A program made the translations under genes and the position numbers. Below the pieces are notes generated by a model. The model saw only the letters and a program-made list of their open reading frames with translations. It searched no databases and was not told where the DNA came from. From positions 1-60,731 of the forward strand of contig JABGOP010000006.1 in the NCBI GenBank assembly GCA_018645365.1: 60,731 nucleotides of DNA, given 5' to 3'. The stretch's first letter is position 1. Every line of letters starts with the position of its first letter. Positions 1 to 60,731 of the stretch are shown piece after piece. This DNA is from Candidatus Cloacimonadota bacterium. Lineage in GTDB: Bacteria; Cloacimonadota; Cloacimonadia; Cloacimonadales; TCS61.

Positions 1-2020
1 AGATGGACTTATTGACACTACTACTCTAATTAAATACTTTACTCTTCAAAATGGTGCAGCTACGTTTGATAGTGGTGGGATTGATCTCTGGTTTGCTAGT
101 CCAAGTTTAGAGAATGTGACGATAACTGATAATTTTTCTCATACTCAAGGTGGCGGGATTCTTTGCGATTTTTCCAATCCAAGTTTAGAGAATGTGACGA
201 TAACTAATAATATTTCTCATGCTATTTATGACGGTGGTGGCGGGATTTATTGTTTTAATTCTAGCCCAAGTTTAAAGCATGTAACGATCAGTGGTAATTT
301 TTCTGATGGAGTAGGTGGCGGGATTGCTCTCGAAAATAGTTCTAACCCAAGTTTATTCGATGTAACAATAACTAATAATTCGGCGCGCTTGTATGGTGGC
401 GGGATTGATTGTTCTCATTCCAGTCCAAGTTTAGAGCGTGTAACGATAAGTGGAAATTCGGCTGAGTTATATAGAGGTGGTGGGATGTGTCTCTTTATGG
501 ATTCCAATCCGAGTTTAAAAAATGTGACGATAACGAATAATTCTGCTACTGAGCATGGTGGTGGGATTGATTGTTGGGATAATGATTTTGGCAATGCTGA
601 TCTGAATTTAGAGAATGTGACGATTACGGGCAATTCTGCTGAGTATGGTGGTGGGATTGCTTTTGAGCAGATTTCTAATGCAAGTTTATTAAATGTAACG
701 ATTACAGATAATTCTGCTACTGAAGATGGTGGCGGAATTTATTGCGAGAATGCTGAGCTAAGTTTAGTAAATGTAACAATCACAGATAATCTAGCTACTG
801 AAGATGGTGGCGGCATTTATTGTGAGGATGATTCTAATCTAAATTGTGTTAATTGTATTTCATGGAATAATTTGCCACAAGAGGTATTTTGTGATGAACT
901 TTCTGGGTTAAATTCCATCACGATTGCTTATTCAGATATTCAAGGTGGCGAGGAAGGCATTGTAACAAATGGTAACAGCACGGTTTACTGGGAAGATGGC
1001 AACATAGATGTAGATCCACTCTTTTATGGCGATGGTGGAGATTTTGCCTATTATTCTCTCACGGCAGAGTCTCCTTGTATAGATGCAGGTACCTCAGATT
1101 TACCAGAGGGAGTTGTCTTGCCACAGTTCGACCTTATTGGTAATCCACGGGTAGCAGGCAATAGCATCGATATGGGTTGCTACGAGTATCAAGTGGCAGG
1201 ACTTGCCTATGGCGACATAGATGGTAACAGCGAAGTGCAAGCCTACGATGCTTCCTTAACGCTTCGCAATGTGGTAAATTTGTATGTTTTCAATTTAATG
1301 CAAATCACAGCTGCCGATGTGGATGGTAACGGTGCGGTACAAGCATTAGATGCATCCCTCATCTTGATGTATTCTCTCGGCATTATTGATGAGTTCCCTG
1401 TGGAAGGTGGCAGAGAATATCTTATCCCCACTGCAGAAATTAAGATTGAGCAATGTGATGATGAACTTGTCTTTACTGCTATCGGAGAATTGTATAGCGG
1501 TGAGATAGAATTTAGCACTCAAGAAATTAAGGTAGAATCTCCCTTTTTCTCGGAGGATATTTTGAGCATTACCAATACAGTAGCCCATAAATTTAAACTA
1601 TCCTTTTGCAGTGCAACTGCCATAATAGATAAAGAGATTTTCCGACTTCCCATCGACTCAAGCATCGATGAACTTGTGGTAAATGGCTCAACTAATGGTA
1701 AACTCTTTAATCAATTGGTTCCGTTAAAGCCAACCCAAAACAACGATACGGAAGAACCAATTACCAAATTACTCGGTAACTATCCCAATCCATTCACAGG
1801 TGAAACCACGATTTCTTTTTCTTTAACCACGAATTTACACGAAAAAGCACGAATTGAAATCTTTAACATCAGAGGACAGAGAGTGGATGAGATAGCCATC
1901 GGCAAAGAACAAACATCAGTTAATTGGCAAAGAACAAATCAAGCCAATGGTGTTTATTTCTACAAACTTGTGGTAGATGACAAAGCAGTTGATACAAAGA
2001 AGATGATCTTGTTGAAGTAA
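1..2020 (+). CDS. Secreted right-handed parallel beta-helix repeat protein with choice-of-anchor-Q-like region, type I dockerin and T9SS-type-A/FlgD-like C-terminal domain (5' truncated)
   Basis: Frame is open from nt 2 (DGLIDTT...). About 10 repeats of SPSLxNVTITxN...GGGI; 'DPLF...LTAESPCIDAG...DLIGNPR...IDMGCYE'; paired GDxDGN Ca-loops (YGDIDGNSEVQAYDA / ADVDGNGAVQALDA); C-terminal 'GNYPNPF...IFNIRGQ...GVYFYKL...KKMILLK'. Confidence 0.85.
   Translation, partial: DGLIDTTTLIKYFTLQNGAATFDSGGIDLWFASPSLENVTITDNFSHTQGGGILCDFSNPSLENVTITNNISHAIYDGGGGIYCFNSSPSLKHVTISGNFSDGVGGGIALENSSNPSLFDVTITNNSARLYGGGIDCSHSSPSLERVTISGNSAELYRGGGMCLFMDSNPSLKNVTITNNSATEHGGGIDCWDNDFGNADLNLENVTITGNSAEYGGGIAFEQISNASLLNVTITDNSATEDGGGIYCENAELSLVNVTITDNLATEDGGGIYCEDDSNLNCVNCISWNNLPQEVFCDELSGLNSITIAYSDIQGGEEGIVTNGNSTVYWEDGNIDVDPLFYGDGGDFAYYSLTAESPCIDAGTSDLPEGVVLPQFDLIGNPRVAGNSIDMGCYEYQVAGLAYGDIDGNSEVQAYDASLTLRNVVNLYVFNLMQITAADVDGNGAVQALDASLILMYSLGIIDEFPVEGGREYLIPTAEIKIEQCDDELVFTAIGELYSGEIEFSTQEIKVESPFFSEDILSITNTVAHKFKLSFCSATAIIDKEIFRLPIDSSIDELVVNGSTNGKLFNQLVPLKPTQNNDTEEPITKLLGNYPNPFTGETTISFSLTTNLHEKARIEIFNIRGQRVDEIAIGKEQTSVNWQRTNQANGVYFYKLVVDDKAVDTKKMILLK
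98..870 (+). repeat. Intragenic degenerate tandem repeat, unit about 78-93 bp (beta-helix coils)
   Basis: Recurring ccaagtttaNaNaatgtNacgataac...ggtggcgggatt; the units at about 682 and 760 are near-identical at DNA level, 78 bp apart. Confidence 0.85.
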
Positions 2021-2032
2021 GAAAGTAAGATG

Positions 2033-2180
2033 AGTTAGCCTGACCACTTTTTGTGGTTAGGCAACTTTTCTTTACTTTGAAATAGTAAAACTTAGCTCTC
2101 CCGAGTAATTGGGAGGGCAACTTTTCTTTTTGTGAAGGGAAAGGAGTTTTGCTCCCTATTTTTTAGGAGTAACTTTTCTT
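2033..2180 (+). terminator. Three tandem intrinsic-terminator-like hairpins, each followed by AACTTTTCTT
   Basis: Stems 2038-2062, 2095-2118 and 2149-2172; identical 10-nt tail at 2063, 2119 and 2171. Confidence 0.7.
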
Positions 2181-2227
2181 ATAAATAAATATCTTTACAA
2201 AAAATCAGCCGTAAAATCTTCTGCCAA

Positions 2228-2320
2228 TAGGCAAGGGGAGGTCGCCAAACGATCTGAGAAAGAGATGTTGTCTCTGACCCTTCGAACCTGATTTAGTTAA
2301 TGCTAACGAAGGGATTGTGA
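2228..2320 (+). ncRNA. TPP (THI-box) riboswitch aptamer
   Basis: GGGG...CTGAGA...GACCCTTCGAACCTGAT.TAG.TAATGCTA.CGAAGGGA core, directly upstream of thiS. Confidence 0.95.
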
Positions 2321-2327
2321 TAATCTT

Positions 2328-2354
2328 GAGAGACAATCCTGTCTCTCTTTTTTT
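2328..2354 (+). terminator. Riboswitch expression-platform intrinsic terminator
   Basis: GAGAGACA-atcc-TGTCTCTC followed by T7, between the aptamer and the thiS RBS. Confidence 0.9.
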
Positions 2355-2366
2355 ATTGAGGTAAAG

Positions 2367-2561
2367 ATGGTTGTAAATGGCAAAAAATTGCATTTTGAAA
2401 CACAAATTTCAGTGGTGGAATTATTGGTTCATTTGAATTTGAATGACACTCGCATTGTTGTCGAGCTGAATAAGAAAATTTTACCGAAAACTCAATTTAC
2501 AAACACCATTTTGACTGATAGTGATGAGATAGAAATTGTTGGTTTTGTGGGAGGTGGATAG
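2367..2561 (+). CDS. thiS: Sulfur carrier protein ThiS
   Basis: 64 aa ubiquitin-like protein ending in FVGGG; first gene after the TPP riboswitch. Confidence 0.95.
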   Translation: MVVNGKKLHFETQISVVELLVHLNLNDTRIVVELNKKILPKTQFTNTILTDSDEIEIVGFVGGG

Positions 2562-3364
2562 TGCAAGTTTTTGTGAACGAAAAAATTTTTAAATATGCTG
2601 AAATTTCGCTCTTTGAATTGCATGGAATTCACAAAAAAGATGCTGATGTTATCATATTAAATGGTTTCCCCACCAACGAAAATGCTATGCTTAAAGATGG
2701 TGATAAAGTAACGCTCATCAAACGAGGTGAAGTGCTTTCTGAAGATGAGTTAGAGAATTTAATGATGGCACGCCATACCCCGCAAATTCATGAAAAATTA
2801 AAGCAAGCAACCGTTGCCATTGCAGGCTTGGGCGGACTTGGTTCGAATGTTGCTATTTCACTCGCTCGTATTGGCGTGGGTAAATTGATTTTGATTGATT
2901 TTGATGTTGTGGAACCAAGTAACTTGAATCGTCAGCAATACTATGTTTCGCAAATTGGAATGCGCAAAACGGAAGCACTCAAATTAAATTTGATGCAGAT
3001 AAATCCCTTCATCACATACGAAACACACAATGTTTACGTTACCGAAAATAATGTGGAAAATTTGTTCAATTCTGCCGATATTATCGTGGAAGCATTTGAT
3101 GTTGCCGAGAATAAAGCGATGCTCATAAATAACGTTCTTTCTCATTTTCCAGCCAAGAAAATCATTGCTGCTTCTGGAATGGCTGGAAGTTTTTCGAGTA
3201 ATTTGATTCAAACAAAAAGGCCGTTTGAAAACTTATATCTTGTTGGTGATGAGGTGAATGAGGCGACTTTCAATTGCGGTTTGATGGCTCCACGCGTGGC
3301 GATTGCGGCAAATCATCAGGCGAATATGGTTTTGCGTTTGATAATCGGTGATGATGAAGTATAA
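2561..3364 (+). CDS. thiF: ThiS adenylyltransferase ThiF with N-terminal ThiS-like domain
   Basis: GLGGLGS and DFDVVEPSNLNRQ E1-like motifs; clostridial-type N-terminal extension. Confidence 0.92.
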   Translation: MQVFVNEKIFKYAEISLFELHGIHKKDADVIILNGFPTNENAMLKDGDKVTLIKRGEVLSEDELENLMMARHTPQIHEKLKQATVAIAGLGGLGSNVAISLARIGVGKLILIDFDVVEPSNLNRQQYYVSQIGMRKTEALKLNLMQINPFITYETHNVYVTENNVENLFNSADIIVEAFDVAENKAMLINNVLSHFPAKKIIAASGMAGSFSSNLIQTKRPFENLYLVGDEVNEATFNCGLMAPRVAIAANHQANMVLRLIIGDDEV

Positions 3365-3407
3365 AAAATATTCGTTTTGTTATTTATGAAAATAATTGGA
3401 GAAAAAT

Positions 3408-4175
3408 ATGTCAGATTTTATTTTAGGCGGTAAAAAATTCAAAAGCAGATTGTTGATTGGTACTGGTAAATTTCCGCAGAAAGAGACGATTACAAAAGCG
3501 ATAAAATCGTCAGAATCAGGAATCATTACGCTTGCTTTACGGCGGGTAGATTTACAGTCAGTCGAAGAAAATATTTTAAGCTACATTCCAGACGACATGA
3601 CGCTTTTACCGAATACATCGGGTGCTAGAAATGCAACAGAGGCAATTAGAATTGCACATTTATCGGAAGCGATGGGTTGCGGGAATTGGATTAAAATTGA
3701 AGTGATTTCTGACCAAAAATATTTGTTGCCAGACAATGAAGAAACGCTGAAAGCAACGAGAATTTTGGTAAAAGAAGGTTTTGTTGTATTGCCGTATATT
3801 TCGCCAGATTTGATGACCGCTAAGAAATTAGTAGATGCTGGTGCCGCCGCAGTGATGCCACTTGGCTCGCCGATTGGTTCGAATCGTGGCATTAGAACGA
3901 AAGAACTTTCCCAAATAATTATTAATGAAATCGACATTCCTGTCATCATTGATGCGGGAATTGGTGCCCCTTCTGATGCTGCCATGGTAATGGAAATGGG
4001 AGCTGACGCCGTTTTGGTGAATACTGCCATTGCGAGTGCCGAGAATCCTGATAAAATGGCAGAAGCATTTAAGTTAGCTGTCCAAGCTGGACGCATTGCG
4101 TTTATCTCAAAATTGGGTGCAAAAAGTAAATTTGCTAATCCATCATCACCCTTAACAGGCTTTTTAAATAGTTAG
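3408..4175 (+). CDS. thiG: Thiazole synthase ThiG
   Basis: [37 protein letters not shown] motifs; ATG after a GGAG RBS. Confidence 0.96.
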
Positions 4176-4178
4176 AAG

Positions 4179-5276
4179 ATGAATACTTACGGATATTTGC
4201 AACAATTTTCGAATTTAGATTTTACAGAAATATTTAGTTCAACAACCGATGCTGATATTTTGAAAATTATCGCTAAAAAAGAATTAAATTACCATGATTT
4301 TCTTCAATTACTTTCACCAAAAGCCGAAGATTTTTTGGAAGAAATGGCACAAAAAGCAAAATTAAATTCACTAAAATATTTTGGTAAAGCGATTTTGCTT
4401 TATTCACCATTATACATCGCCGATTTTTGCGAAAATCAGTGTCAATACTGTGGTTACAGCGTGATGAATAAATTCCAACGCCACAAATTAAATTTTGAGC
4501 AAATTGAAACGGAAGCAAGGGCAATCCATCAAACTGGTATTCGGCACATCGTGCTTTTGACGGGTGATAGTCGTCAAACTACCCCCATTTCTTACATCAA
4601 AAAAGCGGTGCAAATTCTGAAAAATTACTTTGATTCCATCACCATCGAAATCTATGCACTCACCAAAATAGAATATGCCGAATTAATTGCTGCTGGAGTT
4701 GATGGTTTGACGATTTATCAGGAAGTTTACGATGAGAAAATTTACGATGGAGTGCATCTTCGTGGTCCCAAAAAAGATTATAAATTCAGAATGGAAGCAC
4801 CTTTTCGCGGTGCGGAAGCTGGTATGCACAGCCTCAATATTGGAGCACTTTTGGGTTTGAACGATTGGCGAAAAGAGTTGTTCCTAACTGGGCAACATTT
4901 ACGATTTTTGTTCAGGAAATTTCCTGCAGTGGAATACAAAATAAGTTTCCCACGCTTGCGTCCTTATCATGGTTCAAAAGTGAAAACTATCGAAATTTCA
5001 GACAAAAATTTAGTGCAAGGCATTTTGGCGATGCGATTGTATTTTCCGCAAATTGGCATCAATATTTCGACGCGTGAAAGTGAACATTTTCGTGACAATG
5101 TGATGCCACTCGGAGTAACGCAGATTTCTGCTGGTGTGAAAACTTCGGTAGGCGGATATTCGCTCAAAGAAAATGAAGAAAATCAGTTTGAAATTGCGGA
5201 TAATCGTACCGTTGCAGAGATGAAAAAGGCTATTTCTAATGCTGGTTTTCAACCGATTTTCAAAAACTGGTTTTGA
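4179..5276 (+). CDS. thiH: 2-iminoacetate synthase ThiH (radical SAM tyrosine lyase)
   Basis: CENQCQYC, YQEVY, GALLGL, SFPRLRP, STRE motifs; follows thiG. Confidence 0.95.
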   Translation: MNTYGYLQQFSNLDFTEIFSSTTDADILKIIAKKELNYHDFLQLLSPKAEDFLEEMAQKAKLNSLKYFGKAILLYSPLYIADFCENQCQYCGYSVMNKFQRHKLNFEQIETEARAIHQTGIRHIVLLTGDSRQTTPISYIKKAVQILKNYFDSITIEIYALTKIEYAELIAAGVDGLTIYQEVYDEKIYDGVHLRGPKKDYKFRMEAPFRGAEAGMHSLNIGALLGLNDWRKELFLTGQHLRFLFRKFPAVEYKISFPRLRPYHGSKVKTIEISDKNLVQGILAMRLYFPQIGINISTRESEHFRDNVMPLGVTQISAGVKTSVGGYSLKENEENQFEIADNRTVAEMKKAISNAGFQPIFKNWF

Positions 5277-5294
5277 TATTTTAAAAGGAAAAAC

Positions 5295-5325
5295 AAAAAA
5301 GAGCACCTAATAAGGTGCTCTTTTT
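5295..5325. terminator. Bidirectional intrinsic terminator between thiH and the tRNA cluster
   Basis: A6-GAGCACCT-aata-AGGTGCTC-T5. Confidence 0.9.
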
Positions 5326-5328
5326 ATA

Positions 5329-5415
5329 TGGTACCAGAGGCCGGACTTGAACCGGCACAACCCGAAGATCGAGGGATTTTAAGTCCCTTGTGTCTACCAA
5401 TTCCACCACTCCGGC
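5329..5415 (-). tRNA. tRNA-Leu(TAA)
   Basis: Reverse complement GCCGGAGTGGTGGAATTGGTAGACAC-AAGGGACTTAAAATCCCT...GGTTCAAGTCC...GGTACCA; long variable arm; CCA encoded. Confidence 0.97.
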
Positions 5416-5432
5416 AAATCTTTGTGAAAAAT

Positions 5433-5506
5433 TGGAGGCGACACCCAGATTCGAACTGGGGATAATGATTTTGCAGACCATTGCCTTACCACTTGGCGAT
5501 GTCGCC
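5433..5506 (-). tRNA. tRNA-Cys(GCA)
   Basis: Reverse complement GGCGACATCGCCAAGTGGTAAGGCAATGGTCTGCAAAATCAT...GTTCGAATC...GTCGCCTCCA. Confidence 0.97.
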
Positions 5507-5515
5507 CTACAAAAA

Positions 5516-5590
<75 letters not shown>

Positions 5591-5599
5591 TCACTTGCG

Positions 5600-5700
5600 A
5601 AGTGTAAATTCAAAAATAGTGTTTTATTTGTCAAATTATTTTTTCAAAAATGAAATTATTGACAATAATCTGTTGGTGAAAATAAGCAACATATACATTA
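5600..5700. promoter_or_regulatory. Divergent promoter region (tRNA cluster / pdxA operon)
   Basis: Back-to-back TTGACA hexamers at 5629-5634 (-) and 5659-5664 (+). Confidence 0.55.
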
Positions 5701-5713
5701 TGGAGGCTCGTGT

Positions 5714-7408
5714 TTGAATATGAATATAATAGCGATTACGACAGGTGATCCGGCTGGAATTGGACCGGAAATTACCACAAAAATGATTCGGTTTTTACCC
5801 CTAAATGATGAAAATATTTATGTGGTTTACGGTAAATTATTTCCATTTGCAGACGGGAATAATGTTATTGAAATTTTGAAAATTTCGGAAGCAATTTCTC
5901 CCCATAATATTTATTGGATTAAAATAGACGAAGATATTGAAATTGGAAAACCGACTAAAAAATCAGGTAAAATATCACACAAAATTCTGCAAAAATGTAG
6001 CGAAGATTTAATGGCAAAAAAAATCGATGCCGTTGTGACTTGTCCAATTTCAAAAGAGGCAATACAAGAGACTTATCCAGATTTTGTCGGGCATACCGAG
6101 TTTTTTGCGCAAATTTCAAAAAGTGAAAAGGTGATAATGTCATTTTGGGGACCACACTTCAACCTAGCCCTTCTTACTACTCATTTACCAATTTCTCAAA
6201 TATCTGCAAATATGCAAAATATCGAAGCTAAATTGCGACTAATTTATGTGGAGAGTCATAAAATTTTGTCAAACCCAAAAATTGCGATATTGGGCATTAA
6301 TCCACACGCTGGCGAAAATGGAAAATTTGGCAAAGATGATGTTCAAATGGAACAAGTTTTGGCTAAATTGAAGAAAGAAAATATTGCAATTGACGGTCCA
6401 TTTCCCGCTGACACATTTTTTGCGACAAAACAGTATGATGTCGTGATTTCTGCGTATCATGATCAAGGTTTAATTCCTTTCAAAATGATTTCTCACGAAA
6501 GCGGTGTGAATGTTACTTTGGGGCTTCCTTTCGTGCGAACTTCGGTTGATCACGGTACCGCTTTTGATATTGCGGGAAAAGGAGTTGCGTCAGAAAAAAG
6601 TTTAGTGAAAGCAATTAAATTTGCTCAATTTTTGCTAAGTTCAAAAAAACAAATAGGTGCCGAAAATTATTCTTTTTTGGCTGAATATTATGATGAATAT
6701 ATGAGCGAAGTTCCTTATGATGAGTGGGCGGAATTTGTTGTGCAAAAATACATTGAATTGCGTGGGCAAAATCCCCAAAATGTTTTAGAATTAGCGTGTG
6801 GAACTGCCGAAATCTCCACTCGTTTAGTGCGAAAAGGTTTGGCAGTTGATGCGGTTGATTCATCGCGTGAAATGCTGAATATAGCTGCTCAAAAAACTGA
6901 TTGCCCAAAACTATATAATCACAAAATAACTGAAAAATTTACAAAAAAAGGATATGATTTAGCGCTGCTAATTTTTGATAGTTTTAACTATCTCACACAA
7001 AAAACAGAAGTGCAAAAAATGCTCGAGAATGTACACGAAATGCTTCATCCTAATGGGCTTTTCATCTTTGATATTTCAACTGTCCAAAATTGTCGCGAAA
7101 ACATTGATGGTTTCATTAATATTTTTGACAAAAAAGATGTCTATTTTGTGCACGAAAGTGATTTTTTGGAAGATGAAAAAATTCAAGAGACACATTTTAC
7201 TTTTTTTAGAAAAAAGGGTTATCAATTTACAAAAAAAGTAGAACTACACCGTCAAAAAATTTACGATGTTTCGGAAATTTTGGAAATGACGCAGAAATTT
7301 AAAATTAAAGGAATTTACAGCGTTGGGAAACCCGAGAATTTAATAGAAAAATCATCTCAATATCTCGACGAAAATTTCGGTAGATTGTTCTTTGTTTTGG
7401 AAAAATAA
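5714..7408 (+). CDS. pdxA: PdxA-family 4-hydroxythreonine-4-phosphate dehydrogenase fused to a class I SAM-dependent methyltransferase
   Basis: N-half: GDPAGIGPE, GHTEF, NPHAGE, YHDQGLIP, RTSVDHGTAFDIAG. C-half: YYD, VLELACGT, DSFNY, GLFIFD. Confidence 0.88.
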   Translation: MNMNIIAITTGDPAGIGPEITTKMIRFLPLNDENIYVVYGKLFPFADGNNVIEILKISEAISPHNIYWIKIDEDIEIGKPTKKSGKISHKILQKCSEDLMAKKIDAVVTCPISKEAIQETYPDFVGHTEFFAQISKSEKVIMSFWGPHFNLALLTTHLPISQISANMQNIEAKLRLIYVESHKILSNPKIAILGINPHAGENGKFGKDDVQMEQVLAKLKKENIAIDGPFPADTFFATKQYDVVISAYHDQGLIPFKMISHESGVNVTLGLPFVRTSVDHGTAFDIAGKGVASEKSLVKAIKFAQFLLSSKKQIGAENYSFLAEYYDEYMSEVPYDEWAEFVVQKYIELRGQNPQNVLELACGTAEISTRLVRKGLAVDAVDSSREMLNIAAQKTDCPKLYNHKITEKFTKKGYDLALLIFDSFNYLTQKTEVQKMLENVHEMLHPNGLFIFDISTVQNCRENIDGFINIFDKKDVYFVHESDFLEDEKIQETHFTFFRKKGYQFTKKVELHRQKIYDVSEILEMTQKFKIKGIYSVGKPENLIEKSSQYLDENFGRLFFVLEK

Positions 7409-8016
7409 TGTTGCATCAAAATGAAGAAAAGTACCGAGAAGAACACGGTGTTATCGTTGGAGTTGATGAAGCTGGACGCGGTCCTCTTGCTGGTCCAGTA
7501 GTAATTGCGGCGGTTATTCTGAATTCAGAAAACAGAATTAAAAAACTAAATGACTCCAAAAAAGTATCTGAAAAATTACGCGAATTACTGTATCAAGAAA
7601 TTGTTAGAAAAGCATTATTTTGGAATGTGCAAATTGTTTCACCGTCAAAAATTGACGAGATAAATATTTTGCAGGCTACTCTTTTGGGGATGGAGAATGC
7701 TGTCTTAAATTTGGAAGAAAAGCCAGATTTTTGTTTAATTGATGGTAATCAAATTCCCCAAAAATTGAGAGGATTTTCGGAAGCAATTGTAAAAGGTGAT
7801 GGTAAAATTGCGTCGATTGCAGCAGCCTCCATTTTGGCGAAAGTAACCCGCGATCGCATCATGCAAAAATATCACGAGATTTATCCAAATTACAATTTCG
7901 CAAAAAATAAAGGTTACCCCACAAAAGAGCATATTTTAGCAATTCAGAAATATGGGATAACACCAATTCACAGAAAAAGTTACAAACCCATTTCTCAGCT
8001 ATTTCTAACTTTTTAG
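7408..8016 (+). CDS. rnhB: Ribonuclease HII
   Basis: GVDEAGRGPLAGPV, DSKK, SIAAASILAKVTRD, KGYPT. Confidence 0.96.
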   Translation: MLHQNEEKYREEHGVIVGVDEAGRGPLAGPVVIAAVILNSENRIKKLNDSKKVSEKLRELLYQEIVRKALFWNVQIVSPSKIDEINILQATLLGMENAVLNLEEKPDFCLIDGNQIPQKLRGFSEAIVKGDGKIASIAAASILAKVTRDRIMQKYHEIYPNYNFAKNKGYPTKEHILAIQKYGITPIHRKSYKPISQLFLTF

Positions 8017-8882
8017 AATTTGTTGTTTTTGTCTGAAATTGAGGTAAGATAGGCTCCAGATATTATCAAAATGGAAGCCAAAATTATATTTTCGGAAAAC
8101 GATTCATTCAAAAAAAAATGACTAAAAATTATACTCAAAATAGGAATGATTAAAATGAAATTAGATGTAATTTTGACGCCAATTTTTTTGGTGGCAATAT
8201 TCCAAAAAAGATAGGCTAGAAATGAACAAAAAACCGCCAAAAAAACAAGGTGAACGATGGAAATTAAATTAAGTTTTATTATGAAAAATGATTTGTACTC
8301 AAACAAAATAATTGGAATGAGGAAGATAACACCGTAAAAAATTATTTTAGCGGTGATGAAAAGCGTGTCGTATTTTTCCATAACTTTTTTGAAAGCAAAC
8401 GAATAAATAACCCATAGAAATGATGCACCAAACGCCAATAAATCACCTTTTAGGTGGACTCCATTCGTTAAGATGTCTTGCCTGAAAAGTAAAAAAGTGC
8501 CAAATAGGCCGAGTGGAATCCCGATAAAATTTTGCCAACACAACTTTTTTTTAAAAATAAAATGAGCAGTTAAAAGCATAAAAAGTGGAACGGTGGCGAT
8601 TGCCAAAGTGGTGTTGGCAATTGTGGTGTATTTTACTGCGGAATTTTCAAAAAAATAGAACATAGAAACGCCACTAATTGCCATGATTATGAAATATTTT
8701 TTATCTTTTTTTTCAATTTGTTGTTTCCGTTTTTGGAAAAAATGGAAAAGAATAGCGGCAATTGCAAAACGCAAGAATGTAATGATATTTGGTGAAAAAT
8801 CGTTGTTCAAAAGTATGCGAGTTGAGATAAACGAAATTCCCCAAAAGATGATTGCTGCAAAGATAAAAAAATAATGTTTCAA
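8013..8882 (-). CDS. DMT/EamA family transporter
   Basis: 289 aa, about 10 TM segments in two repeats (IFWG.SF; LRF; GDLLA). Confidence 0.88.
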   Translation of the reverse strand: MKHYFFIFAAIIFWGISFISTRILLNNDFSPNIITFLRFAIAAILFHFFQKRKQQIEKKDKKYFIIMAISGVSMFYFFENSAVKYTTIANTTLAIATVPLFMLLTAHFIFKKKLCWQNFIGIPLGLFGTFLLFRQDILTNGVHLKGDLLAFGASFLWVIYSFAFKKVMEKYDTLFITAKIIFYGVIFLIPIILFEYKSFFIIKLNLISIVHLVFLAVFCSFLAYLFWNIATKKIGVKITSNFILIIPILSIIFSHFFLNESFSENIILASILIISGAYLTSISDKNNKF

Positions 8883-9000
8883 TTTTTCTCCATGTTATTG
8901 AATTTATTTTAAAAAAACAAAACACGAAAATTCACATTTTTAGGCAAGAAAAATATTGACAAAATTTTATGATAATATCCATGGGAATTGGAGGTGTTAA

Positions 9001-9246
9001 ATGACGATTTTAGAACTACGCAATTTTTTCGGTTGGTGTATTGTGGTTAATTTTGGTTTGCAATTGCTTGTTTTTTTGTTTGTTGCATTTGGTGGTAATT
9101 TTGTTTATAGAATTCACAGTAAATGGTTCAAGATTTCGAAGGAAAAATTTGATTCATCTATTTATTTGATGATGATGTTCTATAAAACCATGGTAATTAT
9201 TTTTAATGTAGTGCCGTATATTGCATTGACGATTATTGCCAAATAA
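9001..9246 (+). CDS. Small two-TM hypothetical membrane protein (DUF6868-like)
   Basis: Strong GGAGGT RBS; FFGWC..N, YRIHSKWF and FNVVPYIAL pattern. Confidence 0.7.
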   Translation: MTILELRNFFGWCIVVNFGLQLLVFLFVAFGGNFVYRIHSKWFKISKEKFDSSIYLMMMFYKTMVIIFNVVPYIALTIIAK

Positions 9247-9270
9247 TAATTTTTTATAAAGAGGGAAAAA

Positions 9271-10161
9271 TTAAAGTTTTTTCGCTATTTTACACGCCAA
9301 TTTGACATTGTTTTCTACCAATTTAATATTGGTTTTGAGCGATTTGCCTTGTGTTAATTCTACAATTTTGGCAAGTAGAAATGGCGTAACTGCTTGGCCA
9401 ATAATTCCATTTTTTTTAGCTTCTGTAGTTGCTTTTAAAATGAAAACTTCCATTTCGTCAAATGGTATTTCATCTTGTTTTGGAATTGGATTTGCCACAA
9501 GGATACTCATTTTCAAACCAAGTTTTTTGTTGATTTGGAAAATGTTAGCAATTTCAGATGCGGAATTTATTCGTTCAATATTTAGATTCGATTTTGCAGA
9601 ATAGAATGCTGGAAATTTGTCAGTTTGGAAGCCGTAAACGGGAACCCCGTAAGTTTCCAAAAATTCCAAAGTTTTAGGTAAATCTAAAATTGCTTTTGCG
9701 CCCGCCGAAACAACGACGATAGGTGTTTGCGAAAATTCGATCAAATCAGCAGAAATATCAAATGATTCTTCTGCAAATCTGTGAACGCCACCAACTCCAC
9801 CAGTTGCGAAAACATTTATGCCAGCGAGTTTTGCGACAATCATTGTGGCGGCAACTGTGGTGGCACCGATTTCTTTTTTGGCTAAATTTTTGGCAATATC
9901 TCGCCGAGATATTTTTTTCACATTTTTTGCAGTTGCCAAAATTTCTAATTCATCACTATTTAATCCCACCTTAATTTTGCCGTTCATTAAACATATTGTT
10001 GCCGGTACAACCCCATTTTCCAAAGCAATATTTTCCAAATTTTTGGCGACTTCAATGTTTTGTGGATAAGGCATTCCGTGAGATATAATGGTCGATTCGA
10101 GTGCAATGACTGGTTTATTATTTTGAATTGCGTTTGCTACTTTTTTATTAATTTGAAGCAT
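9271..10161 (-). CDS. psuG: Pseudouridine-5'-phosphate glycosidase
   Basis: ALESTIISHGMPYPQN, GATTVA, FATGGVGGVHR, DISADL, GAKAILD. Confidence 0.95.
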   Translation of the reverse strand: MLQINKKVANAIQNNKPVIALESTIISHGMPYPQNIEVAKNLENIALENGVVPATICLMNGKIKVGLNSDELEILATAKNVKKISRRDIAKNLAKKEIGATTVAATMIVAKLAGINVFATGGVGGVHRFAEESFDISADLIEFSQTPIVVVSAGAKAILDLPKTLEFLETYGVPVYGFQTDKFPAFYSAKSNLNIERINSASEIANIFQINKKLGLKMSILVANPIPKQDEIPFDEMEVFILKATTEAKKNGIIGQAVTPFLLAKIVELTQGKSLKTNIKLVENNVKLACKIAKKL

Positions 10162-10162
10162 T

Positions 10163-10567
10163 TTATTTTTCCTTTAAAAATTCGATTTTGAGTCGTTTTA
10201 CGCCGTGCGGAATCAATCCGATTTTTTTGGCTGCAGCGAAAGATAAATCCAAATCTCGACCTTTTATGAATGGTCCGCGATCGTTGATGCGAACGACAAC
10301 GGATTTTCCATTATCTTCATTTGTGACGCGCAGTTTAGTGTTAAAGAGCAATGTTTTGTGAGCTGCTGTAAACTTATACATATCAAAAGTTTCGCCATTT
10401 GAAGTAGTGCGTCCGTGAAACTTATCAGCGTAAAATGAGCAAACAAAATGAGTTGTTTTTGTTGTTGAAAATTGCCCGTGTTTACCAGATTTTTCAGCAC
10501 CATTTGTCAGATAAATCGCATGTGGTGAACATGCTGTTAAACACAATAAAATAATTAAAAATTTCAT
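10163..10567 (-). CDS. rlpA: RlpA-family lytic transglycosylase lipoprotein
   Basis: Lipobox LTAC; [29 protein letters not shown]. Start moved to the ATG with a GAGG RBS. Confidence 0.9.
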
Positions 10568-10697
10568 CAGTAACCTCTTCAAAATTAATCTCGTATCAAA
10601 ATTGCATTTAATTCTATTTTTGTCTATAAAATTTTTCCAGTTGACAAAATTACTGCGAAATTCAGTCTCACACAAAAAGTTTAATGGGAAATTAATT

Positions 10698-11816
10698 ATG
10701 ACAAAAACATTGGTTGATTATTTTGTTTCGCTCGTGAAAATTGATAGCGAATCGAAGAATGAAAAAGAGATTGCATTAAAGCTTGCGGAAGATTTAAAAA
10801 ATCTTGGAGGCGAAGTTAGATTTGATGATGCCAACAAAAAAACAGGTGGAAATGTCGGTAATTTGTACGCTTACTTTCCTGGAAATATTGCCAAAGAACC
10901 CATCTTATTTTGTGCACATCTCGACACTGTGATACCAGGAAATGGCGTTAATCCACAGATTTTAGAAGACAGAATAACTTCTGATGGAACCACAATTCTT
11001 GGAGCAGATGATAAATCTGGTATTGCCCAAATAATTTGGGCGATAAAAGAGTTAAAAAATACCAAAACAGCACCGATTGAAGTACTTTTTACTATTTCGG
11101 AAGAAATTGGACTTTTGGGAGCAAAATACCTTGATTATTCGATGATAAAATCTAAAATTGGTTTTGCTCTCGATACCCATAAAGTTGGTGCAGTTGTGAT
11201 TGGTGCACCCTTTCAAAATTCGATGAAATTCACTATTCATGGTAAAGAAGCTCACGCTGGTTCTTCCCCTGAATATGGTGTTAACGCCATCAAGATTGCG
11301 GCGGAAGCGATTTCCAAAATGCCGTCTGGTAGAATTGATAATGAAACGACTTGCAATATTGGTTTGATTAGTGGTGGCGATGCAACCAATATCGTGCCGA
11401 ACAAAGTGGTAATTGAGGCAGAATCCCGCAGTCACGATAAAAAGAAATTAATGGAAATTTCAAATAAGATGAAAAATGCAGTTTTGAGTGCTGTTCAAAA
11501 TTATAAACTTGGTGATTTTTCGGCAAGTGTGGAAGTAGAAATTGAAGAGGAGTATCAGGCTTTTCGCGTTGATGAAAATGCGGAAATTGTTAAACTTGGA
11601 CAAAATGCTGCCCAAAAAATGGACTTAAATTCTTACACGATTATCGGTGGCGGCGGTAGTGATGTCAATATTTTCAATCAAAATGGTCTGCAGATGGTAA
11701 TCGTTGGAACGGGAATGGATGCAGTTCACACGGTGAAGGAATTTATCAAAATTAATGAACTCAAAGCTGGTGCAGAATGGGTGAGAAACGCCATTTTGCT
11801 GTATTCGGAGATTTGA
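10698..11816 (+). CDS. M20 family peptidase (peptidase T-like)
   Basis: AHLDTV, GADDKSG, SEEIGL, GGGSD, AVHT metal-binding motifs. Confidence 0.9.
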
Positions 11817-12577
11817 TGTTTTTTGTTAAAATGCAAGCACAAGGTAATGATTATTTGTATTTTAATTTTTTGGAGAATGAATTACCTAAAATAGACTTTT
11901 CAGAACTTGCAAAAAATATTTGTAATCGAAAACTTGGTGTTGGAGCAGATGGAATTGTGATGATTTGTAAAGATTTACAGCACGATGCTCTGATGCGAAT
12001 TTTCAATGCAAATGGTTCGGAAGCGGAAATGTGTGGTTCAGCATTGCGTTGTGTAACTCACATTTTAGCGAAGAAAAAAGGTCAAAATAAAATTTTTGTA
12101 AACACAAAATCAGGCGTGAAAATTGGTGAAGTTTTGAAGAATTTGCAAATTAAAGTAAATATGGGGGTTCCAAAATTTATCGATGAAAATGTGAATGTTT
12201 TGAATTTTGGAGGTCAAGTTGTATCGGTTGGCAATCCACATTTTGTGACTTTTGTGGAAAATTTAGAACCAAATTTTGCTCAAAACTTTGGAGCAAAAAT
12301 CGAGGCAAAATTTACGCATGGAATTAATGTGCAATTTGTCAAAATTGTTTCTAAAAATAAAGTAAAAATTCAAATTTGGGAGCGTGGAAGTGGTGTGACT
12401 TTAGCTTGTGGAACTGGTGCGATTGCTGCCGTTTTTGCAGCAAAAAAACAACTTTCAAATCTGGTGGAAGTAGAGATGCCAGGTGGAATTGTGAAAGTTG
12501 AATTCAAAGGTGAAGAAATGTTTTTAATCGGCGAAGTAAATTGTGTTTTCGAGGGAAAATGGAACTTAGAAAAATAG
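11816..12577 (+). CDS. dapF: Diaminopimelate epimerase
   Basis: GNDY, GADG, AEMCG, GNPH, ERGSGVTLACGTG. Confidence 0.93.
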   Translation: MFFVKMQAQGNDYLYFNFLENELPKIDFSELAKNICNRKLGVGADGIVMICKDLQHDALMRIFNANGSEAEMCGSALRCVTHILAKKKGQNKIFVNTKSGVKIGEVLKNLQIKVNMGVPKFIDENVNVLNFGGQVVSVGNPHFVTFVENLEPNFAQNFGAKIEAKFTHGINVQFVKIVSKNKVKIQIWERGSGVTLACGTGAIAAVFAAKKQLSNLVEVEMPGGIVKVEFKGEEMFLIGEVNCVFEGKWNLEK

Positions 12578-12900
12578 CGATTTTATTACTTCTATTTTTG
12601 ATGTGCGGATTGCTATTTTCTGAAACCATAAAAAAAACGGAATGGTTGGGCAAAGATAAAGTGATGCACGCTACAGCGAGTGCGTTTATTACCTGCTGGA
12701 ATTATGGTGTTAGTCGCGATATTTTAGAAAATTCGCACAAAAATAGCGTCTATTTTTCGATTAGTTTGACGACATTATTCGGAGCTGGAAAGGAATTTAG
12801 CGACAAAAAAAATAAGAAAACAAAGTGGAGTTGGCAAGATTTTACTTACGATTTAGTAGGGATTTCTTGCGGCCTAATTTTAATAAATAATTTGAGGTAA
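12559..12900 (+). CDS. YfiM-like small membrane/exported protein
   Basis: Signal peptide; W.G.DK..H, GAGKE, WSWQD motifs. Confidence 0.65.
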   Translation: MELRKIAILLLLFLMCGLLFSETIKKTEWLGKDKVMHATASAFITCWNYGVSRDILENSHKNSVYFSISLTTLFGAGKEFSDKKNKKTKWSWQDFTYDLVGISCGLILINNLR

Positions 12901-12902
12901 AA

Positions 12903-13499
12903 ATGGAAAAAATTAACACAATTGGCGAACTTTTGAAATCGGAGAGATTGAAAGCTGGAACTTCGCTGGCAGAAGTTGCAAATTTCACAAAAATCAAGGT
13001 GCGACTACTCGAAGAAATCGAAGATAATATTTTTGAAAATTTGGGTGGAAGTGGTTATGCAAAAGCGATGATGATGAATTATGCGCGTTTTTTGAAACTA
13101 GAAAATAAGAAAATTCTGCCACTTATCAATCAAACCTTAAATTTAAAAACTGGCTACCAGCGACACGATTTGTCGATTCAACCGAAAAAAGTGGTGTTAC
13201 CGGGCAATATTCTTTCGATAATTTTGCTCGTATTTGTGGTACTCACACTCACTATTTTCATCTCATTTCTTTTCAAATCTGGCACATTGAGTTGGCCACC
13301 TTTTCAAGAAGAGAGGGACCAAATTAAAATTAAGACAATTGAACCAAAACCTTTGTCCGAAAACTCAAAATTAGAACAGCTGAAAAGTGATGAAAATAAA
13401 GTTGTGGAAAATACTGGAATTAATGAAAAAATATTTGAAGATTCTATTAATTATATGAAAAAATTTCTCAAAACAGATGCACTAAAGTACGATGAATAA
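12903..13499 (+). CDS. RodZ-like HTH membrane protein
   Basis: N-terminal XRE-like HTH (IGELLKSER...LEEIE...YARFL) plus one TM segment. Confidence 0.75.
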   Translation: MEKINTIGELLKSERLKAGTSLAEVANFTKIKVRLLEEIEDNIFENLGGSGYAKAMMMNYARFLKLENKKILPLINQTLNLKTGYQRHDLSIQPKKVVLPGNILSIILLVFVVLTLTIFISFLFKSGTLSWPPFQEERDQIKIKTIEPKPLSENSKLEQLKSDENKVVENTGINEKIFEDSINYMKKFLKTDALKYDE

Positions 13500-15952
13500 T
13501 GATGTTTAGACAGGTTGAATTTCAGCATATTTTGGCGTCCATTCGTAAACCTGCACGCTATACAAATCACGAGTTGAATAGTTTTCAGAAAATTCCAACT
13601 GCGAAAACAGTTAATTTTTGTCTCATTTTTCCAGATGTTTATGAAGTTGGATTTTCCCATTTGGGTCTCAAGATTTTGTATTCTATTTTGAATAATTGTG
13701 CAGATGCAGTCGCCGACCGTGCTTATTTACCTTGGGTAGATTTTGCGGAAAAATTACAGGCGGAAAATTTGCCACTTTTTGGAATTGAAAGCAAAATTGC
13801 CTTAAAATCGTTTGATGTTGTCGGTTTTACACTTCAGTCTGAATTGACATTTACGAATGTTCTTTACGCACTAGAACTTGCTCAAATCCCTATTTTTGCG
13901 AAAGATAGAAACGATGAGCCGCTCATAATTGGAGGTGGGCCTTCTGTTTCCAATCCACTTCCGCTTGCCGATTTTTTTGATGCAATTTTAATTGGTGATG
14001 GTGAAGATGCAATTTTAGAGATTAAAGATGCGGTAAAATTAACGAAAAATCTTTCACGTATTGAAAAATTGCAAAAATTGAGTGAAATTGAAGGACTTTT
14101 TGTACCACAAATTCACGATCCCAAAATTGACACCATTTCAGTACGAAAATTTATGGATTTTAATAATCCCGAAAAAATGCACAATAATCAGTTAATTCCA
14201 TGGATTCAGCCAACTCACGATCGCTATGTAACCGAGATTATGCGTGGTTGCACCCGTGGTTGTCGTTTTTGTCACGCTGGTATGTTCTATCGTCCAACGC
14301 GTGAACGCGACCCCAAGCTTATTGTCGATAAAATTGTGGAAGAAGTAACTAATTTTGGTTGGGAAGAGGCAGCGCTGACTTCGCTTTCATCGAGCGACTA
14401 CACTTGTATAAAACCTGTTATTCTAGAACTTTACAGCCGTTTAAAAGAAAATAATGCTACTCTTTCGTTGCCGTCACTTCGAGTTGATAGTATAGATGAA
14501 GATTTGACCAAGCTACTCAACGCAATGCGACAAACCGGTCTTACGATTGCACCAGAGGCTGGTAGCCAAAGATTACGTGATATAATCAACAAAAATATCA
14601 GCGAAAAAGAGATTATGGATGGTGTTCAAATTGCTTTTCAAAATGGTTGGAAAACCATTAAATTGTATTTTATGATTGGACTTCCATTTGAAGAAGAAAA
14701 TGACATCGATGCGGTTGGTAAACTCATTCAAAAAATCGTCGATTTTGTTGGCAAAAAGATTAAAATAAATGTGACAATATCTCCGTTTGTCCCAAAACCT
14801 TTTACGCCTTTTCAATGGGCAAAAATGGACGACCGTGGTGCACTGTTACGCAAAGCGAATAAGATAAAAAGTTCGTTCAAAAATGTGAGATCAGTGAAAA
14901 TTAAATATCACACAATTGAGAATTCACTTTTAGAAACTGTACTTTGTCGGGGCGATCGCAAAGTTGGAAAATTAATTTATAGAGCCTACAAAAATGGAGC
15001 AAAATTTGATGGCTGGAATGAATTTTTTGATTTTTCTTTTTGGCGAAAAGCAGCAGATGAATGCGAAATAAATTTTGCTGATTATCTGAAATTTATTGAG
15101 CCAACCACAGAATTATTTTGGGATTTTATCGATTTAAAAATTTCTAAAAAATTTCTTCTCGAAGAGTGGAGAAACGCCGAAAATATTGTGTTAATTGGAG
15201 ATTGTCGCACCGAAAAATGTACTCTTTGTGGTGTTTGCGAGAAAGAAACTCAACCACTTTTTGCAGAAAAGATTGAGTTGCCAAAATTAAATTTGGTACC
15301 CCGCAAAAAATATGGTACGGGGAATTTCTATTACCGTGTATTTTACGCAAAAAAAGGCGATATGCAGTTTGTGGCACACCTCGATATGTTGCGAATGGTG
15401 ATTCGGTTTTTACGCGTTTCAAAGCTACCAATTGCCTATTCCGAAGGATTCAATCCACATCCGAAAATTAGTTTTGGACCCCCTCTCTCAACCGGTGTTC
15501 AAGGCGAGAATGAATATTTTGATTTTGCTCTTTCAGAACCAATTGCAGTGGAAAAAGTAATGACTATTTTAGCAGAAAAATTACCGAAAATAATGGCATT
15601 CAAAGAAGTGATTTCGGTTCCTACAAAAGAGATGCGTGCGATGGAATTTTATCCATTTGAAAAAATAACGGTAACACCTCCAACCGATTTATCCGAGATT
15701 TTCAAAATGAAAACAGAACAATTTCAAAATACTGAAAAATGGGAATTTAGCCGTGTTCGCAAAGGCAAAGAGAAAAAAGGTGATTTAAAAAAAATAGTGA
15801 AAAACATTGTTTGGCAAAATTGCAGATTAACGATAATGAAGGTTCGTGTCGGTGCTGGAATTTATGATGTGATAAACGCGATTTACGGAATTGAACGCGA
15901 TAGCACAATCAATTTCAAAATTGTGCGTGATAAGTTGTTGCGGGAAATTTGA
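13499..15952 (+). CDS. B12-binding-type radical SAM protein (TIGR03960-like) fused to radical-SAM-linked domain (TIGR03936/DUF2344-like)
   Basis: KPARY, FPDVYEVG, RGCTRGCRFC, APEAGSQRLR; C-terminal HLD...YSEGFNPHPKISF. Confidence 0.9.
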   Translation: MMFRQVEFQHILASIRKPARYTNHELNSFQKIPTAKTVNFCLIFPDVYEVGFSHLGLKILYSILNNCADAVADRAYLPWVDFAEKLQAENLPLFGIESKIALKSFDVVGFTLQSELTFTNVLYALELAQIPIFAKDRNDEPLIIGGGPSVSNPLPLADFFDAILIGDGEDAILEIKDAVKLTKNLSRIEKLQKLSEIEGLFVPQIHDPKIDTISVRKFMDFNNPEKMHNNQLIPWIQPTHDRYVTEIMRGCTRGCRFCHAGMFYRPTRERDPKLIVDKIVEEVTNFGWEEAALTSLSSSDYTCIKPVILELYSRLKENNATLSLPSLRVDSIDEDLTKLLNAMRQTGLTIAPEAGSQRLRDIINKNISEKEIMDGVQIAFQNGWKTIKLYFMIGLPFEEENDIDAVGKLIQKIVDFVGKKIKINVTISPFVPKPFTPFQWAKMDDRGALLRKANKIKSSFKNVRSVKIKYHTIENSLLETVLCRGDRKVGKLIYRAYKNGAKFDGWNEFFDFSFWRKAADECEINFADYLKFIEPTTELFWDFIDLKISKKFLLEEWRNAENIVLIGDCRTEKCTLCGVCEKETQPLFAEKIELPKLNLVPRKKYGTGNFYYRVFYAKKGDMQFVAHLDMLRMVIRFLRVSKLPIAYSEGFNPHPKISFGPPLSTGVQGENEYFDFALSEPIAVEKVMTILAEKLPKIMAFKEVISVPTKEMRAMEFYPFEKITVTPPTDLSEIFKMKTEQFQNTEKWEFSRVRKGKEKKGDLKKIVKNIVWQNCRLTIMKVRVGAGIYDVINAIYGIERDSTINFKIVRDKLLREI

Positions 15953-16035
15953 AAAACTAATTTTAAAACACCTATTTTTCGATTGACATCACAACTATTT
16001 TTTCTTTTTTGCAAAAAATAAGAATGGGGGATGTG

Positions 16036-17463
16036 ATGAGTAACCAAATTAGAGTTCGTTTCGCACCGAGTCCAACTGGATATTTGCATGTTGGCGGATT
16101 GCGAACTGCATTATATAATTATCTTTACGCCAAAAAAGTTGGCGGAAAATTTATTTTGAGAATCGAAGATACCGATCAAACGCGCTATGTAGAAGGTGCA
16201 GTTGAAAATTTGATAAATTCCTTGAAAATTGTTGGTTTAGAATTTGATGAAGGTCCAAAAGTTGAAGGTGATTTTGGTCCGTATTTCCAATCCGAAAGAA
16301 CTGAAATTTACAAACAACACATTGATGAATTACTCGGGAAAAATGCCGCATATCGTTGTTTTTGCACTTCCGAAAATTTAGATAAAATGCGTACCGAACA
16401 AAAAGCAAAAGGACTTGATACGCGTTATGATGGGCGTTGTCGCCATCTTTCAAAAGAAAAAATTGAGCAAAAAATTACAAATGGCGAAAAATTTGTAGTG
16501 CGACTCAAAGTTCCGCAAGAAGGTGAAATTACTTTTTACGATGTTGTGCGTGATAAAATTACCTTTCCGTGGGAGATGGTGGATGACCAAGTTTTGATGA
16601 AATCGGATGGTTTTCCAACTTATCATTTGGCGAATGTTATTGATGATCACTTGATGGAAATTTCTCATATTATTCGTGGTGAAGAATGGCTTTCGAGCGT
16701 TCCGAAACATCTGTTTTTATACGAACAATTTGGTTGGAAACCGCCTAAAATGGCACATCTTCCGCTTTTGTTAAACTCCGACAAAAGTAAGTTGAGTAAA
16801 CGTCAAGGTGATGTTGCAGTGGAAGATTATTTGGCGAAAGGTTTTTTGCCCGAAACACTCATCAACTTTGTGGCCTTGCTCGGTTGGCATGCGTCTGGTG
16901 ATCGCGAAATTTTTGCTTTGAAGGAACTCGAAAAAGAATTTTCGTTAAAACGCGTTAATAAAGCTGGTGCAGTTTTTGATATTGATAAATTAAAATGGAT
17001 GAATGGTCAATATTTACGCACCTTAGAGTTGAATTACATCGTCAAAAAAGCAATCCCATTTTTAGATAATTTTACACTTCCCGCAGATGATAAATTGCGG
17101 AAAATTGTTGATTTTGGTAGAAATCGTGTTTCTACCCTTGCTGAAATTGAAAATGTGGTTAAACCATTTTTCAGTTTGCCAAAATTTGATGATGAAGCGA
17201 AAGAAATTATTGCTAAAGGGCAGAATTTATTCAAGTTTTGGGTGGAAAATTTAGAGCAATTAGACCAAATTCGAGTTGAAGATGTGAATAATCTTCTCAA
17301 AGAAAGTACCAAAAAAGTGGGCGTAAAAGGGAAAAATCTCTATTTTCCACTTCGTTTGGTGCTTTTCGGTAGCGTACACGGCCCCGAATTACCAGAGATA
17401 TTTGAGATATTAGGAAAAATAGAAATTCTAACAAGATTCAAAAATGTAATCGGTAATGTTTGA
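16036..17463 (+). CDS. gltX: Glutamate--tRNA ligase
   Basis: RFAPSPTGYLHVG, RIEDTD, RGEEW, KLSKR. Confidence 0.97.
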   Translation: MSNQIRVRFAPSPTGYLHVGGLRTALYNYLYAKKVGGKFILRIEDTDQTRYVEGAVENLINSLKIVGLEFDEGPKVEGDFGPYFQSERTEIYKQHIDELLGKNAAYRCFCTSENLDKMRTEQKAKGLDTRYDGRCRHLSKEKIEQKITNGEKFVVRLKVPQEGEITFYDVVRDKITFPWEMVDDQVLMKSDGFPTYHLANVIDDHLMEISHIIRGEEWLSSVPKHLFLYEQFGWKPPKMAHLPLLLNSDKSKLSKRQGDVAVEDYLAKGFLPETLINFVALLGWHASGDREIFALKELEKEFSLKRVNKAGAVFDIDKLKWMNGQYLRTLELNYIVKKAIPFLDNFTLPADDKLRKIVDFGRNRVSTLAEIENVVKPFFSLPKFDDEAKEIIAKGQNLFKFWVENLEQLDQIRVEDVNNLLKESTKKVGVKGKNLYFPLRLVLFGSVHGPELPEIFEILGKIEILTRFKNVIGNV

Positions 17464-18565
17464 GAAAATTAAAGGTCAAAACAAAGCAATATCACTGCTA
17501 AAACGAGCTGTTGAAAGCGGTAAAATTGCTAATAGTTATCTATTTTATGGACCAGCTGGAGTTGGTAAATTTACGACTGCACTCTACTTTGGTATGATGA
17601 TAAATTGTAGTGCTGCACACGATAAAAGACCATGTGGATACTGTTCGTCATGTAGTAAATTTCGTAATTTTTCACACCCTGATTTTTTATTTACATTTCC
17701 CACTCCAAAATTAGACATTTCGCTTGACGGTGAGATAAAATCTGCTAAAATTTTGGAAGAATATAAAGATTACATCAAAAATAAAATTGAAAACCCGTGG
17801 AAAAAATTCTATTTTTCCCAAAATATCGAAATCCGTATTGATAGCATCAGAATGCTGGAACATCGTATCAATCTTTCACCGAATGAAGGAACGAAGAAAA
17901 TTTACATCGTGGAGCACGCTGAAATGTTAAATGAAAAGACCGCAAATGCTTTTTTGAAAACATTGGAAGAACCGCCGCACGATACAGTGATTATTCTTAC
18001 CACTTCTAAATTAAATGCACTTTTACCGACGATTATTTCGCGTTGTCAACAAATAAAATTTTATCCAATTTCCCAAAAATTGATTGAAGAAGAACTGAAA
18101 AATCAACGCTATTTGGAAGATACCGAAGCAAAAATATTTGCACGAATTGCCAATGGAAATATGGAAAAAGCATTGGTGTTAGCGGAAGAAGACTCTTCGG
18201 AAGTGCGTCAGAATGTATTGATTTTTTTGCAGATTGTCATTTCCCAAAATGATGCTAAATTCATTGAATTTTCAGCAAATTTCAAAGGTTCAAAAAATAT
18301 ATTACAAGAATTAATTTCACACCTAATAATTTGGATTTCGGATATTGCATATTTACAAAATTATCCCGAAAACATAATAAATATTGATAGTTTAGAAATG
18401 GTTAAGCAACTTTTCATGAAAAACCCAAAAGTAGAAAATTATGCTTTTGAGATGATTGAATTTTTGGAAAATATGCAACATAAATTAGCGCGTCATGTAA
18501 ATGCACAATTAATTTTAATTGAAATTTACAATGAATTTAGTAAAATTTTTGGAGGAATACATTGA
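17456..18565 (+). CDS. holB: DNA polymerase III delta' subunit
   Basis: [11 protein letters not shown], Zn-cluster [29 protein letters not shown]. Confidence 0.92.
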
Positions 18566-20235
18566 TGGAACATTTTGAAAAATCAAATTTTATTCGCGAT
18601 ATAATCGACGAACACAACAAAACTGGTAAATTCGGAGGACGCGTTCACACTAGGTTTCCGCCCGAACCAAACGGATTTTTACACATCGGTCACGCTAAGG
18701 CTATTTGTTTAAGTTTTGGAATTGCAAAGGATTACGATGGACTTTGTAACCTTCGATTTGATGATACAAATCCAGTAAAAGAAGATGAAAAATTTGTAAA
18801 TTCGATTCAGAAAGATATTAAATGGCTCGGTTTCGATTGGGGAGAGCGTCTTTTTTTTGCGTCCGATTATTTTGGCAAAATGTACGATTATGCGATTCAG
18901 CTCATAAAAGCAAAAAAAGCGTATGTCGATAGTCAGACATCCGAAGAAATTCGCAAAAATAGAGGAACCGTGAAATCTGCTGGAATTGAAAGTCCATTTA
19001 GAAATCGATTAGTTTTAGAAAATTTAGAACTTTTTGAAAAAATGAAAAATGGCGAATTTGCGGAAGGAACGCACGTTTTGCGTGCTAAAATTGACATGTC
19101 ATCGCCAAATATGTTGATGCGTGATCCACTGATGTATCGCATCAAAAAAGAGAAACATCACCGTACTGGCGATAAATGGAGCATCTACCCAATGTATGAT
19201 TTTGCACATTGCCTAGAAGATTCAATGGAGGGAATTACGCATTCACTTTGTTCCATAGAATTTGAAAATAATCGTCCACTTTACGATTGGTTTCTCGATA
19301 ATTTACAAATCTACCACTCGCAACAAATCGAATTTGCCCGTCTGAATTTGAATTACACTGTAATGAGCAAACGCATTTTGTCGCAACTGGTGGAAGATGG
19401 GCTTGTTTCTGGCTGGGATGATCCGCGACTTCCTACTATTTCTGGTTTGAGAAGACGAGGTTATACTCCAAAATCTATTCGTGATTTTTGTGATGCAATT
19501 GGTATGGCGAAGCGTGAAAGTGTGGTCGACATTTCTCTCTTGGAATACACTATTCGTCATGATTTGAATGTTCGTGCTGAACGCAGAATGGCAGTTTTAA
19601 ATCCCCTCAAAGTTATCATCGACAACTATCCAGAAAACCAATTTGAACTACTCGATGCCGTTAATAATCCAGAAGATGAATCTGCTGGAAAGCGTCAAAT
19701 TCCATTTTCAAAAGTGTTGTATATTGAACGCGAAGATTTTATGGAAGATGCACCCAAAAAATTTTTCAGGCTTGCTCCTGGTCGTGAAGTGCGACTTCGA
19801 TATGCTTATTTTATTAAATGTGAAAGTGTTGTGAAAGATGAAAATGGCGAGATTATTGCACTTCATTGTACTTACGATTCAGCTACAAAAGGAGGTAAGT
19901 CGCCAGATGGACGCAAAGTGAAAGCGACTTTGCATTGGGTTTCAGCACAGCATGCAATCGACGCGGAAGTTCGTTTGTACGACCGACTTTTTACGGTCGA
20001 AAATCCACTTTCAGCAGATGGTGATTATCGTGATTATATCAACCCAAATTCAGTTGAAATTCTGCAAAATTGCAAACTTGAGCCGAGTTTACAAAATGCT
20101 AAAATTGGCGAATTTTACCAATTTGAAAGAAAAGGTTATTTTTGTGTTGATGATGAAAAAAGACTAATTTTCAATCGCACGGTTACGCTCCGCGATAGTT
20201 GGGCAAAACTACAAAAAAAAGGGAATAAAAAATGA
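18562..20235 (+). CDS. glnS: Glutamine--tRNA ligase
   Basis: [34 protein letters not shown]/YQFERxGYF-type tail. Confidence 0.97.
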
Positions 20236-20795
20236 GGTATTTCAAGAAAATAATTGGTGAAAAATGCTATCTTTCTCCCATTAATATTGAAGATGCAGAA
20301 AAATACACCGAATGGCTAAATGACTTTGAGATTGCGAAATATCTACTTCTATATCGTCAGCAAATTACGATGACAAAAGAGAAAGAAATATTAGCCAAAA
20401 TGTCCGAAAAGGGCGATTTCATTTTCGCTATTATCGATAAAAAAACGGATAAATTAATTGGGAATTGCGGATTTCATAACATTAATGCGGTAAATCAAAG
20501 AGCTGAATTCGGTATTTTTATTGGTGATAAAAATTGTCAGAATAAAGGTTTTGGAACGGAAGCAGGCAAGTTGCTTTTGGATTTTGGATTTAATATTTTG
20601 AATTTAAACAACATTTTACTCGAAGTTTACAGTTTTAACGAAAGGGCGATAAAAGCTTATGAAAAGATGGGTTTCAAACACATTGGTAAACAGCGTGAAG
20701 CCAAAATTATGACTGGTAAGAAATACGATAAAATTTTTATGGACATGTTGGCAACTGAATTTCGGGAAAAGAATGATTCAAAATTGAAGATTTAA
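20232..20795 (+). CDS. GNAT family N-acetyltransferase (RimL/SpeG-like)
   Basis: [27 protein letters not shown]. Confidence 0.88.
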
Positions 20796-20819
20796 AATCA
20801 AGAGACAGAGGATGAAATT

Positions 20820-22526
20820 ATGCTGGAAATAATTAGTAAGATTTTTACATTATTGGGTGCACTTGGCGTGTTTCTATATGGAATGCGCGTGATGAGCGAT
20901 GGTTTGCAAAAAGTTGCTGGAAATAAATTGCATCAAATTTTGAATTTTATGACGCAAAACCGCGTGGCAGCCGTAGTAACCGGATTTTTAATTACGGCAC
21001 TTGTACAGTCTTCGTCTGCGACTACCGTGATGGTAGTAAGTTTTGTGAACGCATCTCTTTTGAGTTTAACTCAGGCAATTGGCGTAATTATGGGAGCAAA
21101 TATCGGTACGACCGTTACAACTTGGATTGTTTCTTTAATTGGCTTTAAATTTAGCATTACAAGCATTGCGTTGCCGATTGTGGGTGTGGGGCTTCCACTT
21201 ATCTTTTCTAAAGTGAAAAAACGCCGCGATTTAGGTGAAGTTCTCATCGGTTTTGGACTTCTTTTCCTCGGTTTAATGTTCTTAAAAGAATCAGTTCCTG
21301 ACATCAAGGAGCATCCCGAAATTTTGGAGTTTCTCAAAAATTATACAAATTTAGGATTTTTATCATTCGCTTTATTTGTTGGAGTTGGCGCAGTTTTAAC
21401 TGTGATTGTGCAATCTTCCAGTGCGGCAATGGCAATTACTGTAACGATGGCAGCATTCGGCTGGATAGATTTCCAAACAGCTGCCGCAATTGTTCTGGGA
21501 GAAAATATAGGTACGACGGTTACAGCATATTTAGCATCGCTTGGAACAAGTGTAAATGCACGGCGAACTGCGAGAGCACATTTTTTGTTTAATATTTTTG
21601 GCGTAATTTGGATGGCTTTTGTATTCAGATATTTTCTCGTGTTTATCGTCAACATATCACCATGGGACACAACTGGATTTTTGGCGCAAAATGTCGATAC
21701 AAGTGCAATTTCAAAAATTAATTTACCATTAAGTTTATCACTTTTCCACACAGTTTTTAATATTTTGAATACATTTGTTTTCATTTTCTTTATTCCACAA
21801 ATTGCTAAATTTGTTATCAGGCTTGTTCCACAAAAAAGTGACGAAGTTTCTCAGAAATACGAGTTAAAATACATCTCTACTGGAATTCAAGATACTGCCC
21901 AGATGAACCTTATGAATGCAAAACAAGAAATCAGTAAAATGTCGAACATTACCGAAAATATGTTTGAAATTGCTCTCACAGTTTTAAATAATCCAGATAA
22001 AAAGATGGATAATAAAGTTAAAAAAGTTAAGCAATTAGAAGAACTTACAGATCAAATGCAAGAAGAAATTTCAAAGTATTTAGCGGAATGTTCAAAAGAA
22101 GAATTGAGTGAAGAAAGCATTGAAAATGTGAATGTGATGATGCGTATCGTACACGAATTGGAAAGTGTAGCAGATGGTATTTATCGCTTTATTTTACTCT
22201 CTCAACACAAATATGAACATAAAATCTCGTTTCACGAAAAGGCAAATAATGAGATTAAAATATTCTCAAATTTACTGAAAGAATTTATCAAATTAAATAA
22301 AGAATATTTGGACGGTCAGATGCCGAATGATGAGCTTGATCACGCTTTTGAATTAGAACAAAAAGTCAATAATTTGCGAAATGATTTGAAAAAATCAGCA
22401 CGCAAGCGACTTCAAAAAGGGGCAGATGTTCACGCAGAATTATTGTACATAGATTTAATTCGTTATTTTGAGCACATTGGGGATAATTCATTGAACATTG
22501 CACAAGCTCTCAAAAATATTCATTAA
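20820..22526 (+). CDS. Na+/Pi cotransporter family protein with PhoU-like C-terminal domains
   Basis: Duplicated QSSSA and G(A/E)NIGTT motifs; helical C-terminus with E..D/EHIGD. Confidence 0.93.
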   Translation: MLEIISKIFTLLGALGVFLYGMRVMSDGLQKVAGNKLHQILNFMTQNRVAAVVTGFLITALVQSSSATTVMVVSFVNASLLSLTQAIGVIMGANIGTTVTTWIVSLIGFKFSITSIALPIVGVGLPLIFSKVKKRRDLGEVLIGFGLLFLGLMFLKESVPDIKEHPEILEFLKNYTNLGFLSFALFVGVGAVLTVIVQSSSAAMAITVTMAAFGWIDFQTAAAIVLGENIGTTVTAYLASLGTSVNARRTARAHFLFNIFGVIWMAFVFRYFLVFIVNISPWDTTGFLAQNVDTSAISKINLPLSLSLFHTVFNILNTFVFIFFIPQIAKFVIRLVPQKSDEVSQKYELKYISTGIQDTAQMNLMNAKQEISKMSNITENMFEIALTVLNNPDKKMDNKVKKVKQLEELTDQMQEEISKYLAECSKEELSEESIENVNVMMRIVHELESVADGIYRFILLSQHKYEHKISFHEKANNEIKIFSNLLKEFIKLNKEYLDGQMPNDELDHAFELEQKVNNLRNDLKKSARKRLQKGADVHAELLYIDLIRYFEHIGDNSLNIAQALKNIH

Positions 22527-23161
22527 ACGCCTTTTTCATCTCCCCAAATAATTTTGTGGAGTTGGATTTGTAGTCGAACGGGTAATTTATCTTTGATAAT
22601 CAGTTCGGCTAATTTTTTGAAATCTATTTTATTGGAAACGGGTGAAAAAATAATTTTGTGTTTTATTAAGTTATTTTTTTGGATAAATTCTTTTGCAAAA
22701 TGATAATCTGAAACATTGGAAATAACAAATTTTAATTCATCTTTTTTGAGATTAATAAAATCTAAATTTTTAATTAAGAAACTGTTGCTTTCTCCACTTT
22801 CGGGGCATTTGATATCTACAATTTTAGTAACATAATTTGGTACTTTTTCTAAATTTACCGAACCGTTTGTTTCTAATAAAATTTCATAATTTTGGTTAGT
22901 TAATTTCTCGAAAAGCGGGTAAACTTCGTCCTGTAAAAGCGGTTCACCACCCGTTATTTCCACCAATTTTGTGGGTTGATATTGTTCTATTTTTTCAATA
23001 ATTTTGGGAATAGTCAAGAGTAAATCACTTTTATAGCTGTATTTTGTATCGCAATATTTACACCTTAAGTTACAACCTGCGAATCGAATAAAAACGCACA
23101 ATTTTCCAGCAAAACTAGACTCCCCTTGAAGGCTGTAAAATATTTCCGAGATGTTTAACAT
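22523..23161 (-). CDS. queE: 7-carboxy-7-deazaguanine synthase (radical SAM)
   Basis: EIFYSLQGE, CNLRCKYCDT, TGGEP, ETNG, QLHK. Confidence 0.9.
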   Translation of the reverse strand: MLNISEIFYSLQGESSFAGKLCVFIRFAGCNLRCKYCDTKYSYKSDLLLTIPKIIEKIEQYQPTKLVEITGGEPLLQDEVYPLFEKLTNQNYEILLETNGSVNLEKVPNYVTKIVDIKCPESGESNSFLIKNLDFINLKKDELKFVISNVSDYHFAKEFIQKNNLIKHKIIFSPVSNKIDFKKLAELIIKDKLPVRLQIQLHKIIWGDEKGV

Positions 23162-23165
23162 TTTT

Positions 23166-24356
23166 CTAAATTGGTAAGAATGGAAAACTTTTTTTATAAC
23201 CTAATTTTGCCTTGATTGTTGCCAATATTTTTTCAGGATGACCGATGACAAATTTATTTCCGAACTGATAATAATTTTTTAAATCTAAGTCGAAATTATC
23301 CAAAAAACGGGTATTTCCATAGAGCGGAATGCCATTATAAATGAAAAGTTCAATGTCATTTATATCACAATGAAGTAAATTCTCAAATGGGTCTTCAACT
23401 TTTTTTGGAAGCAAGAGTAGGTTGGCAGTTTGATTGTTTAAAACACCCAAAGACTCATCTAACATCAATGCTTTTTGGGCGTTTATTGTAATCATTTCAA
23501 ATAATTTTTTTGCTGGAACTTGTGGTAAACAATGCTTTATATATTTAAATTCTTCAAATAAATTAAAACTTCCAGACATTGTCGAGTCAGTGCCTAAAAC
23601 CACATTAACATTGTGTTTAAGACAACTATTGACATCTAATGTTTTGCCGATTAAATAGAAATTAGATTCTGGGCACCAGCAAATGGATGTTCCATTTTTT
23701 GCACATTTCTTGATTTCATTTTCGGTAAGAGCGATGCAGTGAATTAGAAGTGTATTTGGCTGCAATAGCCCCATATTTTCAAGTTTGGCAAAGCTTTTTT
23801 TGGCTGTTTTATCTTTTCCTTCGGCGAGATGAACGACGAAAGGCATTTTCCCATTTGCGTTTTTACTTTCTGTTTTAGCGTCTTCACCACCCCACCAATT
23901 TCCCATCGAGATGGAATGACATTGTGTATAATTTTTCAGAACTTTAATTGAATTGTTTTGGTAGTAAGTACTTTTTTGTTTTGGAATATGATCTTGCACA
24001 ATGGCACAACCAGAGAAAATATTTTTGTAAATTCCAAGTTGAATTATCAAATCAGCATTTTCGTCCGTAAGGTCAAATTTTCCATCATTTATCCAAATTT
24101 TATTACGTTCTAAGAAGGAATCGCTAAATTTCATGTCTTCAACCCATTCTTCCACATTTTGGTAAATTTTCCCATCTCCAGCTTTTGGAAACCAATTGCC
24201 GATAAGGTGGTCGTGTGAGTTGATGAATGGCGGATATGCAATTAAATGGGAAGTGTCTAACTTCCCATTTTTAGCAAGATTACTATTAATTTTTAGGGTT
24301 TTATTTTTTGTGATATTTTCGGAATTATGAACGCAAATATCAACTGTGATTTCCAT
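23166..24356 (-). CDS. Amidohydrolase family protein, substrate unknown
   Basis: INSHDHL, HLAEG, LIHC, WCPESN, LGTDS metal-binding motifs. Confidence 0.85.
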   Translation of the reverse strand: MEITVDICVHNSENITKNKTLKINSNLAKNGKLDTSHLIAYPPFINSHDHLIGNWFPKAGDGKIYQNVEEWVEDMKFSDSFLERNKIWINDGKFDLTDENADLIIQLGIYKNIFSGCAIVQDHIPKQKSTYYQNNSIKVLKNYTQCHSISMGNWWGGEDAKTESKNANGKMPFVVHLAEGKDKTAKKSFAKLENMGLLQPNTLLIHCIALTENEIKKCAKNGTSICWCPESNFYLIGKTLDVNSCLKHNVNVVLGTDSTMSGSFNLFEEFKYIKHCLPQVPAKKLFEMITINAQKALMLDESLGVLNNQTANLLLLPKKVEDPFENLLHCDINDIELFIYNGIPLYGNTRFLDNFDLDLKNYYQFGNKFVIGHPEKILATIKAKLGYKKSFPFLPI

Positions 24357-24357
24357 T

Positions 24358-25533
24358 TTACAATTTCTTCAAAAGTTCAGGAATTACTTCAAAAATATCG
24401 CCAACAATGCCCAAATCTGCCACTTTGAAAATAGGCGCATCTGCATCTTTATTTATCGCAATGATGTAATCGGAAGATTGCATCCCAGCCAAATGTTGAA
24501 TTGCTCCTGAAATTCCAAGTGCAAAGTATATTTTTGGCTTAATTGTTTTGCCTGTTTGCCCAACTTGATGTGGATATGAAATCCACTCTGCATCTACCGC
24601 AGCTCGCGATGCGCCGATAGCAGCATCGAGTTTTTTAGCAAGTTGCTCAACGAGTGTGAAATTTTCTTTATTTTTTATTCCACGCCCAGCTGCAACAACA
24701 AAATCTGCTTCCGTTAAATTTACAGTTTGTGTTTCATCTTTAACGAATTGCAGAAATTTTGAGCCGTCTTTCATATCTGAAAAATCGATAATTTCGTTGA
24801 TAACTTCGCCTTTTCGAGATGCATCTTTTTCTAATTCTTCCATCACTTTATGGCGTACGGTCGCCATTTGTGGAAGGTGGTTTGGCGTGATGATTGTTGC
24901 CATAATATTTCCGCCAAATGCAGGTCGAGTTTGTAATAAAATCCCTTTCTCATTATCGATTTCTAAACCTGTACAATCAGCGGTTAAGCCAGTGTTTAAT
25001 GTGATTGCTACGCGTGGGATGAATGAACGCCCCATCACAGAAGCACCAGATAAAATGATTTCTGGTTTATGCTTTTTAGCTAAATCGCTCATTGCTTTTG
25101 CGTAAGGTAAATCTAAAAAATCAGCTAATTTTGGGTCATCAACAACAATAACTTTGTCAGCTCCAGCAGCAATTAACTCATCAGTTAAGTTGCCAACGTT
25201 ATGCCCCAAAAGGATAGCTGATAATTCGGTATTTTTTTTGTCGGCAAGTTCGCGTCCTTTTCCCAAAAGCTCAAAAACAACCGCTGCAATTTCATTGTTT
25301 TTTTGTTCTGCAAAAATCCAAACACCACTGTATTCACTTCTGTTAATTTTAGCTTTTTCTTTTTTTTTGATGACGATTGCTTCAAACGGGCAAGCACTGA
25401 CGCATGCTCCGCAGAGCGTGCATTTGTCGAGGTCTATTACCGCGAGATTATTCACCATTGTGATTGCACCAAACGCACAAGATTTGATGCATAATTCGCA
25501 ACCTTTACATTTTTCGTTGATTACTTTTATCAT
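24358..25533 (-). CDS. etfA: Electron transfer flavoprotein alpha subunit with N-terminal 2[4Fe-4S] ferredoxin domain
   Basis: CKGCELC..SC / CTLCGAC..AC; GLTADCT, RPAFGG, QVGQTG, GISGAIQH, AINKD. Confidence 0.93.
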   Translation of the reverse strand: MIKVINEKCKGCELCIKSCAFGAITMVNNLAVIDLDKCTLCGACVSACPFEAIVIKKKEKAKINRSEYSGVWIFAEQKNNEIAAVVFELLGKGRELADKKNTELSAILLGHNVGNLTDELIAAGADKVIVVDDPKLADFLDLPYAKAMSDLAKKHKPEIILSGASVMGRSFIPRVAITLNTGLTADCTGLEIDNEKGILLQTRPAFGGNIMATIITPNHLPQMATVRHKVMEELEKDASRKGEVINEIIDFSDMKDGSKFLQFVKDETQTVNLTEADFVVAAGRGIKNKENFTLVEQLAKKLDAAIGASRAAVDAEWISYPHQVGQTGKTIKPKIYFALGISGAIQHLAGMQSSDYIIAINKDADAPIFKVADLGIVGDIFEVIPELLKKL

Positions 25534-25683
25534 AAAAAACCCCATTTTTTCATTTAATTTGAGATGAACTATCTAAAAAAAATACATTAAATAAGTCAAG
25601 TCAATTTTACATTTGCTTCGTAAAATGTGGAAATCATTGACATAAAGAGTCTATATTCGTTTTAGGTTAAATTCGGAGGATTG

Positions 25684-27477
25684 ATGAATAAAGAACGGAT
25701 TAGGAATTTTTGTATCATTGCACATATTGATCACGGAAAATCGACGCTGGCAGACCGATTTTTGGAAGTGACAAATGTGATAGATAAAAATGCACGCGTT
25801 ACCCAGATTTTGGACGATATGGAACTCGAACAAGAACGTGGCATCACGATAAAATCTCACGCCATCAGAATGGAATATGTTCTAAACGGCGAAAAATATG
25901 TTTTGAATTTAATTGATACACCCGGTCATGTAGATTTTTCTTACGAAGTTTCACGCAGTTTGGCATCTTGCGATGGTGCATTATTGCTGATTGATGCGAG
26001 TCAAGGAATCGAAGCTCAAACGATGAGCAATATGTATTTGGCACTCGAAAATGATTTGGAAATTATCCCCGTTATTAATAAAATTGACCTTCCGAAAGCT
26101 GATATCGAAGGCACTCATCACGACATCATCGAGAACATTGGCATCGACACAATTTACAACATTAGTGCTAAAGAAGGAATAGGCATAGATGAGCTTTTGA
26201 AGGGAGTTATCGAACATATTCCTGCTCCAAAAGGTGATATAGATGCACCCACAAAAGCACTAATTTTTGATTCATATTTCGATGTTTATCGAGGTGTAAT
26301 TGTACTCGTTAGAATTTTTGAGGGAACTCTCAAAAAAGGAGATAATATAAAATTATTTTCCAACAATAAAGAGTTTGCAATTGAGGAAATTGGCTATCTT
26401 GGTTTGAAAAAAGAGCCGGCAAAACTATTGGAAGCGGGTGAGGTTGGCTACATTATTGCTAACATAAAAGAGGTTGCAGACGCGCGTGTTGGAGATACTA
26501 TTACGCATCAAAAAAATAGTTGCGATGTTGCTTTGAAGGGATTTCAAGAGCCAAAACCGATGGTTTTTAGTGGGGTTTTTCCGATTGATGGAGATGATTA
26601 TGGTGCGCTTCGAGACAGTTTGGCAAAACTAAAATTGAACGATGCGGCGCTCGATTATGAACCAGAAAATTCGCTTGCACTTGGCTTTGGTTTCCGTTGT
26701 GGATTTTTGGGAATGCTTCATCTGGAAATCATTAAAGAGCGACTTTTACGCGAATATAATGTGCCAATTATCGCGACCACACCGAGTGTGCGATTTATTG
26801 TGAATTTGAATAATGGCGACCATAAAATCGTCTATAATCCGATTGATTATCCAGACCCAGCTTTGATTGAAAATGTGGAAGAACCAATTATGGACGCTGA
26901 AATTATTGTTCCGACAGAGTATGTGGGAAATGTGATGAAACTTGTTCAAAACAGGCGTGGCATTCAAAAAGATATGCAATACATTGATGAAACGCGTGCT
27001 TCCATTCATTATGAAGTGCCACTGATTGAAATTATTTTTGATTTTTACGATAAACTGAAATCTGTCAGTCGTGGTTATGCGTCACTCGATTATTCATTCA
27101 AAGAATACCGTGCTTCCAAAGTGGCAAAGGTGGATATTTTAATTAATAGCGAAAAAGTAGATGCGATGTCGTTTATTTGTCACGAAGATAAGGCGTATTC
27201 GTGGGGGAAAAGTGTGGTGGATAAGTTGAAGGATGTGATTCCAAAACACCTGTTTAAGATCGCATTACAGGCGAGTATTGGCTCCAAAATTATTTCGCGA
27301 AGTACGATTGGTGCGATGCGAAAAAATGTAACCGCAAAATGTTACGGTGGCGATATTACCCGAAAAAAGAAATTGCTCGAAAAACAAAAAGAGGGTAAAA
27401 AACGAATGAAAGAGATTGGTTCTGTTGCCATTCCGCAAGAAGCATTTTTGGAAGTTCTCAAAGCAGATAGAAGTTGA
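25684..27477 (+). CDS. lepA: Elongation factor 4
   Basis: IRNFCIIAHIDHGKSTLADR, DTPGHVDF, GFRCGFLGMLH, KCYGGDITRK. Confidence 0.98.
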   Translation: MNKERIRNFCIIAHIDHGKSTLADRFLEVTNVIDKNARVTQILDDMELEQERGITIKSHAIRMEYVLNGEKYVLNLIDTPGHVDFSYEVSRSLASCDGALLLIDASQGIEAQTMSNMYLALENDLEIIPVINKIDLPKADIEGTHHDIIENIGIDTIYNISAKEGIGIDELLKGVIEHIPAPKGDIDAPTKALIFDSYFDVYRGVIVLVRIFEGTLKKGDNIKLFSNNKEFAIEEIGYLGLKKEPAKLLEAGEVGYIIANIKEVADARVGDTITHQKNSCDVALKGFQEPKPMVFSGVFPIDGDDYGALRDSLAKLKLNDAALDYEPENSLALGFGFRCGFLGMLHLEIIKERLLREYNVPIIATTPSVRFIVNLNNGDHKIVYNPIDYPDPALIENVEEPIMDAEIIVPTEYVGNVMKLVQNRRGIQKDMQYIDETRASIHYEVPLIEIIFDFYDKLKSVSRGYASLDYSFKEYRASKVAKVDILINSEKVDAMSFICHEDKAYSWGKSVVDKLKDVIPKHLFKIALQASIGSKIISRSTIGAMRKNVTAKCYGGDITRKKKLLEKQKEGKKRMKEIGSVAIPQEAFLEVLKADRS

Positions 27478-27516
27478 GAGGCAATTAGAAATTAATAATT
27501 GAAAATTAAAAAAGGG

Positions 27517-27544
27517 AAAACCGCTCCAATTGGAGCGGTTTTTT
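27517..27544. terminator. Bidirectional terminator (perfect 26-bp palindrome)
   Basis: AAAACCGCTCCAATTGGAGCGGTTTT between convergent lepA and the lipoprotein gene. Confidence 0.88.
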
Positions 27545-27554
27545 GACAAATTAG

Positions 27555-28526
27555 TTACTCATTATGTAACTGTAATTTCCAGATTCTTTGTGTATTTTGC
27601 TTTTTCTTTGTTGCTCTACCAGACAAAAAATAAATTGAGTTTCCAGAATAAAGTGGCCAACTATCCCAAGAGCTCAATTCTGTTATTTGTTGTTTTTCTG
27701 AACCGTCTGTCTTCATTGACCAAATATTCCAATTACTTCCTCGCAATGATAAATTTCCTGTTTTTGTTTCGTTAGAAACGAAAACGATATATTCACCATT
27801 ATCAGAAAAAGATGGAATACTCTCAATTACTTCTGAAGAATTTGTAAGTTGCTGTAATTCGGTACCATCTGCATTTATAAGCCAAATTTCACCAGCATGA
27901 TCAAAAATGATTTGTTTACCGTCTGGTGACCATAATGGATTTTTACCTTCCCTAATTTGAGTTAATTCTCCACCGTTGAGATTTGATGTCCAAATGAAGT
28001 ATTTAAGAAGATTTTGATATGTTTGGACTTGAGAAACACTACAAAAAACTAATTTATTTTGCGAAGATAATTGAGGTGTTATGTCATATCCTGTTCCACT
28101 ACCAGGAATCAATGTTTTTCCACCTGCACCATCTTGTCTTACCTTCCATAGCTTACCAGCTGATTCATAAACTAAATATTTCCCATCAGAAGTAAAAGAT
28201 GGGGAAATGCAGTAATTTGAACCACCTGATGTGATTTTTGTAGATGCTCCACCAGTAATTGGGATTTTCCAAAGTTGATAAAGTTTATCTCCGCCACCAG
28301 CTTGATAACCAGAGTACACAATATTTTTTTTATCGGGAGAAATACAAAACCTATACCCAACAAAAGATTCATTTGGGGAAACTCTTTTTAGTTGGCCTCT
28401 CGAAGAAGGTTCATCTAGTTCAGCAGTAAAACCAAAATTAGTTGAGTATGATGCATCTGCAACTGTATTATATACACAAGAGACAATCAATAATAGTGGA
28501 ATAATTATAATTATTAGTTTTTTCAT
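27555..28526 (-). CDS. TolB-like (PD40/beta-propeller) lipoprotein
   Basis: Lipobox IVSC; repeated SPD/WSPDGK/PSFS.DG motifs. Confidence 0.8.
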   Translation of the reverse strand: MKKLIIIIIPLLLIVSCVYNTVADASYSTNFGFTAELDEPSSRGQLKRVSPNESFVGYRFCISPDKKNIVYSGYQAGGGDKLYQLWKIPITGGASTKITSGGSNYCISPSFTSDGKYLVYESAGKLWKVRQDGAGGKTLIPGSGTGYDITPQLSSQNKLVFCSVSQVQTYQNLLKYFIWTSNLNGGELTQIREGKNPLWSPDGKQIIFDHAGEIWLINADGTELQQLTNSSEVIESIPSFSDNGEYIVFVSNETKTGNLSLRGSNWNIWSMKTDGSEKQQITELSSWDSWPLYSGNSIYFLSGRATKKKQNTQRIWKLQLHNE

Positions 28527-28537
28527 TATTTACGCTC

Positions 28538-29062
28538 CTAAAAATTATAAATATAGCCAACGGAAATATCCATGACGGGTAGTTCCATATATTCAGGTGC
28601 TGAAGAAGTGATAATAAACAATAAATCAAAATTCATACCGTGTTTTTTGGTTCTTCCCCACGCCCATTTTTGACCAATGCCAATATCAAGCCCAGAATAA
28701 AGTTTATATTCGGTATAGTAATCATAGTAGTCATAATATTCTTCAATAGCAGCTACATTTGTACCGTAAAGAACAGAAATTCTTGGTTGCCATGTTTGGT
28801 TTTGCCCACGAAGATAATACCTTGTTCCAAAAGAATACCCTAAACCATAATCGAGCATCGTTCCAAAACCAACTGTTACAGCAAGTTTGTTTGAAGTACG
28901 AATCTCTGTATTTATTCCAAACCCACCATAATCTACGCCTATTCCCATTCCCATGGACATCTTGCTTGTACCTATCCCATTGTTTGATTGATTTATTCCT
29001 ATTTGTGCGACTAACATTTGTGATAACGCAATCACAAATAAAACTAAGACATATTTTTTCAT
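28538..29062 (-). CDS. Putative small outer-membrane beta-barrel protein
   Basis: Signal peptide, Gly/aromatic alternating strands, C-terminal beta-signal VGYIYNF. Confidence 0.7.
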   Translation of the reverse strand: MKKYVLVLFVIALSQMLVAQIGINQSNNGIGTSKMSMGMGIGVDYGGFGINTEIRTSNKLAVTVGFGTMLDYGLGYSFGTRYYLRGQNQTWQPRISVLYGTNVAAIEEYYDYYDYYTEYKLYSGLDIGIGQKWAWGRTKKHGMNFDLLFIITSSAPEYMELPVMDISVGYIYNF

Positions 29063-29262
29063 TTTAAAACTCCTTGTGCCTTTAGCACTTTATTTTTTAC
29101 TTTCAATCACATTTAAAAATAGTGAATTATTTCAAACTCCTTTTTTGTAATTGTCTCATTTTTACTTGCGTAAGTTCCCTACACTTACACAAAATAATGC
29201 TTTGGCAAAGAGCAAATCATAACACCTCCATATTTTTTATTTTACACCCTTTTCCATAAAAT

Positions 29263-29404
29263 AAAAAAAGGACGCAACTTTCATTACATCCTGACTAAAA
29301 GGTATTGGCAACCCGCATAACAAGACATAGAAAGTAGCGTCCGTTTACGGACGCATTCTCTCTACTTGTTCTGTTATGCTAAAAAACGCCAATTTATTAG
29401 TCAG
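29263..29404 (-). ncRNA. Candidate structured cis-regulatory RNA (long hairpin plus alternative terminator-like helix)
   Basis: 114-nt imperfect hairpin 29291-29404; 29330-29342 is also complementary (12/13) to 29270-29282, which is followed by U7 on the minus strand. Confidence 0.55.
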
Positions 29405-29511
29405 AACACAGTAAAACTAATGCAAAAATTTAATTACTTTTTAAAGAACTTATTTTTTATAAATTTAAATTAACTTTTTAGAAAACACTCAATTATTGTC
29501 AAATGATTTTT

Positions 29512-30300
29512 CTATTTCCAAATTTCTTTCAGCTTTTCGATTGGTGCTAAAATTTCTTCCAAAATTTTATAATCGATAGTTTGTTTGCTATCGCAAACTG
29601 TTTTTTGTGGGTCAAAATGTGTTTCGATGAGCAGTCCGTTTGCTCCAGCGGCAACTGCCGCCCAGCTGAGTGATTTTATCATTTTTCGCCTGCCAGAGCT
29701 GTGGGATGGGTCAACGATAATAGGTAGATTACTTAACTCTTTTACCGCACAAATTGCAGAAATATCGAGTGTATTGCGGGTGTAATCTTCAAAAGTGCGA
29801 ATCCCTCGTTCACATAAAATCACATTTGGATTTCCAGCTTCCAAGATGTGTTCAGCGGCAAAAAGCCATTCTTCGATGGTGCTACTCATACCGCGTTTTA
29901 AAATAATCGGATTTTTTACTTTTCCAAGCTTAGCGAGCAATCGATAATTGTGCATATTGCGTGTGCCAACTTGCATAATATCAACGAATTTTGACATTAT
30001 TTCTACATCTTCGGAGGAGATAATTTCCGAAATTGAAATCATTTTTGTTTCGTCTGCAACTTTTTGTAAAATTTGCAATCCTCTTTCCCCTAAACCTTGA
30101 AAATTATAGGGTGAAGTTCGCATTTTATAAGCTCCAGCACGCAGGAAATTTATTCCCATTTTTTTGAGATGTTTCGCGATAGAAAGTAGGTCTTCGTAAT
30201 TTTCGATGGTGCAAGGTCCGGCAATCATCGTGAAAGTTTCGCGACTGATAATTTTGTCTTTAATTTTGATTATAATTGGTTTGTTTGATTGAAATTTCAT
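29512..30300 (-). CDS. aroF: 3-deoxy-7-phosphoheptulonate synthase, type I-beta, catalytic domain only
   Basis: IAGPC, AYKMRTSPYNFQGLG, LKRG, CERGIRTF, VDPSH. Confidence 0.9.
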   Translation of the reverse strand: MKFQSNKPIIIKIKDKIISRETFTMIAGPCTIENYEDLLSIAKHLKKMGINFLRAGAYKMRTSPYNFQGLGERGLQILQKVADETKMISISEIISSEDVEIMSKFVDIMQVGTRNMHNYRLLAKLGKVKNPIILKRGMSSTIEEWLFAAEHILEAGNPNVILCERGIRTFEDYTRNTLDISAICAVKELSNLPIIVDPSHSSGRRKMIKSLSWAAVAAGANGLLIETHFDPQKTVCDSKQTIDYKILEEILAPIEKLKEIWK

Positions 30301-30303
30301 AAT

Positions 30304-31140
30304 TTAATAGTGGTAGATTGGTCGGATATTTTCCGCCTGAAAGCCTTTATCTTTGTGATGGGTAATTTCAAATTCAAATATTTGCTCACGATTTGGCAGG
30401 TTAAAAATATCGAAATCTTTTGGGAATTGGAATGAATGAGCGAACGCAGTTTCATACGGAGAATCGGTTTTACGCGAATCTGTAATCCACAAACCGCCAC
30501 TTACATCTTTCATAAAACGCATGAAACCAAACCTTTTTTTGCTATCTTTTTCGTGCCGAAAATTGTAGCAAACACCACGCACAAGCTGTTTTCCACTTTC
30601 ATTGTGTTTATTGTAGATATCGATAGGGAGTAGGCTTGGCACCAAATAACCAGAGGTGAAAACATCGGCTTCATTTCTCAAATCTTTTGCCACATTTTTG
30701 AAGGCGAGGGTTTCCACTCTGCAACCTTTGCTTTGAAGAGCACGGATAACTTGCACGAAATCTCCATCACCAGTTACCATTAAAACATAATCGAGTCGTT
30801 CAGATTGCATCAATGCATCGACAGCCATATCTAAATCGGCATTTGATTTTCCATATTTATTGCCCTGTTCGTCCACAAACCATTTCACAATTTTCACGAT
30901 AACTTTGAAACCGAAATCACGCAAAATGGAATGGAAATTTTTTGATTTTTCGGCGTATTCAGGGTTGCGTTTCGCCAGCTCTTCATCGAAGGCGACATAG
31001 GCATTTAAGCGGATAGCAACGCCATTATTTCGGCACGCAAACTCGCGTAAAACATCGTACTGCATTCCGAATCCGCCATTTTGGGCGATGTTGGAAACAT
31101 CTACATAAACTCCAACTTTCATCAATTCACTTTTGTTCAT
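30304..31140 (-). CDS. NYN/LabA (PIN-like) domain protein with C-terminal OB/cold-shock-like domain
   Basis: VYVDVSN, ADLDMAVD, TGDGDF; C-terminal FGF...FAH...KGFQAENI. Confidence 0.85.
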   Translation of the reverse strand: MNKSELMKVGVYVDVSNIAQNGGFGMQYDVLREFACRNNGVAIRLNAYVAFDEELAKRNPEYAEKSKNFHSILRDFGFKVIVKIVKWFVDEQGNKYGKSNADLDMAVDALMQSERLDYVLMVTGDGDFVQVIRALQSKGCRVETLAFKNVAKDLRNEADVFTSGYLVPSLLPIDIYNKHNESGKQLVRGVCYNFRHEKDSKKRFGFMRFMKDVSGGLWITDSRKTDSPYETAFAHSFQFPKDFDIFNLPNREQIFEFEITHHKDKGFQAENIRPIYHY

Positions 31141-31164
31141 TTTTATCTCCATTTTCTTAAAAAA

Positions 31165-32760
31165 TCATATCTTTGTTTCTAATCCAAAATGGATAATTCC
31201 GTCAAGAGGATTTTTGAATTTATTAAAATAATTTAATCCGTAATCAATTTTAAAAATTCCTAAACGCGTTTTTAAGCGTAAACCGATGCCAAATCCAAAA
31301 AGTTTACCGAAAATTTCATTTTCATTTTTTTGTGCATAACCGTAATCACAAAAGAGGAAAAAACGTGAATTTTGTTCAAAAAGATAGCGTAATTCAGTGT
31401 TTAACCAACCAATTTGAGAACCTGAAAATTCGTCTTCTCCAAAACCGCGTAAATTTTTGTTTCCACCGAGACGGAAGAATTCATATTCATCAAGATTTTT
31501 TGATAATTTTACGTTAAATCCAGAAAAAATAACCCATTTTGTTTTTGGTGAAAAAAAATTTTCTAAATTTATAGTAGCAGATTGACTTGAGTTTTCGGTA
31601 CCGTAAAAATATTTTAAAAAGGCAGTATAACCTCGCTTGGAATTTTGCGAATTATCAGTTGTGTTTTTTGTTAAAAATCCGCCCCATTTTTGGTATATTT
31701 TATTTGTTTCATAGATATTGTTTTGCAAAAATGAAACGCCATATTTTTCAGTAAAATTATAGTAATAAATGTTACTTTCGAATTGTGTTTCAATGTTGCC
31801 ATTTTCATCTTTTCGCGAAAGGTAAAAATCGCCATTTACAGGTAAACTAGAGAGCCCAGATTCGTGGTAAAAAAGCTCTAATTTTTCGTTGATTTTTGTT
31901 TGTTTTTGCCATAAAATTGAGAGCGAACGGTCAGTTCCGTTGATGTTCAAAAAATCAATGTTTACGACTCCGTTCAAGTTGTCCTTTTCATAACCGAAAA
32001 TGCCGGAGATGTAGTTCATTTGGTCTTCTTCAACTTGTATCAATAGAGTGTTTGCATTTATTGGGAAAATATTGCAATCGCGAATATATTGTTTTTTGCG
32101 GATGTTTTTGGCAACTAAATCTAATGTTTTTGGTGAAATACCTTTATTGTTTATTAGTTGTGAGATTTTTAATAAAGTTTCATTTTTTGTGACTTTATTT
32201 CCACAAAATTTATATTCGGAAAATTGGCAAAAATCACCTTCATCAATGTTAATGAAAACATCGAGAGAATCATTTTTTATAACCAAGCTATCGAGTGAAA
32301 TTGATGCAAAAAGAAAACCATTTTCAAGGTAAAAATTAGCAATATTTTGAATGGTGTTTTGAATCTCGGCAATGTCATTCTGTGGTTTATAAATCAGGTT
32401 TTGTAACTTGCGAGTAGAGATGTAGTTGTTATTTTGGAATTTAAATTTTCTAATCGCAAGATTATTTTGTTCCTCAATTTTGAAAAGAATATCCACTTTT
32501 CCATTTGGTTTTGGAAAAATTTCTGGCTCGAAAAATCGGCAATAATAAAGATTATTTTCTTCATAATAATTGGCAATATTTTCCAAGTCGTTATTAATTA
32601 TTTTTTGGTCATAAATATCTCCATTTTGCGAAAAGATAATGTTGCTTAATTCATTATTATTAAGGAAATTATTGCCTTCGAAAATTATTTTTCCAATGGT
32701 GATTTCGCCAAAACAAAAGATGGGTAAAATTATGAAAAGTAGGAAAAATTTAGTGCGCAT
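31165..32760 (-). CDS. Omp85/BamA-TamA family outer-membrane protein with POTRA domains
   Basis: I.FEGN POTRA starts, YLENGF, loop-6 LRGF motif, FGIGLR...IDYG tail. Confidence 0.82.
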   Translation of the reverse strand: MRTKFFLLFIILPIFCFGEITIGKIIFEGNNFLNNNELSNIIFSQNGDIYDQKIINNDLENIANYYEENNLYYCRFFEPEIFPKPNGKVDILFKIEEQNNLAIRKFKFQNNNYISTRKLQNLIYKPQNDIAEIQNTIQNIANFYLENGFLFASISLDSLVIKNDSLDVFINIDEGDFCQFSEYKFCGNKVTKNETLLKISQLINNKGISPKTLDLVAKNIRKKQYIRDCNIFPINANTLLIQVEEDQMNYISGIFGYEKDNLNGVVNIDFLNINGTDRSLSILWQKQTKINEKLELFYHESGLSSLPVNGDFYLSRKDENGNIETQFESNIYYYNFTEKYGVSFLQNNIYETNKIYQKWGGFLTKNTTDNSQNSKRGYTAFLKYFYGTENSSQSATINLENFFSPKTKWVIFSGFNVKLSKNLDEYEFFRLGGNKNLRGFGEDEFSGSQIGWLNTELRYLFEQNSRFFLFCDYGYAQKNENEIFGKLFGFGIGLRLKTRLGIFKIDYGLNYFNKFKNPLDGIIHFGLETKI

Positions 32761-33793
32761 TTTTTTCGATAAGATGGATTAATTCTTCAATTAATTTGTC
32801 TTCGGTTACTTTTTTCACAATTTTTCCATTTTGGAAAATGAGACCTTCGCCATTACCACCAGCAATGCCGAAATCTGCCTCGCGTGCTTCACCGGGTCCA
32901 TTTACGATGCAACCCATTACCGCAATTTTAAGGTCAAGATGAGCATATTTTTGTAGCTGTTCTTCAACCTCTTTTGCGATATTTATCAAATTGATTTCGG
33001 TGCGTCCGCAAGTTGGGCAAGAGATTATTTTCAAACCTTTACGCAAGTCGAGTGCTTTCAAAATTTCTTTCGCAACCAATATTTCTTTTACTGGATTTGC
33101 AGTCAAAGAAACACGAATTGTATCACCGATTCCTTCTTCCAAAAGAGTGCCGATTCCAATTGCAGATTTTATGGTACCGCCAAATTCAGTACCAGCTTCT
33201 GTAATGCCAAGATGAAGCGGATAATCAACTTTTTGGGCAAGCAAGCGGTAGCTTTTTAAGGTGAGTGGAACGGAAGATGCTTTTACAGAAATTTTAATTT
33301 CTTCGTAATTTGCTTTTTCTAAAATGGCGACATGCTCGAGTGCACTTTCCACGAGTGCTTCCGCTGAAATACCGTATTTAGCAATTTTCTCTTTTGAAAG
33401 TGAACCACTGTTCACGCCAATTCTAATCGGTATTTTTCGTTCTTTTGCAGCATTTACGATTTTCAAAACATTTTGCATTGAACCGATATTATCAGGATTT
33501 AAACGCAAACCGTCCGTACCAGCTTTAATGGCTTCAAGTGCAAGTTTGTAATCGAAATGAATGTCAGCAACGATAGGTAAATTAGTTTGTGCTTTTATCT
33601 TCGCGATTGCCTGTGCAGCATCGAAATTATTTGCTGTTACACGCACAATTTCACATCCAGCTTTTGTAAGCTCATGGATTTGTCGAACGGTTTTAACTAC
33701 ATTTTCAGTGTGAGTATTCGTCATTGATTGAATCGAAATAGGATTGCCACCGCCGACTAAAATGTTACCAATTTTAATAGTTTTTTTACTCAT
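32750..33793 (-). CDS. ispG: (E)-4-hydroxy-3-methylbut-2-enyl-diphosphate synthase
   Basis: IQSMTNT, ADIHF, RIGVNSGSL, SCPTCGR, MGCIVNGPGEA. Confidence 0.97.
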   Translation of the reverse strand: MSKKTIKIGNILVGGGNPISIQSMTNTHTENVVKTVRQIHELTKAGCEIVRVTANNFDAAQAIAKIKAQTNLPIVADIHFDYKLALEAIKAGTDGLRLNPDNIGSMQNVLKIVNAAKERKIPIRIGVNSGSLSKEKIAKYGISAEALVESALEHVAILEKANYEEIKISVKASSVPLTLKSYRLLAQKVDYPLHLGITEAGTEFGGTIKSAIGIGTLLEEGIGDTIRVSLTANPVKEILVAKEILKALDLRKGLKIISCPTCGRTEINLINIAKEVEEQLQKYAHLDLKIAVMGCIVNGPGEAREADFGIAGGNGEGLIFQNGKIVKKVTEDKLIEELIHLIEKNAH

Positions 33794-34856
33794 AAAATTT
33801 ACTCATAAATTTTTTAACATAATTGAGAAATTGTGCATTATCATTTGCATTACTGATGGAAACGCGTACATGATTTTTCAAAACTGGATGATGCCAAACA
33901 GCACGAATAGCGATGTCATTTTCAGCTAAAAAATTGTATAAATTTTCCGTTTTTTCACCAATCGTGAAAGTGAGGAAATTTGTAGCTGAAGGGTGAACTT
34001 TTAAACCATTAATTGCATTTAACTCGTTGAAGACAACTTGTTTGTTTTCAATGACTTGTTTCGTGTGGTTTAGGAAAATATCTTTGTTTTCCAAGAGCGT
34101 CAAGACGAAAGATTGTGTCATCAAATTTAAATGGAAAATGGTCATCGCTTTTTCAAGTTCGCGAATGTTTTGTGGTTGCGAAATGATGTAGCCAAAACGG
34201 AGTCCCGCAGATGAAAAAGATTTTGAAAATGAGCGTACGATAACTAAATTTGGGTATAGATTAATCTTATCTGCAAAAGTTTTTCCCGAAAATTCAAAGT
34301 AAGTTTCATCGATTAAAACAAGACCTTTAAAATTTTCTAAAATTTGCATAATTTTTTCATCAGGCAAAAGATTTCCCGTTGGGTTATTTGGATTGCACAA
34401 AACTGCCAATTTGCAGTTTTCATCATCACAAAGTTTCAAATATTCATCGACTGAAAAATCGAAATTTTCGTCTAAATATAGAAATTTCATACCTAAACCA
34501 ACCGCACCAGAATAGCTTTTGTAATCGAAATATGAGGGTGCGAGTGAAACGGCAAAAGAGTTGTTATCATTACGAACTGCATTGAAAATGGTGAAAAGCA
34601 TTTCGTCGGCGCCATTACCGAAAATAAGGTGATCGGCAGGTAATTTTGTGTATTCAGAAAGGGCATTTTTTAATTGTCCAGTAATATTGTTAAAATATCT
34701 GTTTAGTGGAACATTTTTCATTTTTTCCAAAAATTCCGTTTGAATCCTTTCGAGTGGATTCAGTGAACTTTCATTCAAGCACATCATAGTTTTTTTGTGT
34801 GGAACATCGATATTTATCGGTTTTTTTTGCTGCAAATCATCTCTAAAATAATACAC
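33786..34856 (-). CDS. hisC: Histidinol-phosphate aminotransferase family (class I/II PLP)
   Basis: GNGADE, CNPNNPTG, DETY.EF, RSFSK...GLRFGY. Confidence 0.85.
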   Translation of the reverse strand: MYYFRDDLQQKKPINIDVPHKKTMMCLNESSLNPLERIQTEFLEKMKNVPLNRYFNNITGQLKNALSEYTKLPADHLIFGNGADEMLFTIFNAVRNDNNSFAVSLAPSYFDYKSYSGAVGLGMKFLYLDENFDFSVDEYLKLCDDENCKLAVLCNPNNPTGNLLPDEKIMQILENFKGLVLIDETYFEFSGKTFADKINLYPNLVIVRSFSKSFSSAGLRFGYIISQPQNIRELEKAMTIFHLNLMTQSFVLTLLENKDIFLNHTKQVIENKQVVFNELNAINGLKVHPSATNFLTFTIGEKTENLYNFLAENDIAIRAVWHHPVLKNHVRVSISNANDNAQFLNYVKKFMSKFYE

Positions 34857-34948
34857 AAATTCTCCTTAATTTTTAATGAATTCCAAGATTTTTGTTTACA
34901 ATGTAAAAGTCAATAATGTTTTTGCATCAAAAAAGGATAGGACGAAAA

Positions 34949-35638
34949 ATGAAATATAAATTTGTGCTTTTTGATGCTGATAATACGCTATTTGATTATG
35001 ATTTAGCAGAAATGACATCTTTTCAGAAGACGCTAAATTATTTTAAAATATTAGAAAATTTTGAACAATTCTACGAAAGTTATAAGATTGTAAATCATCA
35101 AATTTGGCAAGAATTTGAAGATGGTTTAATCTCTTCAAAAAAATTGAGAGTGGAACGCTTTATTCGATTTGCAAAACAAGAAAATCTGAAAATTGACGCT
35201 GTCAAAATGAGTCAAAAATACATCGAATTTTTAGGAGAATGCACTTTTCTTTTAGATGGAGCACTTGAAATTTCGGAGTATTTGAGTGATAAATGTGAAC
35301 TTGCACTCATTACGAATGGTATTGCGGATGTGCAAAATAGGAGATTTGCTAAATCGGAATTAGCCAAATTTTATCAACATCGTTTTATCTCAGACGAAAT
35401 TGGTTTTCAAAAACCGGATAAAGGAATTTTTGAATTTGTTTTTTCAAAATTGAAATGTGTCGATAAAAAATCAGCGATAATTATCGGTGATAATCGAAAT
35501 TCAGATATAAAAGGTGGTAACGATTTCGGTATTGATACTTGTTGGTATAATATTAGAAAATGTGAAAAAAACGAGATTATTCCGACTTTTGAGATTTCAA
35601 AGTTAAGTGAATTAAAAAATATTTTGGAGGAAAAATGA
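34949..35638 (+). CDS. yjjG: YjjG-family non-canonical pyrimidine nucleotidase (HAD)
   Basis: FDADNTLFDY, ITNG, KPD..IF, IGD..SDI.GG. Confidence 0.85.
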   Translation: MKYKFVLFDADNTLFDYDLAEMTSFQKTLNYFKILENFEQFYESYKIVNHQIWQEFEDGLISSKKLRVERFIRFAKQENLKIDAVKMSQKYIEFLGECTFLLDGALEISEYLSDKCELALITNGIADVQNRRFAKSELAKFYQHRFISDEIGFQKPDKGIFEFVFSKLKCVDKKSAIIIGDNRNSDIKGGNDFGIDTCWYNIRKCEKNEIIPTFEISKLSELKNILEEK

Positions 35639-36534
35639 GATATTTAATTATTGTATTAGTGATGTTTTTGGTTTTTGGTTGTGTTGTGAAAGAGGCAGAA
35701 TTAGGTTCTGCAAAAAATCCGATAAAAATGTTTTTTGTGCCGTCAATGGAAGCAGATAAAATTATTTTAAGTGGGCAAAAAATTGCTGATTACCTTTTGC
35801 AAAAAACTGGCTATCATTTCAAAGTAGCAGTGCCAACGAGTTATGCGGCGGTCATCGAAGCAATGGGAACAAAAGAGACGGATATAGCGTGGTTAGCTAC
35901 ATTCGGCTACATTTTGGCTCACGAAAAATTTGGTGCGGAAGTAGCTTTGACGACAGTACGAAAAGGTTTGGAAAAATATCGCGGACAGTTTATTACGCAC
36001 GTTGAAAGTGGCATTGAAAAATTGGAAGATATTGCTGATAAAACGATTGCATATACAGATGCAGCCTCAACGTCTGGCTATATGTATCCATCCGCAACCT
36101 TGCAGAAAAATAATATACAACCTGCCAAATATTTTTTTGCTGGCGGCCATCCGCAAGTTGTTTTGTCAGTTTATGAAGGGACAGCTGATGTGGGTTGCAC
36201 TTATTGGTCTCCACCCGCTGAATCTGGCGAAATTAAAGATGCACGCAAACGGATTTTAGAAACTCATCCAGATGTAATTGAAAAGGTGAAAATTGTCGGA
36301 TTTACAGAATGGATTCCAAATGACACTGTAACTTTTCGTCAGAATTTTCCAACTGAGATGAAACAGCAGATTGTGGATGCTCTTTTGGAATTTGCAGCTT
36401 CTGAAAAAGGTCACGAAATTTTAGTTGAACTGCTCGATATCGATGGTTTTGTGCTGGCAGATAATGCAGATTACGATGTGGTTCGGGAAACTTTGAAACT
36501 TTTAAATATTGATGTTGATGAGAAAATAAAGTGA
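35635..36534 (+). CDS. phnD: Phosphate/phosphite/phosphonate ABC transporter substrate-binding lipoprotein
   Basis: Lipobox VFGC; SYAAVIEAM, ASTSGY.YP, GGH, IPND. Confidence 0.88.
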   Translation: MRYLIIVLVMFLVFGCVVKEAELGSAKNPIKMFFVPSMEADKIILSGQKIADYLLQKTGYHFKVAVPTSYAAVIEAMGTKETDIAWLATFGYILAHEKFGAEVALTTVRKGLEKYRGQFITHVESGIEKLEDIADKTIAYTDAASTSGYMYPSATLQKNNIQPAKYFFAGGHPQVVLSVYEGTADVGCTYWSPPAESGEIKDARKRILETHPDVIEKVKIVGFTEWIPNDTVTFRQNFPTEMKQQIVDALLEFAASEKGHEILVELLDIDGFVLADNADYDVVRETLKLLNIDVDEKIK

Positions 36535-37298
36535 AAAATATTGTAGAAATTAGGGATTTAAATAAAATTTATAAATCTGGAATTCACGCTGTTAAAGATG
36601 TAAATTTAAACATTAAAGATGGTGAATTTTTGATTTTATTAGGACTTTCTGGTTCTGGAAAGTCAACTCTTTTGCGTTGTATGAATCGATTGATAGAACC
36701 AACTTCTGGTGAAATTATCATTGATGGGGAAAATGTGATTTTAGCAAAAGGTCAAAAACTTCGTCATATTCGTAGAAAGATTGGAATGATTTTTCAGCAA
36801 TTTAATTTGATAAAAAATCTGACTGCACAAACCAATGTGTTCACTGGAAAATTAGGCTATTCAACCCTGTTTCAATCACTAGCTTTTTCACAAAATAAAG
36901 AAGGTTTGAGTAATAGCTTAAAAAATCTTGCTCGCGTTGGCTTAGCTGCATTTTCAAAAAATAAGGTGAAAAATTTGAGTGGAGGTCAGCAACAAAGAGT
37001 GGCAATTGCACGTGCTTTAATGCAGAATCCAAAGATGATTTTGGCAGATGAACCGGTTGCCAGCTTGGATCCAGCTACTGCTGATTCGGTAATGAGATAT
37101 TTGGGCGAATTGAATAAAAACGAGAATATAACGGTGGTTTGCTCGCTTCATTTCCTCAGTTTAGCACGCAAATATGGAACGCGAGTTGTGGCTCTGAAAG
37201 ATGGACGCATTGTTTTTGACGGTTTGCCAAATGAAATTGATGAGCAAAAATTTAAAGAAATTTATGGCGAAGATGCCCAAGCGGTGGAGATAAGATGA
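36531..37298 (+). CDS. phnC: Phosphonate-type ABC transporter ATP-binding protein
   Basis: GLSGSGKST, LSGGQQQRVAIARAL, ADEPVASLDP, SLH. Confidence 0.93.
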   Translation: MKNIVEIRDLNKIYKSGIHAVKDVNLNIKDGEFLILLGLSGSGKSTLLRCMNRLIEPTSGEIIIDGENVILAKGQKLRHIRRKIGMIFQQFNLIKNLTAQTNVFTGKLGYSTLFQSLAFSQNKEGLSNSLKNLARVGLAAFSKNKVKNLSGGQQQRVAIARALMQNPKMILADEPVASLDPATADSVMRYLGELNKNENITVVCSLHFLSLARKYGTRVVALKDGRIVFDGLPNEIDEQKFKEIYGEDAQAVEIR

Positions 37299-38263
37299 AA
37301 ATATTAAAATCAATTTTATTTGACATTATGTTTTGGATCTATTTTGGTGGATGTGTGAGTTATTTAACTAATGATAAAATAGATATGTTAGCCGTATTAT
37401 CTGTCGGAATTTTAGTGGCGATATCATCCAATGTGCTCGGTGTTTCCGTAGGTAGAAAAATATTCAATCCTTGTCGAAACTCGAAATTATTTTCTAAAAT
37501 ATCGAATTGGTTAATTGCGTTAATTTTGCTACTCACAATTATTGTTGGTTGGAATTTAGTTGAGGTAAATCCGTACAAATTTTTTACTAAATTCAAAAAC
37601 ACATCTGGCATTTTGAAAGGATTGTTTAACCCGAATCTAAAGATTTTAGAAATTAGTATTGCCGCCCTTGCCGAAACGATTTATTTAGCACTTTTAGCGA
37701 CGGTATTTGCCATTCCCTTTGCCTTTGTTTTCAGTTTTTTTGCGGCAAGAAATTTGATGCCAAAATCAATTTTTGGAAATATAATCTATTTTTTGACGCG
37801 TACGGTTTCCACTATTTTTAGGTCAATTGAAGCGATAGTTTGGGCGATAATTTTCAGTGTTTGGGTGGGGATAGGCCCGTTTGCTGGAATGCTCGCATTA
37901 ATGGTGCATTCAGTCGCAGCTCTCACAAAATTATATTCCGAACAGATAGAAAATATCGATGAAGGTCAGATTGAAGCAATCAAAGCAACTGGTGCAAGTA
38001 CTCTTCAAATATGGATTTATGCGGTGATTCCGCAAGTTCTTTCACCTTTTTTGGCATTCACGATTTATCGCTGGGACATTAATGTGAGAATGGCGACCAT
38101 CGTTGGATTTGTTGGTGGCGGTGGAATCGGTTTACTGCTTTTACAGCAACAACAAATGTTGCGCTGGCACAATGTTGGTTTGATAATGTGGCTCATCGCT
38201 TTGGTAGTCTGGATAATGGATATGGTAAGTGCAAAAGTTCGTGAAAAATTGAGGGATATATGA
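37295..38263 (+). CDS. phnE: Phosphonate-type ABC transporter permease
   Basis: KLYSEQIE, EAIKATGA, YRWDINVR..GFVGGGGIG. Confidence 0.92.
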   Translation: MKILKSILFDIMFWIYFGGCVSYLTNDKIDMLAVLSVGILVAISSNVLGVSVGRKIFNPCRNSKLFSKISNWLIALILLLTIIVGWNLVEVNPYKFFTKFKNTSGILKGLFNPNLKILEISIAALAETIYLALLATVFAIPFAFVFSFFAARNLMPKSIFGNIIYFLTRTVSTIFRSIEAIVWAIIFSVWVGIGPFAGMLALMVHSVAALTKLYSEQIENIDEGQIEAIKATGASTLQIWIYAVIPQVLSPFLAFTIYRWDINVRMATIVGFVGGGGIGLLLLQQQQMLRWHNVGLIMWLIALVVWIMDMVSAKVREKLRDI

Positions 38264-38916
38264 AATATAAAGCGGTGATTTTTGATTTAGATGGAACGCT
38301 CATCGATTCGATGGGGGTGTGGCTACAAGTTGATGAAGAATATCTTTCCAAACGAAATATTCCTGTCCCCGAAAATTTATTTCAGGATATTGAAGGTGGT
38401 AATAGTTTTGTGGAAGTTGCACAATACTTCAAAGATAAATTTGGTATAAAAGATTCGATAGACGAAATTGCGAAAGAGTGGACTTCGATGGTGGAAAAAC
38501 ACTATAAAAACGATGTGCCTTTGAAAAATAAAGTTCGCGAGTTTTTGCAATATTTGAAAGAAAATAAAGTAAAAATAGGTGTGGGAACAAGCAATTCAGA
38601 GTTTTTGGCAAAAACGGTTTTAGAAGCCAATGGTGTGCTCGATTATTTCGAGACGATTGTGGATGGATTCCAAATTACAAAAGGCAAGCCTAATCCTGAT
38701 ATTTTCCTGAAAGTTGCACAAGATTTGAATGTAAATCCCGCAGACTGTTTGGTTATTGAAGATGTTTTGGCGGGCGTAAAAGCTGCTAAAAAAGCTGAGA
38801 TGACGGTGTTTGCTATTTACGATGAACATGCCGAAATAGAACAAAATGAGATTAAAAAAATAGCAGATTTTTATGCGAATAATTTTGATGAAATTTTGGA
38901 AATAATTAAAAGTTAA
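38260..38916 (+). CDS. HAD family phosphatase (subfamily IA)
   Basis: FDLDGTLIDS, GKPNPDIF, VIED..G. Confidence 0.9.
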   Translation: MKYKAVIFDLDGTLIDSMGVWLQVDEEYLSKRNIPVPENLFQDIEGGNSFVEVAQYFKDKFGIKDSIDEIAKEWTSMVEKHYKNDVPLKNKVREFLQYLKENKVKIGVGTSNSEFLAKTVLEANGVLDYFETIVDGFQITKGKPNPDIFLKVAQDLNVNPADCLVIEDVLAGVKAAKKAEMTVFAIYDEHAEIEQNEIKKIADFYANNFDEILEIIKS

Positions 38917-39745
38917 TTCCCAAAAATTTCTCAATTAAATTTAAACAAACAACAAAACGATAATTTTGATCTGACCTGAAATCGGAAATCGGAGTGATTT
39001 CGACAGCGATAATTTTTGTAAGTTCATCTTTTTTTATCTCGTTTATGCGTTTAGTTATTAAATAATTTTCCAGATTTACGAGTCTTCGCGGATATTCGTT
39101 CACACTTCCGACGGCGATTTTTATTTTTTTAATCCGATTATTTTCGATAAATTTTAACCCTGCAACGGTGATTTTTGAAATTGTTAAAGAATTTCTTGCA
39201 CCGACTTTTTGGTAAAAAGTTTCAAGGTTATTTTCCGCATTTTTCGGAATAAGGATGGCTTTTACTAGCTCATTTTTTTGCAAATCAAATTCCTTGTAAC
39301 CTCGATAAAAACTATTGAAAGGTATAATTCTGGAATTATTTTTTGAGATTAATTCTAGCTTTGCATCCAAAATAAGGAGTAGCGGACTAACATCATTTGT
39401 GGGTGAGCCATTCACGATATTTCCGCCGATAGTTGCTAAATTTTGGATGATAGGTGATGCGAAAAACTTTAGCGAGTTCTGAAAAAATGGTAGGTGTTTT
39501 GCTAAATAATCAGAATGTAGAATATCTGAGAAAGTGGCAGTCGAGCCTATCGAAATATGTCCATTGATTTCCGTGATATTTCGCAAAACATTCAAGTGGC
39601 TTATGTAGAAGATGTTAACGTTTTTGGGGATATTTTTTGTTTGGAGATTGATGTCTGTTCCGCCTGCTAAAAAATAGTTGGTTGCATTTGAATTCTCGAG
39701 TAATTCAAATAAGTTTTTCAAGTTATTGGGTCGGTAAAAAATCAT
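38906..39745 (-). CDS. Xanthine dehydrogenase family FAD-binding subunit
   Basis: LAGGTD, NLATIGGNI.NGSP, PISDFRS. Confidence 0.9.
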   Translation of the reverse strand: MIFYRPNNLKNLFELLENSNATNYFLAGGTDINLQTKNIPKNVNIFYISHLNVLRNITEINGHISIGSTATFSDILHSDYLAKHLPFFQNSLKFFASPIIQNLATIGGNIVNGSPTNDVSPLLLILDAKLELISKNNSRIIPFNSFYRGYKEFDLQKNELVKAILIPKNAENNLETFYQKVGARNSLTISKITVAGLKFIENNRIKKIKIAVGSVNEYPRRLVNLENYLITKRINEIKKDELTKIIAVEITPISDFRSDQNYRFVVCLNLIEKFLGINF

Positions 39746-40209
39746 GATAAATCCAATTTTTCACACGCCATTAGAACAGAATCGAATATTTTTTGATAGC
39801 CAGTGCAGCGACAAATATTTCCCGAAAGAGCAATTTTAATTTTTTCTAAGTTTGGCTCACCATCAGTTTTGAGATAATGATAAGAAGAGACGAGAAATCC
39901 TGGAAAGCAGAATCCACATTGGACTGCGTTCGTTTCATCAAAACAGTCTATGAGTAGTGTACCGATTTTTGTTTTAGCTATTCCTTCTGCGGTAAGAATT
40001 ACGCCATTTTCAGCGTGAATAAGATTGGCAATGCAACTTGCGACAGGTTTGTCGTTTAAGAGAATAGTACAAGCTCCACACTCACCTTCGCCACAACCTT
40101 CTTTTGTTCCTAAAAGCTGGAAATGTTCGCGCAAAACATCGATCAAACGCGTCATTGGATTTGCGTCAATTTCTACTTCGTTTTTGTTAAGAATAAATTT
40201 AATTTTCAT
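39742..40209 (-). CDS. Xanthine dehydrogenase family 2x[2Fe-2S] subunit
   Basis: GCGEGECGACT, QCGFC, GNICRCTGY. Confidence 0.94.
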   Translation of the reverse strand: MKIKFILNKNEVEIDANPMTRLIDVLREHFQLLGTKEGCGEGECGACTILLNDKPVASCIANLIHAENGVILTAEGIAKTKIGTLLIDCFDETNAVQCGFCFPGFLVSSYHYLKTDGEPNLEKIKIALSGNICRCTGYQKIFDSVLMACEKLDLS

Positions 40210-42349
40210 TTTTGGACCTTATTATGTTAAAAATATTTTCGGGTGTAAGTGGATATTCATCGACGAAAATACCAGTTGCATTGAGGAAAGCGTTTCGTAC
40301 CGCAGGTGCTGGAAAGTCCATCGGAATTTCGCCCAAACCTTTAGCAATTTTATTGTCAGTGTGGATAAATTCGACATCAATTTCGGGAACATCTAATGTT
40401 GTGGGAAGTGTATAATCGGTAAAATTTCTAACTCGTCCAAATTTTTTTTTATAGAAAAATTCACTGTTTGCATACGCTAAAGCCTGCAAAATTCCGCCTT
40501 CTGCTTGTCCTTCTGCAATTTTCTGATTTACCACTTTACCGATGTCAAATACGTTCCAACTTTTGATAATTTCAAGTTTATAAGTATCAGCATGAAAATA
40601 AATTTCGTTTACACACGCCGCCCACGAATAATCTTTGTAAGCCATTCCAACATAATTATTTTCGTCAAATACAATAGACTTATCAGGAATGTAAACTTTT
40701 CTAAATTCTCTTGGAAACTCATTTTGATGTGTTGCTACATAACTTTCTAAATTTTCGAAATTTAATTTTTTTTGAATTTCACGTGCCAATTTTTGCAATA
40801 AATTTCCGATGATATAAATAGTGCGAGATGCTACTGTTGGTCCGCTATTTGGCGTTTTGCTCGTGTTTGGAAGCTGAACTCTACATTTCTCTTTTGGGTG
40901 GTTAATTGTTTCATAAAACATTTGTGACAGAGTAGTGTGTGCACCTTGTCCCATGTCGGTATTTGCTACAAAAATTTTTACATTTGCGTTTTTTTCGATA
41001 ATGATTTTCAGCTCTGACTTAAGCACTTTTTCGCCATTTCCAGTAAATCCACCTCCGTGAAATCCGACCGAAATTCCAATTCCTTTTTTGTTTGAATTAT
41101 CTTTATTCCATTCTGCAAATTCTTTTTTTTTTGAAAGATAATTAGAATTTTTGATAACGCGTTCCAAACAATCAATTAGATTATTTTCGGTGATTTTTTG
41201 AGTAGTTGGAAACTCGTCACCAATTTTAAATAAATTTACTTTTCGAAAAAGATAAGGATCAATTTTCAAATCAATCGCAATTTGGTCGATGTGTGCTTCC
41301 ATTGCAGCAAGAGCTTGCGGTACGCCAAAACCACGAAAAGCACCGTTTGAAGGGGTATTGCTTTTAAAAAGGCGTCCACGAATTTTTATGTTCGGAATGG
41401 CGTAACTTCCTCCCACATGAAGTACACCACGTGCCATTACGACTGGTGAAAGCGTTTGAAATGCACCTGCATCCAATCGATAATCAATGTTGCATTTTTC
41501 AATTTTTTGAGTAAGCGGATTTGTCCAAGTTTCAATCTCTATGCGAGATGGATGGCGTTTTGTGGTAATTTGAATATCATCATTTCGAGTTAAAACAATT
41601 TTTACTGGTTTTCCACTTTTATAAGCCAATAGCGAAGTGATTCCTGCGAGTAAATTTGGAAAATCTTCTTTTCCACCAAAAGCACCCCCAATTCCTTCCG
41701 AAGTTTCGATGATTGCTTCATTGATGGCATTTCCCATAATGGTTTCAACTCCACTTTTCACAAAAAATGGACATTGTGCGGTAACACGTACAAACATGGT
41801 TTTTTTTGTTTCGTCATAAATTGCAATTGCACCTTGAGGTTCTAGATATGCTTGTTCTTGGTGTTGAGTATAGTAGATGTTTTTATGGTAATTTCCAGTA
41901 TTTTTTTCATTATTCGAATGGTTAATTAGAATTTCTTTGCCAAAATGATTTCTTTCATTATCGAGACACTCTTTTGGATCAATAATTGCGGATAATTTTT
42001 CGTATTTTACTTTGATATTTTCAACAAAATCCCGTAATGTCTTTTTGTCTGAATGGGCAATTCCCAAAATGATTTGTCCAAAATGCATTACCTCTTTTTC
42101 AGCCATAAATGGTTGGTCGCAAACCGGTTCAGGCACGATATTTTTACCTAAAATATTTTTTGCTGAAATTATCGTAAATTCATTCAAATCAAAGTTTTTC
42201 GGGAAAATAATGTTTTTGATAATTCCATGATGACAGGTGGAGTAAAACAGTTGACCGAAAATCATGTTTTCATAAGAATAGTCGTCCAAAAATTTCCACG
42301 AACCGTTTAATTTTGGGCGTGCATCAAATTTTTTTACCGCTTTTTTCAC
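40199..42349 (-). CDS. Xanthine dehydrogenase family molybdopterin-binding subunit
   Basis: GGAFGGK, GAFRGFGVPQ, DMGQG, TVASR, KGLGE; GTG start coupled to the upstream stop. Confidence 0.92.
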   Translation of the reverse strand: MKKAVKKFDARPKLNGSWKFLDDYSYENMIFGQLFYSTCHHGIIKNIIFPKNFDLNEFTIISAKNILGKNIVPEPVCDQPFMAEKEVMHFGQIILGIAHSDKKTLRDFVENIKVKYEKLSAIIDPKECLDNERNHFGKEILINHSNNEKNTGNYHKNIYYTQHQEQAYLEPQGAIAIYDETKKTMFVRVTAQCPFFVKSGVETIMGNAINEAIIETSEGIGGAFGGKEDFPNLLAGITSLLAYKSGKPVKIVLTRNDDIQITTKRHPSRIEIETWTNPLTQKIEKCNIDYRLDAGAFQTLSPVVMARGVLHVGGSYAIPNIKIRGRLFKSNTPSNGAFRGFGVPQALAAMEAHIDQIAIDLKIDPYLFRKVNLFKIGDEFPTTQKITENNLIDCLERVIKNSNYLSKKKEFAEWNKDNSNKKGIGISVGFHGGGFTGNGEKVLKSELKIIIEKNANVKIFVANTDMGQGAHTTLSQMFYETINHPKEKCRVQLPNTSKTPNSGPTVASRTIYIIGNLLQKLAREIQKKLNFENLESYVATHQNEFPREFRKVYIPDKSIVFDENNYVGMAYKDYSWAACVNEIYFHADTYKLEIIKSWNVFDIGKVVNQKIAEGQAEGGILQALAYANSEFFYKKKFGRVRNFTDYTLPTTLDVPEIDVEFIHTDNKIAKGLGEIPMDFPAPAVRNAFLNATGIFVDEYPLTPENIFNIIRSKNEN

Positions 42350-43584
42350 AGTTTAATTTCCTCAAGTTTTTTAATCGGTTGTGGCACTTCAATAATGTTT
42401 TGAACCGATGCTAAATCTTTCAACCCACTCCCAGTGAGTAATACGATATTTTTGGAATTTTCTGCGACATGTCTTGATTGTTGAAATTTCTGAAATCCGG
42501 CAAATGCAGTAGCCGCCGCAGGTTCAGTAAATAATCCACTATTTTCACTCAATTGTTTTGATGCTTTCAAAATTTCATCATCTGTTACTAAAACTGTTTT
42601 TCCATCATATTTTTCGATAAACTGTTTTGTCATCCAAAAATTTCGTGGAATATCAACTGCAATTGAATCGGCGATGGTTTCACTTTTGTTTGATGTGAAT
42701 TTGTTGTTCTTTAAATTACGAATAAGATTATCACTTTTTGCAGATTGCACCGCAATAATTGTGGGTATTTTTTGAATGATGCCGAGTTTTAACAAATCTT
42801 CAAAACCTTTATAAACACCAGAAATAATGCAACCATCTCCAACTGGGACAAAAATATTTTCGGGAATTTGTTGGTTCAATTGTTGGAAAATCTCGAAGGA
42901 AACTATTTTTTTCCCTTCAATTGTGAGTGGATTGTACGCAGTATTACGATTGAACCAGCCGTGTTTTTTAGTAGCTTCGATACTTAAATCGAATGCTTTA
43001 TCGTAATTTCCATCAACAGTAATTAGTTTTGCGGCGTACATCAAAATTTGGGTTAATTTAGCTTTTGGTGCGGATTTTGGTGCGAAAACAATAGCTTCTA
43101 AGTTTTCGGCAGCACAAATTCCAGCAAGAGATGAACCTGCATTCCCAGTTGAAGCAGTTACAATTTTTTTGATGCCATTTTCTTTTGCAAAAGCACAAAC
43201 CAAATCGGAAGCTCTATCTTTGAACGAAAAAGTTGGATTTTGTGAGTCGTCTTTCAAAAATAGTGAAAAATTTTGATTCTGCATAAATGGAAGGTTAGAA
43301 ACATCATAAAGTGGGGTTTTGCCGATTTTCAAAAATGATAATGAATTTTCAAATTTTATTGGTAATAGAAAGCGATATTCTTTCGCTTTAAGTTTATCGA
43401 AAAGTTTATCTCTTTTGTACCTTGTTTTTACTTTTTTGTAGTTGTATAAAATTTTTAAAACACCTTTCGGTGGTTGATTTGGCACATTTTCTTTTTCACA
43501 TTTTGGACATAAATAGATGAAATTTTCGGCAGGATATGTTTTGCCACAGTTGGTACATTCAAAAAAATATTTATCTTTTTTCAT
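42346..43584 (-). CDS. Threonine-synthase-family PLP enzyme (fold type II) with N-terminal Zn-ribbon
   Basis: CTNC...CPKC; NPTFSFKDR (PLP Lys), ASTGNAG, PVGDG, LTGSGLK. Confidence 0.85.
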   Translation of the reverse strand: MKKDKYFFECTNCGKTYPAENFIYLCPKCEKENVPNQPPKGVLKILYNYKKVKTRYKRDKLFDKLKAKEYRFLLPIKFENSLSFLKIGKTPLYDVSNLPFMQNQNFSLFLKDDSQNPTFSFKDRASDLVCAFAKENGIKKIVTASTGNAGSSLAGICAAENLEAIVFAPKSAPKAKLTQILMYAAKLITVDGNYDKAFDLSIEATKKHGWFNRNTAYNPLTIEGKKIVSFEIFQQLNQQIPENIFVPVGDGCIISGVYKGFEDLLKLGIIQKIPTIIAVQSAKSDNLIRNLKNNKFTSNKSETIADSIAVDIPRNFWMTKQFIEKYDGKTVLVTDDEILKASKQLSENSGLFTEPAAATAFAGFQKFQQSRHVAENSKNIVLLTGSGLKDLASVQNIIEVPQPIKKLEEIKL

Positions 43585-45904
43585 TTTTTAGAATTCCATT
43601 TAGAATTTTTTCTGGAGTTAGTGGTAGTGTTCTAATTCGTACGCCGACTGCGTTGTAGATTGCGTTTGCAATCGCAGCAAGAGGTGTGTCGATGCCAATT
43701 TCACCGACAGATTTAGCACCATAAGGTCCAGCAGGATCGTAACTTTCTGCCAGCTCAACGGTTAATTTTTTCACATCACATCGATTTGGAATTTTATAAT
43801 TCATCATATTATTTGTCAGCATCCGCCCGTTTTTAGAATATTTCACATCTTCGAACATTGCCATTCCAATACCTTGTAAAACTCCGCCTTCTACCTGAAT
43901 TTTAGCTAAATTTGGGTTAATTGGTGTGCCGCAATCTACCACCGCAACATAATCGAGAATATCTATTTTTCCAGTTTCGGTGTCGAGCTCAATCTCCACA
44001 AAACCAGCCATAAATGGTGGGGGTGATTTTGGGCTTGTATTTGAACCAGATGCAATTAATTGTTCCATATCTTCGGCAAAGCTGTAATAAAGTCCTTCCG
44101 AAAGTTCTTTCAAAGTTATTGTTTTCAAACCATCTTTTGATTTCAGAATGCCATTTTGGAAAGTGATTTGTTTTTCATCAATTTGCCAAATTTTTGCACC
44201 AGTTTGAATAATTTTCTTTTTCATATTTTCAGCAGCTTTTCGTACAGCATTCCCTGTAACGAAAGTTGTGCTAGATGCGTAAGCTCCGACATCAAAAGGA
44301 GTTACGTCTGTGTCGGAGGAAGTGATGACAAATCTGTCAATTGGTACATCTAAAGCTTCAGAAGCAATTTGTGTTAAAATGGTGTCGCTTCCAGTTCCGA
44401 TGTCGGTTGCGCCGACCAATAGATTGAAAAATCCATCGTCATTGAGTTTTACGATTGCGGAGCCCATATCTAGAAGAGGAATTCCCGAACCTTGCATCGC
44501 AATGGCAGTTCCAACGCTTCTGATTTTGTTCGGTGCAATTTTCAGGAAAGGGAATTTTTGTTTCCATTTTATCAAATCTCGTCCGCGACTGATACAATAA
44601 TCTAATTTGCAACTTTCCATTTTTTGCTCGATACCTTCTCCACCTTCACCCATTACTTTGAAAACTGGCGAAGTTTCACCTTCTTTGATGGAATTTTTCA
44701 AACGAAGTTCAACTGGATCCATCTGTAATTTATGTGCTAATTCATCAATCGCAGATTCGACTGCAAAGTTAGCCTGAATAGCACCGTAACCGCGATATGC
44801 ACCAGCTGGACAGCGATTTGTGTAAACTACTTTTCCCTCAAAGCGAAGTGCAGTTGCTTTGTTGTACATCGGCAAAAGTTTGGAACCGGCAACCATAAAA
44901 GTCGTTAGTGCATGCTCACCGTGAGCACCTGTATTGGAAAGTAGTTGAATGTCGAGTGCGTGAATATTTCCATTTTTATCTGCTCCGAGTTGAATATCAA
45001 AACGCATTTCGTGGCGCGTAAAAGTGCTTTCAAAAACCTCTTTTCTGGTGTAAATACATTTTGAAGGTTTTCCTGTTTTTAGCGTTACAATTGCTGAAAA
45101 AAGATCATTATGGATTTGTTGTTTTCCACCAAATCCACCTCCAATGCGTGGTTTGATAACGCGAATATCACGAAGTGGTTTTTGCAAAGCTTCTCCGATT
45201 ATGCGGCGAGTATGGTATGGATTTTGGGTAGATGAAATAATTGTAAGTCGTTGTTGATAATCAAGATATGCTGTTGATGAATGTGGTTCCATTGCGACAT
45301 GTTGTTGAGCGTGAGTGTAATATCTATGATTCAAAGCAACATCACATTCTGCCAACGTTTTATTTACATCACCAACTATCATTGTGTTGGTGTAAGAACA
45401 CGCCACATTTTTTTGTGCGTCAAGCCCCATTGGAAACATCGTGTAAATTTCTTTTTCAGGGTGAATAATTGATGGGTGATTTTCTGCTTTTTCAAAGTCG
45501 AGAACTGGCTCAAAAACCTCAAAATCTACTTCGATTAGTTTGATTGCTTTTTGTACCGATTTCTCAGAGCGACCCGCAATAATTGCCACCTCATCACCGA
45601 CATATCGCACGAATTCATCTAAAATAAAATAATCTTTTGGTGATGGTTCTGGGTAACCTTGACCAGCACGAGTAATGGGAATTCGTGGTACATCTTTATG
45701 AGTTAGAATGCACTCTATCTCATTGAGTTGCAGTGCTTTTTCGGTGTTAATCGAGCGAATTTTTGCAAATGCATGCGGACTGCGTAAGCATTTAATAATC
45801 AACGCGTTTTCATCGGTTAAATCATCTGTATATGCGGGTAAGCCACGCATCAAACCGTTTGCATCTACTTTGGGAATGGAATGTTTCACAGTTTTGAAAT
45901 TCAT
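43571..45904 (-). CDS. xdhD: XdhD-like molybdenum hydroxylase, molybdopterin-binding subunit
   Basis: TRAGQGYPEPSP, GGGFGGKQ, AYRGYG, TDIGTG, GAYASSTT, GAKSVGE. Confidence 0.85.
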   Translation of the reverse strand: MNFKTVKHSIPKVDANGLMRGLPAYTDDLTDENALIIKCLRSPHAFAKIRSINTEKALQLNEIECILTHKDVPRIPITRAGQGYPEPSPKDYFILDEFVRYVGDEVAIIAGRSEKSVQKAIKLIEVDFEVFEPVLDFEKAENHPSIIHPEKEIYTMFPMGLDAQKNVACSYTNTMIVGDVNKTLAECDVALNHRYYTHAQQHVAMEPHSSTAYLDYQQRLTIISSTQNPYHTRRIIGEALQKPLRDIRVIKPRIGGGFGGKQQIHNDLFSAIVTLKTGKPSKCIYTRKEVFESTFTRHEMRFDIQLGADKNGNIHALDIQLLSNTGAHGEHALTTFMVAGSKLLPMYNKATALRFEGKVVYTNRCPAGAYRGYGAIQANFAVESAIDELAHKLQMDPVELRLKNSIKEGETSPVFKVMGEGGEGIEQKMESCKLDYCISRGRDLIKWKQKFPFLKIAPNKIRSVGTAIAMQGSGIPLLDMGSAIVKLNDDGFFNLLVGATDIGTGSDTILTQIASEALDVPIDRFVITSSDTDVTPFDVGAYASSTTFVTGNAVRKAAENMKKKIIQTGAKIWQIDEKQITFQNGILKSKDGLKTITLKELSEGLYYSFAEDMEQLIASGSNTSPKSPPPFMAGFVEIELDTETGKIDILDYVAVVDCGTPINPNLAKIQVEGGVLQGIGMAMFEDVKYSKNGRMLTNNMMNYKIPNRCDVKKLTVELAESYDPAGPYGAKSVGEIGIDTPLAAIANAIYNAVGVRIRTLPLTPEKILNGILKNEKR

Positions 45905-46353
45905 TATTTAACTCCCAAAAATTTTTTAATTCCGCGAAGTTGCCCTTCGTAGCCAGAGCATCTGCATAAATTTCCAGCAAGATAGCGATTTACATCTTCC
46001 ATTGTTGGATTTTTTAACTCTTTTTGAAGAGCGTAGACGGTAAGAATTAGGGCGGGTCCACAAAATCCACATTGATCTGCTCCTTCATTTACAATCGCAT
46101 CAATAATAGCATCAGCTTTTTTGCCCAAGCCTTCAACTGTGGTGATATTTTTTCCATCCGCACGCACCGCCAAATATGAACACGAAAGAATTGGATTTTC
46201 GTTTAAAAGGACAGTGCAAACGCCACAAGTAGCAGTGTCACAACCTTTTTTGACACTTTTAAATCCGAGTTTTCGGAGTAGATTTAAGAGCGTTTCGTCG
46301 GGTTCAATTTGGCAGTCATATTTCTGATTGTTTATATTTAGTGAAATTTTCAT
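45904..46353 (-). CDS. Molybdenum hydroxylase 2x[2Fe-2S] subunit
   Basis: GCDTATCGVCT, QCGFC, GNLCRCSGY. Confidence 0.93.
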   Translation of the reverse strand: MKISLNINNQKYDCQIEPDETLLNLLRKLGFKSVKKGCDTATCGVCTVLLNENPILSCSYLAVRADGKNITTVEGLGKKADAIIDAIVNEGADQCGFCGPALILTVYALQKELKNPTMEDVNRYLAGNLCRCSGYEGQLRGIKKFLGVK

Positions 46354-47102
46354 AAGGTTTCCTCCAATGCGCGTTTCAGCAAAACAGATGCGATATTTTC
46401 ACGGTACGAAGCAGTTGCTCTTAAATCATTTCCGAAAGTAAAATTTTGTGAAATAAATTCGGAAATATTTTCTAGCTCATTTTTTGCTGAAATGAGTTTA
46501 GCAACAGTGGGGCAACTACCGATGGCTATGTTTAGTTGACTGTTTTTATTAACTGCAACCGTCAAAATTGGAAAATCAGAATCTGCATTTCGTAACATTT
46601 TGTAAGAAAGTCTTCCACATTTTTTTGGAATAATGATTTTGACAAGAATATCATTTTTGGTTTGCGAATTTTCGATGAAATCCTTAAAAGCAATTACTCC
46701 ATTTTGATGGAAAACAAGAGTACAATTTAAGACGCTTAAAGCGGTAATGAGTTCTGAAAACCCGTATTTTCCGCAAATTGAGCCACCGATTGTAGCGATA
46801 TTGCGAAATTGAATGCCGACAATATGTTTTAGTGATTTTGTAAAAAAATCGCCAAAATATTTTTTAATGATTGCATTTGTTTCGATTTCGTGAAGTGTTG
46901 TATAGGCTCCAATTTCAATGTTTTCATCATTTTCTTTGATGAAATTTAACCCTAAATTTTCCAAATCAATTGCGGTGGAAAATGTTTTTTTATTCAATCT
47001 TAAATAGGTATTTCCGCCCAAAATTACAGCGTTTTTTTCATTTTGTAAAATCTGGTAAGCTTCTGCTAAATTTTGTGGTTTTGCATAATTTTTAAATTTC
47101 AT
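46350..47102 (-). CDS. Molybdenum hydroxylase FAD-binding subunit (YgfM-like)
   Basis: LGGNT, QFRNIATIGGS, DLRATASYR. Confidence 0.85.
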   Translation of the reverse strand: MKFKNYAKPQNLAEAYQILQNEKNAVILGGNTYLRLNKKTFSTAIDLENLGLNFIKENDENIEIGAYTTLHEIETNAIIKKYFGDFFTKSLKHIVGIQFRNIATIGGSICGKYGFSELITALSVLNCTLVFHQNGVIAFKDFIENSQTKNDILVKIIIPKKCGRLSYKMLRNADSDFPILTVAVNKNSQLNIAIGSCPTVAKLISAKNELENISEFISQNFTFGNDLRATASYRENIASVLLKRALEETL

Positions 47103-47111
47103 AAAATCCTC

Positions 47112-48578
47112 TTATAAAAGTCCAACTTCTGCGTTAAATTCCTTAATTAATTTATCAAAATAACCAACTTCATCTTCGAAAATGATTCGCCAGTATTCTT
47201 CGTTCCACTGCTCAAGAATCTCTTCGTATGTTTTTCCTTGTTGCTCTACCCAAGTAAAATATTTCAAATTGTGAATACGCTTACGGTCACGATAACCAAG
47301 CTCAATAAAATGTCCAATATCTTGCTGAGTTAAACAACCTTCAAAATCAATAGCTGCTCTTAGTTTGGTATATTCACCTTTCTTTTCTAACTCTTCTTTA
47401 ATGCGAGATTGATACATTTCCATTGAATCTGTAAACACTGTAAAAATAATGTCATCTTCACCCATTTCAAAATATTTTGCAGTTTTTATTGCTGAGAGTA
47501 GATTCCCAATTGAAGAGATTCCAAGGAGTTCTAATTTTTCAATAAGTTCTTTTGAAATTCCTTTTTTTGCAAGAAATTTCTGACCCACTTTTTCATTGAA
47601 CAATTGCATAATTCGCAGACAATCTTCGTCGTCAATTGCCACAGCTGCATCAGTATTCATTGTATTATGAACCCATGGAATGTGTTTGTCGCCGATGCCT
47701 TCTATACGATGTCCGCCAAAACCATTTTCTAAAATAGTTGGGCACTGTAATGCTTCGGAAGCAACTGTGCGTGATTTTGGATATTTTGTTTTTAGGTAAT
47801 CTCCCGCAGCGATAGTTCCTGCAGAACCAGTTGCCGAAACATAAGCTGAAAGTTTTTCTTTGCCCGTATTAATGAATTTTTCAAATACTTCTTCAATGGC
47901 AGAACCAGTGATATTATAATGATAAATTGGATTTGCAAATTCATCAAATTGATTGAAAATCACATTTTTGGAATCTTCGCGTAATTCCCAGCATTTGTCA
48001 TAAATTTCTTTTACATTGGATTCACATCCAGGAGTTGCGATAACCTCAGAACCGATTTGTTTAAGCCAGGTAAAACGCTCTTGGCTCATCTCTTCAGGAA
48101 GGATTGCTATTGGGGTACAACCAAGCAAAACAGAATCGAAAGCTCCTCCACGACAATAATTTCCAGTAGATGGCCACACAGCCTTATCACGCGTTGGATC
48201 AAATTCTCCACTCACCAAGCGTGGCACTAAACAGCTAAATGCGGCACCAACTTTATGTGAACCAGTTGGGAAAAATTTTCCAACTAAGCCGATAATTCTG
48301 GCATTTATACCGGTAATTTCTTTTGGAATTTCCAAAAAATTTACATCACCATATCCGCCACCTTGCTTGGTGGGTTCATTTTTCCAAGTTATACGAAAAA
48401 GGTTAAGCGGGTTTACATCCCACAAACCAATGTTTTTCAGCTCATCCTTTATTTTTTGCGGAATTAAATCGGGATTTTTAAGTTGTTTAAAGGTAGGAAT
48501 AATTATCCCTTTTTCGCGACACCGTTTTACGGTATTTTTACGAACTTCCCGATTTATTGTCTTGATTATTTTTGACAT
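47112..48578 (-). CDS. PLP-dependent fold-type-II enzyme (extended cysteine-synthase-like)
   Basis: FPTGSHKVG (PLP Lys), PSTGNY, NQF, ATGSAGT, HRIEGIG; 488 aa with N- and C-terminal extensions. Confidence 0.85.
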   Translation of the reverse strand: MSKIIKTINREVRKNTVKRCREKGIIIPTFKQLKNPDLIPQKIKDELKNIGLWDVNPLNLFRITWKNEPTKQGGGYGDVNFLEIPKEITGINARIIGLVGKFFPTGSHKVGAAFSCLVPRLVSGEFDPTRDKAVWPSTGNYCRGGAFDSVLLGCTPIAILPEEMSQERFTWLKQIGSEVIATPGCESNVKEIYDKCWELREDSKNVIFNQFDEFANPIYHYNITGSAIEEVFEKFINTGKEKLSAYVSATGSAGTIAAGDYLKTKYPKSRTVASEALQCPTILENGFGGHRIEGIGDKHIPWVHNTMNTDAAVAIDDEDCLRIMQLFNEKVGQKFLAKKGISKELIEKLELLGISSIGNLLSAIKTAKYFEMGEDDIIFTVFTDSMEMYQSRIKEELEKKGEYTKLRAAIDFEGCLTQQDIGHFIELGYRDRKRIHNLKYFTWVEQQGKTYEEILEQWNEEYWRIIFEDEVGYFDKLIKEFNAEVGLL

Positions 48579-48579
48579 A

Positions 48580-49521
48580 TTATCTCCTTATTTTTGTGCC
48601 AGCGTTACCAAACACTGCATCTGCTAAAAGTTCTGGCGTGGTGATAATTACTTCTTTTCCACCATTTTCAAGAAAAGTTATAGATGCTTCTATTTTTGGT
48701 AACATACTTCCTTTTTGAAAGTGTCCTTCATCACAATATTTTTTTGCTTCATTTAATGTCATTTCGATAATTTCTTGCTGATTTTCCTTGCCAAAGTTGA
48801 GAAAAACACGCTCGATAGCGGTTGAAATTATCAAGAAATCTGCGTTCAAATTGTTAGCAAGAAGAGATGAAGCTCTGTCTTTATCGATTACTGCTGGAAC
48901 ACCTTTTAAATTCCCATTTTTCTCTTGAATAACGGGAATTCCACCTCCCCCCACAGCGACGACAAGATAATTATTTTCAATTAAATGTTCGATAACATTT
49001 TGCTCAATTATTTTTTGTGGAATGGGTGATGCAACAACGCGACGATAACCTCTATCGGCATCTTTTGCGATGTCCCAACCATATTCTGCTTTTTTTGATT
49101 TGGCTTCTTCTTTGGTCAAAAATGGGCCGATGGGTTTGGTCGGATTTTCAAAAGCGTCATCATTTTTATCCACTAAAACTTGCGTAATCACGGTTGCTAT
49201 TTTTTTCTCAATATTTTTCTGACGAAGTAAATTTCCAACTGCTTGTTGAATTTGATAGCCAAGTGCACCTTGCGTATCCGCACCGGCAGAAGGTAACGGG
49301 ATTTCATGAATTTCATTTTTGGCGATTTCGGAACGAAGTAGAATGAAACCAACTTGTGGACCGTTTCCGTGTGTGACGACGACATTGATATTTTTTTCAA
49401 TTAATTTGACGATATGTTCGGCAGTTTCGACGATACAGTCGTATTGATCTTCAACAGTTTGATGAGTTCTATCTTTAATTAATGAATTTCCACCGATTGC
49501 AATAACAGCTAATTTTGACAT
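48580..49521 (-). CDS. arcC: Carbamate kinase
   Basis: AIGGNSL, THGNGPQVG, PTKPIG, RRVVASP, VIDKD, GSMLPK. Confidence 0.95.
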   Translation of the reverse strand: MSKLAVIAIGGNSLIKDRTHQTVEDQYDCIVETAEHIVKLIEKNINVVVTHGNGPQVGFILLRSEIAKNEIHEIPLPSAGADTQGALGYQIQQAVGNLLRQKNIEKKIATVITQVLVDKNDDAFENPTKPIGPFLTKEEAKSKKAEYGWDIAKDADRGYRRVVASPIPQKIIEQNVIEHLIENNYLVVAVGGGGIPVIQEKNGNLKGVPAVIDKDRASSLLANNLNADFLIISTAIERVFLNFGKENQQEIIEMTLNEAKKYCDEGHFQKGSMLPKIEASITFLENGGKEVIITTPELLADAVFGNAGTKIRR

Positions 49522-49584
49522 TTTTGACCTACCATTTTTTTTGACAAAATTTTATGCTTACCTTTTTTTAGGCAAGTTTTCTTC

Positions 49585-50766
49585 TCAAGAAGATAGTCGA
49601 TATTTTTCATTGTCCAGAAGTTCTCTCAATATTTTGGATGGATTTTTTATTTTAGAAAGTAATATCATCGCAGTGATAATCATCGGTTTCCAGCTTGCCT
49701 GATTGTAGGTATCCCAAATGTTTTTTTCGAAAACATTGTTGCTGACTTCACCATATTTGCAACTTAATCCAGAAATATCAGCTGGAAGTGGGTGCATATA
49801 AAGCGCGTTATTTGTGAGTGCCATTTTTTTTGAATTACATTCCCAATCGATAAATTGAGCATTTTCCAAAAGGCAATCTTGCTCCAATTTTTGTAAACCA
49901 TTTTGGTCGTTAGCATGCAATAAATCTCGTCGTTTTTCCATTACTTTGAATGATGCCCAAGATTTTGGACAAACCACATCAGCATTTTTGAAAGCGTCAT
50001 TCATGTCATTTGAAATGCGGAAATTTCCGCCTGAATTTTTTGCGTTATTTTTGGAAAGTTCAATAACTTCTGGTAAAAGATCATAGCCTTTTGGGTGAGC
50101 TAAAACTACATCGGCTCCAAATCTAGTAAGTAGACCAATCATACCTTGTGCGACGGAAAGTGGTTTTCCATAACTCGGAGAATATGCCCAGCTCATTACG
50201 ATTTTCTTACCCTTAATATTTTCCAAATTTCCAAATCTATCTTTAATTTTTGCTAAATCACTCATACTTTGAGTCGGATGGTCGATGTCGGATTGCAAAT
50301 TTATCACAGTAGGTCGTTGATGCAAAATTTTATTTTCAAAACCAAATTGAACCGCATCTGCTACTTGTCGTTGATATTTATCGCCTTCACCAATGTACAA
50401 ATCATCGCGAATACCAATTACATCTGCCATAAATGAAATCATGTTTGCAGTTTCGCGAACTGTTTCGCCATGTGCAATTTGCGATTTATTTTCGTCTAAA
50501 TCCTGCACATCCAAACCGAGTGCATTACATGCAGATGCAAAACTAAAACGAGTTCTGGTGGAATTATCACGGAAAATTGAGACACCTAACCCGCTTTCGA
50601 AAATTTTAGTAACAATATTATTTTTGTGCATTTTGTTTAATATTTCTGCAACTAACAAAGTTGATTTTATTTCATCGACTGATTTTTCCCAAGTTAACAA
50701 AAAATCTTTCCCGAACATTTTCTGATTTAGTTGTTCTAACTCTTTTATTTTATTTTTTATATCCAT
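49585..50766 (-). CDS. ygeW: Knotted carbamoyltransferase YgeW
   Basis: DFLLTWEK, FRDNSTRT, GIRDD, DHPTQ, WAYSPSYGKPLSV, YMH.LPAD. Confidence 0.93.
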   Translation of the reverse strand: MDIKNKIKELEQLNQKMFGKDFLLTWEKSVDEIKSTLLVAEILNKMHKNNIVTKIFESGLGVSIFRDNSTRTRFSFASACNALGLDVQDLDENKSQIAHGETVRETANMISFMADVIGIRDDLYIGEGDKYQRQVADAVQFGFENKILHQRPTVINLQSDIDHPTQSMSDLAKIKDRFGNLENIKGKKIVMSWAYSPSYGKPLSVAQGMIGLLTRFGADVVLAHPKGYDLLPEVIELSKNNAKNSGGNFRISNDMNDAFKNADVVCPKSWASFKVMEKRRDLLHANDQNGLQKLEQDCLLENAQFIDWECNSKKMALTNNALYMHPLPADISGLSCKYGEVSNNVFEKNIWDTYNQASWKPMIITAMILLSKIKNPSKILRELLDNEKYRLSS

Positions 50767-50777
50767 TCGATATCTCC

Positions 50778-51986
50778 TTATTTATTGTTTAGTTGTGCTA
50801 CAAAAGCAGCATAAAATGCTGCTGCTGCACTCAAATCTGAAATGCGCGTCATTTCGTTTGGTGCGTGTGCTTGATTTTCATCACCAGGTCCCATGCCGAT
50901 ACACTTAATTTCAGCATGTTCGCCCATAATGAATACGCAATTTGTAGAAAATGTCCACTTGTCGATTTTCGGTTTTTTATTGAAAATATTATTGTATGAA
51001 ATTTCCGCATTTTTAAGCCATTTTGAATTTTTTTCTAATTTCCAAGTTGGAAAATATTTTTCAACAGGGTAAGATTTTCCAGTATATGCTTTTTCATTGT
51101 ATTGAAGCACTTTTATAGTTGCATTTGAAATTCTAGCTTTCCGACAACATTCTTCAATTTCCGAAAGAGCAGATACTTTTGTTTCACCAAAAGTTAATCT
51201 GCGGTCTATATGAATTCTAGCGAAATCAGCGACTGCACATTGGCTTGGCGAGTCAGACTCAAAAATAGTAGTTGTAATTGTTCCTTTTCCCAAAAAATCA
51301 TCGTGTTTTAAATGGTCGTTTAACTTCTCGATTTCCAATGCTATTCTTGCCATTTTATAGATGGCATTTTCACCGCGTTCTGGCGCAGAGCCGTGACAAG
51401 AAACACCTTTTACTTCGACACTTATCTCCATTCTACCACGATGACCGCGATAAATGTTTAGACTTGTTGGCTCGGTGCTAACTACTATTTCTGGACGAAT
51501 GTTATCTTCTGCAATTAGATGTTTCCACGCAATTCCGTCACAATCTTCTTCCATTACTGTGCCGGTAAATAAAATGGTAAAATCGTTGTTTAAGTCTAAT
51601 TCTTTAATGATTTTGGCAGCGTAAACCATCGATGCCATTCCACCCAGTTGGTCGGATGCACCGCGTCCCCAAACTTTACCATTTTTGATTATGCCAGCAT
51701 GTGGTGGAAAGTTCCAATTCTCCAAATTTCCAGGATAAACGGTGTCGATGTGGGCATCGAAGGCAATTATTTGTTTTCCGTTGCCGATTTTTCCAATAAT
51801 GCTACCCAGATCATCAATCCGAATTTTGTCAAATCCAATCTTTTCCATTTCGTTTTTAATGACTGCTACCATCTCTTTTTCTTTCATTGAAAAAGATGGT
51901 GTCTGAATCATTTTTGCCAAAAAATCAGCAGTTTCATTTTCGTATTTGAAAGATAATTTTCTGATTTGTTCATAAATGTTTTCCAT
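50778..51986 (-). CDS. ygeY: YgeY-family M20 hydrolase
   Basis: DAHIDTV, GRGASDQ, VMEEDCDG, RGHRGRME, KWTFSTN, AHAPNE. Confidence 0.93.
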   Translation of the reverse strand: MENIYEQIRKLSFKYENETADFLAKMIQTPSFSMKEKEMVAVIKNEMEKIGFDKIRIDDLGSIIGKIGNGKQIIAFDAHIDTVYPGNLENWNFPPHAGIIKNGKVWGRGASDQLGGMASMVYAAKIIKELDLNNDFTILFTGTVMEEDCDGIAWKHLIAEDNIRPEIVVSTEPTSLNIYRGHRGRMEISVEVKGVSCHGSAPERGENAIYKMARIALEIEKLNDHLKHDDFLGKGTITTTIFESDSPSQCAVADFARIHIDRRLTFGETKVSALSEIEECCRKARISNATIKVLQYNEKAYTGKSYPVEKYFPTWKLEKNSKWLKNAEISYNNIFNKKPKIDKWTFSTNCVFIMGEHAEIKCIGMGPGDENQAHAPNEMTRISDLSAAAAFYAAFVAQLNNK

Positions 51987-54900
51987 CTATTCTCCTAAAA
52001 TTAAGTAATTGTAATTATTGAAAACTTGATTGATGAAAATTAGAATATTTTTGTCTTTTAAAGTAGCAATAATTTTTCCATTTTCATTTATATTTGCAGT
52101 GAACTCTCCATTGTTTGTGCGAATTTTTAGCGTATTTTTTTGGGTAAACACAAAGCCATTATTATCACTTTCCCCAAAATCTTTTTCGTTACCAAATAGG
52201 GTGAATTTATCTTTGTATGGTGCACCATCGAATGGACAAAAAGTTGTGCAATTTCCACACTCATTACACAAATAATCAAGATGTAAAATTTGATTTTTAT
52301 CTCTAAAATTATCGTCATAAATTTGAATATTAGCACGATTTGGGCAAACTTCCACACATTTATTGCAAATAAAATTACACTCTAAGCAGCGATTTGATTC
52401 ATTATTTTTTTTGCTAATTTTTTGTAGAACACCCTTTTTTTTTTCGATTTCGCTGAATTGTTTTTTATGGTCAAAATGGTAATTTTTTGTGTCAATTTTT
52501 GTTATTTGTTCTTTTTGAAAAATGCCATTCGCAATTTTTTGAGCATCAGCAATAGCTTTTACGACTGTTGATGCACCACGAAATGCATCACCACCGATAA
52601 AAACATTTTTTACAGCAGTTTCATTGAATTCGTTAACTTCAATTTTACCATCTATTTTGATGCCAAAATTTTTCAAAAATTCGGAATCAACCACTTCGCC
52701 GATAGCTGAAATGACAGAATCAACTGCAAAAACTTCAAATTCATCTTCAATCGGAATCGGCTTTTTTCGTCCGCTTTCATCTGTTTTTCCCAACTTCATT
52801 TTTTGACATTTCAAAATGCCATTTTTGAACGAAATGGGATCGAGTAATTGTTTGAATTCAATGCCATCTTGAAGAGCAAAATCTAATTCTTCTTTGTCGG
52901 CTGGCATTTCGCTAATCGTGCGACGGTAAACGATGTAAACACTATCAATGTTCTTAACTTTTTTGGCAGCCCGTGCTGCATCCATTGCACTGTTTCCACC
53001 ACCAATAATGGCTACATTTTTCCCCAAATTTATAATTGATTTTTTGAAATTCTTTAAAAATGTGATAGCATCGATAATTTTGTTTTGGTCTGTTTCGATG
53101 TTCAATATTCGCGACTTCCCAGTACCAATTGCCAAAATAACATATTTGAAATTTTGTGATTTCAATTCTTCGAGGTTCAAATTTTCGTTACAATTCATCT
53201 CAAATTTTGTGAAATTACGAATGAAATTCACATCATTTTCGATAGCAATTTTTGGAATACGGAATTCTGGAATTATATTGGTAACGGTTCCTCCAATTTT
53301 TTCTGCTTTATCAAAAATGGTTACATCAAATCCATTTTTTCCCAAAAAATAAGCAGAAGAAAGTCCAGCTGGCCCTGCACCAATTACAGCTATTTTCACA
53401 CCGTTTTTCACAGCCGTATTTTGGAAATTTTGGATGAATTTTTGATAGCCATTTTCGGCGGCAATTTTCTTCATTTCACGAATTAAAATTGGTTCTTCAT
53501 AGTCATTACGTACACATTTTATGGTGCAATTGTGGTCGCAAATATAGCCAGTTATAAAGGGAAGTGGATTTTTGGAGATAATTAGTTCAAATGCTTCTTT
53601 AAATCGTTTTTTGCCGACCAATCGGATGTACTCTGGAATATCTTGGTTTATCGGACAGCCAATCTTGCAAGGTGCGATGAAACAATCAAATAGCGGTAGT
53701 TGTTGTGAAATTTTCATCGGTTTTTCAGGTTTAATATCTTTGAAATAATCGCTATTTTCAAGAGCATCATTTGCCAATAAATTCAATTTATTTAAGCTGA
53801 TTGATTCGTTGTTTTGATGTAAATTTGTAAGTTTTTCCGCAATTTGTTTCAAACGCAAATATCCACCCGGTTTGAGTAAGTCAGTTGCCATTGTAATTGG
53901 CTGAATTCCGCATTCCAAAATCTTTTCGGTGTTGAAATAATTTGCACCACCAGAGTATGAAATTGGCAAATTTCCGCTAAATTCGGTAGATAATTTTTCC
54001 GCTAAATTGATGGTGAGTGGAAATAAAGCGCGACCACTCATGTACATTTCATCGGTCGGCAAATAACCCTTTTCATTTGCAACTGCGAGCGTGTTGGACA
54101 GTTTTACTCCAAATTTAACATCACATTTTTTGGCAAAATCTTGTAAATTGTGTAGCATCTGAACTGCCGAATCGTATTGCATATCGTGCGTAAAAGATTC
54201 CTCTTTTAGCTTAATATTTTTAAAACCTAATTTCAGAAAAGCATTTTTCACATATTCGTAACCGTGCAAAGTTGGGTTCAATTTTACGAAAGTGTGCAGT
54301 TTTTTTTCGTGCATTAAATATTTACAAATTATTTCCTGATCTTCTGGTGGACAGCCGTGCATTGTGGAAAGCGTAATTGAATTGGATATTTTTGATGAAA
54401 TGTTTTCGGTAAAAGATGTGTTTGAAATTTTGGGAATTTTTCCATTTTGAATTGCATTTTTCAACTCGTTTTTACATTTTTGGAAAAAACTATTTCCAGA
54501 AGCATCTTTTAGATTTTCGATAAATTTATCTATTTTCGGTGATTTTATTCCCTTCAAATCGTAACCGACACTCATGTTAAAAACAAATGTTGATTTTTTT
54601 GAAAGTCCAAAAATTTCATTGAGAATGTGCAATAAAAACCATGCTTTCACATATTCTTCATAAGCTTGTTGAACGGTTAATTCTGTTGACCATTCGGTGT
54701 TATATCCTTCGTCGGTCGCATCAATACAGGGTTTTTCGATTTCCAGTTTGTCTAAAATTTGAACTGTTTTTAACTCGAAAAATCTGCTTCCAGTCAAAAA
54801 TGCAGCAACGATATTTTGGGTGGACTGAGTATGTGGTCCGGCGGCAGGACCGATTGGAGTGGCACATTTTTCATCAAAAATTTCAAAGTGAGTTTTGTCA

Positions 54901-55013
54901 GATTTAAAGAATTTATTTTTAGGTATGCCAAAAATAGTTTGTTGATTTTTGTGTTCTGCTAAAATCCAATTTAGCAAGGTTTCGAATTTTATCGGTCGCA
55001 TGATGTCACTCAT
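51987..55013 (-). CDS. ygfK: YgfK Fe-S flavoprotein oxidoreductase
   Basis: MSDIMRP, GPAAGPHTQ, TMHGCPP, MYMSGR, GltD-like GAGPAG/GGGNSAMD, C-terminal ferredoxin (CLECNFICNKC, CNECGNC). Confidence 0.95.
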   Translation of the reverse strand: MSDIMRPIKFETLLNWILAEHKNQQTIFGIPKNKFFKSDKTHFEIFDEKCATPIGPAAGPHTQSTQNIVAAFLTGSRFFELKTVQILDKLEIEKPCIDATDEGYNTEWSTELTVQQAYEEYVKAWFLLHILNEIFGLSKKSTFVFNMSVGYDLKGIKSPKIDKFIENLKDASGNSFFQKCKNELKNAIQNGKIPKISNTSFTENISSKISNSITLSTMHGCPPEDQEIICKYLMHEKKLHTFVKLNPTLHGYEYVKNAFLKLGFKNIKLKEESFTHDMQYDSAVQMLHNLQDFAKKCDVKFGVKLSNTLAVANEKGYLPTDEMYMSGRALFPLTINLAEKLSTEFSGNLPISYSGGANYFNTEKILECGIQPITMATDLLKPGGYLRLKQIAEKLTNLHQNNESISLNKLNLLANDALENSDYFKDIKPEKPMKISQQLPLFDCFIAPCKIGCPINQDIPEYIRLVGKKRFKEAFELIISKNPLPFITGYICDHNCTIKCVRNDYEEPILIREMKKIAAENGYQKFIQNFQNTAVKNGVKIAVIGAGPAGLSSAYFLGKNGFDVTIFDKAEKIGGTVTNIIPEFRIPKIAIENDVNFIRNFTKFEMNCNENLNLEELKSQNFKYVILAIGTGKSRILNIETDQNKIIDAITFLKNFKKSIINLGKNVAIIGGGNSAMDAARAAKKVKNIDSVYIVYRRTISEMPADKEELDFALQDGIEFKQLLDPISFKNGILKCQKMKLGKTDESGRKKPIPIEDEFEVFAVDSVISAIGEVVDSEFLKNFGIKIDGKIEVNEFNETAVKNVFIGGDAFRGASTVVKAIADAQKIANGIFQKEQITKIDTKNYHFDHKKQFSEIEKKKGVLQKISKKNNESNRCLECNFICNKCVEVCPNRANIQIYDDNFRDKNQILHLDYLCNECGNCTTFCPFDGAPYKDKFTLFGNEKDFGESDNNGFVFTQKNTLKIRTNNGEFTANINENGKIIATLKDKNILIFINQVFNNYNYLILGE

Positions 55014-56318
55014 TTAATATCTCCCTTTATTTTTTGCAAACCTTGCGAACATTTTTTTGGAAATTTCAGTCGCATTTGCAAAATAATCTTCATAAATATT
55101 TTTTGTAATTTGATAGTTGTCCAATAAAATCTCATTATTTTTTATCACATATTGGCAGCGTGATTCGGAGACACCAAAAATCAGATGACCTAAAAATTGT
55201 TCAGTATTAAAAGGGGTCGTTGGCTCGTAATCAAAAATAGCAATGTCGGCGATTTCACCTTCAAAAATACCGATTTCTAAACCAAATGCATTTTTTAATT
55301 TATAATTATTTAGGAAAAGTGCTTCCATTTCAGGGTAACCAATATCGCAGTTTTTATTCAAATATTTTGTGAAAATCATAGAATTTTTGAGCGCTTTCAT
55401 CGTACTTGAATGCATTCCGTCGGTACCGACAGTTGTCTTGATTTTTGATGAGATAAATTGGGAAATATTGCCAATGTTGAGCCCGTTGTTCATGTTTGAA
55501 TCTACAGCTTGCACGATGAATACATCGCGATTTTGTAGGATAATTAAATCGTTTTTGGTCAAATTACTACAATGAATTAGTAGTGAATTTTTACGAAGCA
55601 ACCCAAAATTATCAAATCGTTCAATTAAGCTTTTCCCATATTTTTTTTGACACTGAATTGCGTCAAATTCATCTTCTGCAATGTGAACATGAATCGGAAA
55701 ATCTTCGGTAGTGTCGGCTATTTTCTGCAAACTTTTATCACTTAATGTGAAAGATGCATGTAACCCGATCATGCCTTGAATTTTTTTTCCTTTTTGCAGT
55801 TTTGCAAAACGAATATTTTCCAGCAATGATTCTTCAAAAAAAAGCTCACCGTTTCTGTCCGAAATTTCAAACGCAACAGTTCCGCTAACTCCGTAATTAT
55901 CAAATACTTCTGCTATATCTGAAAGAGCATTCTGCGTATAACCAGAAATATGATGGTCGAAAATAGTGGTAACGCCGTTTTCAATCGCGTTTTTCATCGC
56001 AATTGCCGTCGATAAAATCATGTCATCTTTGTTTAATGAATGATCGAGTGTCCACCATAAATTTTTCAAATTTCCCAAAAAATTTTGAAAAGGAACATCA
56101 CATGGCACACCTTTTGCAAGAGTGGAATAGATGTGGTGGTGTGCATTCGTTAAAGCTGGGAGAATGATTTTATTTGTGGCGTCAATGACACGGTCTGCTG
56201 TTTGATTTTTTTTTTGAAAAGTTATTTTTCCATTTACGATATAGACGTTTTTTTTCTCAATAATAATTTGATCGTTTTTGGGTAAAATAACATACCCATT
56301 TTGAATTTCATAATTCAT
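55014..56318 (-). CDS. ssnA: SsnA-like amidohydrolase
   Basis: NAHHHIYS, GVTTIFDHH, GLHASFTLSD, HVHIAE, SNMNN, GTDG. Confidence 0.85.
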   Translation of the reverse strand: MNYEIQNGYVILPKNDQIIIEKKNVYIVNGKITFQKKNQTADRVIDATNKIILPALTNAHHHIYSTLAKGVPCDVPFQNFLGNLKNLWWTLDHSLNKDDMILSTAIAMKNAIENGVTTIFDHHISGYTQNALSDIAEVFDNYGVSGTVAFEISDRNGELFFEESLLENIRFAKLQKGKKIQGMIGLHASFTLSDKSLQKIADTTEDFPIHVHIAEDEFDAIQCQKKYGKSLIERFDNFGLLRKNSLLIHCSNLTKNDLIILQNRDVFIVQAVDSNMNNGLNIGNISQFISSKIKTTVGTDGMHSSTMKALKNSMIFTKYLNKNCDIGYPEMEALFLNNYKLKNAFGLEIGIFEGEIADIAIFDYEPTTPFNTEQFLGHLIFGVSESRCQYVIKNNEILLDNYQITKNIYEDYFANATEISKKMFARFAKNKGRY

Positions 56319-56440
56319 AAAGATACTCCTATTTTTAATGTGTATGTGAAGCCTCGTTTAGAAATTCAAAGTAAGTTGCACCTTTCCGTTTAGTTCATTA
56401 AGCACGCAATTTTTTAAGGATGATGTGTCAAGTTAAAACA

Positions 56441-57364
56441 TTATTCTCTGTTTTCTCGGAAATATGCTAAACCCAAAGATTTCGGTAAATTCGAGCGTTT
56501 CCCTCTTAATGAAATGAATAGTAAAAACAGCAAAGTGAAAATGTATGGAATGCTTTTTAAAAGGATAATTGGAAACGCGATGTTAAATTTTTGTAGATTT
56601 AAACCAAGCTGGGTGAGACCACCGAAAAGATAGGCACCACCGTACGCGATGAGTGGATTCCAATTTGCGAAAATTACCAATGCAATCGTAATCCAACCGC
56701 GACCAGCTGTCATCCCTTCTACCCACAATTTGGAATAAGCCACCGAAAGATAGGCACCGCTAATACCGATGAGCATGCCGCCCACGATGGTGGCAATATA
56801 GCGAACTTTAATGACATGAATTCCCATGATTTCACTGGAAAGTGGTTCTTCGCCAGAACTTTTGAGAGCGAGTCCCCATTTAGTTTTTGCAAAAATAAAC
56901 CAGATAACAAAAGGTAAAACATAAGCAAAATAAACCAAAATGTTGTGTTTGAAAAGAATTTCGCCGACGATTGGGATTTTACTTAAAATGGGAATGAAAA
57001 TTGGTTGGATGGAAAATTTTAGTGTTTTGCCGACTAACCCAATTCCAAAAAATGCACTAATTCCAGTGCCAAACATTGTGAGGGCTAGTCCAGAAACTAC
57101 TTGATTTGCTCGAATTGTGATTGTCATAAAAGCATGAATTAATCCCATCAAGCCGCCGATAATTGCTGCTCCTAAAATTGCTAAAAATAAATTTCCAGTA
57201 TGATATGCTACAAAATAGCCGAAAAAAGCACCCATCAGCATCATACCTTCTACACCAAGATTCAAAATTCCAGATCGTTCTGTAATTATTTCACCGATGG
57301 TGGCATACAGGATAATCGTGCCACTTGCGATTGCTGTAAAAAGAATGGTTATTAGGTCTGACAT
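56441..57364 (-). CDS. Nucleoside/purine ABC transporter permease
   Basis: ERSGILNLGVEGMML, GE.P...GI.V, GRGWI.IALV. Confidence 0.92.
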   Translation of the reverse strand: MSDLITILFTAIASGTIILYATIGEIITERSGILNLGVEGMMLMGAFFGYFVAYHTGNLFLAILGAAIIGGLMGLIHAFMTITIRANQVVSGLALTMFGTGISAFFGIGLVGKTLKFSIQPIFIPILSKIPIVGEILFKHNILVYFAYVLPFVIWFIFAKTKWGLALKSSGEEPLSSEIMGIHVIKVRYIATIVGGMLIGISGAYLSVAYSKLWVEGMTAGRGWITIALVIFANWNPLIAYGGAYLFGGLTQLGLNLQKFNIAFPIILLKSIPYIFTLLFLLFISLRGKRSNLPKSLGLAYFRENRE

Positions 57365-58422
57365 TACTTTCTCCTCAAAATTTGAACATTATAATTCTTG
57401 AATAATTCGCCACCTAAAATAGCAAAAAGAATCAAAGATTGAATAATAACACCAACCGCTGCCGGTAAATGCATCACGATTTGAAGTGAATCTACACCTT
57501 TCAATAAAATGCTCAAGAAAAAAGCAAAAAATACAATGACAAATGGGTTCGAACGCGCTAACCATGCTACGATAATGCCAGTATAGCCATAACCGTTTGA
57601 GATGTGTTGGTGCAGTTTGTATTCGATGCCACAAATTTGTCCAACGCCAGCTAAACCTGCAAGTGCGCCACTTATCAAGAAAACGAGAAACATCATTTTT
57701 TTGATTTCTATGCCAGCATATTTGGCGGCTTTCAAACTTGAACCAGTGAGGCGAAGTTTATATCCCATTCTCGTATGATAAATTATAATGTAAAGTAAAA
57801 TAACTAACAAAATTGCAATAATAAAACCAAAATGTACACGCCCAAAATTCAATCTTGGAAATTTTGCTTCAAGCGGAAATTCGGGAGTGTATGGGAAGTT
57901 ATCTTTTCCTTTCCAAGCCCCAAAAAGAAAATAATCGGCTATGTTGATAGCAACATAATTCAAAAGTAAAGTGGAAATAACTTCATTCATTTTAAATTTT
58001 ATTTTGAGTAAAGCTGGGATTGCCGCCCAAACTGCACCGCCAATCATTCCTAAAAGTACCATGATAGTGAGCATTAATGGGCGTGGTAAAACGGGTCCGT
58101 AAATAACGAATGCGGTTGCAAAAATGGCACCGAAAAAGAGCTGACCTTCTGCGCCGATATTCCAAATTTTGCTGTTCAATGCGATGGCTACGGATAAACC
58201 TGTGAAAATCAAAGGAATAGATTTTACCAAAGTTTCCGAAAAACCATAGCGTGACCCAAAAACAGAAGTCAGAATTTTCCAAAATGCCACGAATGGATTG
58301 GCACCATTTAGGGCGATAAAAATGCCAGAAAGTATTAGAGCGAAAGCAATTGCGTATAAATTTATAATGAGCTCTTGCTGTTTTGAAACGCGTTCTTTTT
58401 GTTCCAATTTGATTCTAAACAT
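57364..58422 (-). CDS. Nucleoside/purine ABC transporter permease
   Basis: WNIGAEGQ, NEVISTLLLNY, GYGYTGIIVAWLA. Confidence 0.92.
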   Translation of the reverse strand: MFRIKLEQKERVSKQQELIINLYAIAFALILSGIFIALNGANPFVAFWKILTSVFGSRYGFSETLVKSIPLIFTGLSVAIALNSKIWNIGAEGQLFFGAIFATAFVIYGPVLPRPLMLTIMVLLGMIGGAVWAAIPALLKIKFKMNEVISTLLLNYVAINIADYFLFGAWKGKDNFPYTPEFPLEAKFPRLNFGRVHFGFIIAILLVILLYIIIYHTRMGYKLRLTGSSLKAAKYAGIEIKKMMFLVFLISGALAGLAGVGQICGIEYKLHQHISNGYGYTGIIVAWLARSNPFVIVFFAFFLSILLKGVDSLQIVMHLPAAVGVIIQSLILFAILGGELFKNYNVQILRRK

Positions 58423-58430
58423 CTTTGCTC

Positions 58431-59957
58431 CTAATTTTCCAAGTTTTCGATTTCTTGACCGCTCATCATCAAACCAATTTGTTCGAGAGAGTAGTCACCA
58501 TTATTGAAAAGTCCGGTAAATTTACCTTCACACATCACGGCAATGCGGTCTGAAAGTCCAAAAATCTCATCAAAATCGCCCGAAATTAGAATAATCGCTT
58601 TGCCTTTATTTCGTAAATTTAAAATTGAATTTCGCACAAACTCGGTTGCCCCTACATCTAATCCGCGTGTAGGATAAACGCAAATGTATAAATCACAATC
58701 GCGTTCGATTTCGCGTCCGATAATTAATTTTTGTAGGTTTCCACCCGAAAGTAAGAGTGCTGGCAAGTTGATTCCAGGCATCATAATGTCATATTTTTGA
58801 ATGATTTTTTCGGCGTATTTTTTTAATTTTACATTATTTAAGAGGAGTCCTTTTTTGAATTTTGGCAGTCGGTAAACTTTCATAATTAAATTTTCCCAAA
58901 CTGAACGATTACCTGCCACGCCAACATTTATACGGTCTCCCGGAATGTAGCTGATGCCTTCGTCAATTCTCTTTTTGGGTGAATGTTGAGTGATATCTCT
59001 ATTTTTGAATTTGATGTTTCCACTTCCAACTTTTCTGTTTCCAGTGAGTGCATCCGCTAATTCAATTTGCCCGTTTCCAGTAACGCCAGCAATACTTAAA
59101 ATTTCGCCACCTGCTACATTGAACGATAAATTTTTCACCGCCAAGACGCCATTATTGGAATTTACAAAAAGATTTTCAATTTTCAGGATTTCAGGTATTT
59201 TTTTTGTTTTAGGTAAATTAAAAGTAGTGTTATGTTCTTTTCCAACCATCATTCTGGCAAGTTCATTTGGGGTAGTTTCTTCTTTGTTTACGGTTGCTAT
59301 TTTTTCACCCTTTCGTAGAACTGTGATGGAGTTTGCCACTTGGAAAACTTCCGACATTTTGTGTGTAATGAAGATGATTCCCTTTCCTGAATTGGCAATA
59401 TTTCTTAAAATTTGCATTAAATTATCAGCTTCTTGTTTGGTAAGAACGGTAGTCGGTTCGTCCACGATGAGTACATCAACTTCGCGTACGAGCATTTTGA
59501 GAATTTCCACTTTTTGACGAATACCAATCGGTAATTCATCGACGATTGCATCAAGATTAATGTGGAAATCGAATTGTTTCATATATTTTTGAATTAATAT
59601 TTTTTCGACAGCCACATTGATGATAAATTTGTTTTTGGGATGTCCTAAAATGAGATTTTCAAAAACAGTTAAATTTCCCACCAAGCTGAATCTTTGGTGT
59701 ACCATTCCGATTCCCATTGAAAGTGCATCACCAGGAAAATTTAACACCATTTTTTTGCCTTTGAAAAAAGTGTCGCCTTCATCTGGAAAATAGACGCCAG
59801 TTAGCATGTTCATTAAAGTGGTTTTGCCAGCTCCATTTTCACCTAAAAGTGCTTGAATCTCTCCTTTTCTAAGAGTAAAATTTATTTTATTGTTTACTTT
59901 AATCCCAAAAAAAGACTTGGAAATATTGCGCATTTCTACTAGGAATTCACCAATCAA
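58431..59957 (-). CDS. Nucleoside/sugar ABC transporter ATP-binding protein (two fused NBDs)
   Basis: GENGAGKTT, DEPT, LSGGNLQK, PTRGLDVGA. Confidence 0.93.
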   Translation of the reverse strand: MIGEFLVEMRNISKSFFGIKVNNKINFTLRKGEIQALLGENGAGKTTLMNMLTGVYFPDEGDTFFKGKKMVLNFPGDALSMGIGMVHQRFSLVGNLTVFENLILGHPKNKFIINVAVEKILIQKYMKQFDFHINLDAIVDELPIGIRQKVEILKMLVREVDVLIVDEPTTVLTKQEADNLMQILRNIANSGKGIIFITHKMSEVFQVANSITVLRKGEKIATVNKEETTPNELARMMVGKEHNTTFNLPKTKKIPEILKIENLFVNSNNGVLAVKNLSFNVAGGEILSIAGVTGNGQIELADALTGNRKVGSGNIKFKNRDITQHSPKKRIDEGISYIPGDRINVGVAGNRSVWENLIMKVYRLPKFKKGLLLNNVKLKKYAEKIIQKYDIMMPGINLPALLLSGGNLQKLIIGREIERDCDLYICVYPTRGLDVGATEFVRNSILNLRNKGKAIILISGDFDEIFGLSDRIAVMCEGKFTGLFNNGDYSLEQIGLMMSGQEIENLEN

Positions 59958-59984
59958 GTTGGCTCCTTTTGTGAAATTATTTTG

Positions 59985-60020
59985 AACAAAAAAGCGAGAC
60001 CAGTATTAGCCGATCTCGCT
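59985..60020 (-). terminator. Intra-operon stem-loop/terminator after the substrate-binding-protein gene
   Basis: Minus strand AGCGAGATCGG-ctaata-CTGGTCTCGCT followed by TTTTTGTT. Confidence 0.75.
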
Positions 60021-60032
60021 GTAAAATAAAGC

Positions 60033-60731
60033 TTATTTTGATTCTGGAACTTTTCCTTTTACACCCTTAACAAACCACTGAATGCTAAGCTTTTCACCAT
60101 CATTGAGAGCTTCGCCTTCTTTTACTTTGAGTTTGCCATTATTGTCGTAAAGTGGTCCATTGAAAATATAGTCATCAGCGATAATATTTTCTTTTACAAT
60201 AGCTAATTCGTCGATAAGGGTTTGTGGAACGATTTCATGAAATTTGGAAAGTGCAGTGATGCCACTATCTAATCCCCACCAAACAGGAGTACTTTCCCAC
60301 TTGCCATCTTTAATTTTTTGAGCGATATCTTTGTAATAAACGCCCCAATTCCAAATTGCACTTGTAAGTTGTGCATTCGGTGCCATAAAGGACATATCAC
60401 TATCGTTGCCGATTGAATAAACTCCAGCCAATTCTGCTGCTTCTTGTGGTCCAGCTGAGTCTGTACCTTGAGTAATGAGGTCGCAACCTGCTGCAATCAT
60501 TGTGCTTGCAGCTTCTTTTTCTAAGACAGGATCGAACCAAGAATTTGTCCAGATAACCATCACCGTTGCATCTGGATTCACGCTTTGTGCACCGAGTGTG
60601 AATGCATTGATGTGACGCACAATTTCTGGAATAGGAAATGGTGCTACATAACCAAGTTTTCCACTTTTAGACATTGTCCCAGCCACGATCCCAGCCATAT
60701 ATTTAGTTTGATACATTCTGCCAAAATAATT
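60033..60731 (-). CDS. BMP-family ABC transporter substrate-binding protein (purine nucleoside type; 5' truncated)
   Basis: Frame open to the window end (NYFGRMYQ...); PIPEIVR.INAF.LGA, WFDP, WNWG.YY, WFVKGV. Confidence 0.9.
   Translation of the reverse strand, partial: NYFGRMYQTKYMAGIVAGTMSKSGKLGYVAPFPIPEIVRHINAFTLGAQSVNPDATVMVIWTNSWFDPVLEKEAASTMIAAGCDLITQGTDSAGPQEAAELAGVYSIGNDSDMSFMAPNAQLTSAIWNWGVYYKDIAQKIKDGKWESTPVWWGLDSGITALSKFHEIVPQTLIDELAIVKENIIADDYIFNGPLYDNNGKLKVKEGEALNDGEKLSIQWFVKGVKGKVPESK

Follow-up and report, generated by a model that had tools for sequence, protein, structure and literature searches.

A candidate variant of the 2,8-dioxopurine pathway with two PLP enzymes and without HyuA, YgeX or YqeB/YqeC in a marine Cloacimonadota bacterium

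The DNA analysed here (the window, 60,731 nucleotides) comes from a marine Candidatus Cloacimonadota bacterium whose genome assembly (G000) is 96.9% complete. Reading of its open reading frames gave a block of 17 minus-strand genes, all co-oriented, that runs from position 60731 to 38906 (Table 1). Of the 16 junctions within the block, 13 overlap or are at most 11 nt long, in agreement with an earlier note on this DNA that had called the block largely translationally coupled. The ORFs and family profiles also confirmed the gene content given there, a BMP-ABC importer, ygfK, ygeY, ygeW, carbamate kinase and two sets of Mo-hydroxylase subunits, except that the gene named ssnA is only SsnA-like, with a score below the family cut-off. 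In a promoter scan, matches did not clearly outnumber those in shuffled sequences (20 versus 14.3 ± 3.5). Public RNA runs contain at most 0.10 of the sequence words.

Table 1. Genes of the block in order of transcription, with the evidence for each assignment.
Feature	Position	Strand	Evidence
BMP-family ABC substrate-binding protein, C-terminal part	60033..60731	-	PF02608; first 130 codons on contig C17
ABC ATPase, two cassettes	58431..59957	-	PF00005 x2
ABC permease	57364..58422	-	PF02653
ABC permease	56441..57364	-	PF02653
SsnA-like amidohydrolase (predicted six-membered-ring opening)	55014..56318	-	best NCBIfam matches SsnA, below cut-off
YgfK (predicted 2,8-dioxopurine reductase)	51987..55013	-	TIGR03315
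YgeY M20 hydrolase (predicted ureido hydrolysis to diaminopropionate)	50778..51986	-	TIGR03526
YgeW carbamoyltransferase	49585..50766	-	TIGR03316
Carbamate kinase	48580..49521	-	TIGR00746
PLP488, unstudied CysK/CBS-fold PLP enzyme (Lys109), predicted beta-eliminase near the YgeW step	47112..48578	-	PF00291, predicted structure and Foldseek, conservation, fusions
Mo-hydroxylase 1 FAD subunit	46350..47102	-	PF00941, PF03450
Mo-hydroxylase 1 2Fe-2S subunit	45904..46353	-	PF01799, PF00111
Mo-hydroxylase 1 Mo subunit, XdhD-like, 777 aa (Mo777; predicted urate to 2,8-dioxopurine)	43571..45904	-	XdhD identity, Glu420
ThrC412, threonine-synthase-like PLP enzyme (Lys122, N-terminal 4-Cys motif), predicted diaminopropionate ammonia-lyase	42346..43584	-	PF00291, TIGR00260, DpaL profile match, YgeY fusion
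Mo-hydroxylase 2 Mo subunit	40199..42349	-	PF02738, PF20256
Mo-hydroxylase 2 2Fe-2S subunit	39742..40209	-	PF01799
Mo-hydroxylase 2 FAD subunit; block end, convergent with HAD gene	38906..39745	-	PF00941

The 5′ end of the block had been noted as truncated, and the truncation is a contig end. The sequence past position 60731 was recovered on contig C17 of the same assembly, which ends within the BMP gene with an in-frame overlap of 8 nt. This junction is bridged by public contigs of runs X1, X2 and X5 (three of four runs compared, from two studies), of which X1 is possibly the source of the assembly itself. Upstream of the BMP gene, C17 carries a tungstate/molybdate-type ABC importer, a GNAT gene, moeA, moaA, moaC, a MOSC gene and a MogA-type gene. 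Since C17 closes the gap with molybdenum cofactor (MoCo) synthesis genes, concealment of hyuA or dpaL in an assembly gap is ruled out. The canonical genes, which in this position would make the block an ordinary cluster, are absent, and the reading as a variant cluster therefore withstands this objection. A related BMP-ABC locus in genome G146 (72-85% identity) has different neighbours.

Families were assigned by NCBIfam cut-offs, and scores are given as bits versus cut-off. YgeW (TIGR03316, 612 versus 500), YgeY (TIGR03526, 529 versus 321.5), YgfK (TIGR03315, 1418 versus 835) and carbamate kinase (TIGR00746, 379 versus 358) all exceed them. The SsnA-like protein, whose gene abuts ygfK, scores 316 versus 455.5 and is 31% identical to E. 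coli SsnA. The Mo subunits of both Mo-hydroxylases fall below every XDH cut-off. Mo777 is 35.5% identical to E. coli XdhD and 35.4% to XdhA, and its Glu420 aligns with XdhD Glu606, a residue described as XdhD-specific in the accessible text of Li et al. (10.1101/2025.05.19.654654; PMC12507026). The Mo subunit of Mo-hydroxylase 2 is 24% identical to XdhA and 20% to XdhD. These low scores of SsnA and both Mo subunits would fit an operon that degrades another heterocycle, a pyrimidine or a modified purine, for which the canonical lower enzymes are unneeded. YgfK is also missing from many relatives (its N-terminal part was found in just 13 of 60 genomes with ThrC412, which counts against a urate pathway), and assignment to the BMP family does not fix the ligand of the importer. 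However, YgfK, YgeW, YgeY and carbamate kinase each exceed their own family cut-off and Mo777 keeps the Glu606 equivalent, so that we consider another substrate class very improbable.

In a profile search of the whole genome, no DpaL/YgeX was found (TIGR03528); the sole match was ThrC412 of the block, with 40 versus 532 bits. No protein of the genome reached the HyuA cut-off of 393 (TIGR02033), the best being a dihydroorotase (234 bits) and an allantoinase-like protein (227 bits). The former was rejected as a HyuA candidate, being PyrC encoded in a pyr operon. YqeB and YqeC were not found in this genome, and SelD is present. Among 201 genomes of the phylum, HyuA above cut-off and YqeC both occur in none and DpaL occurs in 19. 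The absence of HyuA and DpaL that had been noted for the block thus holds genome-wide and recurs across the phylum, which supports a non-canonical 2,8-dioxopurine cluster. What the earlier gene list overlooked, while correct that no canonical DpaL is present, are two genes of PF00291 (PALP), the Pfam family of DpaL, namely those for the CysK-like PLP488 (488 aa) and the ThrC-like ThrC412 (412 aa). The suggestion of different downstream chemistry stands only in part. With YgeW, YgeY and carbamate kinase all intact, the pathway should pass through the same intermediates; any new chemistry would lie in PLP488 and in the lack of YqeB/YqeC. A non-orthologous enzyme encoded outside the block probably takes over from HyuA, and PLP enzymes of the block itself probably stand in for YgeX.

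The pathway was solved in 2025 and is described as selenium-dependent and enriched in host-associated ecosystems in the accessible part of Liu et al. (10.1101/2025.04.24.650524), where SelD and YqeB/YqeC are reported in all gut strains. As far as the clusters of E. coli K-12 and C. sporogenes are set out in the portions available of Liu et al. and Li et al., our block shares with them an XdhD-like Mo enzyme, YgfK, an SsnA-like protein, YgeW, carbamate kinase and YgeY. It differs in including a BMP-ABC importer, a second Mo-hydroxylase and the two unstudied PLP enzymes, and its genome differs in that HyuA, YgeX, YqeB and YqeC were not found and in having an unlinked AllB-like gene. Non-orthologous swaps have been described in this pathway before: the available text of Li et al. 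(PMC12507026) describes a C. difficile variant with UacX for YgfK and UacY for YgeW/YqeA, as well as an F420 variant in Chloroflexota. Both swap other steps, however, and none is given there at HyuA or YgeX.

For the HyuA step, an AllB-like amidohydrolase is the likely replacement. Its gene (G000:C42:4799-6115) is unlinked to the block, and the protein, 29% identical to E. coli AllB, keeps the metal-site motifs and scores best with the allantoinase profile TIGR03178. Unlike a true allantoinase, it remains below the cut-off (329 versus 358), its genome gave no match to the allantoate amidohydrolase AllC (tblastn, E 1e-6), and cluster genes are present in 9 of the 20 other loci of its clade. This clade comprises 21 rows (SH-aLRT 99) of a quick tree that left out proteins aligned over fewer than 330 residues to the references, including the short hydantoinases of L100, L122 and L133. 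It is represented in 75 of the 201 genomes, 73 of which have the PLP pair, and it is absent from families f3-f7, whose examined cluster loci often carry a different hydantoinase. Against the assignment speak the unlinked position and the 9 of 20 clade loci without any cluster or MoCo gene. From the genomic evidence, we consider it fairly likely that this enzyme opens the hydantoin.

The two PLP enzymes accompany YgeW. PLP488 was found in 164 and ThrC412 in 168 of the 201 genomes, which are kin and not independent samples, and both are present in 159 of the 173 genomes having either. YgeW occurs in 113 genomes; in the 100 of these without DpaL, at least one PLP enzyme is always present and both are present in 95. 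However, PLP488 is also kept in all 19 and ThrC412 in 18 of the DpaL genomes. The two distributions are not complementary, which speaks against a simple swap. Of the best 80 PLP488 loci, from many phyla, 73 have another pathway gene and 5 have YgeX. In four loci (L018, L023, L027 and L031), PLP488 stands beside ygeW in the same locus as a full-length YgeX; ThrC412 lies outside three of them, and L018 and L027 come from genomes that keep it elsewhere. ThrC412 directly follows ygeY in at least 20 of 65 copies, as read without two high-GC genomes, and PLP488 directly follows ygeW in at least 48 of 114. Fusions were observed between YgeY and ThrC (P0007, 4 members), ThrC and PLP488 (P0001 and P0002), SsnA and PLP488 (P0004, 6 members) and YgeW and PLP488 (one 972-codon frame in G096); most were seen in one sequence each and could stem from misassembly.

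ThrC412 passes PF00291 and also the threonine synthase profile TIGR00260 (about 189-190 versus 167.1). It is the only thrC in the genome, which also encodes homoserine dehydrogenase and a ThrB of borderline score (167.4 versus 168.25). This counts against a role in purine degradation and would fit an ordinary threonine synthase that has drifted into the operon. We regard this as very unlikely, since homoserine dehydrogenase occurs in only 4 of 60 near-complete genomes with ThrC412, and ThrB in 17 of the 201 relatives versus 168 for ThrC412. In addition, Thr88 and Arg160 of Thermus ThrS, which we take to bind the substrate phosphate, correspond to Ala149 and Thr221. In an alignment of 62 members, Ala occupies the Thr88 position in all and Arg occupies the Arg160 position in none. 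Like ThrC412, DpaL/YgeX is a fold-type-II PLP enzyme, and a DpaL aligns to the ThrC412 profile over 290 columns (probability 96.8, E 2e-10). On the other hand, Thr146 and Asn214 replace DpaL Asp120 and Asp189, the former being a potential catalytic residue according to the accessible text of PMC4000059. This replacement argues against ThrC412 as the lyase, whereas the profile match and the YgeY fusion argue for it.

PLP488 likewise passes PF00291, and its profile gave no match to DpaL (probability 14.8). Its structural model (pLDDT 91) is matched in Foldseek by CysK, Fn1055 and CBS (TM-score about 0.8 on the target, 20-28% identity), and the motifs P-S-T-G-N and N-Q are conserved. While it shares its fold with this family (O-acetylserine sulfhydrylase, Fn1055, beta-cyanoalanine synthase), PLP488 has about 170 additional residues. 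A role as cysteine synthase is not supported by its sub-cut-off score on the cysK profile (103 versus 351 bits) or by the lack of CysE in the genome (best match 31 versus 211 bits). CysK-fold enzymes carry out beta-elimination via aminoacrylate, a chemistry that would suit PLP488 as a lyase, as would its occupying the place of ygeX directly behind ygeW. The roles might thus be reversed or shared, with PLP488 as the 2,3-diaminopropionate (DAP) ammonia-lyase and ThrC412 as a racemase or a lyase for the second enantiomer, possibly in the one complex that the ThrC-PLP488 fusions bring to mind. YgeX takes both DAP enantiomers according to the available text of Li et al., and two enzymes might divide them. 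This arrangement seems unlikely, however. In the four loci named above, PLP488 keeps its place next to ygeW even though YgeX is present, and three of these loci do not include ThrC412; moreover, it is ThrC412 that resembles DpaL and is fused to YgeY.

One or both PLP enzymes might instead provide the sulfide of the Mo=S ligand in place of YqeB/YqeC, with DAP removed otherwise. YqeB and YqeC are lacking as described above, the PLP genes are often found near xdhC/mocA and Mo subunits, and Fn1055, among the top fold matches of PLP488, is an H2S-producing enzyme. Yet PLP488 persists in the four loci having YqeC, the fusions join PLP enzymes to YgeW, YgeY and SsnA but never to Mo or XdhC proteins, and DAP would lack a recognisable sink in 100 genomes. 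A sulfide-supplying role is therefore rather improbable.

The reading that we favour, somewhat better than an even chance, is that the YgfK/SsnA-like/YgeW/YgeY operon serves purine import and urate fermentation along the 2,8-dioxopurine route, the AllB-like enzyme standing in for HyuA and ThrC412 for YgeX. The BMP-ABC importer would take up purines. Mo777 would reduce urate to 2,8-dioxopurine, YgfK would reduce the latter and the SsnA-like enzyme would open the six-membered ring. After opening of the hydantoin by the AllB-like enzyme, YgeW and carbamate kinase would remove one ureido group and make ATP, and YgeY would release DAP. Judged by their homologues in E. coli and Clostridium, the steps of Mo777, YgfK, SsnA, YgeW with carbamate kinase and YgeY are, taken together, very likely. 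Elimination of ammonia from DAP to give pyruvate by ThrC412 is slightly favoured on comparative genomic grounds. More tentatively, and again on genomic grounds, PLP488 may form aminoacrylate from the YgeW product, for instance by loss of urea from albizziin, or act on the other DAP enantiomer. On the same grounds, the ligand of the Mo enzymes is more probably sulfido than seleno.

The predicted activities would amount to a new form of the 2,8-dioxopurine pathway, departing across the phylum at three points: HyuA, YgeX and YqeB/C. It is likely that the variant is common in environmental bacteria. A bolder and rather doubtful extension is that reductive purine fermentation without a selenium cofactor is widespread across many phyla of environmental anaerobes. 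Its last steps would be two new PLP reactions: PLP488, with its CysK fold, would act as a urea-lyase on ureidoalanine (albizziin) in conjunction with YgeW, and the DAP lyase coupled to YgeY would have arisen from ThrC. The hydantoinase would descend from an allantoinase, and some lineages would use two carbamoyltransferases to gain two ATP per purine; the E. coli form with YgeX, HyuA and YqeBC would then be a gut-adapted minority. Our literature search found no description of a PLP-pair variant or of a Cloacimonadota urate cluster; subscription journals and the bioRxiv supplements (Liu Supplementary Tables 8-11), which may list such clusters, lay outside its scope. YgeX was scored by PF00291 in the accessible text of Li et al., and as both PLP enzymes pass this profile, Pfam-based surveys would count them as YgeX. 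BLAST surveys with Clostridium genes, on the other hand, may overlook the cluster. Percudani (PMC12990295) names two open questions, the identity of the intermediate (albizziin or 3-amino-2-ureidopropanoate) and its stereochemistry. The substrates of PLP488 and ThrC412, which are small and readily assayed, bear on both questions. A selenium-independent urate reductase, if true, would be relevant to engineered uricolytic probiotics. An 8-oxoguanine deaminase encoded elsewhere in the genome (628 versus 532 bits) could feed urate into the pathway.

The earlier note described a co-oriented block of purine-pathway genes, and this description held up: the block comprises 17 minus-strand genes, and 13 of its 16 intergenic junctions measure at most 11 nt. 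The genome that carries it (1.79 Mb, 96.9% complete; the window spans all of contig C1) probably belongs to Cloacimonadota, a phylum in which anaerobic life is typical. One block protein has its nearest named relatives in Candidatus Cloacimonadota (91% and 88% identity), and at least half of the sampled words were present in eight public sequencing runs, each a marine or seawater metagenome.

The known urate pathway was taken from parts of Liu et al., Li et al., Percudani (PMC12990295), PMC4016543, PMC4000059 and PMC13759103. As described in those parts of Liu et al. (10.1101/2025.04.24.650524) and Li et al. (10.1101/2025.05.19.654654), XdhD/XdhAC make 2,8-dioxopurine from urate and YgfK reduces it; SsnA and then HyuA open the ring to 2,3-diureidopropionate; YgeW takes one ureido group as carbamoyl phosphate, from which carbamate kinase yields ATP; YgeY removes the second ureido group and YgeX (DpaL) turns 2,3-diaminopropionate into pyruvate. 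Whether albizziin is the YgeW product is disputed between the two groups. The block shares YgfK, YgeY, YgeW and carbamate kinase with the E. coli and gut cluster, has candidates for SsnA (an SsnA-like protein) and XdhD (an XdhD-like molybdenum subunit), and very probably belongs to the same pathway. The first four proteins score over their NCBIfam cut-offs, the SsnA-like protein and both molybdenum subunits under them. Glu606 of E. coli XdhD, called XdhD-specific by Li et al., aligns with Glu420 of the 777-aa molybdenum subunit, so that the glutamate is kept.

Features of the block and of other regions of the same genome
Feature	Position	Strand	Description
Block	window 60731 to 38906	minus	BMP-ABC importer, ssnA-like, ygfK, ygeY, ygeW, carbamate kinase, PLP488, FAD/FeS/Mo (777 aa) subunits, ThrC412, Mo (716 aa)/FeS/FAD subunits
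Hairpin	window 59993-60020		11 pairs and a T run, between BMP and ATPase genes
Importer	window 34916-38916	convergent with block end	PhnD/PhnC/PhnE type, flanked by two HAD phosphatase genes (one YjjG-type)
Upstream genes	G000:C17:34937-40939 (L164:13500-19466)	same as BMP gene	importer and moeA-moaA-moaC-MOSC-mogA directly preceding the BMP gene, extending the block into cofactor supply
8-Oxoguanine deaminase	G000:C20:15986-17407 (L166:5987-7408)		628 against a cut-off of 532; possible urate source
ThrB-like kinase	G000:C27:17662-19589		just below cut-off; neighbours resemble, by eye, a DapA-family aldolase and an aldehyde:ferredoxin oxidoreductase, not thr genes

Neither DpaL nor HyuA had been seen in the block, and profile scores extend both absences to the whole genome. 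The sole DpaL match (40 against 532 bits) is ThrC412, a 412-aa threonine-synthase-like PLP enzyme of the block. The best two HyuA matches reach 234 and 227 against 393 bits; they are PyrC inside a pyr operon and an unlinked allantoinase (AllB)-like protein on contig C42. The earlier note's observation also stands beyond position 60731, where canonical hyuA and dpaL beside the BMP gene were looked for. Contig C17 ends in the first 130 codons of this gene and overlaps the window in frame by 8 nt; three of the four runs examined, drawn from two studies, each supply a contig that spans the junction (X1, X2 and X5; 3448, 2102 and 1975 nt), and X1 may be the genome's own source run. On the C17 side, neither gene lies upstream of the BMP gene; molybdenum-cofactor synthesis genes were found instead (moeA, moaA, moaC, a MOSC gene and a MogA-type gene), together with a tungstate/molybdate-type importer and a GNAT gene.

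The reading we consider likeliest, with modest confidence, is a 2,8-dioxopurine pathway with substituted enzymes, in which the AllB-like protein would take the HyuA step, ThrC412 the YgeX step, and PLP488, a 488-aa CysK-fold PLP enzyme, would be added near the YgeW step. No such variant cluster was found in the literature searched on these genes, urate/albizziin lyases and Cloacimonadota.

Both PLP enzymes pass PF00291, the family under which Li et al. score YgeX. The PLP488 model has a CysK/CBS fold (pLDDT 91), with Foldseek matches to CysK, Fn1055, beta-cyanoalanine synthase and CBS; its cysK score is 103 against a cut-off of 351, and CysE is missing from the genome. ThrC412 passes the thrC cut-off, and the genome also has Hom and a borderline ThrB. 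Among 60 near-complete ThrC412 genomes, picked by completeness from 168, only 4 carry Hom, and ThrB occurs in 17 of 201 phylum genomes. Throughout the ThrC412 family, Ala stands at Thermus Thr88 (62/62) and Arg is never found at Thermus Arg160 (0/62), two positions which we take to bind phosphate. In profile comparisons, ThrC412 matched a DpaL (probability 96.8, 290 columns) and PLP488 did not (14.8). DpaL Asp120 and Asp189 are replaced in ThrC412 by Thr and Asn.

Across the 201 phylum genomes, YgeW was found in 113, YgeY in 137, DpaL in 19, PLP488 in 164 and ThrC412 in 168, with HyuA over cut-off and YqeC in none. PLP488 and ThrC412 occur together in 159 of the 173 genomes having either; all 100 YgeW genomes without DpaL carry at least one of the pair, and 95 carry both. 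A plain swap of the pair for DpaL is counted against by the DpaL genomes, which retain PLP488 (19/19) and ThrC412 (18/19). As two other carbamoyltransferases are present in four of five tested genomes without YgeW and YgeY, the lower pathway seems, from gene content, to persist where the pair does. Relatives without YgeW (L108, L110, L126; G054, G055, G082, G129), most also without YgeY, have two or three tandem ornithine/acetylornithine-carbamoyltransferase-like genes, one of which is ~89% identical between families; in L108, L110 and L126, carbamate kinase and both PLP genes come next. With these enzymes, both ureido groups may leave as carbamoyl phosphate. The N-terminal part of YgfK was seen in 13 of 60 relatives examined and in none from families f2-f7, though most of these carry ygeY and the pair; another reductase may serve there.

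A PLP488 scan gave at least 579 confirmed stretches. The best 80 loci, from Bacteroidota, Ignavibacteriota, Acidobacteriota, Verrucomicrobiota and others, hold another pathway gene in 73 cases, YgeX in 5 (one partial) and YqeC in 4. Immediately before PLP488 lies ygeW in at least 48 of 114 copies; ThrC412 (65 copies) directly follows ygeY in at least 20 and PLP488 in at least 15. These figures are lower bounds, counted without the own-genome loci, the E. coli and DpaL loci, L074, L106 and L111, or any locus beyond L152. Fusions join YgeY to ThrC (P0007), ThrC to PLP488 (P0001, P0002), SsnA to PLP488 (P0004) and YgeW to PLP488 (G096), three of the five resting on single sequences. YgeX and YqeC adjoin PLP488 in four acidobacterial loci; ThrC412 lies outside three of these, and elsewhere in the genome in both of two genomes checked. 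Retention of PLP488 beside YgeX suggests that it does something YgeX does not. The four loci (L018, L023, L027, L031) have ygeX, yqeC and carbamate kinase beside ygeW and PLP488, and xanQ in three, and look like a canonical module added onto a PLP-type cluster.

The cluster-bearing gut strains of Liu et al. (10.1101/2025.04.24.650524) all have SelD and YqeBC; this genome has SelD and an xdhC-mocA pair, with neither YqeB nor YqeC found in it. We infer that its molybdenum enzymes would carry a sulfido cofactor.

The C42 protein scores 329 against an allantoinase cut-off of 358 and keeps the metal-site motifs; no AllC was found in the genome. A quick tree built from 58 amidohydrolases places the C42 protein in one clade with 20 other sequences (SH-aLRT 99), separate from E. 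coli HyuA. Nine of these 20 loci contain cluster genes, two only mocA/xdhC, and nine stand alone. The clade occurs in 75 of the 201 phylum genomes, of which 73 also have the PLP pair; no genome from families f3-f7 has it, and the cluster loci examined from these families often hold another divergent hydantoinase. That other enzyme is found in the cluster of G080, a family member lacking the clade. This complementary distribution is the best evidence for a HyuA stand-in.
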